Shown piece after piece: positions 1 to 64,000 of a stretch of 64,000 bases of DNA. Source of the stretch: Oscillospiraceae bacterium (GTDB taxonomy: Bacteria; Bacillota; Clostridia; Oscillospirales; CAG-272). Under the pieces are notes generated by a model. The model did no database searches. It saw nothing but the letters and a program-made list of their open reading frames with translations, and was not told the DNA's origin. The position numbers and the translations under genes are program-made. Where the stretch lies: contig SVTF01000006.1 in NCBI GenBank assembly GCA_015063905.1, positions 5,120 to 69,119 of the forward strand. Direction: 5' to 3'. The first letter of the stretch is position 1. Every line of letters starts with the position of its first letter.

Positions 1-200
1 ACGTGCAGCTTTGTCAGCGGCATATACGACCAATCAACGATAACTCTGGACGCCTTCGCTCTGTAGCATTCTTCTACAAGCATTTTAATAAACTCGGGCT
101 GATCAAGCTCCGCGTTGATTATAACGGGATCACCTTTTTTTATAGCTACTCCGCATTTTACCAAAAGTCTTGCGTATTCTCTTAAATAAGTTTTTTTCAT
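1..200 (-). CDS. Aminopeptidase, thermophilic metalloprotease M29 family (PepS/AmpS-like), N-terminal part; gene runs off the window start
   Basis: Hand translation from ATG at 200: MKKTYLREYARLLVKCGVAIKKGDPVIINAELDQPEFIKMLVEECYRAKASRVIVDWSY..., typical M29 N-terminus; not in the ORF track because it is truncated. Confidence 0.8.
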   Translation of the reverse strand, partial: MKKTYLREYARLLVKCGVAIKKGDPVIINAELDQPEFIKMLVEECYRAKASRVIVDWSYMPLTKLH

Positions 201-336
201 AAATCAAGTTTTCCTTTCGAGTACACTTATAAGAAGATTATACCATAAAAATGTATTTTTGTCATCTTTTTTGCTCTAAATTAATGATTTTTTAATAAAA
301 GTGTGGTAAAATCATAATATAAAGGGAGGTGTATCT

Positions 337-1350
337 ATGTATCAGATAGATGAAACAAAAATGATACGTTCAGCAAAGGATAGCTTGGCGCTATGCAGAC
401 CCGAACGTAGCATGTTTTCGGAATGCATGATATTCGTGCTTGTCACGTTTATTTGCTCACTGCCTCAAAGCATTGTGTCATCGGTATACACTACTATCGC
501 TATGCTGACCGACCCGGAGTATTATAAGCTGATCTTATCCGAATCTCTTGACTTCGAAGCAATAGACCAGTACGTCATAAATTTCTCCGCCGGCATTCCA
601 AGCTGGGTCTACGCTATGTTGCTTGCGTGCTCGGGATTTATGATACTTGGCGCATTGATATACTGTAAAAAGTTTCAAAAGCGATCGCCGTTTACTCTTG
701 GATTCAGCAGGCGCGGCGTACTGCCCGAGTATCTTGCAGGAGCGGTAATCGGCCTTGTTATGATCTCCATTCCCGCGCTCATTTGTCTTATCACAAAATG
801 CGTGACCTTTAGCTTTAACGCAAACGTCGATCCGCTTATGATCGCATTGTTTTTAGGCGCGTTCTTGCTTCAGGGCATGGGCGAAGAAGCTCTGTTCCGC
901 GGATATCTTATGACAAGCCTCGCGCGCCGACACAACGTTTGGGTGGCTATCATCACAAGCGCGGTTATTTTCGCGGTATTCCACATGGGAAACCCCAATT
1001 TTTCCGTTATCGCATTTCTCAACATAACGTTGTTTGGTATCTTTGCAGGCGTGTATATGCTCAAGCGCGGAAGCATATGGGGGATCGGCGCGATACATTC
1101 GCTCTGGAACTTCGCGCAAAGCAATCTTTTTGGCTTCAACGTTAGCGGAAATCCCAAATTTGACACCGTATTTCACTCGCAAAACGCCGATTTCGGTACG
1201 ATCTTGAGTGGCGGCGAATTCGGGCTTGAGGGCGGACTCGGAGCCACGGTCATTTTGCTTGTGGCAATTCTTCTTGCCTTGCTGATGCCTACCAAGGAAA
1301 GCGAAAAATGCACAGAACCGCCGAAGGAAAAGATCGAGCTTGATATATAA
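337..1350 (+). CDS. CPBP (CAAX/Abi) family intramembrane glutamic endopeptidase
   Basis: Motifs EEALFRG, FAVFH, HSLWN; multiple TM segments; GGAGG RBS before the ATG. Confidence 0.9.
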   Translation: MYQIDETKMIRSAKDSLALCRPERSMFSECMIFVLVTFICSLPQSIVSSVYTTIAMLTDPEYYKLILSESLDFEAIDQYVINFSAGIPSWVYAMLLACSGFMILGALIYCKKFQKRSPFTLGFSRRGVLPEYLAGAVIGLVMISIPALICLITKCVTFSFNANVDPLMIALFLGAFLLQGMGEEALFRGYLMTSLARRHNVWVAIITSAVIFAVFHMGNPNFSVIAFLNITLFGIFAGVYMLKRGSIWGIGAIHSLWNFAQSNLFGFNVSGNPKFDTVFHSQNADFGTILSGGEFGLEGGLGATVILLVAILLALLMPTKESEKCTEPPKEKIELDI

Positions 1351-1355
1351 GTTAT

Positions 1356-1391
1356 CCCCCGTCAACGTCTGCACAGCGGACTTGACGGGGG
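1356..1391. terminator. Hairpin between convergent genes (probable terminator)
   Basis: CCCCCGTCAA...TTGACGGGGG inverted repeat right after the CPBP stop. Confidence 0.6.
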
Positions 1392-1447
1392 CTTTGATCG
1401 GGGCAATATCAACCTCGCCCCACTTATTAATTGATGTTCAGATCAAA

Positions 1448-1639
1448 TTATCTTGCAGAACCGTTCTGAAGAGAGTTCTCGTAAGACTCGATCATCTTCT
1501 TAACCATCTGACCGCCGATGCTGCCTGCCTGACGGGAGGTAAGATCACCGTTGTAACCGTTATTGAGGTTAACACCTACTTCGCTTGCTGCCTGCATCTT
1601 GAACTGCTCAAGAGCCTTCTTTGCATTCTTGTTTGCCAT
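1448..1639 (-). CDS. Alpha/beta-type small acid-soluble spore protein (SASP)
   Basis: KALEQFKMQAASEVGV...GDLTSRQAGSIGGQMVKKMI is the SASP signature; start moved to MANKN (1639), which has a GGAG RBS. Confidence 0.92.
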   Translation of the reverse strand: MANKNAKKALEQFKMQAASEVGVNLNNGYNGDLTSRQAGSIGGQMVKKMIESYENSLQNGSAR

Positions 1640-2003
1640 AATTTTCTCCATTCTGCCGCCATTGTCGGCACATAAATAATAGATGAGTTTCGCCTATCGG
1701 CAAAATTTGTGCGTGAGGCGGTTAATTTATAATTAATATGAAACCGCATATCACGTCGTTCTTCATCCGCCCGTATTTGTGGGCGTTTTTACATAAAAGA
1801 ATCTATATCAATCGAGACGCGCCGCAGACCTTTGGCGAAACAAAGCCTTGTCTGCGGCGCGAAATTTGCATTATTCCGTTCGCTCGACAAGTTTTAATTT
1901 CAGACCCGCTTTGCGTCTCTGATATTATTTTGCTCAAGCGACTTTTTTATATGAATGGAAAAATCAGGCAATGCTGCGACTGAAACCGCAATGTTAATAC
2001 GAT

Positions 2004-2471
2004 TTATGAAACACTAAAGGTTGTCGATTTTTTTGATAACATCTGGAGCTTTATCTGATACAATACTTCTCTCAATTCTTCCGCTTCTCTCAAATCACTA
2101 AGTAATGTTTTGATATCCGAAGCCTTCCGAGGAGATCCATCATTCTCAAAAGTCATATCAACATAGCAATTATGGCACCAAAAATTCCTTCTTTCGCGCA
2201 TTGCTTCAAGTCTACAATACACTTCGTCAGGAATCACCGACTCTTTTTGTTGATCCTCTTCTAACTTGATCTTCGCAACAATCTTGCCAATCGTGCTTTC
2301 TGCCACTTTGTCTAGTCCGCTTATGAACGAACCGTTCCAAGTAGATGCGTAAATGCCCTCCAAATGATGCTCGATATATTGATATTGCTCTAATAAAGTG
2401 CTATGCTTTATCCTAAATTCATCACGGTCCATATCGCATATCCTTTTCATACACAATAAACTCTCGCTCAA
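2004..2471 (-). CDS. Hypothetical protein with a HEPN-like R-N-x3-H motif
   Basis: 155-aa ORF, helical-looking, containing ERRNFWCH; overlaps the GH2 stop by 4 nt; start codon uncertain. Confidence 0.55.
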   Translation of the reverse strand: MSESLLCMKRICDMDRDEFRIKHSTLLEQYQYIEHHLEGIYASTWNGSFISGLDKVAESTIGKIVAKIKLEEDQQKESVIPDEVYCRLEAMRERRNFWCHNCYVDMTFENDGSPRKASDIKTLLSDLREAEELREVLYQIKLQMLSKKSTTFSVS

Positions 2472-4801
2472 AACCCTTCGAACTCATCCATACCGCACTT
2501 TTGGAGTGCCGCGAGATATTCCTCGTAGGAGACGTGCTCGGTCTTGGTCGTAAAGTGGTTTGTTCCGCTGATGCCGTCTTCGGTAGTCCACTCAATAACC
2601 CAGAATTCAAGCTCCTCCACAGCACCAAGAGTTGCAATACAAGCGCTGCTCTCAGCGGCGACGTTCGCTTTGCCTTCAATAAGCACCTCGTCGGTCATAA
2701 CGTTGCGTACCGCATAAGTTATCTTTTGATCTTTTCCGCCGTCCTGGACCGCAAACAGTTTGATCTTTCCGCCATCGGGCTCATCAAACATAAGGCAGAT
2801 CGGCTGCTGCGAGCGCTGAATGAATTTGAACGCCAGCTTTTTGCATCCGTACCAATCTATTACGGCATCGGAAACCTGAGGCCAACCGTCAAGCAAATTC
2901 CACCAGATGATACCCGAACGGTGAGGCTTGCCTATACGGAATTTTTCGATAAAGTATTTTTTAGCCTCCGCCTGGGACATCTGACTCTGCTTTGCAAAAT
3001 CGCAGAGATTATCCGCTTCTTTATCAAAGAAATTGCGCACCTGCTTTACCATAAGAGGAATACGGTAGGCGTAAGGCGAGGTGATATTGGTATCCATAGA
3101 CGCCGCATGAACAAGATAATCGGGCGTTCCCTTGTCGTTTGCGTCAAGCACAGGATAAAGCTGATCCTGCGCAATAAATTTTTCCAAGGATTTCGGGGAA
3201 GGACATCCGTGATAACCGATCTCGGAGGCAAAGCAAGATCTGGCTCTCTTATAATACTGTCCCTTGAAATAGTCACGGGGGCCCCAGAGATGCTCCTCGG
3301 GAGTGCTCATATTTCTCTCAAAGGCTACGCTGTCAACGTAAGGTGACGAAGGAATGAATGTGCGCATCGGATCGTGATTGCGCACCGCCATAGGCAACAC
3401 CTTACGTGTTGCGGGAATATCGTTGGGATTTGCGTGGCGGTTAAACCAGCCCTTGATAAATGCATCGTTCTCGTTGTCTCCCGCCCAGAGCGAGAGAGAG
3501 GGATGATTGCGCAAACGCTTGATAACAGCTATCGCTTCTTCTTCAAGCATAGAAAGGAATCTTTCATCCTCGGGATAAATGGCGCATCCCATGCAAAAAT
3601 CCTGCCATACCATAATACCGTTCTCATCGCAGAAATCAAAGAACGCATCATCCTCATAAACGTTACCGCCCCAGCAGCGAACCATGTTACATCCACTCTC
3701 ACCGAGCAGCTCGAGCGCCATGGGTAATCTCTCCTTATCGCGACACGGGAAGGCATCCAGCGGCACCCAGTTGGTACCAAGGCAAAATACCTTTTTGCCG
3801 TTGACCACGAAGCCGAATTTGCCGCTGCCGTCGGATTCCAGGACAGACGTTCTCTCAAGATCGATCACGCGCACACCAAAGCGGAAGCTTTGTTCGTCCA
3901 GCACCTCGTCACCGCGCCACAGGCGGATCACTACGTCGTAAAGATTTTGCTCGCCGTAGTTCTTGGGATACCAAAACTTTGCGCCCGCAAGATTCATTAC
4001 GATATTTTCATAAGTATGATAGGGTCTCTTTTCGCCGTGGAAGCTACTGTCACCGCACACACCGTCCACCGTTATCTTCATGCCGTCAAAAAGGTCTGCG
4101 TCGGTGTCAAACTGTACGTGAGCTACAAGTGCCGCCGTGTTATTCTTCGCATCAACTCTCACGGTATAAAGATAGCACTGCTCAAATCTCTCTGCGGACT
4201 TTTGCACAAGATAAACGGGCTTCCAGATGCCGCCCGACACAAATCGGGGCATAATATCCCATCCGAACATGTAGGCCGCCTTGCGATAAGCAAGAGCCGC
4301 CTGATTGTAGTACTGCGTACGGTTGAGTGGCGCGATAGCGTGATCTCTTGCGGCTATCATATATGGAAGAATATGCACGATAAGCTCATTCTTTCCCTGC
4401 TTTAGATACTCCCCGGCACAAAATGTATGGCCTATGAGCATGTTCTCAGCGTGGCCAACAGTCTTTCCGTTTAGAATAATATCCGCCACAGTATCTATTC
4501 CTTCAAAGCAAAGTGACGTTTGGGGAGTGATCTCATCGCACTCAAATGTAGTATAGTACCACAAGTGACGGTTTTCATACTTTTGATAAAGCAAAGGGTT
4601 TTGACTAAAATACGGATCAGGCTCAATTCCCGCGGCATAAAGATCCAGCTCCATACATCCGGGAACGGTTGCGGGGATATTAAGATAAGGAGCACTCTCC
4701 AGCTCCGCGACAGTGGTAGGCTCAAACCCATTCTGCTTAACATCAGAATTAGGTGCAAGCAACAAGCCCCACTTTCCATTCAGCTCTACTCTTTTTTCCA
4801 T
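2468..4801 (-). CDS. Glycoside hydrolase family 2, beta-mannosidase-like
   Basis: FEGIDT, RKAAYMFGWD, GTNWVP, NMVRCWGG, VWQDF, RLRNHPSLSLWAGDNE, FASEIG motifs; start at MEKRV with a GGAG RBS. Confidence 0.9.
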   Translation of the reverse strand: MEKRVELNGKWGLLLAPNSDVKQNGFEPTTVAELESAPYLNIPATVPGCMELDLYAAGIEPDPYFSQNPLLYQKYENRHLWYYTTFECDEITPQTSLCFEGIDTVADIILNGKTVGHAENMLIGHTFCAGEYLKQGKNELIVHILPYMIAARDHAIAPLNRTQYYNQAALAYRKAAYMFGWDIMPRFVSGGIWKPVYLVQKSAERFEQCYLYTVRVDAKNNTAALVAHVQFDTDADLFDGMKITVDGVCGDSSFHGEKRPYHTYENIVMNLAGAKFWYPKNYGEQNLYDVVIRLWRGDEVLDEQSFRFGVRVIDLERTSVLESDGSGKFGFVVNGKKVFCLGTNWVPLDAFPCRDKERLPMALELLGESGCNMVRCWGGNVYEDDAFFDFCDENGIMVWQDFCMGCAIYPEDERFLSMLEEEAIAVIKRLRNHPSLSLWAGDNENDAFIKGWFNRHANPNDIPATRKVLPMAVRNHDPMRTFIPSSPYVDSVAFERNMSTPEEHLWGPRDYFKGQYYKRARSCFASEIGYHGCPSPKSLEKFIAQDQLYPVLDANDKGTPDYLVHAASMDTNITSPYAYRIPLMVKQVRNFFDKEADNLCDFAKQSQMSQAEAKKYFIEKFRIGKPHRSGIIWWNLLDGWPQVSDAVIDWYGCKKLAFKFIQRSQQPICLMFDEPDGGKIKLFAVQDGGKDQKITYAVRNVMTDEVLIEGKANVAAESSACIATLGAVEELEFWVIEWTTEDGISGTNHFTTKTEHVSYEEYLAALQKCGMDEFEGF

Positions 4802-5034
4802 AACACTCTCCATTTTGATATAATTCTGTGCGCATTGGATGCGCTGTATACACTTTTATTATAATCGTTTTTTACGTCAAATTCAATGTTTTTTTATTAA
4901 TATAATTTCGCATTATCATATAAAAACGGACGATGAGCAATCACCTCGCCTTCTATAGAGTGTTGCGCTAAAAAGCGTGCTCCTATAATATCCACAAAGC
5001 TCTAGTTTTCACAATAAATCGCCGAAAACAAAGC

Positions 5035-5066
5035 ATACCGCCCACACGTTTCCGTGTAGGCGGTAT
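5035..5066 (-). terminator. Hairpin terminator after the oxidoreductase gene
   Basis: ATACCGCC...GGCGGTAT inverted repeat followed by a T-rich tract on the minus strand. Confidence 0.6.
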
Positions 5067-5085
5067 TTCAATACTAATTATTCGA

Positions 5086-6192
5086 TTATGCCCAGAGGAT
5101 AGGATCCTGCTCAAGGAATATACCCTTAGGCTGCTCAACCGTGGATTCAACCTTCTTCTCGCTCTTAGCCTCAGCCGCTTCATCCATAGACAGGATAACG
5201 TCGGTAACGTGATAAGCAAGCTCCGCGGAAGCCTTGTGGGGTCTATCCGCCTCAATAGACTTGATCATATCCATTACGCCCGCGCCGCGACCGTACTTTG
5301 CGTACTCAACAAACTGCGGCAGAGGACGCCACTCGGTATCTCTGAATCTCTTTACAAGAACATCTCCGTCATACATATTGGGGTCGGGAATGAGCATAGA
5401 GCCCTTTTCGCCGTAGACCTCGATCTTGGGAGTCTTGGAATCCCAGATATCAAACGAGTTGGTAAAGCTACCGATCATGCCGTTTTCAAAACGAAGGGTG
5501 GAGCAAACGTGTGTGGGGATCTCAACGTCGATCTTATCGCCGCGGCGGGGAGCCACCTTGATGGTTCTCTGCTCAAAGGTCTTTTTCTGCATGCTGTAAA
5601 CGCTATCGATGGGACCGAACAAGCTTACGAAAACGTTGAGGTAATAAGGAGCCATGTCAAGCATAGGTCCTGCGCCCTTCTTATAGAAGAAGTCACAGTC
5701 GGGTCTCCAGAACTCATTACCTCTCATAGGACACAGTGCGCTTACTCCAAGAGGTGCACCGATCCAGTCCTCTTCTATCGCCTTTTTTGCGGTCTGCATG
5801 GGCGCGCTCATAAAGCTATCGGGAGCGCATCCAACTCTCTTGCCACACTTCTTTGCAACTTCCATGATCCTTTTTATACCGTCTCGGCTGGTTGCGAGGG
5901 GTTTCTCGGAATAAACATGCTTGCCGGATTCAAGAGCCTTAATGTTGACCTCTTCATGAGCCATAGGAACGGTGAGGTTAATGATTATATCAACATCCTT
6001 GTCCTCATATACAAGCTCGGGCGTGCCGTATTTTTCAATGCCGAATTCCTCAGCTCTCGCCTTTGCCTTCTCAACTACGATATCACCGATAACGGTAACC
6101 TTGAAATAGTCCATAAAAACGTCTCTTGCGTTTCTGAGATACTGGAAGCTGATGTCTCCGCATCCGATTATACCAACGTTATACTTTTTCAT
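5086..6192 (-). CDS. Gfo/Idh/MocA family NAD(P)-dependent oxidoreductase
   Basis: VGIIGCGDIS Rossmann motif, GKHVYSEKP, GPMLDMAPY; start at MKKYNV with an AAGGAG RBS. Confidence 0.92.
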   Translation of the reverse strand: MKKYNVGIIGCGDISFQYLRNARDVFMDYFKVTVIGDIVVEKAKARAEEFGIEKYGTPELVYEDKDVDIIINLTVPMAHEEVNIKALESGKHVYSEKPLATSRDGIKRIMEVAKKCGKRVGCAPDSFMSAPMQTAKKAIEEDWIGAPLGVSALCPMRGNEFWRPDCDFFYKKGAGPMLDMAPYYLNVFVSLFGPIDSVYSMQKKTFEQRTIKVAPRRGDKIDVEIPTHVCSTLRFENGMIGSFTNSFDIWDSKTPKIEVYGEKGSMLIPDPNMYDGDVLVKRFRDTEWRPLPQFVEYAKYGRGAGVMDMIKSIEADRPHKASAELAYHVTDVILSMDEAAEAKSEKKVESTVEQPKGIFLEQDPILWA

Positions 6193-6226
6193 TATAGCTG
6201 TCTCCTTTATTATATTGTTATTCTTT

Positions 6227-7069
6227 TTATGCTCTGATGATTTCGTTGAGATACTTATAGCTCTTTGCCGCAAGCTCTACTACCTCTTCAAAGGTATCGT
6301 TGTCACCCTCGGTCTCAACAGAAACGACACCCTCGTAGCCATAATCCTTAAGCAGCTCTACACATCCCTTAACGTTAACTATTCCGTCACCCGTAGCAAC
6401 GCATATTCTCTGCTCGTTTATATCCTTTGTGTGGCAATGAACAACTCTGTCTATAACACTCTTAAGCACTTCAACCTCACTGGCTCCGTTGCCCGCGCTC
6501 TTCCAACCGGACTTGCCGTTTCCGCTCTCAACGTATCCCGCGCGGAAAATGTTGCACGCGTCATAGTTGATTCCAAGCACAGAAGGATCGCCCATCTTCA
6601 TCATTTTCTGGAGTCCCTCCGCGGTAAGTGAGAAGGTTCCGTGCGGCTCGATAGCAACAGTTACGTTGTTCTTTGCGGCAGCCTCAAGAATAAGACCGAG
6701 TCTTTCCTCAAGCGTTTTGTAAGCGTCCTCGTCGCTCATTCCCTCGGGCTTGTGGCCGTCACCCGTATGTACCACGGGAATTCCCGCAGCAGCAGCCCAC
6801 TCTACTGTACGAATACCGGATGCCACGCTGTTAGGATTGGAAATAATGTTTCCGTTGAGCGACCAAAGTCCCGTTATCGCCTTGAATCCAAACTTTTCCT
6901 TGAGTCTTACAAGATTTTCAGGGTCATCTGTCTCAACGTTGACGTGGGGACACCAAGGTCCAACCGCCTGCGTTTCGAAATACTCAAATCCAATGTTTCT
7001 GATGGCGTCAAGACTGCGCTCAAGATCGAACTTTCTGAAAAGTACCGTTCCGCAACCTAATTTCATCAT
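6227..7069 (-). CDS. Sugar phosphate isomerase/epimerase (xylose-isomerase-like TIM barrel)
   Basis: AIEPH, INYDACN, HCHTKD, SVETE metal-binding motifs; GAGGAGG RBS. Confidence 0.88.
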   Translation of the reverse strand: MMKLGCGTVLFRKFDLERSLDAIRNIGFEYFETQAVGPWCPHVNVETDDPENLVRLKEKFGFKAITGLWSLNGNIISNPNSVASGIRTVEWAAAAGIPVVHTGDGHKPEGMSDEDAYKTLEERLGLILEAAAKNNVTVAIEPHGTFSLTAEGLQKMMKMGDPSVLGINYDACNIFRAGYVESGNGKSGWKSAGNGASEVEVLKSVIDRVVHCHTKDINEQRICVATGDGIVNVKGCVELLKDYGYEGVVSVETEGDNDTFEEVVELAAKSYKYLNEIIRA

Positions 7070-7121
7070 ATGTTAATACCTCCTCGTCGCTCCGCGACGT
7101 ATTTAATTTTTATATTGCTTG

Positions 7122-8072
7122 TCAAAAGACAAGATCAAACAAAAGATACATAAGCGGCAATGTGATAACGCACAATAGCGTTCCCGAGAGCGTGAGAGTT
7201 GCCGCATACTCCGCATCAGCCCCATATTTTTTTGCCATGGAAGGCGCGCTTGCCGCAGTGGAAACCGCGGTTGCAACAAGCATAGCCATGGAAAGATCCC
7301 AAGAAATATTGATTCCGCATACAAATTTAAATAAGCAAAGCAACCCAAAGGTTATAAGCGGCGCAGCAACAAGCTTTATAAGCGACATTACATATATTCC
7401 CGCGCTCTTCCACATCTTTATCAGATGGAGCTTTGAAAGCTCATAGCCCGCGGCTATCATGGCAAGGGGGGTAGTGAGCTGTGCCAGCATAGTGGAATAA
7501 CTGTTAAGATTGGTCATCTTTGCGCCTATTCCAAAAGCGGAGCAAGCAACTCCTATAACTATGGCAAAAAAGATGGGACTTATAAGCGTTTTCTTCAGAT
7601 TTATCTCTTTCTTATCTCCCGAAAGCACGTAAACTCCTACTGTAAGCAACAAAAACGTGCTGACAACGTTAAAAACAGAAACGTAAAGCACGACGCGGCA
7701 ATTTGTCGGCCACATAGCCGCCGCCAACGGTATACCGAGAAAGCCGCAATTAGGAAACACCGCGCAAAAAGCCAGGGCTCTTGCCTTTGCTTGTTCTCCA
7801 TTTTTAAAAAGACGGCAAACAAGAAGCAAGATGGCAACCAACACTATCGGCAAAGCGGCGGAAATCGCTATCTCCCAAACACCTATGCCGGCTATATCCA
7901 TTCCAATAAGCTTTGACAAAACAAGGGCTGGCATTGCAACGTACATAAGCACGTTACTGAAGGACAGCATTGCAGAGCCCTCGACCAGCTTTAATTTTCC
8001 GAGAATATATCCCGGAATAAGCAACGCAATAAACAAAAGCACGATCTTGAACATTTCGTAAAACGCGTCCAT
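7122..8072 (-). CDS. AEC (auxin efflux carrier / Mem_trans) family transporter
   Basis: About 10 TM segments; YVAMPAL, FPNCGFLGIPL, PLAMIAAG, IKLVAAP motifs. Confidence 0.88.
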   Translation of the reverse strand: MDAFYEMFKIVLLFIALLIPGYILGKLKLVEGSAMLSFSNVLMYVAMPALVLSKLIGMDIAGIGVWEIAISAALPIVLVAILLLVCRLFKNGEQAKARALAFCAVFPNCGFLGIPLAAAMWPTNCRVVLYVSVFNVVSTFLLLTVGVYVLSGDKKEINLKKTLISPIFFAIVIGVACSAFGIGAKMTNLNSYSTMLAQLTTPLAMIAAGYELSKLHLIKMWKSAGIYVMSLIKLVAAPLITFGLLCLFKFVCGINISWDLSMAMLVATAVSTAASAPSMAKKYGADAEYAATLTLSGTLLCVITLPLMYLLFDLVF

Positions 8073-8296
8073 AGTCTCCCTCCCTTCACAGTTTTGCAGG
8101 GTCAAAATCAACCGTCTTCACACTATGCTCATTATACCGCGCCTAAATGCGCAAATCAATAGCCAAATCGGACACAATTGCGCCCATACACTATCATTTC
8201 GGACATTTTTGTTGTTTTTTTCGGACATTCTTATTGATTTTTTGCCACAAAAGGTGTAAAATACAATTACATATAGGCAAGTTGGAGGAAAAGAAT

Positions 8297-9193
8297 TTGA
8301 TCGAATTACAAAACGGCGGGGTTGGAGCCTTCTCAAGAACCTCTCATTCCATTGGAAAATACGATATTGAAATAGAAAACCAACTCATAAAATGCCGCGT
8401 GTATTGGGCAAGGGTTATTGGCAGCGAAACCGAGAGCCTTTTTACCGAATACACAAAGCATACGTTCTATGAAATACAATACGCGCTTGACGGCAAGATA
8501 GTTATGCTTATAGGTGAAAACAAGCGCATAACCGTTGAGCAATCGGATTTTATCGTTATCCCCCCCGACACCTTTCATCAGATAGTAGACGGTGACAGTG
8601 TGGGCGCAAGATTTATCATGGCGTTCTCGCTTGAGATCAAGGATCACGCTCTTTCGCTGCTTCCGCGCGAGCTATCAAAGCTCATTCCGTACCACGAATC
8701 CAAATATATGAGAGATCTGCTCAAAATAGTCATTGGTAAAACGTATCACGACGATGCCGTAAGACGAAGACTCGTTACGGGATACCTTGAATGCTTTATG
8801 CTTGAATTTATTGAGGCGGTTCTACCCTACCGCGCGCAAAGCGCGGCTCAGCATGAATCAATGAGCGAAAATGAAATAAGAGTTGCGCAGATAAAGCGAT
8901 TTATTGCCGACTACAACGGCATCGGCGTCTCCCCCCGTGACGTATCCAAAAAGTTCAATATAAGCGAACGGCATCTCAATAGAATATTCGTGTCGGTAAC
9001 AGAAAAAACTCTAAAGGAAGAGATCAACCGCCAGCGTCTGGGCAAGATCGAGGAGCTCGTTACGTCCACCGCACTAACCTTTCGCGAAATAAGCGAGCTT
9101 TGCAACTTTTCCGATGAATACGCCATGAATAAATTCTTTAAGCGATACACTCTTTACAGTCTCACCGAATACCGTGCTTTGAGATCGCAATAA
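8297..9193 (+). CDS. AraC family transcriptional regulator (cupin sensor + double HTH)
   Basis: HTFYEIQY...IPPDTFH cupin; ISERHLNRIF and EISELCNFSDEYAMNKFFKR HTH; TTG start at 8297 with a GGAGG RBS; divergent from the sugar genes. Confidence 0.88.
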   Translation: MIELQNGGVGAFSRTSHSIGKYDIEIENQLIKCRVYWARVIGSETESLFTEYTKHTFYEIQYALDGKIVMLIGENKRITVEQSDFIVIPPDTFHQIVDGDSVGARFIMAFSLEIKDHALSLLPRELSKLIPYHESKYMRDLLKIVIGKTYHDDAVRRRLVTGYLECFMLEFIEAVLPYRAQSAAQHESMSENEIRVAQIKRFIADYNGIGVSPRDVSKKFNISERHLNRIFVSVTEKTLKEEINRQRLGKIEELVTSTALTFREISELCNFSDEYAMNKFFKRYTLYSLTEYRALRSQ

Positions 9194-9274
9194 ACAGAGC
9201 TTTGAGCTTCCTTTCGCTAAAACGCGCCCGCATTCAAAGGCGAAGCCTCAAAACCCTTTGATTGCAAGCAAAAC

Positions 9275-9307
9275 AACGCAACTCTACTGCGGGTAGAGTT
9301 GCGTTTT
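9275..9307 (+). terminator. Intrinsic terminator after araC
   Basis: AACGCAACTCTAC...GTAGAGTTGCGTT perfect stem followed by Ts. Confidence 0.65.
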
Positions 9308-9361
9308 ACTACAGGTAGACCCCCGTTTTCTTTTTGTAGAGGCACATGCCGAAACAGTTTA

Positions 9362-9390
9362 TTGACTCTACATGCATTTTGATTTATTAT
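9362..9390 (+). promoter_or_regulatory. Putative sigma-A promoter of the GT8 operon
   Basis: TTGACT-N17-TATTAT. Confidence 0.55.
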
Positions 9391-9492
9391 TATAGCGTCG
9401 GAGCGAGTTTCGCTACGACGTTGTTTTATTTTTCGGCAAAGAAAACCTTTGTCTCCTACTGTTGTTGCTTGATCTTTCGAAAGGAGATAAAC

Positions 9493-10488
9493 ATGAAGCA
9501 CTCAAGAAAGAACACGATACCGATATTTTTTGCTGTTGACGACAATTATATTCCACAGCTCGCGGTTGCCCTTCGATCACTTATCGACAATAGCTCCGAG
9601 AAAAATTTTTACGACATAACTATTCTTGTTGATAGGGTTTGCGTCGATAACCAAACGGCAATACTTGATATGCAGGAGGATAACGTTCGCATCTCATTCG
9701 CAAGCGTTACGGATAAGCTTTCAACGATATGCAACGCTCTCCACATTCGCGACTACTACACCAACACTACTTATTATCGCTTTTTCATTCCCGAAATGTT
9801 CCCCGAATATGACAAGGGCATTTATCTTGATTGCGATATCGTTATCACGTGTGACATCGCCAAAATGTACAAATGCTCTTTGGGCTCAAGGCTTGCGGGC
9901 GTTATTAACGACGAGATCATATCTGACATCGAAGTGTTTGCCGACTATTCCGAAATAGTTCTGGGTATTCCAAGACAAGAATATTTTAACGCGGGTATTA
10001 TGCTTATGAACCTGTCCGCGATGAGAGAAATGCATATCGAGCAATGCTTTGCTGAGCTTTTGAGCAGGCGCGCCTACACGGTTGCCCAAGACCAAGATTA
10101 TCTCAATGTTATCTGCCACGGAAGGCTCAAATATTTCAGCAAGACGTGGAACAAGACTCCACTTCCCACCTCGGATCCCCAAAAGATCCCAAACATTATA
10201 CACTACAAGATCAACTTCAAGCCTTGGCGCTACGACGGCATAGCTTATCAACAGTACTTTTGGAAATACGCAAAGCGTACTCCCTATTACCGATATTTTG
10301 CAAACATGAAGGCATCATACACAGACAAAGAAAAGGAGAGAGATATGAAACAGTACACTTCCCTTGAGGACCAGGCAAGGTTTGAGACAGAAAGCGAGCT
10401 TAAGCTCCAAAACGTTATTGACGCGATAGACAAAATATCATTTGATTTCTTTGATTCCTTTGACAGAGAGATCGCGGAGGCTATGTAA
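9493..10488 (+). CDS. Glycosyltransferase family 8
   Basis: IFFAVDDNY, TYYRFFIP, YLDCD (DxD), YFNAGIMLMNL, QDQDYLN, IIHY...KPW; AAGGAG RBS before ATG 9493. Confidence 0.92.
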   Translation: MKHSRKNTIPIFFAVDDNYIPQLAVALRSLIDNSSEKNFYDITILVDRVCVDNQTAILDMQEDNVRISFASVTDKLSTICNALHIRDYYTNTTYYRFFIPEMFPEYDKGIYLDCDIVITCDIAKMYKCSLGSRLAGVINDEIISDIEVFADYSEIVLGIPRQEYFNAGIMLMNLSAMREMHIEQCFAELLSRRAYTVAQDQDYLNVICHGRLKYFSKTWNKTPLPTSDPQKIPNIIHYKINFKPWRYDGIAYQQYFWKYAKRTPYYRYFANMKASYTDKEKERDMKQYTSLEDQARFETESELKLQNVIDAIDKISFDFFDSFDREIAEAM

Positions 10489-11349
10489 ATGTCCGTGTCA
10501 CAATCAAGACTTAAGGTGCTTGAAAAAATAGAAGAACTTGAAAAAGAAGGGCTTTTTGATAGGGACGTTGAGGATGATCCCCCCACGACACCGCTTGTGC
10601 CTGGAACGGTGGATTATACCAACAAAAAGCTTTGGTCAAAAATAGCGGCAAGATTCGCGAGCATACTTGGAGAACATCATTTTGAAGGTATGCTCCGTCG
10701 TGGTGACGTTGTTCTGAAAGAGATAAGAGGCAGAGAAAATCTTGATGCCATAAAAAGCTGCGGAGCTCTTATAACCTGCAACCATTTCAATGCTTTTGAT
10801 AACTATGCGGTCAACAAGGCTATATCTCCCGCGCTCAAAAGCAGATATAATCTCTACAAGATAATTCGCGAGGGCAACTATACATCCTTTGGCGGCTTCT
10901 ACGGATTTTTGTTTCGCCACTGCAACACTCTTCCCCTCTCCTCCAATCTTTCCTGCCTGAAGGAGCTTATGTCTGCAATATCCACTCTTTTGGACAGAGG
11001 CGAAAAAATACTTATCTATCCCGAGCAGGGCATGTGGTACAATTACCGCAAGCCGCGCCCCTTAAAGCTTGGCGCATTTAGATTTGCCGCAAAGAGCCAC
11101 GCTCCTGTACTACCAATCTTTATTACTCTCGAGGATACCGAAGCTCTCGATGCCGACGGCATGCCCGTGCAGGCATATACGGTTCACATTCTGCCCGCAA
11201 TCTTTCCAAATAACAACGCAGGCATAAGGGAAAACAGCGAATATTTGTGCCGCAAAAACTACGAGTTTTGGAAAGCTACTTACGAGAGCTTTTACCAAAA
11301 AAAGTTGGAATATACCACAAACGGAGAAGTCGACCCATGCTCTATCTGA
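10489..11349 (+). CDS. PlsC-like lysophospholipid acyltransferase
   Basis: NHFNAFD (HX4D), IYPE, GAFRFA, PVLPI motifs. Confidence 0.85.
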   Translation: MSVSQSRLKVLEKIEELEKEGLFDRDVEDDPPTTPLVPGTVDYTNKKLWSKIAARFASILGEHHFEGMLRRGDVVLKEIRGRENLDAIKSCGALITCNHFNAFDNYAVNKAISPALKSRYNLYKIIREGNYTSFGGFYGFLFRHCNTLPLSSNLSCLKELMSAISTLLDRGEKILIYPEQGMWYNYRKPRPLKLGAFRFAAKSHAPVLPIFITLEDTEALDADGMPVQAYTVHILPAIFPNNNAGIRENSEYLCRKNYEFWKATYESFYQKKLEYTTNGEVDPCSI

Positions 11350-11927
11350 TAGTTATACTGTCCGCATCGGCTATCATAATTTGCGCCAACACATTACCTT
11401 CGCCGTCCGTTGATGTGCTGATCAAAAATTCCATTGCGGTGGCGATTGGCGTAGTGGCAATTATAGCCATAGACGCGCTATCGGCACTGATCATCCGCCG
11501 TCTGTTTCCCAAACGCTTGTTTTCACCCCAGGTAAAGCTATTTTCGGTGACTAAAAAGGAGCATCTTTTTTACAATAAGTTTGCTATCAAGCATTGGAAA
11601 GACCGCGTGCCACAGCTTGGAATTTTTACGGGATTTGACAAAGGCAAGATCAAAAGCATAAGTGAAACACAATATCTGGAGCGCTTTTTGCTGGAAGCAA
11701 ATTACGGCGTAGCCATTCATTTGGCGAACGGGATTCTGGGATTTTTTATCGCATTTATTCCCGCCTGCTCCGCGCCTTTTGTGTGGATCCCCATTTTTGC
11801 CGTAAATCTCATCCTCAGTCTTATGCCGTTTGCTATTCTGAGATACAACTCCTATACATTATTAAGGTTATACAAGCGCAGTCAAGCATCTCACAGCAAA
11901 AGCATCGAAAAAGTAAAGGATAATTAG
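11337..11927 (+). CDS. Membrane protein, CrtO (glycosyl-4,4'-diaponeurosporenoate acyltransferase)-like
   Basis: IKHWKDRVP, YLERFLLE...IH and LRYN resemble conserved CrtO-family motifs; start MLYLIV overlaps the upstream gene. Confidence 0.55.
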   Translation: MLYLIVILSASAIIICANTLPSPSVDVLIKNSIAVAIGVVAIIAIDALSALIIRRLFPKRLFSPQVKLFSVTKKEHLFYNKFAIKHWKDRVPQLGIFTGFDKGKIKSISETQYLERFLLEANYGVAIHLANGILGFFIAFIPACSAPFVWIPIFAVNLILSLMPFAILRYNSYTLLRLYKRSQASHSKSIEKVKDN

Positions 11928-11930
11928 ATT

Positions 11931-12512
11931 ATGAACAAAGTGTTCTTATTTATCAGAGTAATAACAGTTCCGCACATATTTGCGCTCTTACTCTTAACAC
12001 TGGTATACATTGTACATCCCCAATATTTCGCAAGTATTTGGTTTTTGCTTGCCGGAATACTGTTTTTAACTGTTCTCCCCTTGCTCGCATATCCTTTGCA
12101 AAAGCACATTGCGCGTTACAAGGACCGCGGACGCGAGGGTCAACGGAAGCTTGCCATGATATTTTCATCGTTGGGATACGTTTTGGGCACGGCAGTTGTC
12201 TTTATTTTTGAAACGCCGTTGCAGCTTCGCATGATATTTGTCGAGTACCTGCTTTGCGGAATAGCCATACTTGTATCAGACAAGGTCTTTAAGCTAAAGG
12301 CGAGCGGTCACGCGTGCGGTATCGTTGGTCCCGTCGCTATGCTTATTTATCTCCAAATGTATATTCCCGCCATTGTTGGCGCGCTCCTGATAATACCCGT
12401 TTACGTATCAAGCATAAAGACAAAGCAACACACACCCACTCAGCTTATAATAGGTAGCGCGATCCCAATAATCATGCTCGTGATCGATCATCTGATATTT
12501 CATCTTTTGTAA
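11931..12512 (+). CDS. Integral membrane protein, possibly PAP2-like
   Basis: About 6 TM segments; KASGHACG and HTPTQL resemble PAP2 C2/C3 motifs. Confidence 0.5.
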   Translation: MNKVFLFIRVITVPHIFALLLLTLVYIVHPQYFASIWFLLAGILFLTVLPLLAYPLQKHIARYKDRGREGQRKLAMIFSSLGYVLGTAVVFIFETPLQLRMIFVEYLLCGIAILVSDKVFKLKASGHACGIVGPVAMLIYLQMYIPAIVGALLIIPVYVSSIKTKQHTPTQLIIGSAIPIIMLVIDHLIFHLL

Positions 12513-12513
12513 T

Positions 12514-12550
12514 AAAAAAGCACGGAAGCACAAATGTGCTTCCGTGTTTT
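12514..12550. terminator. Bidirectional terminator
   Basis: CACGGAAGCAC...GTGCTTCCGTG stem flanked by A and T tracts between convergent genes. Confidence 0.75.
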
Positions 12551-12552
12551 AA

Positions 12553-13179
12553 TTATTTTTTGCGTCCGATTATTGACCATAAAGCCACAATGAGCTGGCC
12601 GGGAATACCAAGAAGGTAGATCTGCCACAGATTGAAGCCTCCTACAAGTATGGACAAATGCACCGACAAAAGCACAGACCACATAAGTCCCGACACTATA
12701 AGGTAATTTCTGCGGCGGTTGTGCCAAATTGAGTTGAACACCAGCCAAACTATCATGGAAGCCACTATCGCATAGCCGAAAATCAGAAAATTGGCATTGG
12801 TGCGGTTGAGTGAAGCGTCAAAAATAACAAACAAGAGAGTAGCTATCACCCAAACAAGCAAAACGCTCATTCCTGTCACTACGCGATGCATGCGATGCTT
12901 CTTGGCGTCCCTGGCATATTGGGGAACCTCCGCGTCTGCTAAAGCCTGCTCCGTTTTTGGCTCCGGGTGATCCTCGGTTATAAGATAATCCACTGTGACG
13001 TCAAATATATCCGCAATTTCCTTAAGCACAACGATATCGGGAACGGATTCTCCTCTTTCCCATTTCGACACAGCCTTGTCCGAATAGTTCAGCTTTTCGG
13101 CAAGCTCTATTTGCGTCATACCGCTCCGCTTTCGAAGCATTACGATATTTTTTGATATTATAAGCTTTATATCTTCCAT
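12553..13179 (-). CDS. XRE-family HTH regulator with C-terminal transmembrane domain
   Basis: LRKRSGMTQIELAEKLNYSDKAVSKWERGESVPD HTH, then about 4 hydrophobic helices. Confidence 0.88.
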   Translation of the reverse strand: MEDIKLIISKNIVMLRKRSGMTQIELAEKLNYSDKAVSKWERGESVPDIVVLKEIADIFDVTVDYLITEDHPEPKTEQALADAEVPQYARDAKKHRMHRVVTGMSVLLVWVIATLLFVIFDASLNRTNANFLIFGYAIVASMIVWLVFNSIWHNRRRNYLIVSGLMWSVLLSVHLSILVGGFNLWQIYLLGIPGQLIVALWSIIGRKK

Positions 13180-13197
13180 CTATGTATCTCCATGGCA

Positions 13198-13629
13198 TCA
13201 TTCCGCGCGTTTTCGGGCAAACAAGAATTTTAGCCTAAGCTTTAGAGAAACGAACGGGTGCGCGGCGCATATCATTACACAATATGCGCGATATGACAGT
13301 TTATTCATATCTACCCTTTTATCTTTTCTGTAAAACTCCACAAGTTTCCCAAGTATATCCGCGTCGGTTATGCCGAATTCCTTTTTGATGCAATTATCGC
13401 CTCGTATAACGTACGAATCGGGCAATACCTTTATCACTCGGTGAAGCACGTAGCTATCTCCCCTGCGATAAAGCGCGACGTCGTATTTTTTCAGCCGTTC
13501 TTTTGCTGGCTTTATAACTATAGTATCGCGCCTATCACGAAGCATGGGAACCATGCTGACACCCGACGTTGTACTGACGTAAACGCCTTGCTCACCAAGT
13601 ATTTTTTCTATATTTGCTATGTCACTCAT
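13198..13629 (-). CDS. S24/S26 family peptidase (Ser-His type, no N-terminal membrane anchor)
   Basis: GVSMVPML (catalytic Ser box), VLHRVI (His), RGDN box; ATGA overlap with the PqqD gene. Confidence 0.85.
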   Translation of the reverse strand: MSDIANIEKILGEQGVYVSTTSGVSMVPMLRDRRDTIVIKPAKERLKKYDVALYRRGDSYVLHRVIKVLPDSYVIRGDNCIKKEFGITDADILGKLVEFYRKDKRVDMNKLSYRAYCVMICAAHPFVSLKLRLKFLFARKRAE

Positions 13630-13892
13630 ATCTCGATCAGTCCGTTTTCAAGGAACATGTCTATGCTCTTTTGAACGTCTGTCTCTATCAGTTCGCGCTC
13701 CGCGTTATACTGCTCGAGCATAGCGTCAACGATCTGTTCCTTGGAATACCCTTTACCTATATAGCTCCAGATCTTGGCGGCAGATTCATTCAACTGTACC
13801 ATGCCGCGAAAATCACGGCTTGCCGCGCCAACGGCTATAATTACGTTATTGCCCATTACCTCGCGCAAAACGAATCCTTCTTTGATCTTCAA
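13626..13892 (-). CDS. PqqD family protein / RiPP recognition element (RRE)
   Basis: (M)KIKEGFVLREVMGNNVIIAVG...LNESAAKIW...IVDAMLEQY...DVQKSIDMFLENGLI; TTG start at 13892 with an AAAGGAG RBS. Confidence 0.88.
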   Translation of the reverse strand: MKIKEGFVLREVMGNNVIIAVGAASRDFRGMVQLNESAAKIWSYIGKGYSKEQIVDAMLEQYNAERELIETDVQKSIDMFLENGLIEI

Positions 13893-13917
13893 GATAAACT
13901 CTCCTTTAAGATTTTTA

Positions 13918-15696
13918 TCAGTCAAGCGCCTCAAACTCTTCAAGCGCGGACTTGAAGGACGCCATGCAAGAATCGAACGCATCCATGCATGTAAGGTCAA
14001 CGCCCGCAAGCTTCAAAAGCTCAACGGGGCTATCCGAACCGCCAGAGGACAAGAACTTGAAGTAATCGTCAACTGCAGTCTGACCCTCGTTATATATGCG
14101 CTCCGCGATAGAAACTGCGGAAATAATACCCGTTGCATACTTATAAACGTAGAACGCGCGATAGAAGTGAGGAATTCTTGCCCACTCGTAAGCGATCTCG
14201 TCGTCGGAAACCACGCTTCTGCCGTAGTATTTCTTGTTAAGATCGTGATAGGCCTTGCAAAGTGCTTCCTTGGTGAGAGGCTGTCCCTTTTCACACATGT
14301 CGTGTGCGATGTATTCAAACTCTGCAAACTGAGTCTGGCGGAACAGAGTACCCTTGAGCATATCCATATAATAGGAAAGCAGATACTTCTTGAGCTTTTC
14401 GTCCTCGGTGGTCTTCATAAGATGCTTTAGCAAAAGCACTTCGTTGACCGTACTTGCGACCTCTGCAACAAAGATCTTATAGTCTGCCTTCTCCTGGGGC
14501 TGATTTCTCTCGGAGAAGTAGGAGTGCATAGCGTGACCAAGCTCGTGAGCCAAGGTGAACACGTCGCCCGTGGTCTTCTGATAGTTGAGCAGTACGTAGG
14601 GGTGCTTGAGGCCGTAAACGGAGTTAGAATACGCTCCGCTTCTCTTGCCCGCGGTCTCCTCAACGTCGATCCAGCCGTTATCGTGAGCCTCCTGGAGCAA
14701 CTCCTGGTATCTTTCGCCGAGGGGCGAAAGTCCCTCTTTTACAAGCTTGAATGCGTCCTCATAGTCCAGCTTAAGCTCCGCATCTTCAACGGGAGATACG
14801 TAAACGTCATACATGTGCATGGACTTGAGTCCCATGAGCTTTTTCTTATCTCTGTAATAGCGATGAAGAAGCGGGAGTCCTTTCTTTACACTGCGGAGAA
14901 GATTCTTATATACCTTTACGTCAACGTCCTCGCGAGCCATGCTCATCTCAAGCGCAGAGCCGTATTTTCTCGTACGAGCAAGGAACACGTCCTTTTCAAC
15001 GTTACCCGAATAAGCCGCGGTTATGGTGTTGATAAGACCGATATACGCCTTATAGTACGCGCGGAACGCCTCGCGTCTTACCTTGCGGTCGGGATGGTGG
15101 AGCAATACTCCGTACATACCGTGAGTTACCTGAACCTTCTCGCCGTCCACCTTGATGGTGGGATAGGGGAAGTCTGCGTTGTCGATCATGCCGAATATCT
15201 TCTGGAAACCGCCGAAAATGGTTCCTTCCTGTGAAAGCATAGCCTCGATCTCCTTGGAGAGAACGTGTGGCTTGCTCTTGATGGTCTGGCGGATGGTGTA
15301 ATCGTAGTCGGCAAATCTCTCATCCTTCATAAGTGACTCAAGATACTCTGTAGGAAGTGCGGTAAGCTCAGGATTTACAAAGGATACCGCGCCCGCAAAC
15401 TGCATCCAGATAAGCTCAACGCGGGAATCAAGCGCCATAGCGTCACCGTTTCTCGTATCCTCGTCGTGCCACATAGACGCATAGACTGCCAGATGGCTGA
15501 GCTTATAAGAAACCTTGTTTATCGCTTCAAGACATTCAAGAAGCGTGTCGGGATCTGAAAGCTTGCCCTCGTACTTTGAAAAGTCAAGCATGCCTTCAAG
15601 CTCCTCATATGTTTTATTCCATTCGTCAACTGTCTCAAAAATGTCCGAGAGTCTCCATTTGAGATTTTCGGGAACGTCACATCTGTTTTTTGCCAT
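13918..15696 (-). CDS. pepF: Oligoendopeptidase F (M3B)
   Basis: WRLSDIF, KRSGAYS, TLAHELGHAMH (HExxH), FVAEVAS, WARIPHFY, FYVYKYATG. Confidence 0.95.
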   Translation of the reverse strand: MAKNRCDVPENLKWRLSDIFETVDEWNKTYEELEGMLDFSKYEGKLSDPDTLLECLEAINKVSYKLSHLAVYASMWHDEDTRNGDAMALDSRVELIWMQFAGAVSFVNPELTALPTEYLESLMKDERFADYDYTIRQTIKSKPHVLSKEIEAMLSQEGTIFGGFQKIFGMIDNADFPYPTIKVDGEKVQVTHGMYGVLLHHPDRKVRREAFRAYYKAYIGLINTITAAYSGNVEKDVFLARTRKYGSALEMSMAREDVDVKVYKNLLRSVKKGLPLLHRYYRDKKKLMGLKSMHMYDVYVSPVEDAELKLDYEDAFKLVKEGLSPLGERYQELLQEAHDNGWIDVEETAGKRSGAYSNSVYGLKHPYVLLNYQKTTGDVFTLAHELGHAMHSYFSERNQPQEKADYKIFVAEVASTVNEVLLLKHLMKTTEDEKLKKYLLSYYMDMLKGTLFRQTQFAEFEYIAHDMCEKGQPLTKEALCKAYHDLNKKYYGRSVVSDDEIAYEWARIPHFYRAFYVYKYATGIISAVSIAERIYNEGQTAVDDYFKFLSSGGSDSPVELLKLAGVDLTCMDAFDSCMASFKSALEEFEALD

Positions 15697-15749
15697 TTTT
15701 TATGTCCTCCGTTATTGATTTCTATCCATATATTAAACATATATAGCTA

Positions 15750-15778
15750 ATTATAACATTTTCGCCCGCTTTTTGCAA
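15750..15778 (-). promoter_or_regulatory. Sigma-A promoter of the pepF-pqqD-S26-XRE operon
   Basis: TTGCAA-N17-TATAAT with extended TG on the minus strand. Confidence 0.65.
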
Positions 15779-15838
15779 TAGAAAACGCCCAAATTTCCAA
15801 AAAATCAAATGACATAAGGGTTTTTGGCACCAAAACTA

Positions 15839-15867
15839 TTGACGAATCAGCCCTTATCTGCTATAAT
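15839..15867 (+). promoter_or_regulatory. Sigma-A promoter of asnA
   Basis: TTGACG-N17-TATAAT with extended TG. Confidence 0.7.
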
Positions 15868-15904
15868 TTATCTATTGAATTACAATTGACGTGCGGAGGC
15901 AAAC

Positions 15905-16915
15905 ATGAAAAAGCAGAGCTATATTCCCGCAGGCTACAAGCCCCCACTTGACGCGTACGACACTCAGCGCGCCATAGCCTTTATTAAAAACACCTTTCAG
16001 GACGAGTTTTCAAAGGTGCTTAATCTTAAAAGAGTATCCGCTCCCCTGTTTGTAAGCGAGCAGAGCGGTCTTAACGATAACCTGAGCGGAGTCGAGCGCC
16101 CCGTTTCCTTTGACGTGCCCGCGATCGGTCTTGACGCGCAGGTCGTTCATTCCTTGGCAAAATGGAAGCGCCTTGCTCTCAAACGCTACGGATTCAGCAT
16201 TGGAAACGGTCTTTATACCGATATGAACGCGATACGCCGTGACGAAGAGCTTGATAACGTCCACTCGATATACGTTGACCAATGGGACTGGGAAAAGGTC
16301 ATTACCGAGGACAACAGGAACCTCGACTACCTTATGCTCATAGTTCGTTCCATAGTCAAAGCCATATGCAACACCTGCGATCTGCTCCACGTGCGCTATC
16401 CTCAGCTCAAGACCAAGCTTTGTCCCGACGTTGCTTTTATTACCACGCAGGAGCTTGAGGATATGTATCCCACGCTAACCCCCTCCGAGCGTGAAAATGA
16501 GTTCCTGCGCCAAAATAAGACTGCGTTTATTATGCAGATCGGCGGAGTGCTCCGTTCGGGCAAGCCGCATGACAGCCGCGCTCCCGACTATGACGATTGG
16601 CAGCTAAACGGCGATATTTTCTTTTGGGATGACGTGCTTTCGCGCGCGCTTGAGATATCTTCGATGGGAATACGCGTTGACGCCAAATCTCTCGACCGTC
16701 AGTTAACGATCTCGTGCTGCGATGACCGCCGCGCGCTTCCCTTCCATCAGATGCTGCTCCATGACGAGCTGCCCCTGACCATCGGCGGAGGTATCGGACA
16801 GAGTCGCCTCTGTATGCTTATGATGGGCTGCGCACACATAGGCGAGGTTCAATCCAGCCTTTGGGATGCGGAAACGGTACGCGTTTGCGAGCAAAACAAC
16901 GTTCCACTGCTTTGA
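15905..16915 (+). CDS. asnA: Aspartate-ammonia ligase
   Basis: VVHSLAKWKR, HSIYVDQWDWE, HDSRAPDYDDW, TIGGGIGQSRL. Confidence 0.96.
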   Translation: MKKQSYIPAGYKPPLDAYDTQRAIAFIKNTFQDEFSKVLNLKRVSAPLFVSEQSGLNDNLSGVERPVSFDVPAIGLDAQVVHSLAKWKRLALKRYGFSIGNGLYTDMNAIRRDEELDNVHSIYVDQWDWEKVITEDNRNLDYLMLIVRSIVKAICNTCDLLHVRYPQLKTKLCPDVAFITTQELEDMYPTLTPSERENEFLRQNKTAFIMQIGGVLRSGKPHDSRAPDYDDWQLNGDIFFWDDVLSRALEISSMGIRVDAKSLDRQLTISCCDDRRALPFHQMLLHDELPLTIGGGIGQSRLCMLMMGCAHIGEVQSSLWDAETVRVCEQNNVPLL

Positions 16916-16935
16916 TAAGATAATCATTAAAAAAC

Positions 16936-16965
16936 ACTCCCGAGTACCTTTCGGCACTCGGGAGT
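16936..16965. terminator. Bidirectional terminator between asnA and peptide 1
   Basis: ACTCCCGAGT...ACTCGGGAGT inverted repeat with an A tract on the left. Confidence 0.7.
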
Positions 16966-16978
16966 ATTCTATTGTCGG

Positions 16979-17104
16979 TCAAGCACCAACTATAGGTCCT
17001 TCCCACGAGATCGTATCCTCGCTAAACGTAATTATATCGTTTTCAACGATGGTAACGATAATCTCGGGAGCTATATATTCCTTTTTTACATTATCATTTT
17101 TCAT
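16979..17104 (-). CDS. 41-aa RiPP-like precursor peptide 1 (MKNDNVKKEYIAPEIIVTIVENDIITFSEDTISWEGPIVGA)
   Basis: AAGGAG RBS 9 nt before ATG 17104; YxxP...T-x-S leader; paralog at 23222-23347 has only synonymous changes over the last 29 codons. Confidence 0.85.
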   Translation of the reverse strand: MKNDNVKKEYIAPEIIVTIVENDIITFSEDTISWEGPIVGA

Positions 17105-17136
17105 AATACTTTTCTCCTTGTATACCGTGTACCACA

Positions 17137-20100
17137 TCACTCTGCGGCAAATATAGACTGCGTGCTGGTACATTCAAATACATCGCCCGCATAGAGTTGC
17201 TCCATATAGAAGGGCTCAATGTATATCTTAACGCGTCTTGCATCTGCGCCAAAATAGTCGTAGCTGAAACTACCCCATCCCGTCGTCGGAACTCTGTCAT
17301 TTATCTTATAATCGGACATTTCAACGCGAACGTTGATCTTACCTCTGAACTCTGCCCAGGTTACATTCGACGTATCAAACGTAATACCCGAAGCATTCTG
17401 CGCCTGAAAGTCGGGGATCGTAGTCCATGCAAGATTGGTGTTTCTATGCTCGGTAATAATACCCGTTCCAAACTTGATAGCCAACATAGACGTTGCAGCG
17501 CGCTGAATGAATATATCGTCGGTCGCTGTAAACTTGTTGTGAATTACAAGACCGTCCTTGGTCCAAGTATCCGTTTTGACTCGGTCAAATACCTTTTCGT
17601 CAGTCGTGGTGTTTGCGCTGCATCTATTAAGATAGGACTCAACGACTGCCTGAACGCTGTCACAGCCCTTAAGCGCGTAATCCTTGCTCATATCAAGCTC
17701 CACGCCGTCAACCAGTATCTTAATACTCGTCATATACTCGTCACCGTGCCAGCCGCCGATAAAGTCCGCAGCGGCAGTTCCCTGACCGTAATTCAGCTTT
17801 TCCTGAATTGCTGCTTCTAATTCACACGCTCCCTGAACGGTGGTGTAAAGGAGGTTGAGGTCAGAGTCACAGATGTCAATCATAGATATTTTCCAGGAAT
17901 CAAATTTGGTCGTGTTGTCAACTATACGCTTGAACTCGTATCTTGTGTACTTATCAACGCCGGGCACATTGGAGCGAACGTATATATACATATGCTCGCC
18001 TGTCTTCTGATAGATAACCTTCTCAGCATTGTCGCCCACGGTATCTATAACGCCCTCAGAGTTAAGGTTCTTGTCAAAGGTATTGGATTTCCAATCTGTG
18101 TAAATTACGTTGTCATCACCAACCACAGTCGCTACCTCATCCCAGTTATCGCAAATTGCGAAATAAGCTATGTCAAGCCTCTCGTTGCCAGAGCATTTTT
18201 CGCCACTCTGATCTATCAGCATACCAACACAAACGTTGGATACAGCCGTCTGGTTTGCCGCGTAATTAGCCAAGCCGAGCTTTTCGATGTCAACAACGTA
18301 CACTACCCATTCATCAGAAATAGCCGCGGTAGGTCTTGAGTCGCCTGTAGTGTATGATGCAACACCCTCGTTATCGTTGTCACCGTTAGCGAGGAACCGA
18401 AGCTCATCGATATCGTGCGTACGAACCTTGATAACGAAGTACTTACCTGTGCCACCCTTGATGGTATCACCGAGATCTATAGGATCATTATCGCTACGCT
18501 TTCCGTTTACAGAGAATCCGCGCACAGGAGTAATGCTTCCGTTCGTGAACTCGAAAGAAGCACCCGTTCCCATCCTGATGCTTGAATAGATGAAGCCTTC
18601 CTCATCCTGCATAAGCGTTCCAACGGGCTCACATTTTGTGTTTCCGCCGTAGCCTGCTGCCCAGTTGTTATAGAACTGACCGGGAGCGGAATAATAGTTT
18701 ACAGAATCGTCAACGGTATTGGTATATACCTTCTTGCAATCCTTGCAGGTATAGGTTACAGTACCGTCTGCCGCAGATGTGAACTCGGGGCTGCAGAGTA
18801 CGCAAGAGCCATCAGAGTTCTTCTCAAAGAGAGCGGCATTGTTTGCCCATGCGGTGTAGGAAACGGTCTCACCCTCTCCAACGACCTTCTCTACCTCTTC
18901 CCAAGAGTCGCAAACTGCGAAGTAGGAAATGTCAACAGATACATTTGTTGTGTTAATATCACCCGAACCGGGTCCATACATAAAGCCCGCAGCGAGCTTT
19001 GTTCTGGTCGTGTCACCCGCTTCACCGTACGTAGTATTAATTCCCGTAAGAGTTAAAAGATCCTTGATATTAACGACGTAGGTTACCCATTCGCCGTTCT
19101 GTAAATCGGTCCTCAGTCCGAGATAGTTTCCACTAGGCTCTACCTCAGCTACGCTGTCGGACGCAGAAGATAGTCTCCATGCAAGTGCAGTTACGTTATT
19201 AGTTCTCATCTTAAATACGAGATAATTACCCGTACCACCGTTAAGGCTAACAAAGTATCCCTGATTAGGCTTTACATGTCCGCCGGTTGTAAGAGGCATT
19301 GTTCCGCCTCTGGCGGTGATACTAAACGTCTGATAAAGGACTCCGTTGTCATTTTTGATCTTTGTGTCAAGTGATGTAGCATACGCGTTCTTGTGAGCAA
19401 ACTGACCGGGAGCGGTAATATAGTTGATCGAGCTATCATAGGTGAGCTCATCATATACTGTTTTGCATACGGTACATGCATAAGTGTATTTATCACCGTC
19501 TTTGCTTACGGCAATTGCACATTCATCGCAAGTGCCATCGGGATTAAGGGTTGCCGCAGAGCCGCCTACCCAGGTCTCAACAAAAGTGACCTTTTCCTTG
19601 CCAACAACTGCCGCGATCTCATCCCAACCGTCACAAATTGCGAAATAAGCTATGTCGAGATATTCGCCGCTTGAGCCGCCGCCGGGCATACCAAGTCCAA
19701 CCGCAACCTTTGTAGCGGTGCTGTCATTGGCAACGTACTGAGTAGTACCAAATCCCGATATATCTACAACGTAGATGGTCCAATCGGTTGCAGACAGCTC
19801 GGAGGATACCGTTCTGTTGTCCGTCTTGGTAACGTAGTTACCCCAGGTGTTAGTCTGGTTTCCGCCGTCATCGGTGGAGTTAAGATACCAGTGCAGGTTG
19901 GACATTGCGTTTCCTCTGACCTTCAATACGAAGTAGTTACCCGTACCGCCGTTCAAGGTATCACCCGCATCGACCTGATTATGATCATTGTGGAATCCGT
20001 TAATGGACAAGCCTCTCTTAGGAGTTATTGTTCCATTAGTGAATTCAAAGTATGCCGCATTGCCCATCGGAATATGCTGATAGGTAACGCCGTTTTCGGT

Positions 20101-22053
20101 CAAAACGGTTCCCGCAACTGCGCAAGAAGAGCCCTTGCCTGCTGCATTCCAAGAGTTGTACATCTGACCGGGTGCGGAGAAGTAGTTGATATCTGCATCA
20201 AATGCATAGGTATTCTTACAAGAGGGGTTCTTGCAGACGTGGCTATACTTGCCGCCGCTTATGGATGGAACGTAGGCGTGAGTGCTTTCGCACTTACCCG
20301 TAGCGGTTAGCGTACTGTAAGCATTTGTCTCATTCTTCCAATCAACAGCGCTTACAGTCGACTCGGAAACGATGGCATCGATCTCCTCAAAGCTATCGCA
20401 GATTGCAAAGTAAGCGATATCCAAATTAACTGTTCTCGCGTTTGCCCCGCTTCCAAGATAAGCGAATGTCAAACCGAAGGATGCCGCGTTGACGTTAGCC
20501 TGGTTAGCACCGTAAAAACCGCTTGCAAGCTGTTCAATATCAATTACGTATATTTCCCACGTGTCACTCGACATATAGGACTTGTATCCCGAACCGCTGT
20601 AACGCTTGAGGCTGAGGCTGGATATTCCTCTGTCGGCATATCCCGCGCTGTCCGCGAACATAGTAAGATTGACCAATCCCTGGTTGTCGGTGCCCGCAGC
20701 AAGGGTGTAACGGTATTTCAATACTACGTATTTACCGCTTCCGCCGAGTATAGAATCGGCAATAACGTTTCCGTTAGCGTCCTTGATATACTGACGCGCG
20801 CCTTCAGCAGGAACAGTCATTGTCTGAACAACGTTGCTACCGTTTCTGAATTCAAAGCCGTCGCCGTCGGTAATTGTAAGTCTTGTAAACGTAAGGTCAC
20901 CCTCGGTCATAACCGTACCTACGGGAGTACCCGCAAGGGTTTCGCCGTCGGTTCCCTTTAAGTTGACCTGCTGACCGGGCGCGGAATAATAGTTAACACT
21001 GTCACTTACAGCGCCGCTCATAACCTTACCGCAGTAAGAACAGGTTGCAACAGAGGTATTGGCGCCAAGCGTTGTTGCCTCATAGTGCTGACGGTGGTGA
21101 GCGCAATCGGTTCTCGAGGGAACGTTATTAGTACCCGCGGTGTTGAGGTAGTAGTAATACATGGCGTGAGCTATGTCGCGCGTATCGTCACTGGCAGCCA
21201 ATACCTTAAGGCAGTCAAGCACGCTTGTGCTGACAGACACAGCATCCGCGCCGTCAACCTTAGCAACAAGCTCATAGGTTGTCGCGTAATCCGCGGTGCT
21301 TATGTTGCCCACCTTAACGTAATACTCATTGGTGTTTCCAACGCGTATACCGTCGGTCTTGCCTGTACCCGTATAGGTATAGTAAAGACGAATCTGGGTA
21401 TAGCTATCGAGAACAAGCTCATAGCGAGCATTTGTTACGTCGGCATTTTTGATCTCGGGAGTTACCTTAACACCCGTGCCAAGCTCGTATCCCATATTTA
21501 TAACAGGGTTAGTGCCTCTTGAGAAAACACCCTCGTTTTCAACTACGTTATTTGAGATCTGGTCATCAAACTGCTTATGCGCATACGCACCGTAGTTAAG
21601 AATGGATTTGATCGCGCTGTAATAGCTCGAATAATCCGCCTCGGCGTCAGTGTCAAGCACAAGCTCGGCATAATCTCTTACGGAATAAGTTACGGGAGCG
21701 CATGCCGCGACACCCGATCCGTTAACGGGGGTAACCGTAACGTCGCATCCCATCTCTGCCGCCGCGAGAGGAACGTTAAAGTACGTCTTTCCGTCCTTAG
21801 CGGTCACAAGAGGAACCGTTATCGAATGAGGATCGACGTTGTCATCGGAAATCACCGCCTGAGCGCTGGTAACGCTATCATCGGTTATGGTATAGTAAAA
21901 TCTTAAGTTGATATTACCGTCAGTCGCGACCTGAATACCGCCAAACGTTGCGCTGGGAGTTGCCATAATAACAAGCACTGCCGACAAAGCAACGATCAAG
22001 GTAAGCAGGGCGGCGATAAATATCACCTTTTGGGGTCTCATGACTCTTTTCAT
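17137..22053 (-). CDS. Giant secreted/surface modular protein 1 (about 1638 aa): signal/anchor helix, shared N-terminal domain, 4 repeat modules, unique C-terminal domain
   Basis: GGAGGAG RBS before MKRVMRPQK; hydrophobic N-terminus; four NY(Y/F/I)(S/T)APGQ...I(A/S)YFA(I/V)CD repeats preceded by Cys/His knuckles. Confidence 0.85.
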   Translation of the reverse strand: MKRVMRPQKVIFIAALLTLIVALSAVLVIMATPSATFGGIQVATDGNINLRFYYTITDDSVTSAQAVISDDNVDPHSITVPLVTAKDGKTYFNVPLAAAEMGCDVTVTPVNGSGVAACAPVTYSVRDYAELVLDTDAEADYSSYYSAIKSILNYGAYAHKQFDDQISNNVVENEGVFSRGTNPVINMGYELGTGVKVTPEIKNADVTNARYELVLDSYTQIRLYYTYTGTGKTDGIRVGNTNEYYVKVGNISTADYATTYELVAKVDGADAVSVSTSVLDCLKVLAASDDTRDIAHAMYYYYLNTAGTNNVPSRTDCAHHRQHYEATTLGANTSVATCSYCGKVMSGAVSDSVNYYSAPGQQVNLKGTDGETLAGTPVGTVMTEGDLTFTRLTITDGDGFEFRNGSNVVQTMTVPAEGARQYIKDANGNVIADSILGGSGKYVVLKYRYTLAAGTDNQGLVNLTMFADSAGYADRGISSLSLKRYSGSGYKSYMSSDTWEIYVIDIEQLASGFYGANQANVNAASFGLTFAYLGSGANARTVNLDIAYFAICDSFEEIDAIVSESTVSAVDWKNETNAYSTLTATGKCESTHAYVPSISGGKYSHVCKNPSCKNTYAFDADINYFSAPGQMYNSWNAAGKGSSCAVAGTVLTENGVTYQHIPMGNAAYFEFTNGTITPKRGLSINGFHNDHNQVDAGDTLNGGTGNYFVLKVRGNAMSNLHWYLNSTDDGGNQTNTWGNYVTKTDNRTVSSELSATDWTIYVVDISGFGTTQYVANDSTATKVAVGLGMPGGGSSGEYLDIAYFAICDGWDEIAAVVGKEKVTFVETWVGGSAATLNPDGTCDECAIAVSKDGDKYTYACTVCKTVYDELTYDSSINYITAPGQFAHKNAYATSLDTKIKNDNGVLYQTFSITARGGTMPLTTGGHVKPNQGYFVSLNGGTGNYLVFKMRTNNVTALAWRLSSASDSVAEVEPSGNYLGLRTDLQNGEWVTYVVNIKDLLTLTGINTTYGEAGDTTRTKLAAGFMYGPGSGDINTTNVSVDISYFAVCDSWEEVEKVVGEGETVSYTAWANNAALFEKNSDGSCVLCSPEFTSAADGTVTYTCKDCKKVYTNTVDDSVNYYSAPGQFYNNWAAGYGGNTKCEPVGTLMQDEEGFIYSSIRMGTGASFEFTNGSITPVRGFSVNGKRSDNDPIDLGDTIKGGTGKYFVIKVRTHDIDELRFLANGDNDNEGVASYTTGDSRPTAAISDEWVVYVVDIEKLGLANYAANQTAVSNVCVGMLIDQSGEKCSGNERLDIAYFAICDNWDEVATVVGDDNVIYTDWKSNTFDKNLNSEGVIDTVGDNAEKVIYQKTGEHMYIYVRSNVPGVDKYTRYEFKRIVDNTTKFDSWKISMIDICDSDLNLLYTTVQGACELEAAIQEKLNYGQGTAAADFIGGWHGDEYMTSIKILVDGVELDMSKDYALKGCDSVQAVVESYLNRCSANTTTDEKVFDRVKTDTWTKDGLVIHNKFTATDDIFIQRAATSMLAIKFGTGIITEHRNTNLAWTTIPDFQAQNASGITFDTSNVTWAEFRGKINVRVEMSDYKINDRVPTTGWGSFSYDYFGADARRVKIYIEPFYMEQLYAGDVFECTSTQSIFAAE

Positions 22054-22198
22054 GTCATATTCTCCTCCTACTATAAAATTTCTTTTCATATTCTATACTA
22101 TATTAGCATTAAATTTAATCGCAGAAAAGGCAAAATACGCCTAAAATATGGTCAAAAACGACAAAAATTAGCCCTCACTCAAACTACGAACTATTTTT

Positions 22199-22226
22199 AT
22201 TATATCACGGCGTATATTTTTTGCAA
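22199..22226 (-). promoter_or_regulatory. Putative sigma-A promoter of giant protein 1
   Basis: TTGCAA-N16-TATAAT with extended TG on the minus strand. Confidence 0.5.
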
Positions 22227-22342
22227 ATTGTGAAAAAAGCATTGATTGGCTCAAAAAATCGCCGATTCGCACAAATCAAAAGCCAATAAATTAGTAAAAT
22301 CCCACAAAAAAACCGTAATTCAAGGCTTTTTGTGGGATTATG

Positions 22343-23062
22343 TTATTTTATCAATTCCTCAAACGAGGTTTTAGCGGCTTCGTTTGAAACGTTACACTCC
22401 AAAAGATAAAAAGGTATATTTTTTGATAGCTTATCAAGCAGATCAAGCGTTAAAAGCCGCGCGCTTGCATCCTTGGGGATATACACCTGCGCCATTATCT
22501 CGGCAAAATACCGCGCGGGATCTATTCTTTGGATAGCGTTAGTCTTTCCGCGTTTCAAAAGGCATATGCCGCCAAGCTCCGCTATCGTATTTCTTTGCAT
22601 ATCCTCTTTGCCCGCCCAAGGGGTCGAGCAAACGCGAGCGCCTCTATCCGACACGTGAATTATCGGCTTGTCGCCGTTTACTATCTTCACTTCATCGGGA
22701 TAGTTTTTCATCAAGAGATCTATATGTGTCGTTTTGCCCGTACCCGACGGCGCGGTGAATATAAACCCTTTTTTGCCGATAGTGACCGCGGCGCCGTGGA
22801 ACACGAAGCGCGAAAATTTTGGCAACCTCTCCGCAATAGCGCGATAAAGACAAAGGCTCTCGCAATAATCCGCGGCATGCGGCGCGTCGTAAGCCGCCAT
22901 TTCGCGCGCTATCTCGTCTTCGTCGGCATAAGCATCGATATCAAAGTCCGCCTTGGGCGGTATTATATAATCATGGCATCTGTGGCGAACGAATTCATAG
23001 CTTGCGTTCATCCTTACAGATAGCTCGGATATTCCAATGTAAAACTGTTTTTTCTCTGACAT
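22343..23062 (-). CDS. HPr-kinase-like / ScmC-like P-loop protein (putative peptide Ser/Thr kinase)
   Basis: FHGAAV, FTAPSGTGKTTH (Walker A), NGDKP, STPWAGKE: pattern of HprK/PEPCK-fold kinases found with PqqD proteins; start at MSEKK with an AGGA RBS. Confidence 0.8.
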   Translation of the reverse strand: MSEKKQFYIGISELSVRMNASYEFVRHRCHDYIIPPKADFDIDAYADEDEIAREMAAYDAPHAADYCESLCLYRAIAERLPKFSRFVFHGAAVTIGKKGFIFTAPSGTGKTTHIDLLMKNYPDEVKIVNGDKPIIHVSDRGARVCSTPWAGKEDMQRNTIAELGGICLLKRGKTNAIQRIDPARYFAEIMAQVYIPKDASARLLTLDLLDKLSKNIPFYLLECNVSNEAAKTSFEELIK

Positions 23063-23178
23063 ATCTTGTCCTATATATAATAAATGAAGATTTTCGCTTT
23101 TCGCCATTGCGGCAAAGCAATAAGATTCTGATACACAACCGCCCGTGTACCTTGCGGCGCACGGGCGTGGTTTTGATC

Positions 23179-23206
23179 TGCCAAGGGCAGCTAACTGCCC
23201 TTGGCA
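23179..23206 (-). other. Perfect 12-bp hairpin downstream of peptide 2 with no U-tract; second hairpin at 23139-23167
   Basis: TGCCAAGGGCAG-CTAA-CTGCCCTTGGCA; may stabilise the upstream mRNA or attenuate read-through into the kinase gene. Confidence 0.5.
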
Positions 23207-23221
23207 TCTGATGTGTGTCGA

Positions 23222-23347
23222 TTATGCTCCAACGATGGGGCCTTCCCACGAGATTGTATCCTCGCTAAAGGTAATAATATCGTTTTCAACAATCGTCACT
23301 ATAATTTCGGGAGATACATATTCCTGTTTTACGATCTCATTGTTCAT
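23222..23347 (-). CDS. 41-aa RiPP-like precursor peptide 2 (MNNEIVKQEYVSPEIIVTIVENDIITFSEDTISWEGPIVGA)
   Basis: Hand-translated (below the ORF-track cut-off); AAGGAGG RBS; starts 21 nt after the stop of giant protein 2; 35/41 aa identical to peptide 1. Confidence 0.85.
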   Translation of the reverse strand: MNNEIVKQEYVSPEIIVTIVENDIITFSEDTISWEGPIVGA

Positions 23348-23368
23348 AATAAATATAACCTCCTTTTA

Positions 23369-26300
23369 TTATTGTGCTGCTTCTGCGTCAACAAGTGCCT
23401 GAATGTCAGCGGCAGTCTTTGTAACGTCAACGGTGCTATCGCTCCACTTAGAAGCGTAAGTTACATCCGTATCCGTTCCAACAACAGTCTGAACCTCAGT
23501 CCAGTTGTCAACGATAGCGAAGTAAGCAAGATTGATGTAGTCATCCTCCAGCACACCTGTTCTGCCTTCGCCGCCCTTAATACCGTTAGCAACCTTAAGA
23601 CCTACGGACATTGTAGACATATCGGCATTGCTAAGATCATACCAAAGCTTATTGTTGCTTGTTCTTGTCAAGCTATCAAGCTCAACAACAACAGTTATCC
23701 ACTTGCCTACCATATCATCGGTTATGGTTCTCACGTGACTTGCAATATCGAAGAACCTGTCGGTATTGGGGTTACCTGCCGAAGTTTCGGTGGGTGCTGA
23801 GTACCAGTCGAGCTCGGAAGCACCGTCATAAAGACCAAGCTTCAACCTTCCAAGGTTCTTACTTCCTATGTACATCTTCATAACGATCATCTTTCCGGGG
23901 CCGCCCGAAATAGTATCGTCAGCAATATGCATCTTTGTGGTGTTGAAATTATTGTGCAATCTCAAAGAACCGGATTCCTTGAAGTATATGTGAGTATATC
24001 CGTTCTCACCGTCGCTTACAAGCGTATTGGTCGTGTTATAATGAGTTATCACCTGACCGGGTGCGCTATAGTAGTTGATGCTTGCATCCATAACGGTAGT
24101 TTTGTAACCGGTGGTCTCATCATTGAAGTTGGTAGTGTAGATTATCTCTTCACCACCGCCAACAACTGCCTTGACCTCTTCCCAGCTATCAACGATAGCG
24201 AGATATGCCACGTCAACTCTTGCGTCCGCTACAGCTTCCATTTCGTTTGAACGAATAATGAATCTGATCTTTGTAGCCGAAGGATCAACGTAACCGGAAA
24301 CATCAATTACATAAGTAACGAACTCTTCGGAAAGAATATCAGCGGTATTCATTCTGAACTCTCCACTGTTCCAAGCAATCTTCTTGCCCGTATCAGTCTC
24401 GAAGCCCATTCCAACCTTGATATTGTTTATGTTACGCATCTTAAGTACTATGTACTTGCCCATTCCGTCGATGCTGTCATCAACAGTGGTCTCGGTGTGA
24501 GTTCCGGCTGCTACGCTTCCGTTTGCCATAAAGAAGGATGCGCCCTGGTAGACGTTGACCTGCGTATAAACCATATCTTCTTCAGCAGAGATATAGCTCA
24601 GCGCATTCTTTTTACCCTCGAGAGAGTTAGATACGCTACAAGATCCGCCCAAGGAAGGCATATTAGCGGTTCCCCAGTTGTTTACGATCTGTCCGGGAGC
24701 GGAGAAGTAGTTAACGCCTGCGGGGCTAACGACCTCATATGTCTCACCGCAATTTGCATTTCTGCAAGTGTAGGTGTAAACTGTATCGCCGTTTCCGTTT
24801 GTTGTAATAACGGGAGCACTGAGTCTATGCTCGGCGCAGGAACCGTCCGCGTTACGATATTCATCGTTATCAGCGTTACTCCAGTTAGCCGCGTACATAA
24901 TCTGAGTATTATCCGTTCCAACAACCTTGGACACTTCTGTCCAGTCATCAACGATAGCGAAATATGCAAGGTCTACATAGTCGGTTTCCTTTGCACCTGC
25001 GCCGTTCTGTATCTTAAGACCAACGGATATGTTGGTGAGATCATCATTGGTGTAGTCATAGAACGTGTAGCTTCTCTGGTTGAGATTCCATGTTCCGTCC
25101 CCGTTCTGTGTGGGAGGATTAGCGCTATCAAAGTACGTATCCGTATAGGTCATCGTACTAAGGTCAACAACGTAGATCACCCACTCGCCTATAGGCTGTA
25201 CGGTAAGTCCTCTTACATGAGAGGCGCCGTCAAACAGAATGTCTGTGTGAGGACCGCCGAACGTATATCCGGTAACAACGCCATCGGTCTTAACCGTAGT
25301 GGTATAGAGAGGCATGGTATCGGCTCCGTCATAGAGACCTATCTTGAGCTGACCAAGACTTGTGCCGCCAAGACGAACCTTCATAACAGCGTATCTACCT
25401 GCGCCCTTGATGGGGTCATCAGCAACTGCCATAGTATTTGTGCTGCTCTGATTATGAAGTCTTACCGAGCCGCTCTTTGAGAAGTTGATTCTTGTATAAG
25501 CAAATCCGGCATCGACGTCATCTATAACAAGCGAAGGAGTCGAGTTATAATGCTGGATTGCCTGACCGGGTGCGGAGTAGTAGTTGATACTATCGTCTAT
25601 TACATGCGTTTCCTTTACTGTTCCGCATATATCACACTCTATACTATACTCAGTTGCTGTAGAAACAGTAACGTAAGTGTGGTCTCCCGTACATTCGCCG
25701 CCAACAATAGTTGTGGGAGTTCCGGATGCGAAATCAGTAAAGTAATTGACCTCTTCGGTCTCACCAACTACGTTGATTATTTCATCCCAATCGGAGCAGA
25801 TAGCAAAGTATGCCACGTCAACGTAAGCACCCGCAGTGTTACCGCCCTTGGTCTGAATAGATGCAGCTACCTTTTGTACAGTCTCGTCAACCTTAAAGGG
25901 AGCAGCGTTATACTTCGAAATGTCTATAACGTAAGTTATCCAAACATCTGTAGCAATGTTTACTCTCGTCTTCATATTAGACTCGGCCTTAAGCGTTCCT
26001 GTTCCAAGACCTATACTCATCTGGTTTACGTTATGCAAACGAGCCTTCAATACGATGTATCTGCCCATACCGCCGTTAATGGTATCCTCGGGCAAAGTGC
26101 TCTGGCTGGAAGGAACAGACGTGCCGTTGGTGAACTCAAACTGGCTTCCAACGTTGAGGTAAACTCTGGTAAACGTCTGCTTTTCGATAGCGTCGTAATC
26201 GTTAACACCGGTAACGCCATAACCAGCTCCATATCCCTGTCCCTCTGAGTTGTTACCTGTCATAGGCTTATAGTAAGTTCCCCAGAAGTTGTGATACTGA

Positions 26301-29300
26301 CCGGGTGCGGAGTAATAGTTTACGTCAGCGGAAACAGTTCTGCTGTCGGTAAGTCCGCAAACCTCATTGGAGCACTTATAGGTGTAGGTGTTGCCGTCCT
26401 TTGTAAGAACCATTCTATGCTCAATACAAGTACCGTCTGAATTACGGACCATATCGTTGCTTAAAGAATTCCAGGTTGTGAAAAGAACCTCTTCGCCTTC
26501 GCCTACAACGGATTCTATTGCGGTCCAGTCATCGCAGATAGCAAAGTATGCAACGTCCAGATACCAAGGCTTTTCGGGATCGGTAATGTAGGCGTTTTCA
26601 TAGCCCGATGCGCTATTGTTGGTCTGCAACCACATTGTTGCGGAGGTGTTGCTTCCAACTGTATAATAATTCTTGCCACCCGCCTGTGAAAGATCTATAA
26701 CGTACGTTGTCCACTCGGAGAAATCCGCTTGTCTGTACATTGTATCTGCAACAGCATCGTTAGCAGCATTGGATCCGTTGACTACTCCAAGCGATATACG
26801 CTTGACCATGGGAGATCTGAGTCTGAGAACGGCATAACGTCCCGACTTAGCCACGGTGTTGGAATAAGGACTGCTTGTCGTCGTGTCTGCCTTAAGATAC
26901 ATAGAAGCGCCCGTATGTCCAAAGCCGTATCTTGCGTAGAATCCGTCGCCGTCATTCATAAGAATGGTATAACCATTGCTCTTAACAAACGCGGATTGCG
27001 TGTAGCTCGATGCAACCCACTTAGGCGTTGCGAGACCGGGAGCCGCATAGAAGTTGACTTGACCTTCTGCTGTGCCGAGGGTAGGTGTTGTTACACTGTG
27101 AACCACGTCGCCGCAGGCTTCACACTTGTAGTTTACAGTATTGCCGCTTATAGAGATCGCGTGGTTGTTAAGCACACAGTCAACGGCAGTCTTGTTCTTA
27201 TCATGGTTGACAGTATCCCAGTTTGTATAGAGATAGGAAGTATCCTTGCCGATCACGTCAATGATCTCTGCGCAAGTGTCAACAACCGCAAAGTACGCAA
27301 TATCAACGTATTCGCCAAATCTAACGCCGCCGGCACCATCACCGTACATGAATCCGTATACCGCCTTGGTAACGCTGGTATCCTGGGACTTGTATGTATT
27401 GATAGAAAGCTTTGCGAGATCTATAACGTAGATCGTCCACGCATTCTTCTCGAGAATGCTGTTTTCACGTCTTGCGACGTAGCTTCCGGGATTGGGGAGC
27501 GTACCGCCAGCATCCGCGGTACCCAGTCTCAATGACAAGCCTTGCTTGGCATTCGTTCTCATTTTAAGAATGAGGAATCTACCCGAACCGCCGTTAAGGG
27601 TAACGTGAGCAGTTCCGTCAATATGTCCTGCGCTGGTAAGCGGAATTGTTGCGCCACCATTGTTAATATTTATTCTCTGGAAGAGAGTTCCGGTAGCTTC
27701 GTCGTAAGATACACCCTGAGAAGATCCCGACCAAGCGTGGTTCACTTTTACTGTGCCGGGAGCTGTGTAAAGGTTGATCTCCTCGGTAAACACCTTGTTC
27801 TCTGTGAGAGTTGCCGTTGTAGTAGCTCCGCACTCGATACAGGTCTTTGTAGGCGCATCGTAGAAGTGAACGCCATCGGGGCATGTGGTGTTATCTCCGT
27901 CCGTTGTAAGATATGCATCGTAAGATCCGTTCTTCCAGTTTGTGCGGAGGAACGTTTCGTCGCCAACGATACTATATACCTCTTTCATGTCGTCACAGAT
28001 AGCAAAGTATGCAATATCTGTGTAACCGGGGCGGTAATCGGGGCCGTTAACGTCGCCCGCTACGGCTCCGTTGGTAGGGACAGAGTTTACGCCTGAGAAT
28101 GCCATTGTTGCGTCGATCATATCGATAGAAGCAAGATCCTTGCCGGCAAATGCCGCGTTGCCCATCTGAGCTACGTCGATAACGTAGATAGTCCAACCGT
28201 TGAAGACCTTCTGATTAGCGTAGATGTCACTATAATTCTCTCCGTTTCTCGAAGTCAGCGAGTTTGCTGTTGCTCCGGGTGCCGTAAATCCGAGATTGAA
28301 GATGTTGTGAAGATCTTTGTAAGTCCATTCGCCGTTAGAGCCAAGAGTTCCAACGTTAGCAGCTCCGGCTCTCATCTTGATAACTATGTAGTTACCCATG
28401 CCGCCGTTAAGCTTGTAGTCAGGAGTTTTGCTATGAGTCTGGGAGTTTCCTATGGTAGCCTGAGTTGCAGTACCGTTGGTGAACTCAAACTGACCGGACT
28501 GCCATGTGTAAATACGGCTATAGGTCGTTCCATCCTCATCGGTCTCATAAGACTGAATGAAGTAGTCCTTATTCAAAGAGCTCGTTGTTCCGCTGGTTGC
28601 CCAGTAGTTGTTGAACTGACCGGGAGCGGAATAATAGTTAATCTCGTCGTGTACAACACTGTTTACCTTGAATCCGCAGAACGTACATACAGGCTGAGAA
28701 TACTCAGATCCGTATTCAACGGGCTCGTAGTGCATAAAGTGCTTACACGTTGCCTGGCTTACTGCGGGGCCGACGTTAGCGTTGGTCCAGTAGTAGTAGT
28801 TGTACATAGCGAGCGCAAGCTCGTATGTGTCAGCATCTGCCTTGAGAGCAGACAAGCAATTGAGTACGCTTGCTCCGGAAACGTCGATAGCCTTAACACC
28901 GTTAACGTTTACAACGAGGTCAGCAGAGTGATCCGTTGCAAAGCCGGTTGTGGATATGTAGTTTCCGCCAACGTACCATCTGCCGTCCTCACCCTGCTTA
29001 CCGGAGTGAGACTCGGTGGTTCCGTTCCAAACGTAAGAGAGACGAAGCTCAACGCTGTCCTCAAGCACGATCTCGATCTTGGGATCGGAGATGAGGCTTG
29101 CAAACTCGTCAACCACTGTAGCAGTAGGCTTGTTGTTTGCGGAAAGCTTAGAGTCCATACCGATTATCGGGTTGGTGTCTCTCTTGTAGATACCGTCATT
29201 CACTACGACCGTGTTGATGAATGACATACCTTGTGACTTAAAGTACTCATTTGCGTACTGTCCGTAGTTAAGAACCGCTTTAATAGCTCTTGCGTCTCTT

Positions 29301-29737
29301 TCGGTAGCACTACCGGAATTGAGCAGAAGCTCAGCGTAGCTTCTTACGGAGAAGGTTTTTGTGTCACACGCGTTAAGTCCGCCGGATGTCTTGGGAGTAA
29401 CCTTAACGTCGTAACCCATTTCTGCCGCAGCAAGACGTACTCTCGCATAGTACATTCCTCTCGTCTCGTCATACACGAGGTCCACAGTTTCCGTGCGTTC
29501 CTCAGAGTATCCATCCATGACGACAACGTCTGCGGTTTTTACGTTCTCAGCGTTTTCGGGGGTAATCTCGTACCAGAAGAGCATGTTGATCTTACCGTCC
29601 GTGGTTACCTGAACACCCTTGAACGTAGCCGTGTCAGTAGCCAAAATGATAACAACTGCCGCGATCGCGATCAGAGCCGCAAGCACGATAGCCGTGATTA
29701 TCACTCTTGGCTTTTTGAAAATCGTTTTCGTGTTCAT
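23369..29737 (-). CDS. Giant secreted/surface modular protein 2 (2122 aa): signal/anchor helix, shared N-terminal domain, 7 repeat modules
   Basis: AAGGAG RBS; hydrophobic N-terminus; seven N(Y/L/F)(Y/F)xAPG...AY(F/L)A(I/V) repeats; paralog of 17137-22053. Confidence 0.88.
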   Translation of the reverse strand: MNTKTIFKKPRVIITAIVLAALIAIAAVVIILATDTATFKGVQVTTDGKINMLFWYEITPENAENVKTADVVVMDGYSEERTETVDLVYDETRGMYYARVRLAAAEMGYDVKVTPKTSGGLNACDTKTFSVRSYAELLLNSGSATERDARAIKAVLNYGQYANEYFKSQGMSFINTVVVNDGIYKRDTNPIIGMDSKLSANNKPTATVVDEFASLISDPKIEIVLEDSVELRLSYVWNGTTESHSGKQGEDGRWYVGGNYISTTGFATDHSADLVVNVNGVKAIDVSGASVLNCLSALKADADTYELALAMYNYYYWTNANVGPAVSQATCKHFMHYEPVEYGSEYSQPVCTFCGFKVNSVVHDEINYYSAPGQFNNYWATSGTTSSLNKDYFIQSYETDEDGTTYSRIYTWQSGQFEFTNGTATQATIGNSQTHSKTPDYKLNGGMGNYIVIKMRAGAANVGTLGSNGEWTYKDLHNIFNLGFTAPGATANSLTSRNGENYSDIYANQKVFNGWTIYVIDVAQMGNAAFAGKDLASIDMIDATMAFSGVNSVPTNGAVAGDVNGPDYRPGYTDIAYFAICDDMKEVYSIVGDETFLRTNWKNGSYDAYLTTDGDNTTCPDGVHFYDAPTKTCIECGATTTATLTENKVFTEEINLYTAPGTVKVNHAWSGSSQGVSYDEATGTLFQRININNGGATIPLTSAGHIDGTAHVTLNGGSGRFLILKMRTNAKQGLSLRLGTADAGGTLPNPGSYVARRENSILEKNAWTIYVIDLAKLSINTYKSQDTSVTKAVYGFMYGDGAGGVRFGEYVDIAYFAVVDTCAEIIDVIGKDTSYLYTNWDTVNHDKNKTAVDCVLNNHAISISGNTVNYKCEACGDVVHSVTTPTLGTAEGQVNFYAAPGLATPKWVASSYTQSAFVKSNGYTILMNDGDGFYARYGFGHTGASMYLKADTTTSSPYSNTVAKSGRYAVLRLRSPMVKRISLGVVNGSNAANDAVADTMYRQADFSEWTTYVIDLSQAGGKNYYTVGSNTSATMWLQTNNSASGYENAYITDPEKPWYLDVAYFAICDDWTAIESVVGEGEEVLFTTWNSLSNDMVRNSDGTCIEHRMVLTKDGNTYTYKCSNEVCGLTDSRTVSADVNYYSAPGQYHNFWGTYYKPMTGNNSEGQGYGAGYGVTGVNDYDAIEKQTFTRVYLNVGSQFEFTNGTSVPSSQSTLPEDTINGGMGRYIVLKARLHNVNQMSIGLGTGTLKAESNMKTRVNIATDVWITYVIDISKYNAAPFKVDETVQKVAASIQTKGGNTAGAYVDVAYFAICSDWDEIINVVGETEEVNYFTDFASGTPTTIVGGECTGDHTYVTVSTATEYSIECDICGTVKETHVIDDSINYYSAPGQAIQHYNSTPSLVIDDVDAGFAYTRINFSKSGSVRLHNQSSTNTMAVADDPIKGAGRYAVMKVRLGGTSLGQLKIGLYDGADTMPLYTTTVKTDGVVTGYTFGGPHTDILFDGASHVRGLTVQPIGEWVIYVVDLSTMTYTDTYFDSANPPTQNGDGTWNLNQRSYTFYDYTNDDLTNISVGLKIQNGAGAKETDYVDLAYFAIVDDWTEVSKVVGTDNTQIMYAANWSNADNDEYRNADGSCAEHRLSAPVITTNGNGDTVYTYTCRNANCGETYEVVSPAGVNYFSAPGQIVNNWGTANMPSLGGSCSVSNSLEGKKNALSYISAEEDMVYTQVNVYQGASFFMANGSVAAGTHTETTVDDSIDGMGKYIVLKMRNINNIKVGMGFETDTGKKIAWNSGEFRMNTADILSEEFVTYVIDVSGYVDPSATKIRFIIRSNEMEAVADARVDVAYLAIVDSWEEVKAVVGGGEEIIYTTNFNDETTGYKTTVMDASINYYSAPGQVITHYNTTNTLVSDGENGYTHIYFKESGSLRLHNNFNTTKMHIADDTISGGPGKMIVMKMYIGSKNLGRLKLGLYDGASELDWYSAPTETSAGNPNTDRFFDIASHVRTITDDMVGKWITVVVELDSLTRTSNNKLWYDLSNADMSTMSVGLKVANGIKGGEGRTGVLEDDYINLAYFAIVDNWTEVQTVVGTDTDVTYASKWSDSTVDVTKTAADIQALVDAEAAQ

Positions 29738-29848
29738 GATTTTCTCCTTGTAATATTTTTATTGCGGGGGCAAATAAATACAAATAAAATTTCACCGTGT
29801 CTCTCGGTCGCATGGGACACCTCGAGATTTTATTTCTATAGTATATAT

Positions 29849-29877
29849 ATTATAGCACCCACCCCCTCCTTTGTCAA
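29849..29877 (-). promoter_or_regulatory. Perfect-consensus sigma-A promoter of giant protein 2
   Basis: TTGACA-N17-TATAAT with extended TG on the minus strand. Confidence 0.8.
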
Positions 29878-30081
29878 GCATTTTTTGCAAGATAAACCGC
29901 CTTTTCGTTCGTCATTTTTAACGAATTATCGACCAAAATTTGTTAATTATCCACAAAAATCGTCGTTTATTATCACTTGCTTAACTTTTTTTGGGGCGCA
30001 AATCTCAAGCGGCAGTGCTGTAAACCCAAGAAAGCGGTGACACAAACGCCAAAAAACGCCATCAAAGTTCTCAAATAACAT

Positions 30082-30107
30082 GGGCGGGAAGCAAAAGCCT
30101 CCCGCCC
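30082..30107. terminator. GC-rich hairpin, probable terminator for the rsmF-like gene
   Basis: GGGCGGGAAGC-AAAA-GCCTCCCGCCC. Confidence 0.55.
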
Positions 30108-30345
30108 TTTAAGCGTTAGCAAATTGTTTACTTTCAATAGCAAAAACCGCAGATCAGTAAGCGTGCATAGTTCGCGCGATCCCCTACACTTTAAGCGTCA
30201 GCAAATCGTCTACTCTCAATAGCAAATTCACAGATCAACAAACGAGTGCAGGCAGCGTGACACACCACCTTTCACACGTTAGTCAAATCACCGCGCTCAG
30301 CAGCTAAAATCGCAGATCAGCTAACACGCATAGACTGCGCGGCGC
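30107..30345. repeat. Three degenerate tandem repeats of about 80-82 bp
   Basis: Units start at 30107, 30189 and 30269 (CTTTAAGCGTTAGCAAAT / CTTTAAGCGTCAGCAAAT / CTTTCACACGTTAGTCAAAT), each containing CAGATCA. Confidence 0.7.
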
Positions 30346-30355
30346 TTCATCAAAA

Positions 30356-32122
30356 TCATCCTATCCGCTTGTTTCGCAAGCCCTTCGGATAATGGTTTTT
30401 AAGCACTCCGTCCGAAAGTACAGTCACACCGGCTAAAGACTCAAGCTCACCCAAAGCAGTATCTTTGTCCGTTAAGTCCTCACCGTTTTTCATCTCTACG
30501 GCGGTGCAACCACTCGCATTTCCACCATCACACTCATAGCCGCCCGCCAAGCCGGCAACAGATTTGTTGGCACCAACAACACAACCGCTAACCTTTCCGC
30601 CGCCGCACGCACATCCGCCGATGATAACAGCCGCCCAGCCATTTTCTGAGCCCGTAGGCGCGCAATAAGTGTCAGCCGAGCAGTGTTGCGAAACCGTTTG
30701 CGTACAAAGCTCGCCCAAACCGGCGTCATTCAGATACTCGACGTCCGAAAGTCGCAGCTCCTCTCCATAGAGATATTCGCGTGCACGTGCGCAGGTATTG
30801 GATATCAAGAGTCTTCGCTTAAAATCCATTCCATACGCGGAAAACAGCTGATGATGCGGAACAAATCTCCCCTTTATCGCTTCTCCCACGCAAACGCCGG
30901 GTGCTACGACTCCAAAATCCAACAGCTCGATCGACGGAGCAAGCCAGAGCTTGCCACCAAAAACTCGAAGCTCACCGCGAGGCATAGAATTCAGGTTTTC
31001 TTTCAAAAAAGCCTCGCCAAGCTCAAATAATTCAACACCTTGTTTATTTTGCGATGATTTGTTTGTTTTTTCACCTTTGTTTGAGCGTTTTTTGCTTGTA
31101 TTTTTGCTGATTTTTTCGTCATTTTCGTTCAAAATCGTTAGCCGCTTATCATAAAGGTCCGCTTCGTTTCTATCACAGTTACACTTGCGAAATAGCGCAA
31201 TAAACTGCCCCTCACCGCGTGAAACGTGCGGATAAAAGCGTCTTGTTTTTGTCATATCATGCTCACAGTTTTCAAGCGTAACACCATCAGACGTTATCAT
31301 TTTGAGCCTCTCGGAAACGTCTATAAGCTCAAATTCGGGGTAATTATCAAGCAACCAAGCAACGTTTTCCTCGTTTTCCTCCGTGGCAAACGTACACGTG
31401 GAATAAAGGAGCATGCCTCCGCGTTTAACGCATCGAGCAACGTTTGCGAGTATTTCTCTCTGCCTTTCAGCACACATTTTCACGTTTTCAATGCTCCATT
31501 CAAGTATCGCCTGCTCATTTTTTCGAAACATTCCCTCTCCCGAGCAAGGCGCATCACATAGCACAAGATCAAAATGCTCGGGGTATGCGCCGGATAACGT
31601 TGATGTGTCAACGTTTAAAATCACAGTGTTTTTACATCCTAAACGCTCGACGTTGCTCTGCAATATTCTGGCGCGTGAAGCATCGTATTCATTCGCGACA
31701 ACGACGCCTTCGGTGCCAACAGCCGCAGATAGCTGCGTCGTTTTACCTCCAGGTGCCGCGCAGCTATCCAGCACCGTCATTCCCGCGGAAAGCTCCACGG
31801 CAAGCACAGTCGACATAGCGGAAGGATCCTGCATATATATAGCGCCTGAATGATGCTCCGCAAGGCTTCCCGGGTATTTTTCATTTGTATAATAAGCATT
31901 TTGAACACATTTCATCGCCGTTCGGCCAATTACCGCACCGCTTGCCTCAAAGGCATCGGCAACACATGTCACATCATCGCCAACGCGGTCATCGCATCCA
32001 ACCTTTATGCTATTTACGCGAAAAGCCTTGACAGCCTCGCCGTTTTCGATCTCATCAAAAAGCTTCTCGGCTTCATGTCCAAGAAGCCTTGTCATTCGTT
32101 CCTTAAATTTCTTAGGTAACAT
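30356..32122 (-). CDS. rsmF: RsmF/RsmB (NOL1/NOP2/Sun) family rRNA m5C methyltransferase
   Basis: YMQDPSAM, LDSCAAPGGKT, DAPCSGEGMFRK, YSTCTF, C-terminal LKNHYPKGLR. Confidence 0.88.
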   Translation of the reverse strand: MLPKKFKERMTRLLGHEAEKLFDEIENGEAVKAFRVNSIKVGCDDRVGDDVTCVADAFEASGAVIGRTAMKCVQNAYYTNEKYPGSLAEHHSGAIYMQDPSAMSTVLAVELSAGMTVLDSCAAPGGKTTQLSAAVGTEGVVVANEYDASRARILQSNVERLGCKNTVILNVDTSTLSGAYPEHFDLVLCDAPCSGEGMFRKNEQAILEWSIENVKMCAERQREILANVARCVKRGGMLLYSTCTFATEENEENVAWLLDNYPEFELIDVSERLKMITSDGVTLENCEHDMTKTRRFYPHVSRGEGQFIALFRKCNCDRNEADLYDKRLTILNENDEKISKNTSKKRSNKGEKTNKSSQNKQGVELFELGEAFLKENLNSMPRGELRVFGGKLWLAPSIELLDFGVVAPGVCVGEAIKGRFVPHHQLFSAYGMDFKRRLLISNTCARAREYLYGEELRLSDVEYLNDAGLGELCTQTVSQHCSADTYCAPTGSENGWAAVIIGGCACGGGKVSGCVVGANKSVAGLAGGYECDGGNASGCTAVEMKNGEDLTDKDTALGELESLAGVTVLSDGVLKNHYPKGLRNKRIG

Positions 32123-32154
32123 CTACTCTCCAAATTAAACGTTGATTAGTCAAC

Positions 32155-32814
32155 TTATTTTGCGATATTTAAAAGCTCTGCAAGTCTATTATAAAGCTGC
32201 CGCGCGTCATCGGCGAAAATTTTAGCTCCCGCCGTTTCCAGAGCTTCTTTTGAATCATAGCCCCACGTCAATGCAACACAAGGGATACCTGCGTTTTTAG
32301 CCGTCTCAACATCAACGTGAGAATCGCCAACAAACACCGCTACATCGCATGAAACCTCTCTTATCACGTCAAGTGTCTTAGATGGATCGGGCTTTCGCGC
32401 CGCGCCATTATAATCTCCGATTACACGAGAAAATTTTCCGGGGAAGAATCTGTCGCAGAGGTCAACCGAAATATCATGCAGCTTATTAGTCACTACCGCG
32501 CACTCTATCCCATTGCTGACAAGCTTTTCCAAGCACTCATTTATACCTTCATATACATATGTTCGCACCGCATAATTTTTAGAATAATATTCCGTGTATT
32601 TCGATATACATTCTCCAAGCAATCCATCGTCAAAGCAATCGCCGAGGGCTCTCTGTAGCATTTTTTTGGTGCCGTTTCCTATAAACGTTCTGACCTCTCC
32701 CATCGTCCGCTTTGGTCTTCCAACCGATTCCACAGCGAAATTGACCGCGTCACAAAGATCGCCCAAGGTGTCAAGCAGCGTTCCGTCAAGATCAAAAATC
32801 ACAAGCTTTTTCAT
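32155..32814 (-). CDS. HAD-superfamily hydrolase (phosphoglycolate phosphatase-like)
   Basis: FDLDGTLLDT, VVTNK, KPDP, VGDSHVD. Confidence 0.9.
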   Translation of the reverse strand: MKKLVIFDLDGTLLDTLGDLCDAVNFAVESVGRPKRTMGEVRTFIGNGTKKMLQRALGDCFDDGLLGECISKYTEYYSKNYAVRTYVYEGINECLEKLVSNGIECAVVTNKLHDISVDLCDRFFPGKFSRVIGDYNGAARKPDPSKTLDVIREVSCDVAVFVGDSHVDVETAKNAGIPCVALTWGYDSKEALETAGAKIFADDARQLYNRLAELLNIAK

Positions 32815-32916
32815 TTCACACGCTCCTATGTCATTAACAGAGTAATTTTACAACTTTTTTCGCGTCTTGTCAACCGATAACAAAAAATAACGCGGCACGC
32901 CGCGTTATCTTTCCGT

Positions 32917-33297
32917 TTATTTCATCAATTCGTCAGTCAGACGTAATATCTCGGGCGCAACCTTCTTTCTCTGCGCCTTAACGATGGCAGAGTAGATGGG
33001 ATACGCCAGCGAAACTATGGCAATGCCAACAATGCCAACCGCGACGCCATAGATAAAGTATTCATAAGGTCCTACCATACATATAGACATTCCGCCGCCC
33101 ATGATAATGGTGCCAATTGTACCGATAGCTATTGACCAAGCCGTTCCTTTCCGGGTCACGCTTTTGTCAAGACGGCGCAGTCTTTCCATCTTGTCCTCAG
33201 AGGGAGGCGCGTATTTATCGCGTATCTTTTTGATCTCCGACTGCTCGCGCGCCGAATAAGTATAGGAAAAATTGTTATTCTGATTGTTGTTGTCCAT
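32917..33297 (-). CDS. Small two-TM hypothetical membrane protein
   Basis: 126-aa ORF with RBS; two hydrophobic helices; last gene of the TCS cassette. Confidence 0.7.
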   Translation of the reverse strand: MDNNNQNNNFSYTYSAREQSEIKKIRDKYAPPSEDKMERLRRLDKSVTRKGTAWSIAIGTIGTIIMGGGMSICMVGPYEYFIYGVAVGIVGIAIVSLAYPIYSAIVKAQRKKVAPEILRLTDELMK

Positions 33298-33311
33298 ATT
33301 ATCTCCGTTTT

Positions 33312-34202
33312 TTACTGTAGAGGATTTTTATTGTCAAACGTTTTAATCTGCTTTGTCGATCTAACTATCATGGATATTGCCAGAGCCAGAACAACAGCAA
33401 CCACTGCCGCCCCCGACAGGCCTCCCATCAATTGTCTGAACCCATCGCCCTCAGCCTGCCCGAACGTCGCGAGCATCGCATCTTCAAGCGTCAGCATAGA
33501 TACGAGAGCCGACACAAAGCTTATAGCCTTGGACGCGGAAAAAACCGGGCTATGATATTTTCTGTACTTAACGATATTCACTATTGCAACGGTCATGGTT
33601 GTAAAAGTAAACGCAGCAAGCATTATAGTCATTATTTCGCCGTTTACCGTAGTTTTGGAATAGGCGGTAACGTAGGCAATAATGACAACAAACGCGAGGT
33701 TCATAAGGACAAGCCCTATTCCGCACATTCGGTATATCAGCACCTCGCGGAACTGCTTTTCGCCCGGGGCAAACTTCATCGTGTGATTCAGCAGGCACGC
33801 TTTCATAAAGGCAAGCAAAAAGTAATATGCAGCAAGCGAGTAAAACCACGCGGAGTTATTATATATACCGAGCGCCAGCTGAAACACAGAATATAAAGCG
33901 TTATAAGCAAGCGTTCCGCCAAGAGACAGCTTGATTTTCAGATGAGCATCGCCTTTTAGCTTTGACGCGTATTTATTGTTCTCAATAAACTTCTTTATCC
34001 ACTTGATCATATTGGGGATCCTGAAGCACACGATCATAAGCGTATATGCCGAAATGACGTAGGATATATAATTTACAGCATCATTGTCGGGAACAAAGAC
34101 AAAGGCATATACCAAAAGAGCAACGGCGACAGGACACAAAAGGAACACTATGGGTAAATAAGGATAGGCTATAGCCTTAAGTATTTTTTTGAATTTTTCC
34201 AC
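33312..34202 (-). CDS. Hypothetical multi-pass membrane protein
   Basis: About 8 hydrophobic segments; GTG start 1 nt after the kinase stop. Confidence 0.7.
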   Translation of the reverse strand: MEKFKKILKAIAYPYLPIVFLLCPVAVALLVYAFVFVPDNDAVNYISYVISAYTLMIVCFRIPNMIKWIKKFIENNKYASKLKGDAHLKIKLSLGGTLAYNALYSVFQLALGIYNNSAWFYSLAAYYFLLAFMKACLLNHTMKFAPGEKQFREVLIYRMCGIGLVLMNLAFVVIIAYVTAYSKTTVNGEIMTIMLAAFTFTTMTVAIVNIVKYRKYHSPVFSASKAISFVSALVSMLTLEDAMLATFGQAEGDGFRQLMGGLSGAAVVAVVLALAISMIVRSTKQIKTFDNKNPLQ

Positions 34203-34203
34203 C

Positions 34204-35274
34204 CTATCTCCTCCTTATCTTAACCGTAAATGTGCTTCCCTCTCCAAGAGTGCTTTGAACACTGATCTCGCCTCCCACAATGTCAACAACTCGCTTGACA
34301 AGCGCCAATCCAAGGCCGTTTCCCTGGGTCGCGCGAGAGCTGTCACCCTGATAAAACTTTTCAAAAATATGTGCTCCGACGTCAGCGGACATTCCACATC
34401 CCGTGTCGGATACACTGACCTTAACATATTCCTCATCCGCAACCAGGGCGAGCGACACCAAGCCGCCTTTTTTAGTAAACTTAAAGGCGTTTGACAAAAG
34501 ATTGTTCCACACAAGGCTCAAAAGCTCGGCATCCGCGCAAATGACGACATCGTCTTGTATAGCGGTTTCTATCTCTATTTCGGACGCTTCCCACACGTGC
34601 TCATACTGCAAAAGACATTCGCACAGCTGTTCTCCAAGATCATAGTCCTCAGCTTTCGGGTATATCTGCTGGTTTTCAAGCCTATTGAGCTTCAAAATAT
34701 TCGTCATCATATCAGATAGCTTTTTTGATGCGTCCGTAATGTATCCCGCGTACTCGACCCGCTTTTCCTCGGAAAGACCGGGAGATTGCAGCAATCTTCC
34801 ATAGTTTTGTATGACACTCAAAGGAGTTTTCATCTCATGCGACACGTTAGAAATAAAATCCGCCCGCAACGTTTCCACGCCCGAAAGCTCCTCAGCCATG
34901 CGATTGAAGCAATCTATGATCTCGTTGTAGCTTTCGTCCATCACCAGCCTTGACATAGGCTTGACTCTGGCATCGAAATCGCCTTCTATCATTTTGTTTG
35001 CCGCCTCGGCAATATGCTTGACCGAGCGCTCTGTAGTCAGTTTCTTCCGTATAGCGTCCACCGCAGTAAAGATCACACTGATAAACACAACGTTTATAAA
35101 TGTAAGCTTTGCGGCAACGGCAATGTTTTCCTTTGTCAGCTCCATTCCCGTCGTATTTGACAGCACCGTAATAAATAGCAGCGCCGCGCACGTAACCACA
35201 AACGAAACTATCAAGAAAAAGACCAAAAACTGACCGAGCGCCTTGAATATTGCCCTAAAAACATCGCTTCTCAT
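34204..35274 (-). CDS. HAMP-domain sensor histidine kinase
   Basis: NVSHEMKTPL H-box, NLLSNAFKF N-box, DTGCGM, FEKFYQ, GNGLGL; two TM helices with almost no extracellular loop. Confidence 0.93.
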   Translation of the reverse strand: MRSDVFRAIFKALGQFLVFFLIVSFVVTCAALLFITVLSNTTGMELTKENIAVAAKLTFINVVFISVIFTAVDAIRKKLTTERSVKHIAEAANKMIEGDFDARVKPMSRLVMDESYNEIIDCFNRMAEELSGVETLRADFISNVSHEMKTPLSVIQNYGRLLQSPGLSEEKRVEYAGYITDASKKLSDMMTNILKLNRLENQQIYPKAEDYDLGEQLCECLLQYEHVWEASEIEIETAIQDDVVICADAELLSLVWNNLLSNAFKFTKKGGLVSLALVADEEYVKVSVSDTGCGMSADVGAHIFEKFYQGDSSRATQGNGLGLALVKRVVDIVGGEISVQSTLGEGSTFTVKIRRR

Positions 35275-35281
35275 AGTCTTA

Positions 35282-35953
35282 TCACTTAATAACCGCTTTA
35301 TATCCGAGTCCGTGCACGGTAACTATCTCAAAATCGTCACATTGCGCAAGCTTGGAACGAAGCTTAGTCATATATACGTCCACCGCTCTCGGTGTCGTTT
35401 CCGTATCAACGTCCCAGAACTCGTCCATCAGCTGACTTCTCGTAAAAGTCTTTTTAGGATAGGAGAGCAACTTGTAAAGAATATTGAATTCTCTTTTTGT
35501 CAAGGATACCTCTTCTCCATCAAGATACGCGGTATATTCATCGGCATCCATGGTAAATTTACCCGCGGAAAGCTGCCTTGACGACGCGATCTTTGCTCTG
35601 CGCAAAAGGGCGCCGATTCGCAAAAACAGCTCATCAAAATCTATAGGCTTGACCATATAATCGTCAACTCCTATACGGAAGCCCCTTTGCTTTGAGGCAA
35701 TGTCGTCCTTCGCGGTCATAAACAGTATCGGTATGCTTTCGTTTATCGCTCTTACGTTTCTGGCAAACTCAAAACCGTCTATTCTCGGCATCATTATGTC
35801 GGAGATTATCAGATCAAAAACATTTTCATACATAGCGTCAAAAGCCGCCTCAGCATCAAGACATCCTATAGCCTCATACCCGCTATTGCAAAGAAACGTA
35901 CACACGCTGCGGTTAAGCGCCGCGTCATCCTCGACCACCAATATTTTGAACAC
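35282..35953 (-). CDS. OmpR-family response regulator
   Basis: ILVVEDD, DIMMP, DDYMVKP, winged helix ...TVHGLGYK; GTG start at 35953. Confidence 0.93.
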   Translation of the reverse strand: MFKILVVEDDAALNRSVCTFLCNSGYEAIGCLDAEAAFDAMYENVFDLIISDIMMPRIDGFEFARNVRAINESIPILFMTAKDDIASKQRGFRIGVDDYMVKPIDFDELFLRIGALLRRAKIASSRQLSAGKFTMDADEYTAYLDGEEVSLTKREFNILYKLLSYPKKTFTRSQLMDEFWDVDTETTPRAVDVYMTKLRSKLAQCDDFEIVTVHGLGYKAVIK

Positions 35954-36082
35954 AGTCTTCTTCCCCTCTCCGTTTTTGTACATTTTAGCACGCAAATGTT
36001 AAGATTTTGTTTATTTTCTTGATAAAAATCAAAAAAGGCGCGGGTCGGCTCAACCGTCGCGCCTATTTAGCTTGACTTTATA

Positions 36083-36523
36083 TCATTTGGAATTCTGATT
36101 TTTTCCGTCCATATATTCGAGTGCTAAAGACAATACCTTTCGGTCGTTTGAGTGAGCGAGGAGCTTACTAGCTTCATCCGCGCGGATCCACTCCACCGCC
36201 ACGACCTCGCTTTCCTGAGGAACGGTGTCGACCTTGTCTGTAGCCGCGACAAAATACACTACGGTCTTTTTTACACTCGGCTTTGGACTGTAATGTACTG
36301 TTTGTCTGAATTTATCTACTATCCTGATGTGGATGCCCGTTTCTTCAAAAACCTCTCTTTGCGCAGTCATAACCTCGCTCTCTCCGGGCTCAACGTGTCC
36401 CTTAGGAAAGGAGTGGCGGCTGCGCTCCGTGTGCTTTATCATCAAAACGTACCGCTGAAGCTTTCCTTCAGCGTCAGTCTCATCTCTGAAAACCACGGCT
36501 CCGCACGATTTCTCATAAGTCAT
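36083..36523 (-). CDS. NUDIX hydrolase (Ap4A hydrolase-like)
   Basis: EKSCGAVV and Nudix box PKGHVEPGESEVMTAQREVFEETG. Confidence 0.88.
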   Translation of the reverse strand: MTYEKSCGAVVFRDETDAEGKLQRYVLMIKHTERSRHSFPKGHVEPGESEVMTAQREVFEETGIHIRIVDKFRQTVHYSPKPSVKKTVVYFVAATDKVDTVPQESEVVAVEWIRADEASKLLAHSNDRKVLSLALEYMDGKNQNSK

Positions 36524-36618
36524 TTTATCATCTCCAAACATGCGGCTCAAGCCTACTTTCGCCGCACAACGCAACGCGGGACGCCGCATAAGGCGCCCGC
36601 CTTGCAATATTTTTTTGC

Positions 36619-39495
36619 TTATCTCTCGATCTCTTCCATAACAAAGGCTTCGAGAATATCGCCTTCCTTGATATCGTTGAACTTTTCAAGTCCCACACCG
36701 CATTCGTAGCCTTGAGCTACCTCCTTGGCGTCATCCTTGAATCTCTTGAGCGAGGATATCTTATCCTCAAATATAACGATACCGTCACGAACCACACGTA
36801 TCTGAGCATGTCTTGCGATCTTACCGTCAAGAATATACGATCCCGCAATAGTGCCCACGCCGGGAACGTGAATGGTTTGACGAACCTCCGCGTGTCCAAG
36901 CAGGTTTTCACGGAACTTGGGAGCAAGCATACCCTTCATAGCAGCCTCGATCTCCTCTATGCACTGATATATAACTCTATACGTGCGAACGTCAACCCCC
37001 TGTCTTTCCGCGGAATCGATAGCAACCTTATCGGGACGAACGTTAAATCCGACGATTATAGCATTGGAAGCAGCGGCAAACGTAACGTCTCCCTCTGTAA
37101 TGCCTCCAACGGCACTGTGTATAACGTTAACTCTTACTTCTTCATTTGTCAGCTTGACCAAAGATGCCTTTACCGCCTCGGCGGAGCCGACAACGTCAGC
37201 CTTGACGATAATATTGAGATCCTTAACGCCCTCGCTGATCTGCGCAAACAGATCGTTAAGATTAGCTCTGGCATTTGCCTTGAAATATTCCTCTTTTGCC
37301 TTTGACTTTCTTTGGTCGGCAAGTGTTCTTGCCATTCTCTCGTCCTCTACCGCCGCGAATTCATCGCCCGACGTAGGAACTTCGGCAAGACCGATTATCT
37401 CAACAGGCACGGAGGGTCCCGCAACCTTTTGCTGTTTTCCCGTATGGTCTGTCATAGCTCTCACACGACCAACCGCAGTACCCGCGATGACGATATCTCC
37501 GTTATGCAACGTACCGTTCTGCACAAGCACAGTAGCAACAGGACCGCGACCCTTATCAAGCTTTGCCTCGATAACGATACCCTTAGCGCGACGGTTGGGA
37601 TTAGCTTTAAGCTCCTTGACCTCAGCAACAAGCAATACGTTCTCCAAAAGATCGTCGATACCCATATGAGTAAGCGCTGATACGGGAACACAGATAACGT
37701 CTCCGCCCCATTCCTCGGGAACAAGATCGTATTTTGTAAGCTCCTGCTTGATGGCGTCGGGGTTAGCCGTAGGCTTATCCATCTTGTTGATCGCAACTAT
37801 TATTTCTATTCCCGCAGCCTTGGCGTGATTTATTGCCTCAACGGTCTGGGGCATGATTCCATCATCCGCCGCAACAACGAGGATCGCGATATCGGTAGCC
37901 TGCGCACCTCTTGCGCGCATTGCCGTGAACGCCTCATGTCCGGGGGTGTCGAGGAAGGTTATATCCTGACCGTTTATCTTTACTCTGTAAGCACCGATAT
38001 GCTGGGTGATACCGCCCGCCTCGCCTGTGGTGACGTGTGTGTTTCTGATAGCGTCCAGCAAGGATGTCTTACCGTGGTCAACGTGTCCCATAACGCAAAC
38101 TACGGGCGCACGGGTAACAAGCTGATCCTCTGTATCCTCGGTTTCGTCAAACAGCTTTTCTTCGATAGTAACTACGACTGCCTTTTCGGGTTCCGCGCCA
38201 AGCTCTACCGCAACAAGCGCGGCTGTATCAAAATCTACTGTTTGGTTTGCGGTTGCCATCACGCCCATAAGCATGAGCTTTTTGATGACTTCTGCCACCG
38301 TTACCTTAAGCATAGCCGCAAGCTCGCTGATGACAATCTCCTCGGGTATCTGCACCTTTATTGGTCCCTTTACTATCGTAACGGGAGCCTTTTGCTCGGG
38401 TTTTCCACCCTTCTTACCGTTCTTGCCCTTAGAGAAGGTGTTTTCCTGCCTTGTCTGGTTCTGCTGCTTTTTGAGCTTCTGGTTGTTGCCCGAGCGAAGA
38501 TCTCTCTCGTTCTCCGCAACAAAATTATCCAGCTTTTCATCATATTTTGAAAGGTCTACGCTGGACGAACGTATATCTACCGTCTTTGCCGCGCCCTTCT
38601 TGTTTGTTCCGTCACCGCCCTTGGGTGTCTGCGCTCTTGTAATTATCTGGGGCTGAAATTTTTCTCTGGGAGCGGAAGGAATATAGTCCTCCTTATCCAT
38701 TCCCATGCCGCCTCTCTGCTGATTGAACTGAGGCTTCTGTCCCTGCTTTCTGTCATCGCGCTTCTGCGGGATGGACTGCCTTGAAAAATCAGGCGCTCCC
38801 ATGCGGGAGAATCTATCCGATGCCACGCCCTGCGATCTCTGATCGTTGGGTCTGAACGAAGAATCGTTACGGGGCGTGAACGCTGCGCCGTCCGTTCTCT
38901 TGTTCGCTGTAGCAAAGGCATCGTTTCTCGGTCTTGACGAATCCTGCGCACCTCTTTGTCTTGCTTTTTCCTGCGCAGCTCGCTCGATTGCCGCCGCGCG
39001 CGCCAAAGCTTCGGCTCTGTCTACCTTGGGCTGAACCTTGACTGCGGGCGCCACAGGCTTTTTCGCTTCTGCTTTCGGAACCTCCGCGGTCTGTGCGTCG
39101 GTAGCCTTGGGAGCTTCTGTCTTGGCAGCGACAGTCTCCTTCTTGTCCTCCTTGAGCGCAACGACATCGGCAGCCTTGGATTTTTGCGCTACCTTATCTT
39201 CTTCATTATTTTCAACAGACTTCTTTTGCTCTGCATCCTCGACCTTTTCAGCTGCTTCGGGCTTCTTTTCAAGCTTGGACGGGATATACGTTATTCCATC
39301 AATGTAATCGTAGATCTCCTCCACCTGATATTCCGCCGTTATTGCGTCGAAAAGAACGTTGAACTCGTGAGGCTCCAATGCTTTTTGCGCCTTAAGCTCA
39401 ATTCCCTTCTTTGCCATAACATCAATTATTTCTTTGCTCTTGATATTAAGGTCCTTTGCCAGCTGATTAGCTTTGATCTGAGGTTTTACTGCCAT
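36619..39495 (-). CDS. infB: Translation initiation factor IF-2
   Basis: [45 protein letters not shown]. Confidence 0.98.
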
Positions 39496-39555
39496 AAATT
39501 ATACCCATACCTTTCCGGTTTTTAACGATGTTGATTGCCTTGATTTACACTCAAA

Positions 39556-39894
39556 TCAAGAAAGCTTCATAAGCAGCGCGCGGCAAAAGCTTGCATCATT
39601 TATTGCTACCGCCGCAACCGCTCCGCTCTTTCCAACCGCCCGCGCAAGCGCCTCACAGTCGGAACTTATTCTTACGTGCTTTACGTTGTAATATGCACAC
39701 CTGTCGGTTATTCTCTTGTGTGTGTTTTGGGACGTATCCGATGCCTCGATGACGATAACGTTCACCTCGCCGCGAAAATCTCCCCGCTCCGACTTCTTTT
39801 TGAGCGCGTCGCATATCATAGGAACTCCTATAACTATCTTTCCCGCGGCGCGACACAGCCCAACGATGCCGAGAATGTTCTTTTCGTCAGTCAT
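39556..39894 (-). CDS. ylxQ: L7Ae-family RNA-binding protein (YlxQ-like)
   Basis: LGIVGLCRAAGKIVIG...ASDTSQNT...LARAVGK; conserved position between ylxR and infB. Confidence 0.8.
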   Translation of the reverse strand: MTDEKNILGIVGLCRAAGKIVIGVPMICDALKKKSERGDFRGEVNVIVIEASDTSQNTHKRITDRCAYYNVKHVRISSDCEALARAVGKSGAVAAVAINDASFCRALLMKLS

Positions 39895-40186
39895 TTTCGC
39901 CGTCTCCAAGCCCGTCTATACGAGCCTCCATAGCATCGTATATTTCTTCCGGGATACTGCATCCCAGCACGCTCTCTATGCGCTTTGATTTACGCGCCCT
40001 TGAAAAGCACGATCTCTCGGGACATATATATGCACCGCGTCCCGACGTTTTTCCAACGGTGTCGAGAACTATCGCTCCGTCAGGGCATCTTACCACGCGT
40101 ATCAATTCCTTTTTCGGTCTATGCGCGTTACAACCAAGGCACTGACGCTCGGGAATCTTTCTTACCTTTTGCGCACTATTCTTCAT
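39887..40186 (-). CDS. ylxR: YlxR/RnpM family RNA-binding protein (RNase P modulator)
   Basis: PERQCLGC, KKELIRVV, GRGAYIC; GAGGTG RBS before ATG 40186. Confidence 0.9.
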   Translation of the reverse strand: MKNSAQKVRKIPERQCLGCNAHRPKKELIRVVRCPDGAIVLDTVGKTSGRGAYICPERSCFSRARKSKRIESVLGCSIPEEIYDAMEARIDGLGDGEND

Positions 40187-40220
40187 ATATGCCACCTCGA
40201 GCTATAATACCTTTTAACTA

Positions 40221-41276
40221 TTATTCCTCAAAGCGCGAGGCCTTTTGCAAGCCCTCCGCGTTTATGTCTATCTTTATACCTGTAAGCTTTGCGGCAAGAC
40301 GCACGTTCTGTCCCTTAGCTCCGATAGCCAAGGAAAGCTGCTCGGGAGCTACGGTAACTCGGCAGAATCTGTCGCCGTCCATCTCAACACCAAGCACGGT
40401 AGCGGGAGAAAGAGCCGCGGTAACGTACTCTTCCGGAACCTCGCTATATCTTACGATATCTATCTTCTCCCCGCAAAGCTCCTCAAGTATTCCGTCGATT
40501 CTCATTCCGTGCGTACCGATGCAAGCGCCAACCGCGTCCACGCTCTCGTCTCTGGAGAATACCGCGATCTTGGTTCTGGAGCCCGCCTCTCGAGATACAC
40601 CCTTGATAACCACGATACCGTCCGTTATTTCGGGAATCTCCATTTCAAACATACGGCGAACGAATCCGGGGTGAACTCTGGAAAGCGTTACTATCGGTCC
40701 GCGCATATCCTTGTTGACCTCCTGAATGAATACTCTGACAACGTCGCCAACCTCGAAATACTCTCCGGGGATCTGCTCGGATTTAGGAAGCACAGCCTTG
40801 CCAGTTCCCGTGTCAAGAAGAACGTTACCCGTTTCATAATCCACCTTAAGCACGGTGGCGGTGATTATCTCCTCTCGCTTGGACTCATACGCTTCCTGCA
40901 TAGCCTTATGCTCGCCCTCGCGTATGCCCTGGATGATTACAGACTTTGCGGCTCCCGCGGAAAGACGGCGGAAGTTCTTGGTCTTTACCTCAAACTCAAC
41001 TATCTTACCAAGCGTATTTCTCTTGCTTATAGCCTTTGCGTCCTCAAGAGAGATCTGAACGGAGGGGTCCTCAACCACCTCAACAACTTCCTTCTGCTGA
41101 TATACTCTTACGTCCTTTTTCGCAGGGTCGATATGCACTCTTACATTGGTGTTGCTTCCGTATTCCTTTTTAAAAGCGGAGATGAGCGCCGCCTCGATCT
41201 TTTCGATCATATAGCTCTGGGGAATACCTTTTTCTCTTTCAAGGAGCTCAAGTGCTGTAAAAAACTCTGTGTTCAT
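40221..41276 (-). CDS. nusA: Transcription termination/antitermination factor NusA
   Basis: REAGSRTKIAV, GACIG, LSLAIGAKGQNVRLAAKLTG. Confidence 0.97.
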   Translation of the reverse strand: MNTEFFTALELLEREKGIPQSYMIEKIEAALISAFKKEYGSNTNVRVHIDPAKKDVRVYQQKEVVEVVEDPSVQISLEDAKAISKRNTLGKIVEFEVKTKNFRRLSAGAAKSVIIQGIREGEHKAMQEAYESKREEIITATVLKVDYETGNVLLDTGTGKAVLPKSEQIPGEYFEVGDVVRVFIQEVNKDMRGPIVTLSRVHPGFVRRMFEMEIPEITDGIVVIKGVSREAGSRTKIAVFSRDESVDAVGACIGTHGMRIDGILEELCGEKIDIVRYSEVPEEYVTAALSPATVLGVEMDGDRFCRVTVAPEQLSLAIGAKGQNVRLAAKLTGIKIDINAEGLQKASRFEE

Positions 41277-41316
41277 TTGATTTAAAATCCTTTCGAATGT
41301 ATGTTTGTGTTATTAT

Positions 41317-41799
41317 TTACGAATTTCCAAAGTCAAAATACGTTGCGATCTTTGCAATCTCGTCCGGCTTGAACGTTTCATTGTTACCGTTTACCGAAAC
41401 CACAATATTTCCGTCTTCATCGTATCCGCAAAGCTCCCCGCGGAAAGCCTTGCTTCCGTTTCTCGGCGCATAAAGCTTGACCTCAACGTCCCATCCCTCA
41501 CACGCATCGATATGCTCGGGATACTTCAGCTCTCTCTCTATTCCGGGAGAGGACACCTCCAAAATATACGACTCGTTTATCGGATCGGCCTCGTCAAGTA
41601 TAGGGTCGATGGCACGGTGAAACTTCTCACAGTCTTCAATGCTTATGCCGTCTTCATTATCAAGTGTTATGCGCAGATATTTATCGGCGCCTTCCTTGCA
41701 AAATTCAACGTCCCAGATAAAATATCCCATTTCGTCCGCAACGGGAGCTATCAGCCGTCTTACCGCGGACGCTACGTTTTTGTTGGTGTTATTTTTCAT
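41317..41799 (-). CDS. rimP: Ribosome maturation factor RimP
   Basis: GISIEDCE, YILEVSSPGIEREL; upstream of nusA. Confidence 0.95.
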   Translation of the reverse strand: MKNNTNKNVASAVRRLIAPVADEMGYFIWDVEFCKEGADKYLRITLDNEDGISIEDCEKFHRAIDPILDEADPINESYILEVSSPGIERELKYPEHIDACEGWDVEVKLYAPRNGSKAFRGELCGYDEDGNIVVSVNGNNETFKPDEIAKIATYFDFGNS

Positions 41800-41916
41800 T
41801 TTTGGTTTCCTTTACGATCGTTTTAAAAGCCGCGCCCTGATCTGTTCACGAACAAACAGGCAATCATAGCCATCTGACCTCGCATACCTTTTGCGCAACT
41901 TGCCTAAACAAAATTT

Positions 41917-41940
41917 AAGAGTGGATTTTGACACCCACTC
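41917..41940 (-). promoter_or_regulatory. rimP-leader-like hairpin
   Basis: GAGTGGG-TGTCAAAAT-CCACTCTT on the minus strand, between the promoter and rimP; resembles the short rimP-leader attenuator hairpin. Confidence 0.55.
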
Positions 41941-41966
41941 AAGCTTACACTATCGATTCTAGTGGC

Positions 41967-41995
41967 ATTATAGCACATTTTTTCGCAGATTGCAA
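41967..41995 (-). promoter_or_regulatory. Sigma-A promoter of the rimP operon
   Basis: TTGCAA-N17-TATAAT with extended TG. Confidence 0.7.
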
Positions 41996-42193
41996 TAGTT
42001 TTTTGAATTTTTTCAAAAAAAGCGGACTTTTTAATGTGTTTCTATATTAGATGTAGCAAAAAACAAAATATTTTTTAAAAACATTGCGAATTCTGTTTAC
42101 AAAACCGCTTTGATGTGGTATAATGATATAATGATTTATCATGGAAAGTTTTGCCTTTAGGAAAAGCTAATTTTACCGCAAGGAGAGGTCGTT

Positions 42194-43399
42194 GTGAATT
42201 CTTACGCACACACACAAATGCATACGCGTGTCGCGCGCAGCACGGGAGCAGGAGCATCCTTCCCTATGATCGCCGCCTCGTTCGTTATCCTTATGTGCGT
42301 TATCTATTCGGCGCTACTCCCCTGTACCCTGTCCGCATCAAAGCTTACAGAAGTGCTTGCGTGGATAATTTGCGTTCTTTGCGCCGCCTTTGCGGTGCTC
42401 TTTACCAAAAAGTTTTCCACACTTATCATTACCGTATTTTTGATATCCATGTCGTCCGCGATCTCGGGGCTTGTTATCCCTGTGGCATTTATTATGGGAA
42501 CGGTATTTTCCATTGGTGCTTATGCTTGCTTGGTAGCCGTTGGCAAAAGATCTCATTATGTTTTTCTTGCAGGCTGCCCCATCCTTGCATACGTGTTTTC
42601 ACTGGTTCTGTCAGGCGATATTATTTTTTCCTTCACCTGCATATTGTGGATGTCTCCCGCTCTCGCCCTGGGCCTTGCCACCCGCGACCGCAAGGGAAGG
42701 ACAAAGGCAATATTTGAGTTCTGCGTATGGTTTGTTTTGTGCGCGCTTCTGACCGCCGCAACGTATACGTACGCAGCGCACGGATCTTTTGCTCCTTCTG
42801 CATTTGTTTCTACCGCGCGCGAAATGCGGCAAGCATTTATCGACTTTTTTGCAGGGCAAATAGCATTGGCGGGAAAGATTGAGCTTTCAAAGGCAATAAT
42901 GCACGAGTTATCCTCGCTCGCGGACCTCTACATAAACATCATATCGGGAATCTTCGTCGCGGCATTCTGCATCCTTGGTTTTTTGGCTTGCAAAATAATG
43001 ACCGCAATTTTAGAACGGTATGAATTCAATGCGACAGCAACACCTTGTAAATCTAAGATAAGCGTCAGCGTTACCGCCTCAATTATATTTATTGCGGCGT
43101 ACGTTCTGTCCTCCGCCAGCAGCTCCTCGGGCAGTGTGTCCATGATCGCCACCGTTGCGCAAAACTTATGTATCATGTTTGTTCCCGCGCTTACGGTGAT
43201 AGGAGTCTATGCCATTGCCGCAGTTGTCAAGCGATTTGGCTTCTGGGGATTTGCGCTTTGCGCGGCAATACCGCTGATCTCATCATTGATAGATATCCCC
43301 GTTATTTATCTTTTGGCGCTTTCAGGCGCCGCATATACGCTCATCGTCCGCACTGATGATTGGGCAAAACAACATTACAGCAAAGGAGACGGCATATGA
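42194..43399 (+). CDS. Multi-pass membrane protein, YybS/DUF2232-like
   Basis: Very hydrophobic; conserved position upstream of gdpP with a 4-nt overlap. Confidence 0.6.
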   Translation: MNSYAHTQMHTRVARSTGAGASFPMIAASFVILMCVIYSALLPCTLSASKLTEVLAWIICVLCAAFAVLFTKKFSTLIITVFLISMSSAISGLVIPVAFIMGTVFSIGAYACLVAVGKRSHYVFLAGCPILAYVFSLVLSGDIIFSFTCILWMSPALALGLATRDRKGRTKAIFEFCVWFVLCALLTAATYTYAAHGSFAPSAFVSTAREMRQAFIDFFAGQIALAGKIELSKAIMHELSSLADLYINIISGIFVAAFCILGFLACKIMTAILERYEFNATATPCKSKISVSVTASIIFIAAYVLSSASSSSGSVSMIATVAQNLCIMFVPALTVIGVYAIAAVVKRFGFWGFALCAAIPLISSLIDIPVIYLLALSGAAYTLIVRTDDWAKQHYSKGDGI

Positions 43400-45561
43400 G
43401 CAAAAAGAATAAAAACACTCAATACCGCAATTCCAATCAAGCCAAACGCTCCGACAGATTTTCGGTTGAGCTTGGCGCTCCTCTGATATTCTGTACGGCA
43501 GAAGCCATCGTCTTGGCGGCTCTGTGCTTGGTTATCAACTTTTTTCTCAAAACAGAGGATAACGCAAAGATCATTTCCCTGATCTCGGTTTTATCCCTTC
43601 CCTTTTACATCTGCTCTGCGGGAGTGCTCTGCCTTATATACACTGCTCGCTCGCTTAAGGTAAAAAGAGCAAAATATGACGCAAAGCTGCTTGAAACAGA
43701 AATTTACGATATTTTCAGATACATAATCGATCTGCCGTACGCAGTTATCGATTCATCGGGAAAGGTTAAGATAATAAACGGCGCTATGCAGGATATTCTG
43801 GGATTCAAGCGCGCTGTAAGCGGGATCGAGCTCTCGGAGATATGCTCCGTTCCCGTTAAGACCGTTATGGCTAACGCAAAGAACCGCGATGCCTACGTTT
43901 CAGACGTGGTTTACGATCTGCCCGAGGACGCAGACCGTCATGAGAGTGCCGTTGCCGCGCTTGCGGACGGAAGAAGATACGAGGCGGTATCATATTTATT
44001 CAAGGTCCAAGGCGAAAACTACTATTTCATCGTATTCCGCGACGTAGAAAGCTACTTGTCTCTCGCCGAAAAGCACGAGGCGGAAAGTCCCGTTGTCGCA
44101 TACATACAGCTCGACAATCTTCAGGAGCTTACTCAATATGTCCGCGCAGATCACCGTTCCGCGTCTGCCGAGGCTGAAAACATTCTGAGAGATTGGGTAA
44201 ACGGCATGAACGGCTTTATCCGCGAATACACCCGAGATAAATACGTAGCCGTATTCTCAAAGCGCAACCTTATAGAGCAGATGCGCAACGAATTTGAGAT
44301 ACAAAAGAGGATCATGGCGCTGAAAATCGGCGACAACTCCTTCCCTATCACGGTATCAATGGGAATTTCCGCGGTTGGAGATTCGCTTGAGAAAAAAGAA
44401 AAGTCGGCGCATCATGCGCTCAATATGGCTATACAGCGCGGAGGAAACCAGGTTGCTATAAGACGAGAGGACGAAACGGGATACGTATTCTTTGGCGGAA
44501 CTCACAAAACAATAGAGAATAACACGACCATCGTCTCCAGAGTAACGGGAGAGCTGCTTGAAACCAAGATAGCAAAGGCATCCAACGTCTTAATAATGGG
44601 TCACTCAAACCCCGACTTTGATTCGGTTGGTTCTTGCGTCGGTATCGCGCGCTTTGCCCTTTCCGTTATTGAAAGCAGATCGCGCTCATGCACCGTTAAC
44701 ATTATTACGGACAAAGGCTCCGACAGCTTCCGCACGTGCTATGATCAGCTCGCTTCCATGAACGTATACGGCGACGTATTTATCAATCGCGAGGTGGCAA
44801 AGGATCTTGTAACACCCGAGACCCTGCTCATAATTTGTGACGTTAATAACCCCAGAATATACGAGGCCCCCGAGCTTGTGGATATGATAACGGATATAGC
44901 TCTCATAGACCATCACCGTCTATCCGAAACGCTTCCGTACGATCCCTTCTTGCAGTACGTGGAGACCACCAAATCCTCCGCCTCGGAGATAGTAGCGGAA
45001 ATACTTTATTATAGTAAGTTCGGCGACAAGCTCCACAAAGAAGAGGCAGAGGTATTGCTCTCGGGAATAATGCTCGACACACAGAACTTCACGAGAAACG
45101 CGGGCGCGCAAACCTTTGAAATGACAAGATATCTGTACTCGCGCGGCGCGCACACCGGGGTGGTTCGCGAATTCTTTAATGAAAGCCTTGATGAGCTTCT
45201 TCTCACCGGAGAATTTGAATCAAAGGCGCGCATATACCGCAACGACGTGGCGATAACCTGGATGACACTCGACAGACCCGCAAAGAGCGATGACAGAGTA
45301 ATTGCAGCCAAGGTGGCAGACAATCTTCTCAAGGTAAAGGGCGTGAAAGCATCCTTTGCGCTGGTCAAGATAGATAATGACGTAGTTATCTCGGGACGCT
45401 CCAAGGGCGCCGTTAACGTTCAGCTCATTCTTGAGCGACTTAAGGGCGGCGGTCACTTTGATATTGCGGGCGCACAGGTTAAAAACTCAAGCTTAACAAA
45501 AGCTTGTGAAATGCTCAAGGACGCGATCGACGACTATTTTGAGTACGATCATCACAATTGA
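43396..45561 (+). CDS. gdpP: c-di-AMP phosphodiesterase GdpP (2 TM, PAS, degenerate GGDEF, DHH/DHHA1)
   Basis: IQLDN, RGGNQV, IMGHSNPDFDS, IDHHR, GIMLDT, GGGHF; synteny with rplI-dnaB. Confidence 0.9.
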   Translation: MSKKNKNTQYRNSNQAKRSDRFSVELGAPLIFCTAEAIVLAALCLVINFFLKTEDNAKIISLISVLSLPFYICSAGVLCLIYTARSLKVKRAKYDAKLLETEIYDIFRYIIDLPYAVIDSSGKVKIINGAMQDILGFKRAVSGIELSEICSVPVKTVMANAKNRDAYVSDVVYDLPEDADRHESAVAALADGRRYEAVSYLFKVQGENYYFIVFRDVESYLSLAEKHEAESPVVAYIQLDNLQELTQYVRADHRSASAEAENILRDWVNGMNGFIREYTRDKYVAVFSKRNLIEQMRNEFEIQKRIMALKIGDNSFPITVSMGISAVGDSLEKKEKSAHHALNMAIQRGGNQVAIRREDETGYVFFGGTHKTIENNTTIVSRVTGELLETKIAKASNVLIMGHSNPDFDSVGSCVGIARFALSVIESRSRSCTVNIITDKGSDSFRTCYDQLASMNVYGDVFINREVAKDLVTPETLLIICDVNNPRIYEAPELVDMITDIALIDHHRLSETLPYDPFLQYVETTKSSASEIVAEILYYSKFGDKLHKEEAEVLLSGIMLDTQNFTRNAGAQTFEMTRYLYSRGAHTGVVREFFNESLDELLLTGEFESKARIYRNDVAITWMTLDRPAKSDDRVIAAKVADNLLKVKGVKASFALVKIDNDVVISGRSKGAVNVQLILERLKGGGHFDIAGAQVKNSSLTKACEMLKDAIDDYFEYDHHN

Positions 45562-45600
45562 TTTAAAACACAGTTATAGCATAGTATTGGAGATAGAACA

Positions 45601-46044
45601 ATGAAAGTATTACTTTTAGCAGATGTTAAGGGTCAGGGTAAAAAGGATCAGATAATTGAGGTATCTGACGGATACGCAAGAAATTTTCTCTTTCCTAAAA
45701 AGCTGGCGGTAGTAGCCGATAACAAGGCAATGTCCGAAGCGAAAAGCAAGGAAGAGGCAAAGCAATACAAGCTGGCAGAGGAAAAAAAGGCAGCAAAGGC
45801 ACTTGCCGACAAAATCAGCGCTTTGACGGTAACTGTAACGGCATCCTCCGGCGCTGACGGACGTCTTTACGGCTCTGTGACCGCCAAGGATATAGCGGAA
45901 AAGCTTGCGTCTCAGCATAAGATCGAAATCGACAAGAGAAAATTGGTCCTCAAGGATAATATCAAGACTTACGGCACGTTTGAGATAGACGTAAAGGTAT
46001 ATCCCGAGATAAGCGCCAAGCTCAAAGTCAAAGTTACAGAGTAA
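45601..46044 (+). CDS. rplI: 50S ribosomal protein L9
   Basis: [15 protein letters not shown]...[10 protein letters not shown]; RLYGSVT. Confidence 0.97.
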
Positions 46045-46163
46045 CAGATCTATACACCCAAGTATGAACTCATGCTTTTTTGCGCATGAGCGGCGCGCCT
46101 AAAAGCTGTTATCTTTCGTAACACCCGCGCGCATTTCATCAACACGATTAACAGGAGATTAAT

Positions 46164-47522
46164 ATGGCAGAAGACATCATCAGAAAATTGCCTTTTTCCG
46201 CTATTGCGGAGCAATCCTTGCTCGGCTCTATTCTCATCGATCCGCAGTCAATAACCCAGGTTGCGGATATGATCGCGTCCGAGGACTTTTATCTTGAGGA
46301 GCATAAACAGATATACCTTGCTATGCACGGTCTGTTTATGACGAACAGCCAGATAGATATCGTTACGCTTATAGACGAATTGGTCAAAAAAGGCATATAT
46401 TCCAAATCGGGCGGAGAGGAATACATTAAAATAATAGCCCAAACCGTACCCAATGCGCTCAACGTACGCGATTATGCCAAGATCGTCAAGGACAAGAGCG
46501 TACTCCGTCAGCTCATTAGAATGAGTGACGAGATATCCGATATGGCTTACTCCGAGCAGGATGAGGTCTCGGGAATTCTTGAAACGGCACAGAACAGATT
46601 ATATGCCATCGCGCAAGGCAAGGAATCCAAGAGCTTTAGACATATACGTGAGGTAATCACAGATGTTTACGCGCATCTTAATCAGCTCGTTACAGATCCC
46701 TCGTCGGCGCAGGGAACGTCCACCGGATTTTCTTCTCTTGACCGCGTGCTCGCGGGAATGGGAAATTCCGATCTTGTTATCGTCGGCGCGCGCCCCGGTA
46801 TGGGTAAGACGTCATTCTGTCTTAACATAGGCACAAACGTTGCAAAGGCAACCAAAAAAGCGGTTGCTATATTCTCCTTGGAGATGTCGGCAGAGCAGCT
46901 TGTAAACCGCGTGATATCGAGCGAGGCGTTAATAGACAGCTATGCGCTGCGCACGGGTGAGTTAAAGCCCGAGCAATGGGATCATATCGCGCAGGCTTCG
47001 TCCGCTCTTTCGGGCTGCGATATACTGATCGACGACACTCCCGGAATCACGGTTTCCGCAATGAAGGCAAAGCTACGCCGCGTAAACAATCTCGGCCTTG
47101 TTATTATCGACTATCTGCAGCTTATGCAGTCGGATAAAAGAATAGAAAACAGAACCCAAGAGGTCAGCGAAATGTCACGAGCGCTAAAGATCATGGCAAA
47201 GGAGCTTAACGTTCCCGTCATCTGCTGCTCGCAGCTTTCGCGTACCACAGAGGGTCGTACCAACAAGCGTCCTATGCCCTCCGATCTTCGCGAGTCGGGT
47301 TCCATAGAGCAGGACGCAGACGTTATTATCTTCCTTTACCGCGACGAGGTATATCAGCAGAATCAGAACGGCGAGCCTGTTCCCTCCGACACGGAACAAA
47401 ACATAGCGGAGATAATTATCGCCAAAAACCGTCACGGCGCAACCGATACCGTAAAGGTTGGCTGGACGGGTCGCTACACGCGCTTCCGCGATATTGTTGA
47501 TGAAAGTAAGCTTCCTCAGTAA
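46164..47522 (+). CDS. dnaB: Replicative DNA helicase
   Basis: GARPGMGKT, FSLEMS, IDYLQLM, SQLSR, DLRESGSIEQDAD, AKNRHG; no intein. Confidence 0.97.
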   Translation: MAEDIIRKLPFSAIAEQSLLGSILIDPQSITQVADMIASEDFYLEEHKQIYLAMHGLFMTNSQIDIVTLIDELVKKGIYSKSGGEEYIKIIAQTVPNALNVRDYAKIVKDKSVLRQLIRMSDEISDMAYSEQDEVSGILETAQNRLYAIAQGKESKSFRHIREVITDVYAHLNQLVTDPSSAQGTSTGFSSLDRVLAGMGNSDLVIVGARPGMGKTSFCLNIGTNVAKATKKAVAIFSLEMSAEQLVNRVISSEALIDSYALRTGELKPEQWDHIAQASSALSGCDILIDDTPGITVSAMKAKLRRVNNLGLVIIDYLQLMQSDKRIENRTQEVSEMSRALKIMAKELNVPVICCSQLSRTTEGRTNKRPMPSDLRESGSIEQDADVIIFLYRDEVYQQNQNGEPVPSDTEQNIAEIIIAKNRHGATDTVKVGWTGRYTRFRDIVDESKLPQ

Positions 47523-47539
47523 TTATTCGGAGACTTCAA

Positions 47540-48955
47540 ATGTCCAACAACGTTAATTTTTTCGTAGAGCCGCACGCGCTTGCAAACATGAACGGCTCCG
47601 AGCCCATTCTGGTTGCCCTTTCGGGCGGCGCGGACTCCTCCTGCCTTTTGCATCTGCTTTCCGCTTATTCAAAAAAAGCGGGATGCAAGCTTTACGCGGC
47701 TCACGTAAATCACAATATACGCACGCAGTCATATTCCAACGAGGCTTACCGAGATGAGCAATTTTGCCGCGATCTGTGTAAGGATCTCGGAGTAGAGATT
47801 TTCCTGCAAAGCATAGATGTACCATCTCTCGCTCGCGAATCGGGGCAAAGCCTCGAGACTGCCGCAAGAGAGGCAAGGTATGCCTTCTTTGCCGAAGTCA
47901 TGCAAAAAAACGGAATACGCATCTTGGCAACTGCTCATAATGCCGACGACAACCTTGAAACGCTTATATTCAATCTTTGCCGCGGCTGTTCGGTAGAAGG
48001 GCTGTGCGGTATTCCGCGCCAAAGACCCTTTCCGGAGGTCGACGGTGCCGTGATAGTACGGCCCATAATCGACGCAACAAAATCGGAAATACTTGATATG
48101 TGTGCCGCCAATAACATTCCTTACGTAACCGACAGCACCAATTTTGAGACCGACTGTACTCGCAATCGCATACGCCACAACGTAATTCCCGAGCTCGTTT
48201 CGCTTTTCGACACTCCGCAAAGGGCGGCAATGCGTCTGTCCCACAACGCTGCCGATGCTTCCGCGTTCATCCGCGAGCATGCGGACAGCTTTATCAGAGC
48301 TTATGGCGAGATCTTACCGCGGGACGCTCTTTGCAACGCTCACCCGGCGGTTGCGGGAAGAGTTTTATCCATCCTTTTCAAAACAAGGTTCGGGTGTTCT
48401 CTTGAATCAACACATATTGATGCAATAATCAATATCGCGCGTTTGGGCAGAGAGGGGGCTTCTGTATCGCTTCCCTGCGCATCCCGCGCCACAGTAAAAC
48501 GAGGAAATATAGTTTTTGAAACCGATTCGCGCGCGCATAATTTTGATAATGAACAATATGATGTTGCGCTTCATGAAGGTATAAACGCACTTGAGCCTTC
48601 CCCGTTTGCCATCGTGATTTCCAAAGACGAAAGCTCGCCCGCAGCTCAGCTTGAAACGCAATACACTCTTTATGCCACCGCTTGCATTTATTCAGAGCAA
48701 CAAGAGCTTAAAGCAAGAAACAGGCGCGAGGGTGACGTCATTCTTGACGGTGGAATACACAAAAAGATCAAAAAACTCATGTGTGACAAAAAGGTCGACT
48801 TATACGACAGAGCCTCCCTTCCTCTCGTGTGTTTTGGCAGTGACGTAATATACGTGCCACTGTGCGCCATCGCCGACAACGCAAAAAAAGACAAAAATAA
48901 GCCAAAAATTCAAATTTACATTTATAAAAAAATCAACGGAGACACAAAGCCATGA
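47540..48955 (+). CDS. tilS: tRNA(Ile)-lysidine synthetase
   Basis: ALSGGADS, HVNH, ETAAREARY, TAHNADDNLET, RNRIRH. Confidence 0.95.
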   Translation: MSNNVNFFVEPHALANMNGSEPILVALSGGADSSCLLHLLSAYSKKAGCKLYAAHVNHNIRTQSYSNEAYRDEQFCRDLCKDLGVEIFLQSIDVPSLARESGQSLETAAREARYAFFAEVMQKNGIRILATAHNADDNLETLIFNLCRGCSVEGLCGIPRQRPFPEVDGAVIVRPIIDATKSEILDMCAANNIPYVTDSTNFETDCTRNRIRHNVIPELVSLFDTPQRAAMRLSHNAADASAFIREHADSFIRAYGEILPRDALCNAHPAVAGRVLSILFKTRFGCSLESTHIDAIINIARLGREGASVSLPCASRATVKRGNIVFETDSRAHNFDNEQYDVALHEGINALEPSPFAIVISKDESSPAAQLETQYTLYATACIYSEQQELKARNRREGDVILDGGIHKKIKKLMCDKKVDLYDRASLPLVCFGSDVIYVPLCAIADNAKKDKNKPKIQIYIYKKINGDTKP

Positions 48956-49497
48956 CACAAAACGTAGAAAAAGTACTTATTTCACAAGAGGAGCTTGCAA
49001 AAATCACCGAAAAGCTTGGAAAACAGATCACCGAGGACTATAAGGACTCAAAAAAGCCTATAATATGTATTGTGATACTAAAAGGCTCTTTGCTCTTTGC
49101 GGCAGATCTTATAAGACACATCGATCTTCCCTTGGAGCTGGAATTTATGAAGGTATCGTCCTATGGCGCTGGTACTAAAAATTCCGGTGAAATAAAGATC
49201 CATCTCGACCTTATGCGCGAGCATCTTGAAAAGTATAATCTCATAATAATTGAGGACATCGTTGACAGCGGACGCACTCTCGCGCGCCTCACACAGCTCC
49301 TCAAAAACAGAAATGCAAACAGTGTCAAAACGTGTACTCTGCTTGACAAGCCTTCTCGCCGCGAGGTGGATTTTGTTCCCGATTATTGCGGACGGACTAT
49401 CCCGGACGAGTTCGTCATCGGATACGGCTTGGATTATGATGAAAAATACAGAAATCTTCCCTACGTAGGCGTTCTCAAGCCCGAGGTATATTCGTAA
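48952..49497 (+). CDS. hpt: Hypoxanthine phosphoribosyltransferase
   Basis: ILKGS, IIEDIVDSGRTL, FVIGYGLDY...RNLPY. Confidence 0.96.
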   Translation: MTQNVEKVLISQEELAKITEKLGKQITEDYKDSKKPIICIVILKGSLLFAADLIRHIDLPLELEFMKVSSYGAGTKNSGEIKIHLDLMREHLEKYNLIIIEDIVDSGRTLARLTQLLKNRNANSVKTCTLLDKPSRREVDFVPDYCGRTIPDEFVIGYGLDYDEKYRNLPYVGVLKPEVYS

Positions 49498-49620
49498 AAA
49501 TCACAAAATACTGTCTTTTTGCTCACAGTATCTTAACATAAGGCATATATAATTACGCTATGATATTGCGGCCATCTTTGTGTTGGCAGCGTTTATCGTA
49601 CACTTATTTTGGAGGACTCA

Positions 49621-51699
49621 ATGAAGAAGAAAAACGGAAAACATATATTATTCTATCTGGTTCTGATAGTTGGAGTTGTGCTTATATGCGCATTGCTTTT
49701 TCAGCAGGACACCGAAAATATGAAGTACTCCGACGTGGTTTCCGCGTTTAAAAACGGAGACGTTGTCGAGTTCCAGATAGACAAGAATAATCTGCTCACC
49801 TTAGAGCTCCGCGAGGGCTCCGCGTCCGCGGAAAAGTGGGGAGTTAAAAATTCACAGACCGGCAAATACGTTGCGGAATACCGCCTTGCAAGTCTTTCTA
49901 TCTTTCACGCCGATCTCGGCGACGATATCGAAGACCAGATAGCCGCCGGAACACTTAAGGGCGAATACGTAGCTCCTACGCAGTATCCCGCATGGGTATC
50001 TTATATTCCGATCCTTCTCGTTGTGGTCGGAATGATAATTCTCTACGTTGTGATGACACGCCAGATGACTGGTAGTGGCGGCGGTGGAATGGGCAAAATG
50101 GCCAATTTCAGCAAGGCGCGCGCAAAAATGGCAGATTCCAACGACAAAAACAAGGTCACCTTCCGCGACGTTGCGGGTGCTGACGAGGAAAAGCAGGAGC
50201 TTGAGGAGGTCGTTGAATTCCTCAAGGCACCTCAGAAATTTGCCAAGCTTGGCGCGAAAATACCCCACGGCGTTTTGCTGATGGGCCCTCCCGGAACAGG
50301 TAAGACTCTGCTTGCAAAGGCAGTTGCCGGAGAGGCGGGCGTTCCCTTCTTCTCTATTTCGGGCTCGGACTTTGTTGAAATGTACGTCGGTGTGGGCGCA
50401 TCGCGTGTGCGCGACTTGTTCGATACGGCAAGAAAAGCCCCCGCGTCCATCGTATTCATCGACGAGATAGACGCAGTCGGTCGTCACAGAGGCGCGGGTC
50501 TTGGTGGCGGACACGATGAAAGAGAGCAGACGCTCAACCAGCTTCTTGTTGAAATGGACGGATTTGGCTCTCACGACGGAATAATTGTTATAGCCGCGAC
50601 CAACCGCCCCGATATTCTCGACCCCGCGCTGCTGCGTCCCGGTCGATTTGACAGACAAATAACCGTAAACTACCCCGATATTAACGGACGAATCGAAATA
50701 CTCAAGGTACACTCTCGCAACAAGCCTCTTGAATCAGAGGTAGACTTCCGCGAGGTCGCAAAGATGACCGTTGGCTTTACCGGCGCAGATCTTGCGAATC
50801 TTCTCAACGAGGCCGCATTGCTTGCCACAAGGCGCAACAAGAGCCTTATCGGAATGGAGGATATCTCGGATGCCTTTATCCGCATCATAGCAGGACCCAA
50901 GAAAAAGGCGAGAGCAATGAAGGAATCCGAAAAGAAGAAGACCGCTTACCATGAGGCGGGTCATGCAATGATAGCTTATCACCTTGACCTTGACCCTGTT
51001 CAGCAGATCTCCATAATTCCTTCGGGACGCGCGCTGGGCTATACGCTCAATCCTCCTAAGGAAGATAAGTACAGCGAGTACAAGAGCGAGCTTGTAAAGG
51101 AAATATCCATGCTTCTCGGTGGACGTGCCGCGGAGGAGATAATATACAAGGACGTCACGGGCGGCGCCTCCAACGATATCGAGCGCGCTACCAAGATAGC
51201 AAAGCGAATGATAACAAGGCTTGGTATGTCCGACGTGCTTGGCCCCCGTTGCTTTGGTACAGACCAGAACGAGGTGTTCTTGGGACGTGATTTCTCGTCC
51301 TCGCAGGACTACTCCGAGGAGATCGCAGCAAAGATCGACCAGGAAATGCACGATATCATTCAGGGCGCATATCAGAAGGCAAAGGATATCCTCATTGGCG
51401 ACATCCAGAAGCTTCACTTTATCGCCGAGTTCCTGCTCCGTAACGAGATAATGGACGGAGATCAGTTCCGTGCCGTTATGGAGAGCGAATGTCCCGTAAT
51501 AGAGGAGATCGAGGCCATCGCCGAGGCAAAAAAGCAAAAGAGCCTTGAAGCCAACAAGGCCCGCGCAGACGCCGAGGAAAAGGCTCGCCGCGAGGCTCAG
51601 GAAAAAATCCGCACAGCCGCGCAAAACAATAGTGACAATCTCCAAGATCTTAAGGTCGAGGAACCTGAAAATAAGGATCAGGCCGAAAATAATCAATAA
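49621..51699 (+). CDS. ftsH: ATP-dependent zinc metalloprotease FtsH
   Basis: [42 protein letters not shown]; GGAGG RBS before ATG 49621. Confidence 0.98.
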
Positions 51700-51701
51700 A
51701 C

Positions 51702-51749
51702 AAAAAACAAAAGGTGCAGGGGTATAATCCCTGCACCTTTTGTTTTTTT
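51702..51749. terminator. Bidirectional terminator
   Basis: AAAAAACAAAAGGTGCAGGG...CCCTGCACCTTTTGTTTTTT. Confidence 0.85.
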
Positions 51750-51759
51750 ATATTCTGTT

Positions 51760-52485
51760 TTATTTTTCAAGATATTCCTCAAGCGTTATTCCCTGCTCAT
51801 GAATCTTCGTCGCGTGCTCAACGCCCACGTAGCGATAGTGCCACGACTCGTATGCATATCCCGTTATATCGGTCTTGTTTTCGGGAAAACGGAGAATAAA
51901 GCCGTATTCGTGGGCATGCTTTTGCAACCACTCAAACGCATTCGTCTCGGCAAAGCCTTTATCATAAGGATTCTTTGGAGTTTCGCTTCCGTAATTCCAA
52001 AGGCCTTCCATTTCGTCGGTGAACAAATCCACGCAAAGTCCCGTTTGATGCTCGCTCGTTCCGGGGTAAGCGGAATAGGTCAGCACCTTATTCTTTATCT
52101 CTTCATCCGACCAATCGGGATGATTTTCCTTTTCCTCCGCGCAATACTTATCAAAAAGCTTCTTTTGATATTCGTAGGTCCTATAAGCGCTGGTTACCGA
52201 TACGTTATCTATTCCCGCTTTTTTCATGGCATCTATAAGCTCTATTACCGCTTGTGCTACCGTGGCGTTAAGCTGTATGGATTTTCCACCCGTCGTATAG
52301 CTTGTATTCACCTCTGTAAGGTCGTCGGGCACGTAATCCGCACCCGCGGGATTGGACTTATTTACCAAAATCAAGTAAGGTCCCTCCTTTGAAATGTTAT
52401 TATTCGACGCGTCGCAGGAAACAAGCATCAACACGCCTCCAAGCATAGCAAGCGCAAGCACAAAGCAAATAAATCTATTCTTCAT
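51760..52485 (-). CDS. M15B (VanY/LdcB-like) carboxypeptidase, lipoprotein
   Basis: Lipobox LVSC; SAYR, SEHQTGLCVD (SxHxxGxxxD), YESWHYRYVG. Confidence 0.9.
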   Translation of the reverse strand: MKNRFICFVLALAMLGGVLMLVSCDASNNNISKEGPYLILVNKSNPAGADYVPDDLTEVNTSYTTGGKSIQLNATVAQAVIELIDAMKKAGIDNVSVTSAYRTYEYQKKLFDKYCAEEKENHPDWSDEEIKNKVLTYSAYPGTSEHQTGLCVDLFTDEMEGLWNYGSETPKNPYDKGFAETNAFEWLQKHAHEYGFILRFPENKTDITGYAYESWHYRYVGVEHATKIHEQGITLEEYLEK

Positions 52486-52500
52486 TATTTCTCCTAAAAT

Positions 52501-53061
52501 TCAAGCTTTTTTCTTTGTTTCTATCATGAAAAAGTATGGCGAGGTGGCACTGTTTACTATCTTAACCTTAGTAACGCACACCTTGAAGCGACTCAAGGTT
52601 TCAAAATATTCCTCAAGCATCTTGCCCTCAAGGTCTCCCTCGGGATGACCCGGATACACCGCGATGTTAAGTATCGCATCCTGATCGAGAAGCTCTATTG
52701 CCGCCTCCACAGCGGGCATAGTGGTCTCTCTCATAGTGGTTATGGTCTTATTTCCGCCGGGCAACCAGCCGAGATTGAACATTCCCGCCTTTATGGGCTC
52801 TTTGACGTAATTTTTCACGTTATGATGCGAATCGCAAATAAGCGTATAGTTCTCGGGACAGCCTGCCGCCTTGAGATTTTTCGCGGTGGAATCGACCGCC
52901 GACCTCTGAATATCAAATGCGTAAACATGTCCGCTCTCGCCCACGGTCTTGGACAAAAACTCGGTATCGTGTCCGTTGCCCATAGTGAAATCCACTACAA
53001 CGTCGCCCTCTTTTATATGTGTCAGTATAAATTGTTTGTGTAAATCAAGCAAGTCTATCAT
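52501..53061 (-). CDS. mnmM: SAM-dependent methyltransferase, MnmM/YtqB-like (tRNA mnm5s2U34)
   Basis: VDFTMGNGHDT, FDIQ, FNLGWLPGG, YPGH. Confidence 0.75.
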   Translation of the reverse strand: MIDLLDLHKQFILTHIKEGDVVVDFTMGNGHDTEFLSKTVGESGHVYAFDIQRSAVDSTAKNLKAAGCPENYTLICDSHHNVKNYVKEPIKAGMFNLGWLPGGNKTITTMRETTMPAVEAAIELLDQDAILNIAVYPGHPEGDLEGKMLEEYFETLSRFKVCVTKVKIVNSATSPYFFMIETKKKA

Positions 53062-53062
53062 A

Positions 53063-53770
53063 TTATTTTATATTCTTGTGTATATCCGATCTCAAAAATT
53101 TCATGGAGCGCTCCACTGCGTCCTTTGAATCATACCAAGGCTCCTCGTCGTATCGGTAATCAAACTTTTTGCAGAACCACGACACGTCGCCGTTCAATTT
53201 TTCAATATACTCGTTCTGTATCTCCTCACACTGCGCGACAAACTCCTTAAGCTGCTTTTTAGGCAGTCTGGTTTGCGCATACTGAAGCATCTTTTTGTAG
53301 TGAGGAAGGCAAAAATAGGGCTGCGCTTTCAGCTTTGCAATAAAATCCTCGTCGCTCTGCCAGAGCAAAACCGCGGTTTCTATCATATGAGCAAAGTTAA
53401 ATTCGATGCGCCCGCACACGTAACACGAGCCTTCGAGCTCGCCTATGCGTTTAATTGGCTTAGATCCCGTTCCGCCGCCAAGTCCGCCATCCTTCAGCTC
53501 TTTTTTCAGCTCATCAAGATGACTCTCCAAGGTTAGTGCCATTCCAAGACGGTTCTTGCGCACGAACATCATATCATAATGTGTTCGGCAAAATCCAAGC
53601 TTATTGGTCTTTATTCTAATATCCGGCTCCATCATGGACGCTCCCAATATTAAGTCAAGCTCGTCACATTCAAGCTTGTTATACAGCGAACAAAACGCGC
53701 AGCCACAGCTCTTATCCGCGGCGCTCCTCTCAAACGCTTCATTTACGGGTATTGTATATATCTGTTCCAT
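53063..53770 (-). CDS. Conserved clostridial hypothetical protein (DUF6062-like, duplicated CxxC...FCxxH motifs)
   Basis: MEQIYTIPVNEAF, CAFC...GFCRTH, CYVC...FCLPH; GGAGG RBS. Confidence 0.7.
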   Translation of the reverse strand: MEQIYTIPVNEAFERSAADKSCGCAFCSLYNKLECDELDLILGASMMEPDIRIKTNKLGFCRTHYDMMFVRKNRLGMALTLESHLDELKKELKDGGLGGGTGSKPIKRIGELEGSCYVCGRIEFNFAHMIETAVLLWQSDEDFIAKLKAQPYFCLPHYKKMLQYAQTRLPKKQLKEFVAQCEEIQNEYIEKLNGDVSWFCKKFDYRYDEEPWYDSKDAVERSMKFLRSDIHKNIK

Positions 53771-53920
53771 GAAATTCCTCCGCAAATATTCGACCCAAAG
53801 TTTTATTATACGCCTTGCAAAAAAGGACAAGCAGTGATATAATAATAGTGTTAACAATCTATTTTAACACATTTTTTTGCTCTTTTCAAGTGCATTTTAC
53901 AAATACGGAGATAGTTTTTT

Positions 53921-54868
53921 ATGTCTTGCTCAACCCTACTCGCGACACAACTCAAAATAAACGCTCTTAACGTTGTCCGGCTCGACGGTGTCGAGCTTTT
54001 TGACGTTTGCCGCGTATTTGACTGCGGTCAGTGCTTCCGTTTCGACCCCGTTTCAAACTCAAGTCATAATGTAGAGTATGCAGGTTGCGCATACGGAAAA
54101 TACATATCCATAGCGCAGGACAAGAACACCGTTTACATCTACAACTCAACCGTTGAAGATTTTGAGCGGCTCTGGATGAGATTTCTTTCTCTTGACCGCG
54201 ATTATGCCGAGATAAATACCAATATCCTTTCCCTCTCGCAAAATCCCGCGCTTGCCGATGCCGTTTCATCTGCCTCGGGAATTCGAATTCTTAAGCAGGA
54301 TGAGTGGGAGAGCATTTGCTCGTTTATCATATCCCAGAACAACAATATTCCAAGAATAAAAAAGCTGGTGGCAGCTCTTTGCCAAGCCTGCGGCAGCAAG
54401 ATCGACGTTTCTCTTATGCAGGGACACATTGCCGACGCGCATATGAATGACGAGATGTGCGTATACTCATTCCCTTCTCCCGACAGTGTAGCAGCATTGG
54501 GCCTCGACGGTCTTTCGGCGCTTAAAGTCGGGTTCCGCGCAAAATACATACTCGATGCCGCGGCAAAAATGTCACACGGAGATATCGATACGCGGCTTCT
54601 CTCCTCGCACGAATCCACTGAAGAATGCGTAAAGCTTTTATGCTCTGTCAAGGGTATAGGACCAAAGGTTGCGTCCTGTGCTTTGCTGTTTGGCTTTGCC
54701 CGACTTGACGCATTTCCCGTTGACGTGTGGATAAAAAAAGTTGTGGAAAAGTATTTCGACGAGGATTTTGACCCTCGCGACCTTGGAAAATACGCCGGGA
54801 TCGCTCAGCAATACTTATTTTATTACGAAAGATATATTCAGTCCAAAAGCGAGGTGAACCAAGCGTGA
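53921..54868 (+). CDS. ogg: 8-oxoguanine DNA glycosylase / HhH-GPD family
   Basis: FDCGQCFRF, GIRILKQD, FIISQNNNIPRI, KGIGPKVA, FPVDVW, AGIAQQYLF. Confidence 0.88.
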   Translation: MSCSTLLATQLKINALNVVRLDGVELFDVCRVFDCGQCFRFDPVSNSSHNVEYAGCAYGKYISIAQDKNTVYIYNSTVEDFERLWMRFLSLDRDYAEINTNILSLSQNPALADAVSSASGIRILKQDEWESICSFIISQNNNIPRIKKLVAALCQACGSKIDVSLMQGHIADAHMNDEMCVYSFPSPDSVAALGLDGLSALKVGFRAKYILDAAAKMSHGDIDTRLLSSHESTEECVKLLCSVKGIGPKVASCALLFGFARLDAFPVDVWIKKVVEKYFDEDFDPRDLGKYAGIAQQYLFYYERYIQSKSEVNQA

Positions 54869-55362
54869 CCATACAGGAACAGATCTCTTATCTACACACA
54901 AAGTTCCCTTTGTTTGACAGAATGGTAATACACGATACCGACAACCGCGGTAATGATTTTTGCGAAACGATCATGCCCAACAAAAGCAACCCAAACACTC
55001 CCCTGACCGTTTGCGTTACCGATAGGGGTTGCTCTATCTCGGTCGGTCAGTTTGATAACGTGACAGGATCATCATCTATGACCGTGGAGCAAGCCTGCTC
55101 CGCAATACGTGACATACTCGACGACAAGATCCTTTTCGTTATCGGCTATCGCGGAGGAGATGACACCGGATTTGGTACACCGTTTTTTTCCAGAGTTTTT
55201 GCGCTCACGGGCAAAAATGACGATATGAGCGAGGATTATGAGCGCTTTCTCAAAAGGATCTCCTCCCCGCTTGGTAAATTTGCAAGAGTGTTTTCTCCTA
55301 TGAAGGGCAGATTTGTTATCTTCAACTTCAGCGGTACAGTAAATAAAGAGATACTAAGATAA
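54865..55362 (+). CDS. Hypothetical protein
   Basis: 165-aa ORF, GTG start overlapping the ogg stop, GAGGTG RBS; no family recognised. Confidence 0.6.
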   Translation: MTIQEQISYLHTKFPLFDRMVIHDTDNRGNDFCETIMPNKSNPNTPLTVCVTDRGCSISVGQFDNVTGSSSMTVEQACSAIRDILDDKILFVIGYRGGDDTGFGTPFFSRVFALTGKNDDMSEDYERFLKRISSPLGKFARVFSPMKGRFVIFNFSGTVNKEILR

Positions 55363-55373
55363 CGGAGTTAATA

Positions 55374-56777
55374 ATGTCTACACAAGCCATATCAAAGGCG
55401 CAGCACCGACACACCAAGGATATGACCGTGGGAAACCCCTATTCCCAAATGATCTCCTTTGCGCTTCCCGTGCTGCTAAGTCAACTGTTTCAGCAATTAT
55501 ACAATACCGCCGACGCGCTTATTGTCGGCAATTTCCTCAGTACAAACGCGCTTGCCGCGGTCAGCTCATCGGGAACGCTCATTTTCTTGTTTATCAGCTT
55601 TTTTACAGGCACGGCAATGGGCGCGGGAGTTGTTATTTCAAGGTATTTCGGCGCGGGCGATCCCGATAAAGTATCAAGAGCAATACACACAAATATAGCA
55701 TTCGGTCTTGTCAGCGGAATAATTCTGACAGTGGTGGGTGTGATTTTCACGCCGACTCTGCTTGTCTGGATGAACACTGACCCCGAGGTGCTTCCCGAAG
55801 CCATTGAATATTTCAGGTTTTTCTTCTCAGGCATTCTTGCTTTGGTTATGTATAACATATTCCGCGGAATTCTCAATGCGCTGGGCGACAGCAAAAGGCC
55901 CCTTTATTACCTTATTTTCTCATCCATTTTGAATGTTGTCCTTGATCTCTTGTTCGTAGGCGTATTCGGTTGGGGCGTGTGGAGCGCCGCGGTAGCCACG
56001 ATCATCTCGCAGGTCGCAAGTTGCGTGCTGTGCCTGATCCATCTTTGCAAAAAAGGTAATATTTTTACGGTGGAGCTTAAAAAAATACGGTTCCACATAG
56101 ATATGCTAAAGGAGATCATCCGATTTGGACTGCCAAGCGGCGTGCAAAATTCGGTAATCGCCTTGGCAAACGTTATCGTTCAGGCGCAGATAAATTCTTT
56201 CGGCAAATTTGCCACCGCCGCATATGGAACTCACGCGAAAATTGAAGGCTTTGGCTTTTTGCCCATAACCAGCTTCAATATGGCGACCACCACGTTTATC
56301 AGCCAGAATCTTGGCGCAAAGCAGTATGACCGCGCGCGCAAGGGCGCGAGATTCGGTATTATTACAGCCGTCCTATGTGCCGAAGTGATAGGAATACTTA
56401 CCTATATATTTGCCCCATATCTTATCGCTCTGTTCGATAGCTCTCCGCAAGTTATTGCTCTTGGCGTGCAGCAGGCAAGAACTGTAACTCTCTTTTATTT
56501 CTTGCTTGCTCTGTCACATGCCATCGCCGCGGTGTGTCGCGGAGCGGGAAAAGCGTTTGTCCCAATGTTTGTTATGCTGTCCGTCTGGTGCGTCATTCGT
56601 ATAGCATATATCGCGATAATCATGAACTTTATCGGAGAGATACAGTACATATATTGGGCATACCCAATAACATGGGCTATAAGCTCAGTCATCTACCTTA
56701 TTTATTATAAGTTCTCCGATTGGATACACGGATTTGACAAAAAGTCTTCCGTATCCTTATCCAAGACACAAGCATAA
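55374..56777 (+). CDS. MATE family efflux transporter
   Basis: FQQLYNTADALIVG, GDSKRPL, NVVLD, ATIISQ, SQNLGAK. Confidence 0.93.
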   Translation: MSTQAISKAQHRHTKDMTVGNPYSQMISFALPVLLSQLFQQLYNTADALIVGNFLSTNALAAVSSSGTLIFLFISFFTGTAMGAGVVISRYFGAGDPDKVSRAIHTNIAFGLVSGIILTVVGVIFTPTLLVWMNTDPEVLPEAIEYFRFFFSGILALVMYNIFRGILNALGDSKRPLYYLIFSSILNVVLDLLFVGVFGWGVWSAAVATIISQVASCVLCLIHLCKKGNIFTVELKKIRFHIDMLKEIIRFGLPSGVQNSVIALANVIVQAQINSFGKFATAAYGTHAKIEGFGFLPITSFNMATTTFISQNLGAKQYDRARKGARFGIITAVLCAEVIGILTYIFAPYLIALFDSSPQVIALGVQQARTVTLFYFLLALSHAIAAVCRGAGKAFVPMFVMLSVWCVIRIAYIAIIMNFIGEIQYIYWAYPITWAISSVIYLIYYKFSDWIHGFDKKSSVSLSKTQA

Positions 56778-56842
56778 CAAAAAAGCTGCCATTGGCAGCT
56801 TTTTTGTCATAAAGGGAAGGCTTGTTACAAGCCTTCCCTTTT
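56778..56842. terminator. Two adjacent terminator hairpins between convergent genes
   Basis: AAAAAAGCTGCC...GGCAGCTTTTTT and AAAGGGAAGGCTTG...CAAGCCTTCCCTTT. Confidence 0.75.
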
Positions 56843-56854
56843 GCTTGATCGAAT

Positions 56855-58342
56855 TTATTTCAATCCTTTATAGAAATTATCAAAACCATCCTGTTGGGCA
56901 TTTACGTGTCTTGCAAACCACGATGACAGTCCTCCTTCGGAGCCTGCGGGATTGGTGAGACGCACCATGCATCCTCCAAGTGTTTCCCAGTTCATTGTGT
57001 TGGCAACAGTGGTTGTGTTCTGATAGGTAAATCCAACGTCAGTGCAGACTCCGGCCCAGATAATATCCAGCATTCTGGCGTCATCCGGAACGTCAGCAAC
57101 CTGTTTTCCCAGCACCTTCTCGTAGAAGGTGACCTTAACATTGCTACTGTAGAAGTTATACATCTCAAGCGTTTCGCCCACCATTTTCTTATCCTTAACG
57201 TACGTGGGGATACAGATGTTTCCGCCGTATTGCAAGGCTCTGTACTGCTTTTGATTGCTATCGTACATGGGGAGAGGCAATACACCGAATTCAATGTCAT
57301 AATTGAGATACTCAGGAAGATGTATTGTGTCATACACCGACATAAGAACTCTGTTGGAGGTCAAGGACAGCGCGGTTGAATCGTGAACCACCTTGACGCC
57401 GTAATCCACCCACGCGCACTCCGACTCGGAGAGGTCGGCGAGCTTATTGATGACTGTATCTATTTTCGAATAATACTTGTCACTGTTAAGCATTACCTTA
57501 TATGAACCGCTTGCGTCCTGCTCCATGATATTCATACCCGAAGCGTGTATGTAAGACATATAGGGCTCCCACGCCACCGCGGAATAACCGAATTTATCAT
57601 CATCCGTTTTGCCATCTCCGGTGTTATCGATGTATACCAGATTAGCTATAGCCATCATCTTATCCAGCGTCCACTCATAATCGTCGACAAGCTCATAAGG
57701 TGTTTTTCCTTCAAACACCTCGGCATTTGAATACTGCTCCATCATACCCTTATTGAATGAAATAAGATACGCGAACAGAATGTTACAATCTCCAAATCCA
57801 AGATATCTGTGACCCTTAAGCTCTATTGAATCCATAAAAGGAAGATTCCAATATTCCGCGTCGAGATTGACGGCATCTAGATCATTGAAATCCATAAGAT
57901 AGGATTCGCTGATAAGCTGAGGAATTCCAATATTATAGTGTGACAGCAGCATCTCAAGCGTTCCGTCCTTATTGTTAACGGCATCTCTGAGTATGGCTAT
58001 ATAATCGCTTCGGTTGGTATTGCTATCAACCTTATTTATCATTTCAACTCCGAGATATCTCTTGATCTTTTCCTGTCTTGCGTATACCGCCTCATCCATC
58101 GGGCTTCCGTTACTTTCCTCAAGCACGTAAAACTCGGGGAAGTTGTTGATGGAGCACATATACATAGTGAATTCGGTGCCATAATCATTTCTCTCTACTT
58201 CAGGGAAATAATCATATTCGTCTTCATCCCCCATATCGTCCAACGCACCGTCATCCTTGGCATTATTATTACACCCGATAAACGCAGACAACAGCATAAT
58301 TAGAACCATTACCAACGTCAATAATTTTATCATTCGCTTCAT
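56855..58342 (-). CDS. Extracellular solute-binding lipoprotein (carbohydrate ABC SBP-like), paralog B
   Basis: Lipobox FIGC; WTLDKM, DNTGDGKTDDD, FGVLPLPMYD motifs. Confidence 0.8.
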   Translation of the reverse strand: MKRMIKLLTLVMVLIMLLSAFIGCNNNAKDDGALDDMGDEDEYDYFPEVERNDYGTEFTMYMCSINNFPEFYVLEESNGSPMDEAVYARQEKIKRYLGVEMINKVDSNTNRSDYIAILRDAVNNKDGTLEMLLSHYNIGIPQLISESYLMDFNDLDAVNLDAEYWNLPFMDSIELKGHRYLGFGDCNILFAYLISFNKGMMEQYSNAEVFEGKTPYELVDDYEWTLDKMMAIANLVYIDNTGDGKTDDDKFGYSAVAWEPYMSYIHASGMNIMEQDASGSYKVMLNSDKYYSKIDTVINKLADLSESECAWVDYGVKVVHDSTALSLTSNRVLMSVYDTIHLPEYLNYDIEFGVLPLPMYDSNQKQYRALQYGGNICIPTYVKDKKMVGETLEMYNFYSSNVKVTFYEKVLGKQVADVPDDARMLDIIWAGVCTDVGFTYQNTTTVANTMNWETLGGCMVRLTNPAGSEGGLSSWFARHVNAQQDGFDNFYKGLK

Positions 58343-58553
58343 TTATGTCTCCTTTCAGGCAGTGCATCAATTGCGAACACATCATATACTTTATGATAGC
58401 ATATATTTCGTCGAAGGTCAATACCAGATATAAACTTGCATTTCCAATATATTTACTTTTTAATTATCCCAAAAAGCTTATATTTCCGCCAAAAGCCTTT
58501 AATCAGATGACAAAAGGCTATCGCTATCGTCGACAGCCTTTGTATCATATTTA

Positions 58554-60044
58554 TCAATCTATACCCTTGTAGAAATTATCAAATCCGCCCTGCATAGACT
58601 GAACGTGTCTTGCAAACCAAGAAGCAAGTCCTCCGTCAGTGCTTTCGGGGTTGGTAAGTCTGATAACACATCCAAGAAGGCTATCGTTGCCGCCGTCCGT
58701 GATCAGCTGAGTTGTTGCGTATGTAAATCCAACCTCTGTACAGATGCTATTCCATATGATATCAAGCATAGCAGCATCGTCCGGAACGTCTGCAACCTGC
58801 TTTCCAAGCACCTTCTCGTAGAAGGTAACCTTTACGTTACTGCTGTAGAAGTTGTACATTTCAAGCGTTTCGCCCACCATCTGCTCATTCTTCACGTAGG
58901 TAGGAACGCAAATGTATCCGCCAAACTGCAAGGAACGGTATCCCGTTGTCTCTTTCTGCGCGGAATCGAACATAGGCAGAGGAAGAACTCCAAACTCTAT
59001 CTCATAATCAAGGTATCCCGGCAAGTGCATAGTATCGTATATAGTCATAAGCACTCTTCCCGTTGTCAATGACAAAACCGAGGGGTCGTGAACGACTACA
59101 CACCTGTAATCTACCCACGCAGAGTTTGATTCGGAGAGTTCTGACATTTTATTGATCAGGGTGTCAACTCTGGAATAATATTTATCGCTGTTAAGCACTA
59201 CCTTATAAGAACCGCTCGCATCCTGCTCCATGGAATTCATTCCACACGCGTGAATAAAGGATCTGTAAGGCTCCCACGCGGACGCCGCAAAGCCAAACAC
59301 GTCGTCCTCGCTCTTACCGTCGCCCGTTTTATCCTGATATACAAGGTTTGCTACGGATATCATCTTGTCAAGAGTCCACTCGCCTTCTCTTACCATGTCA
59401 TAGAACGACTTGCCGCCTATAACGTCCGCATCGGCATACTGCTCATACATATCCTTATTAAAGGAAATAAGGTAAGTAAACAGCATATTGCAGTCGCCAA
59501 AGCCAAGGTATCTGTGGCCCTTAAGCTCTATGGTATCCATAAACTCAAGGTTCCAATACTCCGCTTCGAGATCGATTCCATCAATATCATTAAAGTCCAT
59601 GAGCCATTCTCCGCCGATGAGCTGGGGGACACCGCCATTGTAATGCGAAAGCAACGCCTCGAGCGTTCCATCCTTGTTCATTACTGCGGTTTCGAGAATG
59701 GTCGTATAGTTTATCCAGCCAAGCGTGGTATCTTCCTTGTGTATCATATCAACACCAAGGTATCTTTTTACCCTCTCCTGTCTGGTATATACTGCCTCAT
59801 CCATGGGGCTTCCGCTACTCTCCTCGAGTATATAATATTCCGAAAAGTTATTGATAGGCTGCATATACATGCTGAAATCCATATCGTAGTTGTTTTTGTC
59901 TACTTCCGGAAAATAATCATACTCCTCTTCATCATCAATGTCATCGATCACGTTGGATTCCTCGTTTGAGTTACATCCGACAAACGCGGTGAGCAGCATA
60001 ATCAACGCCATTGCCAAAATTAGAATTTTAAACCAAGCTTTCAT
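58554..60044 (-). CDS. Extracellular solute-binding lipoprotein (carbohydrate ABC SBP-like), paralog A
   Basis: Lipobox FVGC; long identical blocks with 56855-58342 (e.g. MVGETLEMYNFYSSNVKVTFYEKVLGKQVADVPDDA). Confidence 0.8.
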   Translation of the reverse strand: MKAWFKILILAMALIMLLTAFVGCNSNEESNVIDDIDDEEEYDYFPEVDKNNYDMDFSMYMQPINNFSEYYILEESSGSPMDEAVYTRQERVKRYLGVDMIHKEDTTLGWINYTTILETAVMNKDGTLEALLSHYNGGVPQLIGGEWLMDFNDIDGIDLEAEYWNLEFMDTIELKGHRYLGFGDCNMLFTYLISFNKDMYEQYADADVIGGKSFYDMVREGEWTLDKMISVANLVYQDKTGDGKSEDDVFGFAASAWEPYRSFIHACGMNSMEQDASGSYKVVLNSDKYYSRVDTLINKMSELSESNSAWVDYRCVVVHDPSVLSLTTGRVLMTIYDTMHLPGYLDYEIEFGVLPLPMFDSAQKETTGYRSLQFGGYICVPTYVKNEQMVGETLEMYNFYSSNVKVTFYEKVLGKQVADVPDDAAMLDIIWNSICTEVGFTYATTQLITDGGNDSLLGCVIRLTNPESTDGGLASWFARHVQSMQGGFDNFYKGID

Positions 60045-60178
60045 TTGTTTCTCCTCTTTGAAGCCTCAGTTGTTAGTAAACATACAAACACATCGTAATT
60101 ATATCATCAAAATCCAATTTCATCAACCAAATTTATAAGATAAAATGTTTCCAATGTGTAAATTTTACCCTATACCCA

Positions 60179-62158
60179 TTATTTTGTCCGTTTAAGACAA
60201 ACTGCAGTTCGCGCAGGCACATATATGCAAAATCCGTGCTTTCCTTCCTTTTTGTCCGTTTTATAAACGTAATCCGTGGATATACGGTCATACCCGCCAA
60301 ATCTCGACTCGTCGGTTGACAAGATCGCCTTATATTTTCCGTATTTTCCCGTTTCCACTCTGAAATCCGTGTAGTACCCATTGGGGCTGAAATTAGCAAT
60401 AAACAACAGTCCCCCGCGCTCGTACACAAGCACCTGACCCTGCTCGTCAACGTTAAGCGGCACGGGCTTGGAATTAAAGATATTCCTTTGAGCAGCAAGC
60501 TTTATCAGCTCGCGGTCAAACTCCGCAAGATAATCGTATTTCAGAGATTTATCGTCCACAAGATGCCATTGACGGCGGCAATATTTGTGGCTCCAGCCGT
60601 TTCCGTCACGCGGGAAGTCTATCCACTCGGGATGCCCGAACTCGTTGCCCATAAAATTGAGATATCCCTCTCCGCCCAAGGTCAAGGTTACCAATCTTAT
60701 CATCTTATGAAGCGCCATTCCGCGCTCGATAATATAGTTATCGTCGCCCTTTTTCATCGAGGTGTACATTTCCTTGTCACAAAGGCGGAACATTATCGCC
60801 TTATCGCCCACAAGCGCTTGATCGTGCGACTCGGAATACCCAATATATTTTTCCATAGGTCTTCTGCTTGTCAGCTCACCAAAAATGCGCCAAACGTTCC
60901 AATCCTCGTCTCTGTGATCTCTTATAAGCTTGATCCAAAGATCGGGCGCGCCCATAGCCAGCCTATAATCAAAGCCTATTCCCCCGTCCTCAATGGCAAG
61001 GCACATTCCGGGCATCGCCGACATATCCTCCGCAATAGTCAGCGCGTCGTGATACACCTCGCGTATCAACTCGTTAGCGAGCTGCAAATAAGTGATTGCT
61101 TCAACGTCTGTATTAAGCGAAAAATACTTTCCGTAATCCATAAACGCCGTACCCAGACCGTGATCGTGATATATCATGGAGGTAACTCCGTCAAAGCGGA
61201 ATCCGTCAAAGCCGTATTCCTCTATCCAGAATCGCAGATTTGACAGCAAAAATCTGATGACCTCGTTTTTATCGTAATTAAAGAGCTTGGTTCCCCAAGC
61301 GGGGTGGTCTCCTCGAGGTCCCTCGTGGAAGAATTGGTACACCGTTCCGTCGAACATATTGAGTCCGTCGCCTACGTTGCCCACCGCGTGCGAATGCACT
61401 ACGTCCAAAAGCACACTTATTCCCATACTGTGCGCCTCGTCGATAAGGTGCTTTAGCTGATTCGGCGTACCGTATTTGGACGACGCCGCAAAGAAGGACG
61501 ACACCTGATAACCGAAGGAGCCGTAATAAGGATGCTCCATTATCGCCATTATCTGCAGCGTGTTATATCCCGCCGCCTTGACGCGAGGAAGGATATTTTC
61601 GCGGAACTCATCGTAAGTTCCTATCTCCTCCTTCTCCTGCGCCATACCGATATGGCACTCGTAAATAAACAGCTTATCCGAAGGCTTCAGGTGCTTTTTT
61701 CTCCACTTATATTCGGGTTCGTCCGAAATAACGCCGCACCAAAGATAAGTCTGCTTGTCCTGAAGCACACGACGGATATATAGCGGAACTCGGCGATGCA
61801 GCTGCCCGCCAAATTCAACGATCGCCTGCACGTGACAGCCGTCCCACAGTCTATCCTTGCCATCAAGATATATTTCAAAAACGCCCCCATCAAGCCTTGA
61901 AAGCTTATGCGCGGTCATATCCCATGAGCAAAAATCTCCCGTAAGATATACGTTGTCCGCCGCGGGTGCCCATTCACGATAGACCCAACCGTTATCCGTT
62001 CTATGAAAACCAAAATACTGATGCGCATCGGCGATGTCCAAAAGCCTGCCGTTACCGCAAAGCTCCGCCTTCTTTTTGGCATAGTTTTCCATCCTTTGCT
62101 CTATATCAGCTTCAAAAGGCAACAAATAAGGATCATATTCAAATATTTTCCAGCTCAT
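60179..62158 (-). CDS. glgB: 1,4-alpha-glucan branching enzyme (GH13)
   Basis: YREWAPAA, IYECHIGMA, MEHPYYGSFGYQVS, DVVHSH, GFRFDGVTSM, AEDMS, ESHDQ, FMGNEFGHPEWIDFPR. Confidence 0.93.
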   Translation of the reverse strand: MSWKIFEYDPYLLPFEADIEQRMENYAKKKAELCGNGRLLDIADAHQYFGFHRTDNGWVYREWAPAADNVYLTGDFCSWDMTAHKLSRLDGGVFEIYLDGKDRLWDGCHVQAIVEFGGQLHRRVPLYIRRVLQDKQTYLWCGVISDEPEYKWRKKHLKPSDKLFIYECHIGMAQEKEEIGTYDEFRENILPRVKAAGYNTLQIMAIMEHPYYGSFGYQVSSFFAASSKYGTPNQLKHLIDEAHSMGISVLLDVVHSHAVGNVGDGLNMFDGTVYQFFHEGPRGDHPAWGTKLFNYDKNEVIRFLLSNLRFWIEEYGFDGFRFDGVTSMIYHDHGLGTAFMDYGKYFSLNTDVEAITYLQLANELIREVYHDALTIAEDMSAMPGMCLAIEDGGIGFDYRLAMGAPDLWIKLIRDHRDEDWNVWRIFGELTSRRPMEKYIGYSESHDQALVGDKAIMFRLCDKEMYTSMKKGDDNYIIERGMALHKMIRLVTLTLGGEGYLNFMGNEFGHPEWIDFPRDGNGWSHKYCRRQWHLVDDKSLKYDYLAEFDRELIKLAAQRNIFNSKPVPLNVDEQGQVLVYERGGLLFIANFSPNGYYTDFRVETGKYGKYKAILSTDESRFGGYDRISTDYVYKTDKKEGKHGFCIYVPARTAVCLKRTK

Positions 62159-62299
62159 AACCGCCTCCGCAAAAAATATTTTCACACTATAATTATACTA
62201 CTTTGACTGTGCATTGTCAAGAATGGCTTTTGTCGACAAACGTATACTTGGTGAATATTATGTAGTGATAAAAAAATTTCAAAAAGTTTTGTAAAGCTA

Positions 62300-62328
62300 T
62301 TGACTTTATTGCTTTAAAGTGATATAAT
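62300..62328 (+). promoter_or_regulatory. Sigma-A promoter of the T-box/trpB2 transcript
   Basis: TTGACT-N17-TATAAT with extended TG. Confidence 0.75.
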
Positions 62329-62337
62329 CCCCATATA

Positions 62338-62660
62338 AACCGTTGATAAAGGGTAAGTAAAGACTGCCTCTTTTTATTCAGAGAGCCGCGGGCGGTGCGA
62401 TCGCGGCAAAAATGCAGGCTTGAATGGACTTTTGAGGGCGATCTGAAACGGGCTTATTCCCAGGCTTTGTTAAAGGCTTGAGTTTTTGCTCGGAGTATGA
62501 AAGACGGAGAGGACGCTCCGTGAACAAAGGTCGGTATATTGAGTATTGACAAAGAATGCTCCGTATATTTCGAGTGGATGTTTTTACATCAAGCAGGGTG
62601 GCACCGCAGGAGATGTTCCTGTCCCGGCAGTATTATCTGTGGGACGGGTTTTTTGTTTTT
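62338..62660 (+). ncRNA. T-box riboswitch, tryptophan-specific
   Basis: Stem I elements AGTA, AGAGA, GGTGCGA; specifier GAA-TGG-AC (TGG at 62425-62427); T-box AAGCAGGGTGGCACCGC (62591-62607); terminator GTCCC...GGGAC plus poly-T. Confidence 0.9.
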
Positions 62661-62724
62661 CGTCCCGCTAAGCCCTAAAAATCGGTCAATGATCGAAAGG
62701 TTTGACGAAAGAGAGGTCAGCGTT

Positions 62725-64000
62725 ATGTCAAACACACAAATACCTTACAAAATTTACATCGATGAGAGCGAGATGCCCCGCGCGTGGTACAATCTGCGCG
62801 CAGATATGAAAAACAAGCCCGCGCCTCTGCTCGATCCCGACACCAAGCAGCCAATGACCGCAGAGCATCTTTCGGGCGTGTTTTGCGACGAGCTTATAGC
62901 GCAGGAGCTTGACGATAAAAACGCATATTACGACATTCCCGATGAAATACGCGATTTTTACAAGATGTACCGTCCCGCCCCGCTGGTGCGCGCTTACTGC
63001 CTTGAAAAAAAGCTTGGAACACCTGCAAAGATATATTACAAATTCGAGGGCAACAACACCAGCGGCAGCCACAAGCTGAATTCCGCCATAGCTCAGGCTT
63101 ACTACGCAAAAAAGCAAGGGCTCGTGGGTGTTACAACCGAAACCGGCGCAGGACAATGGGGTACCGCGTTATCTATGGCTTGCTCCTATTTTGGACTTGA
63201 TTGCAAAGTATATATGGTCAAATGCTCGTACGAGCAAAAGCCCCACAGGCGCGAGGTGATGCGCACGTACGGCGCGTCGGTCACTCCCTCTCCCTCCATG
63301 GAAACAGAAATAGGAAGAAAGATACTCTCAGAGCATCCCGGAACGGTTGGAAGCCTTGGCTGCGCTATATCAGAGGCAGTTGAAAAAGCAAAAGCTACAG
63401 AGGGATACAGATACGTGCTTGGCAGCGTACTAAACCAGGTCATGCTTCATCAGTCTATCATAGGTCTTGAAACAAAGATCGCCCTTGACAAATACGGAAT
63501 CAAGCCCGACGTTATTATTGGCTGCGCGGGCGGCGGATCAAACCTCGGCGGTCTGATCGCTCCTTTTATGGGTGAAAAAATACGCGGCGAGGCAGACTAT
63601 CGCATAATCGCAGTAGAGCCCGAGTCCTGCCCCAGCTTTACCCGTGGGAAATACGCCTATGATTTTTGCGACACGGGAATGGTCTGTCCTCTTTCCAAAA
63701 TGTATACGCTCGGCTCAAGCTTCATGCCGGCACCGACGCATGCGGGAGGTCTGCGCTATCACGGCATGAACTCTACCCTCTCACAGCTTTATTCGGACGG
63801 ACTTATGGAAGCGACTACCGTAAAGCAGACCGAGGTGTTTGCCGCGGCAGAGGAGTTTGCGAGAGTCGAGGGCATACTTCCCGCCCCCGAATCAAGTCAT
63901 GCCATCAAAGTGGCTCTTGACATTGCAAAGGAATGCGCTAAAACGGGAGAGGAAAAGACTATCGTATTCGGGCTTACCGGAACGGGATACTTCGATATGA
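62725..64000 (+). CDS. trpB2: TrpB-like PLP-dependent enzyme (TrpB2), truncated by the window end
   Basis: Hand translation: MSNTQIPYKIYIDESEMPRAWYNLRADM...KFEGNNTSGSHKLNSA...TETGAGQWG...GCAGGGSN...HAGGLRYHG...PAPESSHAI...GLTGTGYFDM. Confidence 0.92.
   Translation, partial: MSNTQIPYKIYIDESEMPRAWYNLRADMKNKPAPLLDPDTKQPMTAEHLSGVFCDELIAQELDDKNAYYDIPDEIRDFYKMYRPAPLVRAYCLEKKLGTPAKIYYKFEGNNTSGSHKLNSAIAQAYYAKKQGLVGVTTETGAGQWGTALSMACSYFGLDCKVYMVKCSYEQKPHRREVMRTYGASVTPSPSMETEIGRKILSEHPGTVGSLGCAISEAVEKAKATEGYRYVLGSVLNQVMLHQSIIGLETKIALDKYGIKPDVIIGCAGGGSNLGGLIAPFMGEKIRGEADYRIIAVEPESCPSFTRGKYAYDFCDTGMVCPLSKMYTLGSSFMPAPTHAGGLRYHGMNSTLSQLYSDGLMEATTVKQTEVFAAAEEFARVEGILPAPESSHAIKVALDIAKECAKTGEEKTIVFGLTGTGYFDM

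Follow-up and report, generated by a model that had tools for sequence, protein, structure and literature searches.

A probable split member of the LPP family of RiPPs in a Clostridia genome, with precursors encoded behind giant secreted proteins

The region at positions 12553–29877 of the window (the whole 64,000-nucleotide stretch of Oscillospiraceae DNA analysed) very probably encodes, in split form, a RiPP system of the linear polyphosphorylated peptide (LPP) family, with two 41-aa genes as lppA-type precursors. The LPP family (lppA/K/B/S/D/N) was shown experimentally in Paenibacillus alginolyticus DSM5050 (Popov et al., Nat Commun 2026, PMC13381572). The main text of that paper describes a kinase that polyphosphorylates the core Ser and a SipW-like peptidase that removes the leader, with cleavage requiring the RRE LppB. 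Deletion of lppK led to loss of phosphorylation, and deletion of lppS to loss of processing (PMC13381572, main text). The first-pass annotation, made from the sequence of the window, had proposed a pathway to a linear phosphopeptide, made without cyclase or B2, in which an S26-type protease and an HprK-like kinase receive a peptide with a YxxP leader from an RRE. This scheme was established for the homologous LPP system and the gene set found here fits it, so that the accompanying statement that no experimental characterisation was known did not hold. The assignment draws on gene content, folds, conserved residues, the link between the cassette and its peptide family, and the absence of a lasso cyclase and B2 protease from the assembly. 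The features of the region are as follows.

12553–13179, minus strand: XRE-family HTH protein with a TM tail or hydrophobic C-terminal half (HTH_3, 1.2e-14)
13198–13629, minus strand: lppS-like soluble S24/S26-like Ser/His signal-peptidase-I-like leader peptidase, 143 aa (fold and residues conserved in orthologs)
13626–13892, minus strand: lppB-like discrete RRE, PqqD fold, 88 aa (PF05402, 7.2e-14)
13918–15696, minus strand: pepF, oligoendopeptidase F (TIGR00181, 612 bits)
15905–16915, plus strand: asnA
16979–17104, minus strand: lppA-like precursor 1, 41 aa (ORF with AAGGAG ribosome-binding site)
17137–22089, minus strand: giant secreted repeat protein 1, 1650 aa (N-terminal TM or signal anchor)
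22199–22227, minus strand: promoter-like site upstream of giant 1 (10/12 consensus matches)
22343–23107, minus strand: lppK-like HprK-fold P-loop kinase, 254 aa (AF2 model and Foldseek)
23222–23347, minus strand: lppA-like precursor 2, 41 aa (ORF with AGGAGG ribosome-binding site)
23369–29737, minus strand: giant secreted repeat protein 2, 2122 aa (N-terminal TM or signal anchor)
29849–29877, minus strand: sigma-70-like promoter site upstream of giant 2 (12/12 with extended -10, a consensus match only)

All elements initially described are present on the minus strand, i.e. two units of giant protein plus 41-aa peptide, the kinase-like gene between them, and the XRE, peptidase, RRE and pepF genes downstream; asnA lies on the plus strand. 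The XRE gene is the last one ahead of a terminator at 12521–12546. The pepF–RRE–S26–XRE operon originally proposed stands as a tight gene string in this genome, pepF included, but pepF and XRE are not conserved members, as they are found beside the cassette in 0/20 kinase-centred and 0/12 peptidase-centred related loci (32 loci). The kinase, RRE and peptidase form an operon in 9 of the 20 kinase-centred loci, while in two more the kinase adjoins the peptidase and an RRE was not detected.

The RRE gene starts with TTG behind a AAAGGAGAG ribosome-binding site, and its stop codon overlaps the peptidase ATG by 4 nt. In the PDB, a profile of RRE orthologs matches LppB as well as B1 proteins of lasso systems. 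As TbiB1 (3.8e-10), TfuB1 and PbaB1 outscore LppB (7.4e-6), the RRE is termed only lppB-like and its placement in the LppB clade is tentative. The adjacent peptidase scores below the cut-off with sigpep_I_arch (2.5e-4), and the best PDB matches to its sequence profile are SEC11A/C (E 0.15–0.2). Its AF2 model (pLDDT 90.6) matches the folds of SpsB, SipA and LexA. Residues S25, H63 and D78 are invariant across 12 orthologs; the catalytic residues of LppS are given as S29, H68 and D93 (PMC13381572, main text), D78 being a candidate counterpart of D93, and the Ser–His spacing is 38 here and 39 in LppS. Of 67 genomes with the kinase, 63 also have the peptidase. It shares the Ser/His signal peptidase I fold and the motifs SM.P, HR[VI] and GDN with SipW, the archaeal/ER-type signal peptidase of Bacillus subtilis, which is named as an LppS homolog in the main text of PMC13381572. 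Unlike SipW, it is small (143 aa), lacks an N-terminal membrane anchor and would work with the RRE on a cytoplasmic precursor rather than on Sec signal peptides.

Both the kinase and the peptidase lie below every curated Pfam and NCBIfam cut-off. A Pfam search with the kinase returned weak P-loop matches only, and neither the canonical Hpr_kinase C-terminal family nor its N-terminal domain; sequence-level likeness is weak throughout, with orthologs giving weak ScmC and HprK_rel_B matches. The AF2 model (pLDDT 91.6) finds HprK/P as all of its top 10 Foldseek PDB matches (best E 3.7e-7), followed by PEPCK; its resemblance to canonical HPr kinase/phosphorylase is limited to the fold. Its 1165 homologs bear the precomputed family PF27840. 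Gene callers begin the kinase 15 codons later, giving 239 rather than 254 aa. Going by the analyst's selection among the matches, roughly 67 genomes in a class-wide sample of 399 scored carry an ortholog.

The precursors start 32 nt (precursor 1) and 21 nt (precursor 2) after the stop codons of giants 1 and 2, respectively, and a stem-loop with a T-run lies 3' of precursor 1. They are identical over the last 30 residues. At codon level they differ by 14 synonymous changes (one being the stop codon) and six nonsynonymous changes, all six within the first 11 codons; the last 30 codons contain 13 synonymous and 0 nonsynonymous differences, plus the different stop codon. The 60-nt flanks of the two genes are only 30–37% identical. 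Judged by their sequences, both peptides are genuine coding genes, with precursor 2 under purifying selection relative to peptide 1. Precursor 2 matches leader profile A2 and contains Y10xxP13, the RRE-binding motif, and S28, the conserved Ser; the core is predicted to span approximately residues 26–41. The Y10-to-S28 spacing of 18 equals that of the LPP logo in the main text of PMC13381572, where precursors are described as 35–200 aa with an N-terminal YxxP...S and variable C-termini. In 26 members of the family, P and D never change and S is kept in at least 90%, while the C-termini vary. The leader consensus of this branch, KKxYxxPx6FxxEDIIxTS, differs from the published logo between P and S (no HQ, no FET), and placement of the cleavage site is tentative. 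The leader profile matches 52 of 68 kinase-positive genomes compared to 2 of 60 kinase-negative genomes, and 30 of 46 kinase-positive genomes when the 22 that supplied profile rows are left out. Precursors are dispersed in the relatives, with up to 15 leader-profile matches per genome.

By homology, binding, phosphorylation and cleavage would take place in this organism as in Paenibacillus, with the exact sites placed on the same basis. Each precursor would be transcribed behind its giant secreted protein. The RRE would bind the Y10xxP13 leader as an added beta strand, the kinase would add one or more phosphates to Ser28, and the peptidase, its substrate presented by the RRE, would cut the leader off a few residues before Ser28. 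The product would be a linear acidic phosphopeptide of ~14–16 residues, with no macrolactam formed because there is no cyclase. A phospho-Ser just after the cleavage site would likewise be expected for the product of P. alginolyticus. An unlinked NTP_transf_5 gene product may decorate the phosphopeptide further. The two systems have in common a SipW-like Ser/His peptidase adjoining (and co-localised with) a discrete PqqD RRE, an HprK-like kinase with an NTP_transf_5-type transferase, and YxxP...S leaders with variable C-termini (here 41-aa precursors), with no cyclase and no B2. Unlike the one-operon Paenibacillus system, the present one has its genes scattered, and its host belongs to another class.

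Paeninodin-type phosphorylated lasso peptides of Bacillota likewise use a discrete [Y/W]xxP-recognising RRE, with an HprK-like kinase and NTP-transferase as tailoring enzymes. In contrast to these, the system described here is without a macrolactam cyclase or transglutaminase-like B2 and relies on a leader peptidase of a different clan (SF, Ser/His). That it is nonetheless a conventional paeninodin-type system, with cyclase and B2 located in the unassembled 11% of the genome, appears highly improbable. The assembly is indeed 88.8% complete, the leader bears a lasso-like YxxP, the best NCBIfam match of the RRE is lasso_PqqD_Bac (below cut-off), and lasso genes accompany about one third of the published clusters that contain SpI (PMC13381572, main text). 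Within this assembly, a genome-wide search for an Asn_synthase cyclase returned three matches at ~21 bits, which are TilS, ThiI and MnmA, and Transglut_core3 gave no match at E≤1. Furthermore, Transglut_core3 is above cut-off in 0/67 relatives that carry the kinase (completeness ≥90% in 60 of them). The Pfam-scanned ORFs of related cassettes include no cyclase, their ~560-aa genes being ABC exporters, and the dedicated SpI-like peptidase already covers the leader-peptidase role. The absence of lasso cyclase and B2 first noted within the window thus extends to the assembled genome.

The same annotation reported no nucleotidyltransferase; this is correct for the window, but a single NTP_transf_5 gene (151 bits) is located on another contig (C19), unlinked, beside ftsQ and prophage. 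Copies linked to the cassette in relatives are homologs of it (1e-15 to 3e-33), and some kinase-centred cassettes add NTP_transf_5 and an ABC exporter. No ortholog of the lppD-type, MsbA-like exporter of the Paenibacillus system was found in the 88.8%-complete genome: the best ABC matches are generic at 24–29% identity, while true cassette exporters in relatives match one another at 1e-147 or better. With system genes spread over three places, coordinated function is an assumption. The unlinked positions of kinase, RRE–peptidase pair and NTP-transferase, together with the missing exporter, could reflect a decaying or orphaned system, in which rearrangement dispersed the genes, the exporter disappeared and peptide maturation has ceased. 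We consider this unlikely, as every ORF is intact, the putative catalytic residues are conserved in orthologs, and the synonymous-only divergence of the last 30 peptide codons also argues against it. Other genomes with a complete set of parts have this split layout too, e.g. G308, G185, G085, G052 and G250. This dispersed arrangement looks new for LPP systems.

Placement of the precursors behind secreted-protein genes also looks new for LPPs. The words 'Clostridia', 'secreted' and 'surface' are absent from the main text of PMC13381572, which locates the Bacilli clusters in capsule loci; here precursors are instead dispersed and nearly all directly behind secreted-protein genes. The two giants are paralogs (31% identity over ~1340 residues) built of ~250-aa units with mutual matches at staggered offsets, and giant 2 gave no match when searched against Pfam. 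A region of ~290 aa, termed domain X, spans residues 34–330 of giant 2, where it is followed by the ~250-aa units, and residues 44–320 of giant 1. Co-folding of giant 2 residues 34–330 with precursor 2 gave an ipSAE of 0.80, compared to 0.00 for the best of three controls, with the peptide core rather than the leader contacting domain X. This model suggests that the mature part of each precursor probably docks on domain X of its upstream giant.

On this basis it is possible, and we propose it tentatively, that each LPP peptide of this Clostridia-type branch serves as a dedicated partner to the secreted protein whose gene lies directly upstream, and not as a free antibiotic. Following leader removal and (poly)phosphorylation of the Ser close to its N-terminus, the short acidic core would dock by strand addition on domain X, regarded as a recurrent domain, providing a non-covalent polyanionic or glycan-bearing handle that could serve anchoring, assembly or charge of the surface protein. 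Alternatively, and with a real though less than even chance, the peptide may be an LPP-type RiPP of the ordinary kind, with an antimicrobial, signalling or capsule-related role and no action on the upstream protein; adjacency would then reflect only regulation in common or a preferred site of insertion. The LPP authors state in their main text that the final product and biological role are unknown (PMC13381572), and covariation of core and partner may be mere co-inheritance. Across 68 genomes, a cross-reading of separate searches finds 34 domain-X genes, of which only 13 are followed by a peptide, and in a few cases the gene ahead of the precursor encodes a cytoplasmic or membrane protein, namely a GHMP kinase in L072 and ABC-2 permeases in L077 and L088. 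Against this, 36 of 44 related precursors lie ≤40 nt behind a same-strand gene (median gap 15 nt), and a signal-peptide-like N-terminus is seen in 31 of 35 complete upstream ORFs compared to 134 of 414 background ORFs. Six genomes carry a domain-X gene, a precursor, and a kinase or peptidase, in that order, in one string, and the co-fold positions the core on domain X. The early suggestion that the peptide acts with the surface protein hence gains support from both the conserved adjacency and a modelled complex that passes its controls.

If the adjacency is meaningless, what the present system adds is routine, namely the occurrence of a published RiPP family in a further class. The link of precursors to secreted-protein genes does offer a concrete, testable role for LPPs in a widespread branch, the hosts of which have been seen so far only in animal faecal metagenomes. 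Should dedicated partnership with the upstream protein prove true, the LPP family would have its first assigned function, with a RiPP serving as a surface-protein subunit. Binding of the core to the upstream protein would make LPPs modular, post-translationally charged adaptors for cell-surface proteins, and would change the mining and interpretation of such orphan precursors.

The giant secreted proteins, 41-aa peptides, P-loop gene and pepF-PqqD-S26-XRE string described in the first-pass annotation are all present on the minus strand, arranged in the window as follows.

29877-29849, minus: promoter-like site before giant 2 (12/12 match)
23369-29737, minus: giant protein 2, 2122 aa, the ORF downstream of the 12/12 promoter-like site
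23222-23347, minus: 41-aa ORF (precursor 2), 21 nt after giant 2, with an AGGAGG ribosome-binding site
22343-23107, minus: P-loop kinase gene, 254 aa, 114 nt downstream of precursor 2
22227-22199, minus: promoter-like site before giant 1
17137-22089, minus: giant 1, 1650 aa
16979-17104, minus: 41-aa ORF (precursor 1), after giant 1 and followed by a stem-loop and T-run
asnA, on the strand opposite to the genes of the system: full-length TIGR00669 match
15778-15750, minus: promoter-like site opening the third gene string (pepF, PqqD, S24/S26-like, XRE-TM)
pepF, minus: first gene of the third string, after the promoter-like site at 15778-15750
13626-13892, minus: PqqD gene, TTG start
13198-13629, minus: S24/S26-like peptidase gene, 4-nt overlap with PqqD
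XRE-TM gene, minus: last in the third string
12546-12521, minus: terminator after XRE-TM

The source genome (1.8 Mb, 42 contigs, 88.8% complete) contains only two such peptides, one kinase, one peptidase and one PqqD gene above the Pfam cut-off. Three plus-strand genes at 9346-11927 run towards the XRE end of the locus; they encode a family 8 glycosyltransferase, an acyltransferase and a CrtO-like acyltransferase, so that the setting may be one of envelope or glycolipid synthesis.

Literature searches for a prior description of the system led to a single account, that of the linear polyphosphorylated peptide (LPP) RiPP family of Paenibacillus (Popov et al. 2026, PMC13381572), whose supplements may list Clostridial members. 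The starting point of that article was a SipW-like signal peptidase of archaeal type that occurs in lasso-like clusters of Bacilli. The components described there are precursors (lppA; 35-200 aa) that share the N-terminal motif YxxPxVLxHQxIxFETxxS but vary at the C-terminus, an HprK-like kinase (lppK), a discrete RRE (lppB), an SpI-like peptidase (lppS) whose catalytic residues are S29, H68 and D93, an MsbA-like exporter (lppD) and an NTP-transferase (lppN). In B. subtilis, the cluster yielded the precursor along with a core of 45 aa whose Ser3 bore between one and four phosphates. Deletion of lppK abolished phosphorylation and that of lppS abolished processing, while cleavage depended on LppB; the authors state that the final product and its role are unknown. 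Hence, the mechanism proposed earlier for the locus, in which RRE, S26 peptidase and kinase give a linear phosphopeptide, was correct and already demonstrated for a homolog. At the locus itself, the mechanism is supported by homology to the LPP system characterised in 2026.

The individual enzymes were compared with known structures using profiles and folds, which were required as single-sequence PDB searches with the kinase and with the peptidase returned nothing useful. Each of the top ten Foldseek matches of the kinase AF2 model (pLDDT 91.6) is an HprK/P structure, with PEPCK coming next. Database homologs of the kinase number 1165, and no mention of PF27840, the precomputed family of these homologs, was found in the literature searched. 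An RRE profile built from nine orthologs recovered TbiB1 (3.8e-10), TfuB1 (3.3e-9), PbaB1 (9.5e-7) and LppB (7.4e-6) from the PDB; the RRE is lasso-type, LppB not being its top-scoring match. Peptidase residues S25, H63 and D78 are invariant across 12 orthologs. SEC11A/C are the top matches of the peptidase sequence profile, and the fold of its AF2 model (pLDDT 90.6) resembles SpsB, SipA and LexA.

Many genomes of the class also encode ~300-aa ORFs of a second family, which align with the kinase over its C-terminal half (E 1e-18 to 1e-27); in most genomes having it, there is one such match. These ORFs were first taken for true HprK, an assignment dropped when one of them was checked. The L097 ORF (518-1414, minus; G125:C1:4280700-4282400) belongs to no Pfam family and matches ScmC and HprK_rel_B/A only weakly, and the argument that the kinase hits true HprK was therefore abandoned. 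Going by the one ORF checked, the L097 type is an uncharacterised HprK-related paralog and not canonical HprK.

The lack of lasso machinery noted in the window extends to the genome. An Asn_synthase search gave three ~21-bit matches, corresponding to TilS, ThiI and MnmA, and a Transglut_core3 search for the transglutaminase-like B2 leader protease found nothing in this 88.8% complete assembly. Transglut_core3 was likewise above cut-off in 0/67 kinase-positive relatives. A weak Transglut_core3-like stretch of 20.1 bits, below the cut-off, lies immediately ahead of domain X, the N-terminal domain of the giants, within a single 735-aa ORF (G278:C81:3379-4662). A role for asnA as substitute cyclase is unsupported, given its full-length TIGR00669 match and opposite orientation. 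The only NTP_transf_5 gene genome-wide (393 aa, G000:C19:87541-88248; L005 11167-12348, minus) stands alone between ftsQ/murG/ftsW and a prophage with a P22-like portal and a large terminase, far from the remaining LPP genes. An lppD exporter ortholog was not found in the 88.8% complete source genome; the candidate considered in the window, a gene of 588 aa lying upstream of giant 2, is RsmF.

To place this arrangement among relatives, 399 genomes of the same class were scored, 148 of which have a kinase match. A kinase-positive set of 67 with full-length orthologs was hand-picked from these, the requirement being an ORF of ~230-290 aa whose match spans the greater part of the query. The kinase-negative set (60) comprised 20 listed no-match genomes and 40 in which every match was of the C-terminal-half type. 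The peptidase is present in 63/67 kinase-positive genomes. It adjoins the kinase in 11/20 kinase-centred loci, with PqqD detectable between the two in 9 of those, and some of these loci also carry an ABC exporter gene and one or two copies of NTP_transf_5. The closest kinase orthologs are found by themselves beside housekeeping genes, as in the source genome, with a PqqD-peptidase pair elsewhere, sometimes accompanied by an exporter and transferase. The inclusion of pepF and XRE(TM) as system parts did not hold up, neither lying beside the cassette in any of the 20 kinase-centred or 12 peptidase-centred related loci; the sole XRE match among those loci is weak and ~5.6 kb from the kinase (L038).

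The two precursor genes differ by 14 synonymous codons (stop codon included) and 6 nonsynonymous ones, all of the latter within the first 11 codons, and their flanks cannot be aligned. The predominance of silent differences, together with the unalignable flanks, indicates conserved coding genes as opposed to a recent copy. When compared with the published LPP logo, Y10, P13 and S28 give the same Y-to-S spacing (18), whereas the residues between these conserved positions differ. Small ORFs with the same N-terminus adjoin the cassette in three relatives. A profile built from 26 leaders (consensus KKxYxxPx6FxxEDIIxTS; E<=0.01) matches 52/68 kinase-positive versus 2/60 kinase-negative genomes, and 30/46 kinase-positive genomes once the 22 that supplied profile rows are removed; since related genomes are not independent, these figures should be read as plain counts, not as a test of significance. 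One of the two kinase-negative genomes with a peptide match, G118, carries a kinase C-terminal-half match at 6.6e-14. Searched against the PDB, the leader profile did not recover the LppA leader chain, and returned the TbiA-alpha leader weakly (E 1.4) along with chance matches. Many genomes hold several dispersed precursor copies, with up to 15 leader-profile matches in G186.

Outside the source genome, 36/44 precursors begin no more than 40 nt behind a same-strand ORF, with a median gap of 15 nt; two of the 44 (L074, L075) were not resolved by script, and by eye each abuts an upstream ORF. A signal-peptide-like N-terminus, called by a crude hydropathy rule, is found in 31/35 complete upstream ORFs compared to 134/414 background ORFs (other ORFs >=190 aa in the same loci). 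Of the four upstream ORFs scored as not signal-peptide-like, two (L042, L055) are truncated where the contig stops. The upstream proteins fall into several families, with peptide cores alike within each, a likeness that may reflect plain co-inheritance. The adjacency to secreted proteins has exceptions, in that upstream genes include a GHMP kinase and ABC-2 permeases. Domain X has 34 matches in 13 of 68 genomes, and a precursor lies behind 13 of these matches (cross-read by eye). The string of domain-X gene and precursor runs on into the kinase and/or peptidase in G398, G087 (twice), G014, G177 and G223.

Variations on this layout were also observed. L059 (G252:C42) has two precursors (779-946 and 1112-1228) behind one domain-X gene, and L078 (G186:C40) has two successive gene and precursor units with nearly identical cores. 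In L042 (G187:C1), two uncharacterised small ORFs and a small SLH-domain protein (10917-11333, minus; SLH, 1.5e-24) lie between precursor and kinase, the SLH-domain protein being another link to the cell surface.

The ~250-aa units of the giants match each other at staggered offsets; self-BLAST showed no repeats, and a Pfam search of the units gave no match. ESM Atlas features for the repeat region of giant 1 (residues 340-860) provide a weak lead to carbohydrate-binding-module-like clusters (0.83, under the 0.9 mark). Domain X (~290 aa; giant 2 residues 34-330, giant 1 residues 44-320) is recurrent, with 100 representatives at E<=1e-3, and the 91 placeable matches divide into 37 at the N-terminus, 33 at the C-terminus and 21 within the protein. 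The source genome holds further giant repeat-bearing lipoproteins without peptides, so that pairing in this genome is limited to the two paralogs, giants 1 and 2. Four such genes (1423-1957 aa) lie in tandem at G000:C3:32458-55700, the last cut by the contig end; they share the ~250-aa units with giants 1 and 2, and none has a peptide gene behind it.

The suggestion that the peptide might act with its surface protein gains support from co-folding of giant 2 residues 34-330 (alignment A7) with precursor 2 (alignment A1). The predicted complex has ipSAE values of 0.83, 0.77 and 0.80 (median 0.80) compared to 0.00 for the best of three controls, with contact agreement between runs of at least 69% and partner pLDDT of at least 50. 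The tool's mark is reached by 58/80 solved complexes and 2/110 mismatched pairs, a calibration that is rough here as our own alignments were used. The confident interface is formed by residues 24-41 of the peptide, the predicted core rather than the leader, with the tightest pairs, a predicted strand pairing, between peptide residues 33-39 and chain-1 residues 7-13 (giant 2 residues 40-46). The model supports binding of the precursor 2 core to domain X of giant 2.

Compared with the published LPP family, what is new here is the split, dispersed gene architecture, a leader that differs from the published one, and a conserved gene order in which precursors follow secreted proteins, together with a predicted core-domain interaction. 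This pairing, with its predicted core-domain contact, makes LPP function testable at the bench.

Follow-up and report, generated by a model that had tools for sequence, protein, structure and literature searches.

The window, the whole 64,000-nucleotide stretch of DNA analyzed here, contains twin 41-codon genes, each of which lies immediately behind a giant gene. Three further genes in the window encode candidate maturation enzymes, which are labelled in Table 1 after the lppA-K-B-S-D-N clusters that produce linear polyphosphorylated peptides (LPPs) in Paenibacillus alginolyticus and other Bacilli (Popov et al., Nat Commun 2026, PMC13381572). The ATG of the peptidase gene overlaps the stop codon of the recognition protein gene (ATGA), the kinase gene is 8.5 kb away from this pair, and peptide gene 2 is 114 nt upstream of the kinase gene. 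That entire 114-nt spacer (23108-23221) folds at -51.7 kcal/mol (z-score -5.9).

Table 1. Genes and predicted elements at the twin peptide locus.
Feature	Position	Strand	Description
HTH_3 protein with membrane segment	12553..13179	minus	Pfam HTH_3 1.2e-14
Putative signal-peptidase-I-like serine peptidase, LppS-like	13198..13629	minus	143 aa
PqqD-type RiPP recognition element, stand-alone, LppB-like	13626..13892	minus	88 aa, TTG start
Oligoendopeptidase F (M3)	13918..15696	minus	directly upstream of the recognition protein
Intrinsic terminator after peptide gene 1	16925..16970	minus	18-bp stem and U tract, -31.1 kcal/mol, z-score -8.9
Peptide gene 1	16979..17104	minus	41 codons and TGA; evidence from translation, codon comparison and homologs
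Giant gene 1	17137..22089	minus	1650 aa
Weaker promoter upstream of giant gene 1	22199-22227	minus	consensus match only
HprK-fold P-loop protein, candidate peptide kinase (LppK-like)	22343..23107	minus	254 aa
Two strong hairpins, peptide gene 2 to kinase gene	23139..23206	minus	no U tract
Peptide gene 2	23222..23347	minus	41 codons and TAA
Giant gene 2	23369..29737	minus	2122 aa; paralog of giant 1, about seven copies of the giant 1 module
Consensus promoter upstream of giant gene 2	29849..29877	minus	TTGACA, 17 nt, TG, TATAAT; consensus match only

The peptides are MKNDNVKKEYIAPEIIVTIVENDIITFSEDTISWEGPIVGA (peptide 1) and MNNEIVKQEYVSPEIIVTIVENDIITFSEDTISWEGPIVGA (peptide 2). The preliminary description of this DNA had reported that they differ at six of the first 12 residues and are identical from Pro13 to Ala41, that the identical part carries 13 synonymous and no non-synonymous differences, and that the genes end in different stop codons (TGA and TAA). 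A codon-by-codon comparison gave the same counts. The two genes share 105 of 126 bases. In codons 1-12, seven base changes produce six amino acid replacements, whereas all 13 changes in codons 13-41 are at third positions and silent. By the Nei-Gojobori method, codons 1-12 have a dS of 0.20 and a dN of 0.23, and codons 13-41 have a dS of approximately 1.6 and a dN of 0 (Sd 13, Nd 0). In 2,000,000 simulated trials, each with 13 substitutions at random sites of codons 13-41, no outcome was entirely synonymous, and the analytic chance of this outcome is 0.226^13, or about 4e-9.

The gaps between the stop codon of the giant gene and the peptide gene are 32 nt for copy 1 and 21 nt for copy 2, as had also been described, and the ribosome-binding sites before the two starts are AAGGAG and AAGGAGG, respectively. 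We rejected the idea that the peptides are read-through C-terminal extensions of the giant genes because of these gaps, the 32-nt one being out of frame, and because both peptide genes start at an ATG of their own with a separate ribosome-binding site. For copy 1, the true start is likely the ATG at 17104 rather than an upstream ATG at 17173, because all homologs start at the equivalent methionine; the longer form had already been considered spurious. Readings as a WXG100-like protein or a bacteriocin were rejected because of the size of the peptide, its net charge of about -5 and the lack of corresponding genes. When the peptides and giant proteins were scanned against Pfam and NCBIfam, no family was found, and the only match, to PF18543, was sub-threshold and judged to be noise.

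The twin peptides belong to a family of acidic peptides of approximately 40 residues in uncultured gut Clostridia. Homologs come from metagenomes as well as from relatives. A profile search yielded homologs of 38-50 residues in 20 representative clusters, and copies are present in 18 of the 39 genomes of the genus. With a dN of 0 against a near-saturated dS and with these homologs, the earlier claim of a real, sequence-constrained small protein holds, and we conclude that the two 41-codon genes are real. Family members share the motif YxxPEIxV..DIITxS, with a leader consensus of YxxPEIxVxxVxxDIITxS, followed by a variable tail, and Tyr10, Pro13, Thr26, Ser28 and Pro37 are invariant in 26 family sequences. 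The core sequences are uniform inside one genome and different between genomes. Five long proteins also returned by the profile search are multi-repeat proteins, and in the three of these that were inspected the matches are chance repeats of short words. A degenerate DNA pattern for family loci gave 20 matches, including four chance matches inside long frames and one that was ambiguous. The peptide profile had chance matches only in the PDB, where it matched no leader chain. We also observed that the C-terminal tail of the peptide (Trp, an acidic residue, Gly, Pro and aliphatic residues) ends acidic lipoproteins of relatives as well, and that the genes for these lipoproteins are directly upstream of the kinase gene.

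Giant 1 has an N-terminal membrane anchor, about four modules of 250-280 residues, Cys-rich linkers and a distinct C-terminal domain of 310 residues. An alignment of 1420 residues shows 31% identity between the two giants, which had been described previously as heavily diverged paralogs. Neither protein matched a Pfam or NCBIfam family, and an Atlas search with giant 1 returned only weak leads, to carbohydrate-binding-module-like folds. The location of the peptide gene beside a large gene recurs across the genus. Of 24 readable peptide genes, 22 have an ORF of 400 aa or more on the same strand within 850 nt, and 17 have one of 900 aa or more; this count leaves out four weak matches with no convincing family ORF (G024:C156, G046:C100, G022:C174 and G050:C182). 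At random positions in this genome, the same adjacency occurs at frequencies of 24% and 2.5%, respectively. By gene adjacency, the peptide is linked to the giant proteins no less tightly than to the enzymes.

Such adjacency, together with the presence of peptide and giant genes in one transcription unit, is what would be expected if the peptide were an unmodified small protein that binds the neighboring giant, as a chaperone, an assembly factor or a strand-donating subunit, with the nearby enzymes being unrelated. The two peptide cores are identical, however, despite the low identity of their giants, and the constraint is therefore not explained by fit to the neighboring giant. In other genomes the large neighbors belong to unrelated families (GDSL lipase, Laminin_G_3, Metallophos, Flg_new/Big_2), and contig C3 carries five further giant paralogs that lack a peptide gene. 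Moreover, the giants are exported, whereas the peptide has no export signal. An unmodified binding partner would also give no reason for the YxxP motif, for an invariant Thr and Ser, or for the occurrence of the peptide alongside the recognition protein and peptidase that is described below. Consequently, we consider this explanation unlikely.

The recognition protein matches Pfam PqqD above the cut-off (1.7e-13), and the four best PDB matches of its profile are TfuB1 (2.6e-8), TbiB1 (4.2e-8), PbaB1 (5e-4) and LppB (9x8z; 1e-3), all of them recognition proteins of lasso or LPP pathways. Searches of the PDB with the peptidase and kinase sequences found nothing significant, and the kinase had no significant sequence-family match. 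The predicted model of the peptidase (pLDDT 87.6) has its best fold matches in SpsB (4wvg, 1.8e-4) and SipA (4n31), then LexA/UmuD, and its match to TIGR02228 (2.5e-4, 20.9 bits) is under the cut-off of 51.85. Ser25, His63 and Asp78 of the peptidase are invariant in 19 of 19 sequences. The AlphaFold2 model of the kinase (pLDDT 92.7) has the HprK/P structures 1kkl, 1kkm and 1jb1 as its top solved-structure matches, with E-values from 8e-7. The putative assignments of peptidase and kinase rest on fold and synteny.

The complex of the recognition protein with the peptide was predicted in three runs, which gave ipSAE scores of 0.58, 0.57 and 0.58, at least 93% contact agreement and a partner pLDDT of at least 56; the best of three controls scored 0.00. 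Of 80 solved complexes, 58 attain the mark applied to this score, as do two of 110 mismatched pairs, and the band at or below 0.60 holds only seven of the 80 solved complexes plus both of the passing mismatches. The prediction falls in this weak band and so gives weak support to binding. Because like complexes have been solved (5v1v, 6jx3, 9x8z), the pass may reflect likeness only.

We examined how the peptide and the enzymes are distributed among genomes. The genes for the recognition protein and peptidase lie side by side, and the same 28 of 39 genus genomes contain both. All 18 peptide-positive genomes of the genus carry the pair, and the peptide occurs in none of the 11 genomes lacking it (Fisher p 2e-4, calculated over relatives that are not independent); the peptide search had no match in 10 of the 28 genomes with the pair. 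Close kinase orthologs (at least 41% identity) are found in 25 genomes, all within these 28, and in 19 of 20 other genomes examined the kinase lies 0.04-7.4 kb from the pair. The kinase family as a whole is represented in 38 of the 39 genomes of the genus, and genomes that lack the peptide can have distant copies. Two additional neighbors are conserved in the genus, with the HTH_3 membrane protein as the third gene after recognition protein and peptidase and with oligoendopeptidase F preceding the recognition protein in 19 of 20 loci. In a sample of 151 genomes of the order, the peptidase was detected in 11 of 13 peptide-positive genomes versus 38 of 138 others. Both peptide matches without a peptidase are weak, one having an internal stop and the other lying inside a 261-residue frame. 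The peptidase was also detected in nine of ten further genomes holding family peptides.

The window's cluster includes no exporter or PF14907 nucleotidyltransferase; the only PF14907 gene of the genome is on contig C19, and ABC homologs occur elsewhere. A related complete genome (G087) has a complete LPP-type cluster at one locus (L072), where two giant genes are followed by a 32-codon family peptide gene (7492-7590), a kinase, PqqD, a peptidase, an MsbA-like ABC exporter and a PF14907 nucleotidyltransferase, with a response regulator next after the cluster. The best matches of the kinase, PqqD and peptidase of this cluster are the three enzymes of the window, the kinases being 33% identical. 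Kinase-PqqD-peptidase operons, with kinases homologous to that of the window, are also found in other families of the order, sometimes with an ABC or nucleotidyltransferase gene.

The YxxP leader and the recognition protein, which is most similar to lasso B1 proteins, would also fit a lasso-peptide precursor. In this genome, which is 89% complete, there is no match to a B2 protein (Transglut_core3, PF13471), and the only matches to Asn_synthase (PF00733) have scores near 21 bits and map away from the cluster. The place of B2 is instead occupied by the signal-peptidase-type serine peptidase. We therefore regard a lasso precursor as very improbable.

Taken together, we propose that the twin ORFs encode LPP-type precursor peptides that are held constant by single-copy maturation enzymes, a reading to which we assign a probability of roughly 0.7. 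We infer the processing and phosphorylation of the peptide and the role of the giant proteins as follows. Residues 1-26, with the conserved Tyr10-x-x-Pro13-Glu-Ile and Asp23-Ile-Ile-Thr26, would form a leader that the PqqD-type protein binds via the YxxP motif and hands to the signal-peptidase-I-like enzyme, which would probably cut after Thr26. The HprK-fold kinase would probably phosphorylate the invariant Ser28, and the predicted 15-residue acidic core (residues 27-41) would be released and exported. Both twins would have to suit one single-copy set of enzymes and one downstream target, which would keep them identical from Pro13 on. A need to fit the recognition protein, leader peptidase and kinase, as well as one shared target, is the best explanation of the constraint. 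Each peptide gene appears to be co-transcribed with a giant surface-protein gene, and therefore the product most likely functions alongside the giant proteins at the cell surface, which is the least supported step.

One version of such a role is that the exported, phosphorylated core is a surface docking ligand, and that binding of its tail holds giant glycan-binding proteins to the cell or releases them. We consider this version unlikely; if true, LPP-type peptides would be parts of a surface-protein tethering system rather than antibiotics. A different function would follow if the peptide were the precursor of a signal, or pheromone, that is cut by the peptidase, is sensed by the HTH-membrane protein and serves to report or control giant-gene expression. 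This departs from the LPP reading in the function of the product and not in its biosynthesis. The conserved position of the HTH_3 membrane protein, the response regulator after the G087 cluster, and cores that are alike within a genome and unlike between genomes all fit such a signal. On the other hand, sensing of the peptide by the HTH protein is an assumption, canonical clusters of other families have no HTH gene, and the accessible part of the LPP report gives no known signaling role for the published clusters (PMC13381572). We judge a pheromone to be quite unlikely.

The reading of the twins as LPP-type precursors has several consequences. LPPs were first described in 2026, only in Bacilli, according to the same part of that report (PMC13381572), and the lineage studied here adds a second, sequence-distinct precursor family. 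Our literature search found no paper on the gut-Clostridia form or on the link to surface proteins, and the supplement of PMC13381572 may list clostridial clusters or precursors. The twin paralogs represent a natural experiment, in which saturated silent sites with zero replacements mark the residues that matter. In addition, the repeatable genomic link to giant surface proteins offers a hypothesis, open to testing, about the function of such peptides in gut bacteria. The findings also show that many unannotated genes of 30-50 codons behind giant genes in gut metagenomes are real.

We compared the locus with two known systems, as set out in the accessible parts of the reports that describe them. 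Phosphorylated lasso peptides of the paeninodin type (PMC13381572, PMC7533575) likewise have a leader recognized by a B1-type PqqD protein, HprK-like kinases that act on a precursor Ser, and a PF14907 nucleotidyltransferase as a secondary enzyme. They differ in having a cyclase and a B2 cysteine peptidase, neither of which was found here, and Bacillota leaders of this type have WxxP where the peptides here have YxxP.

For LPPs, the host is the first difference, an uncultured gut Clostridia lineage here versus Bacilli. The LPP leader motif is YxxPxVLxHQxIxFETxxS, and only YxxP and the spacing are common to it and the leader consensus of our family. The LPP leader is cleaved after Thr-1 and Ser3 is polyphosphorylated (PMC13381572), whereas with Thr26 as the -1 residue the Ser here would be at +2. 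The predicted core is very short, at about 15 residues. Precursor genes lie at the 3' end of giant surface-protein genes here and in capsule loci there. The cluster is dispersed in this genus, with exporter and nucleotidyltransferase not nearby, and the HTH-membrane protein and PepF are conserved neighbors. The likenesses concern both precursor and enzymes. In each system YxxP lies in the N-terminal part of the precursor, a conserved Thr and Ser follow the Tyr by 16-18 residues and the C-terminal part is variable, and the distance from Tyr to the phosphorylated Ser in LPPs is 18 residues, as from Tyr10 to Ser28 here. Both systems have a stand-alone PqqD recognition protein that adjoins a signal-peptidase-I-like serine leader peptidase, an HprK-like kinase and no macrolactam cyclase, and the ABC exporter and PF14907 nucleotidyltransferase of LPP clusters are seen in the related complete genome. 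LppS is characterized as an archaeal/SipW-type enzyme with a Ser/His/Asp triad, encoded next to LppB. As far as the accessible part of the LPP report describes them, three core enzymes of the pathway are matched by the recognition protein, peptidase and kinase of the window.

Both members of a twin pair of putative peptide genes, each behind a giant gene, translate on the minus strand as 41 residues. The preliminary description proposed that they encode real, sequence-constrained small proteins. A codon comparison agreed with its hand count: residues 13-41 are identical, with 13 third-position differences between copies, all synonymous, and no replacements; residues 1-12 carry six replacements, and the stop codons are unlike (TGA vs TAA). 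For codons 13-41, we obtained a dS of about 1.6 and a dN of 0 (Nei-Gojobori), and in 2,000,000 trials of placing 13 substitutions at random a fully synonymous outcome occurred 0 times. Its other claims also held: 32 nt and 21 nt separate giant-gene stop from peptide start, AAGGAG or AAGGAGG lies upstream of each peptide ORF, and the giant proteins are diverged (31% identity). The genome has only these two copies. We conclude that the twin peptide genes are coding and under selection, and we estimate a probability of about 0.7 that they encode precursors of the linear polyphosphorylated peptide (LPP) type.

Coordinates of features, in the window unless a contig or locus is named
Feature	Position (strand)	Remarks
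GT8 glycosyltransferase and acyltransferase	9346-11349 (+)	
HTH-membrane protein	12553-13179 (-)	Xre-type HTH, several membrane segments
Peptidase	13198-13629 (-)	143 residues
Recognition protein	13626-13892 (-)	TTG start, 88 aa, PqqD 1.7e-13
PqqD match	13635-13835	genome-wide search
Oligoendopeptidase F	13918-15696 (-)	
Peptide gene 1	16979-17104 (-)	
Giant gene 1	17137-22089 (-)	1650 aa
Kinase	22343-23107 (-)	254 residues
Hairpin pair	23139-23206 (-)	very stable, no U tract
Peptide gene 2	23222-23347 (-)	
Giant gene 2	23369-29737 (-)	2122 aa
Tandem giant lipoprotein paralogs, same genome	contig C3:32461-55700	five, 807 to over 1962 aa
Lipoproteins upstream of kinase, examples among others	L011:2004-2501; L013:1739-2233 and 2524-2760; L052:7137-7613; L046:472-1110	
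IS200/REP-type transposase-like genes and DUF559-like small gene	L011:327-1223; L013:441-941	
Family peptide of genome G021	L083:9098-9190	

A word-based search returned six candidates, all family proteins and the window's two among them. A profile search against 1.84 billion representatives gave 25 proteins with E <= 0.001, of which 20 are peptides of 38-50 residues; the remaining five are long repeat proteins whose matches look like chance (three of the five inspected). Tyr10, Pro13, Thr26, Ser28 and Pro37 are invariant in an alignment of 26 peptides, and the consensus is MKKEYxxPEIxVxxVxxDIITxSE...WEGPIV, which many members extend with an acidic tail. Searching species-representative genomes with a degenerate DNA pattern gave 20 places, 15 of them small ORFs of this kind, from animal and human gut MAGs labelled Clostridia, Eubacteriales or Oscillospiraceae. 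No Pfam or NCBIfam family matched the twin peptides or the giant proteins. A like pattern holds among the paralogs of genome G017: its three copies have a common predicted cleavage region and start of the core, which differ from those of the window's genome. The G021 peptide combines a YxxP leader with a tail of the lipoprotein type found on that genome's own lipoprotein (L046), and is the sole peptide lacking a large neighbor within 850 nt.

Downstream of peptide gene 1 is a strong intrinsic terminator, and giant gene 2 has a consensus promoter upstream. Between peptide gene 2 and the 254-codon kinase gene lie two hairpins lacking a U tract; transcription may be attenuated, or the transcript processed, at this hairpin pair, which would uncouple peptide and kinase transcript levels.

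Among 24 readable peptide genes of the genus (39 genomes), with four doubtful matches left out, 22 lie within 850 nt of a same-strand ORF of 400 aa or more, and 17 within that distance of one of 900 aa or more, compared with 24% and 2.5% of random positions. The large neighbors belong to more than one family, and none of the five C3 paralogs, which carry at least 20 copies of the 250-280-residue module of the window's giants, is trailed by a peptide gene. Thus, no single fold has the peptide as its dedicated partner. We favor the view that its product works at the cell surface with giant proteins. In the window, a short four-Cys linker (CxxC ... CxxC type) precedes each giant repeat module, and giant 1 has a C-terminal domain of 310 residues that falls in an unnamed Bacillota family (Atlas score 0.97, no Pfam). 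Directly upstream of the kinase, 12 of 19 genus loci encode an acidic low-complexity lipoprotein whose C-terminus (Trp/Tyr, acidic residue, Leu, Gly, Gly/Pro, Val, Pro, Leu/Ile, Gly) resembles the peptide core tail; the window's genome has none of that kind, and peptide gene 2 takes its place. Transposase-like and DUF559-like genes adjoin the kinase and giant cassette in G017 and G008, which fits giant-peptide cassettes being inserted units.

Three enzymes of the window resemble a known processing set. A profile of 18 recognition-protein orthologs matched TfuB1, TbiB1, PbaB1 and LppB best in the PDB, with PqqD proper far below. The peptidase, whose ATG overlaps the recognition protein's stop, has SGVSMVP, LHRV and RGDN motifs and Ser25, His63 and Asp78 invariant across 19 orthologs; its confident model (pLDDT 87.6) is closest to the type I signal peptidases SpsB and SipA, then LexA/UmuD. 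The kinase, encoded between the two giant-peptide cassettes, has a P-loop and no significant sequence-family match; its model (pLDDT 92.7) matched HprK/P structures first and PEP carboxykinase next. The genome, 89% complete, yielded neither a B2 peptidase nor a convincing lasso cyclase; a rumen lasso-peptide survey, in its available text, deals with cyclase-containing clusters.

Recognition protein and peptidase are adjacent in the same 28 of 39 genus genomes. Close kinase orthologs (at least 41% identity) occur in 25 genomes, all within the 28, and the other 11 have only copies of 26-32% identity. The peptide profile matches 18 genomes, all among the 28 and none among the 11. Of 151 genomes sampled from the order, 49 encode the peptidase and 13 the peptide, with 11 encoding both; the two exceptions are the weakest peptide matches. 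Fisher p values for co-occurrence (2e-4, genus; 8e-5, order) overstate the case, as relatives are not independent. Gene order in the genus is kept: GT8, acyltransferase, HTH-membrane protein, peptidase, recognition protein, PepF, AsnA, kinase and, further on, RsmF and HAD. Comparison is clearest in G087, a genome from another family (complete, 3.0 Mb), where two giants, a family peptide (32 codons, 15 nt behind the second giant gene), kinase, PqqD, peptidase, MsbA-like ABC exporter and PF14907 nucleotidyltransferase form one run, and its three enzymes have the window's three as their best matches. Kinase-PqqD-peptidase operons recur in other families, sometimes with the ABC or nucleotidyltransferase gene. 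Synteny, co-occurrence, motif likeness and the folds and families of the enzymes are direct observations. The HTH-membrane gene follows recognition protein and peptidase as the third gene, a position conserved across the genus, and is absent from canonical clusters of other families; it may encode a membrane-bound regulator of the system. In 19 of 20 loci the gene directly upstream of the recognition protein is that of oligoendopeptidase F, and the GT8 and acyltransferase genes border the operon in most; the product of any of these might contribute to processing or decorating the peptide.

We predicted the complex of recognition protein and peptide in three runs (ipSAE 0.58, 0.57 and 0.58; best of three controls 0.00), with contacts agreeing by at least 93% and partner pLDDT of at least 56. 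Of 80 solved complexes, 58 reach the ipSAE mark, as do 2 of 110 mismatches; only 7 of those 80, plus both passing mismatches, score at or below 0.60. The prediction weakly supports the pairing; because similar complexes have already been solved, it indicates likeness rather than proof.

We propose that the recognition protein would bind Tyr10-x-x-Pro13, the peptidase would cut after Thr26, the kinase would phosphorylate Ser28, and a 15-residue core would be exported. We prefer to place Thr26 at -1, since LppA also has Thr there and Ile24 would then occupy the hydrophobic -3 site. The N-terminal 9-12 residues would make no contacts and so drift, and residues from Pro13 onward would have to fit single-copy enzymes and one target; such a mechanism would account for a drifting N-terminus beside a fixed remainder.

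Our literature search of main texts returned nothing on the peptide family or its pairing with giant genes. The pathway type is already known: a single 2026 paper described it in Bacilli, with no mention of Clostridia or surface proteins in the main text (Popov et al. 2026, PMC13381572). That text defines LPPs and describes a precursor leader motif (YxxPxVLxHQxIxFETxxS), a stand-alone PqqD recognition protein (LppB), a SipW-like serine leader peptidase (LppS; triad S29/H68/D93) that requires LppB and cleaves after Thr-1, an HprK-like kinase (LppK) that polyphosphorylates Ser3, a nucleotidyltransferase and an MsbA-like exporter. Tyr and phosphorylated Ser are 18 residues apart in the LPP precursor described there, the same distance as from Tyr10 to Ser28 in the twin peptides, although cleavage at Thr26 would put their invariant Ser at +2 rather than at the +3 of LPPs.
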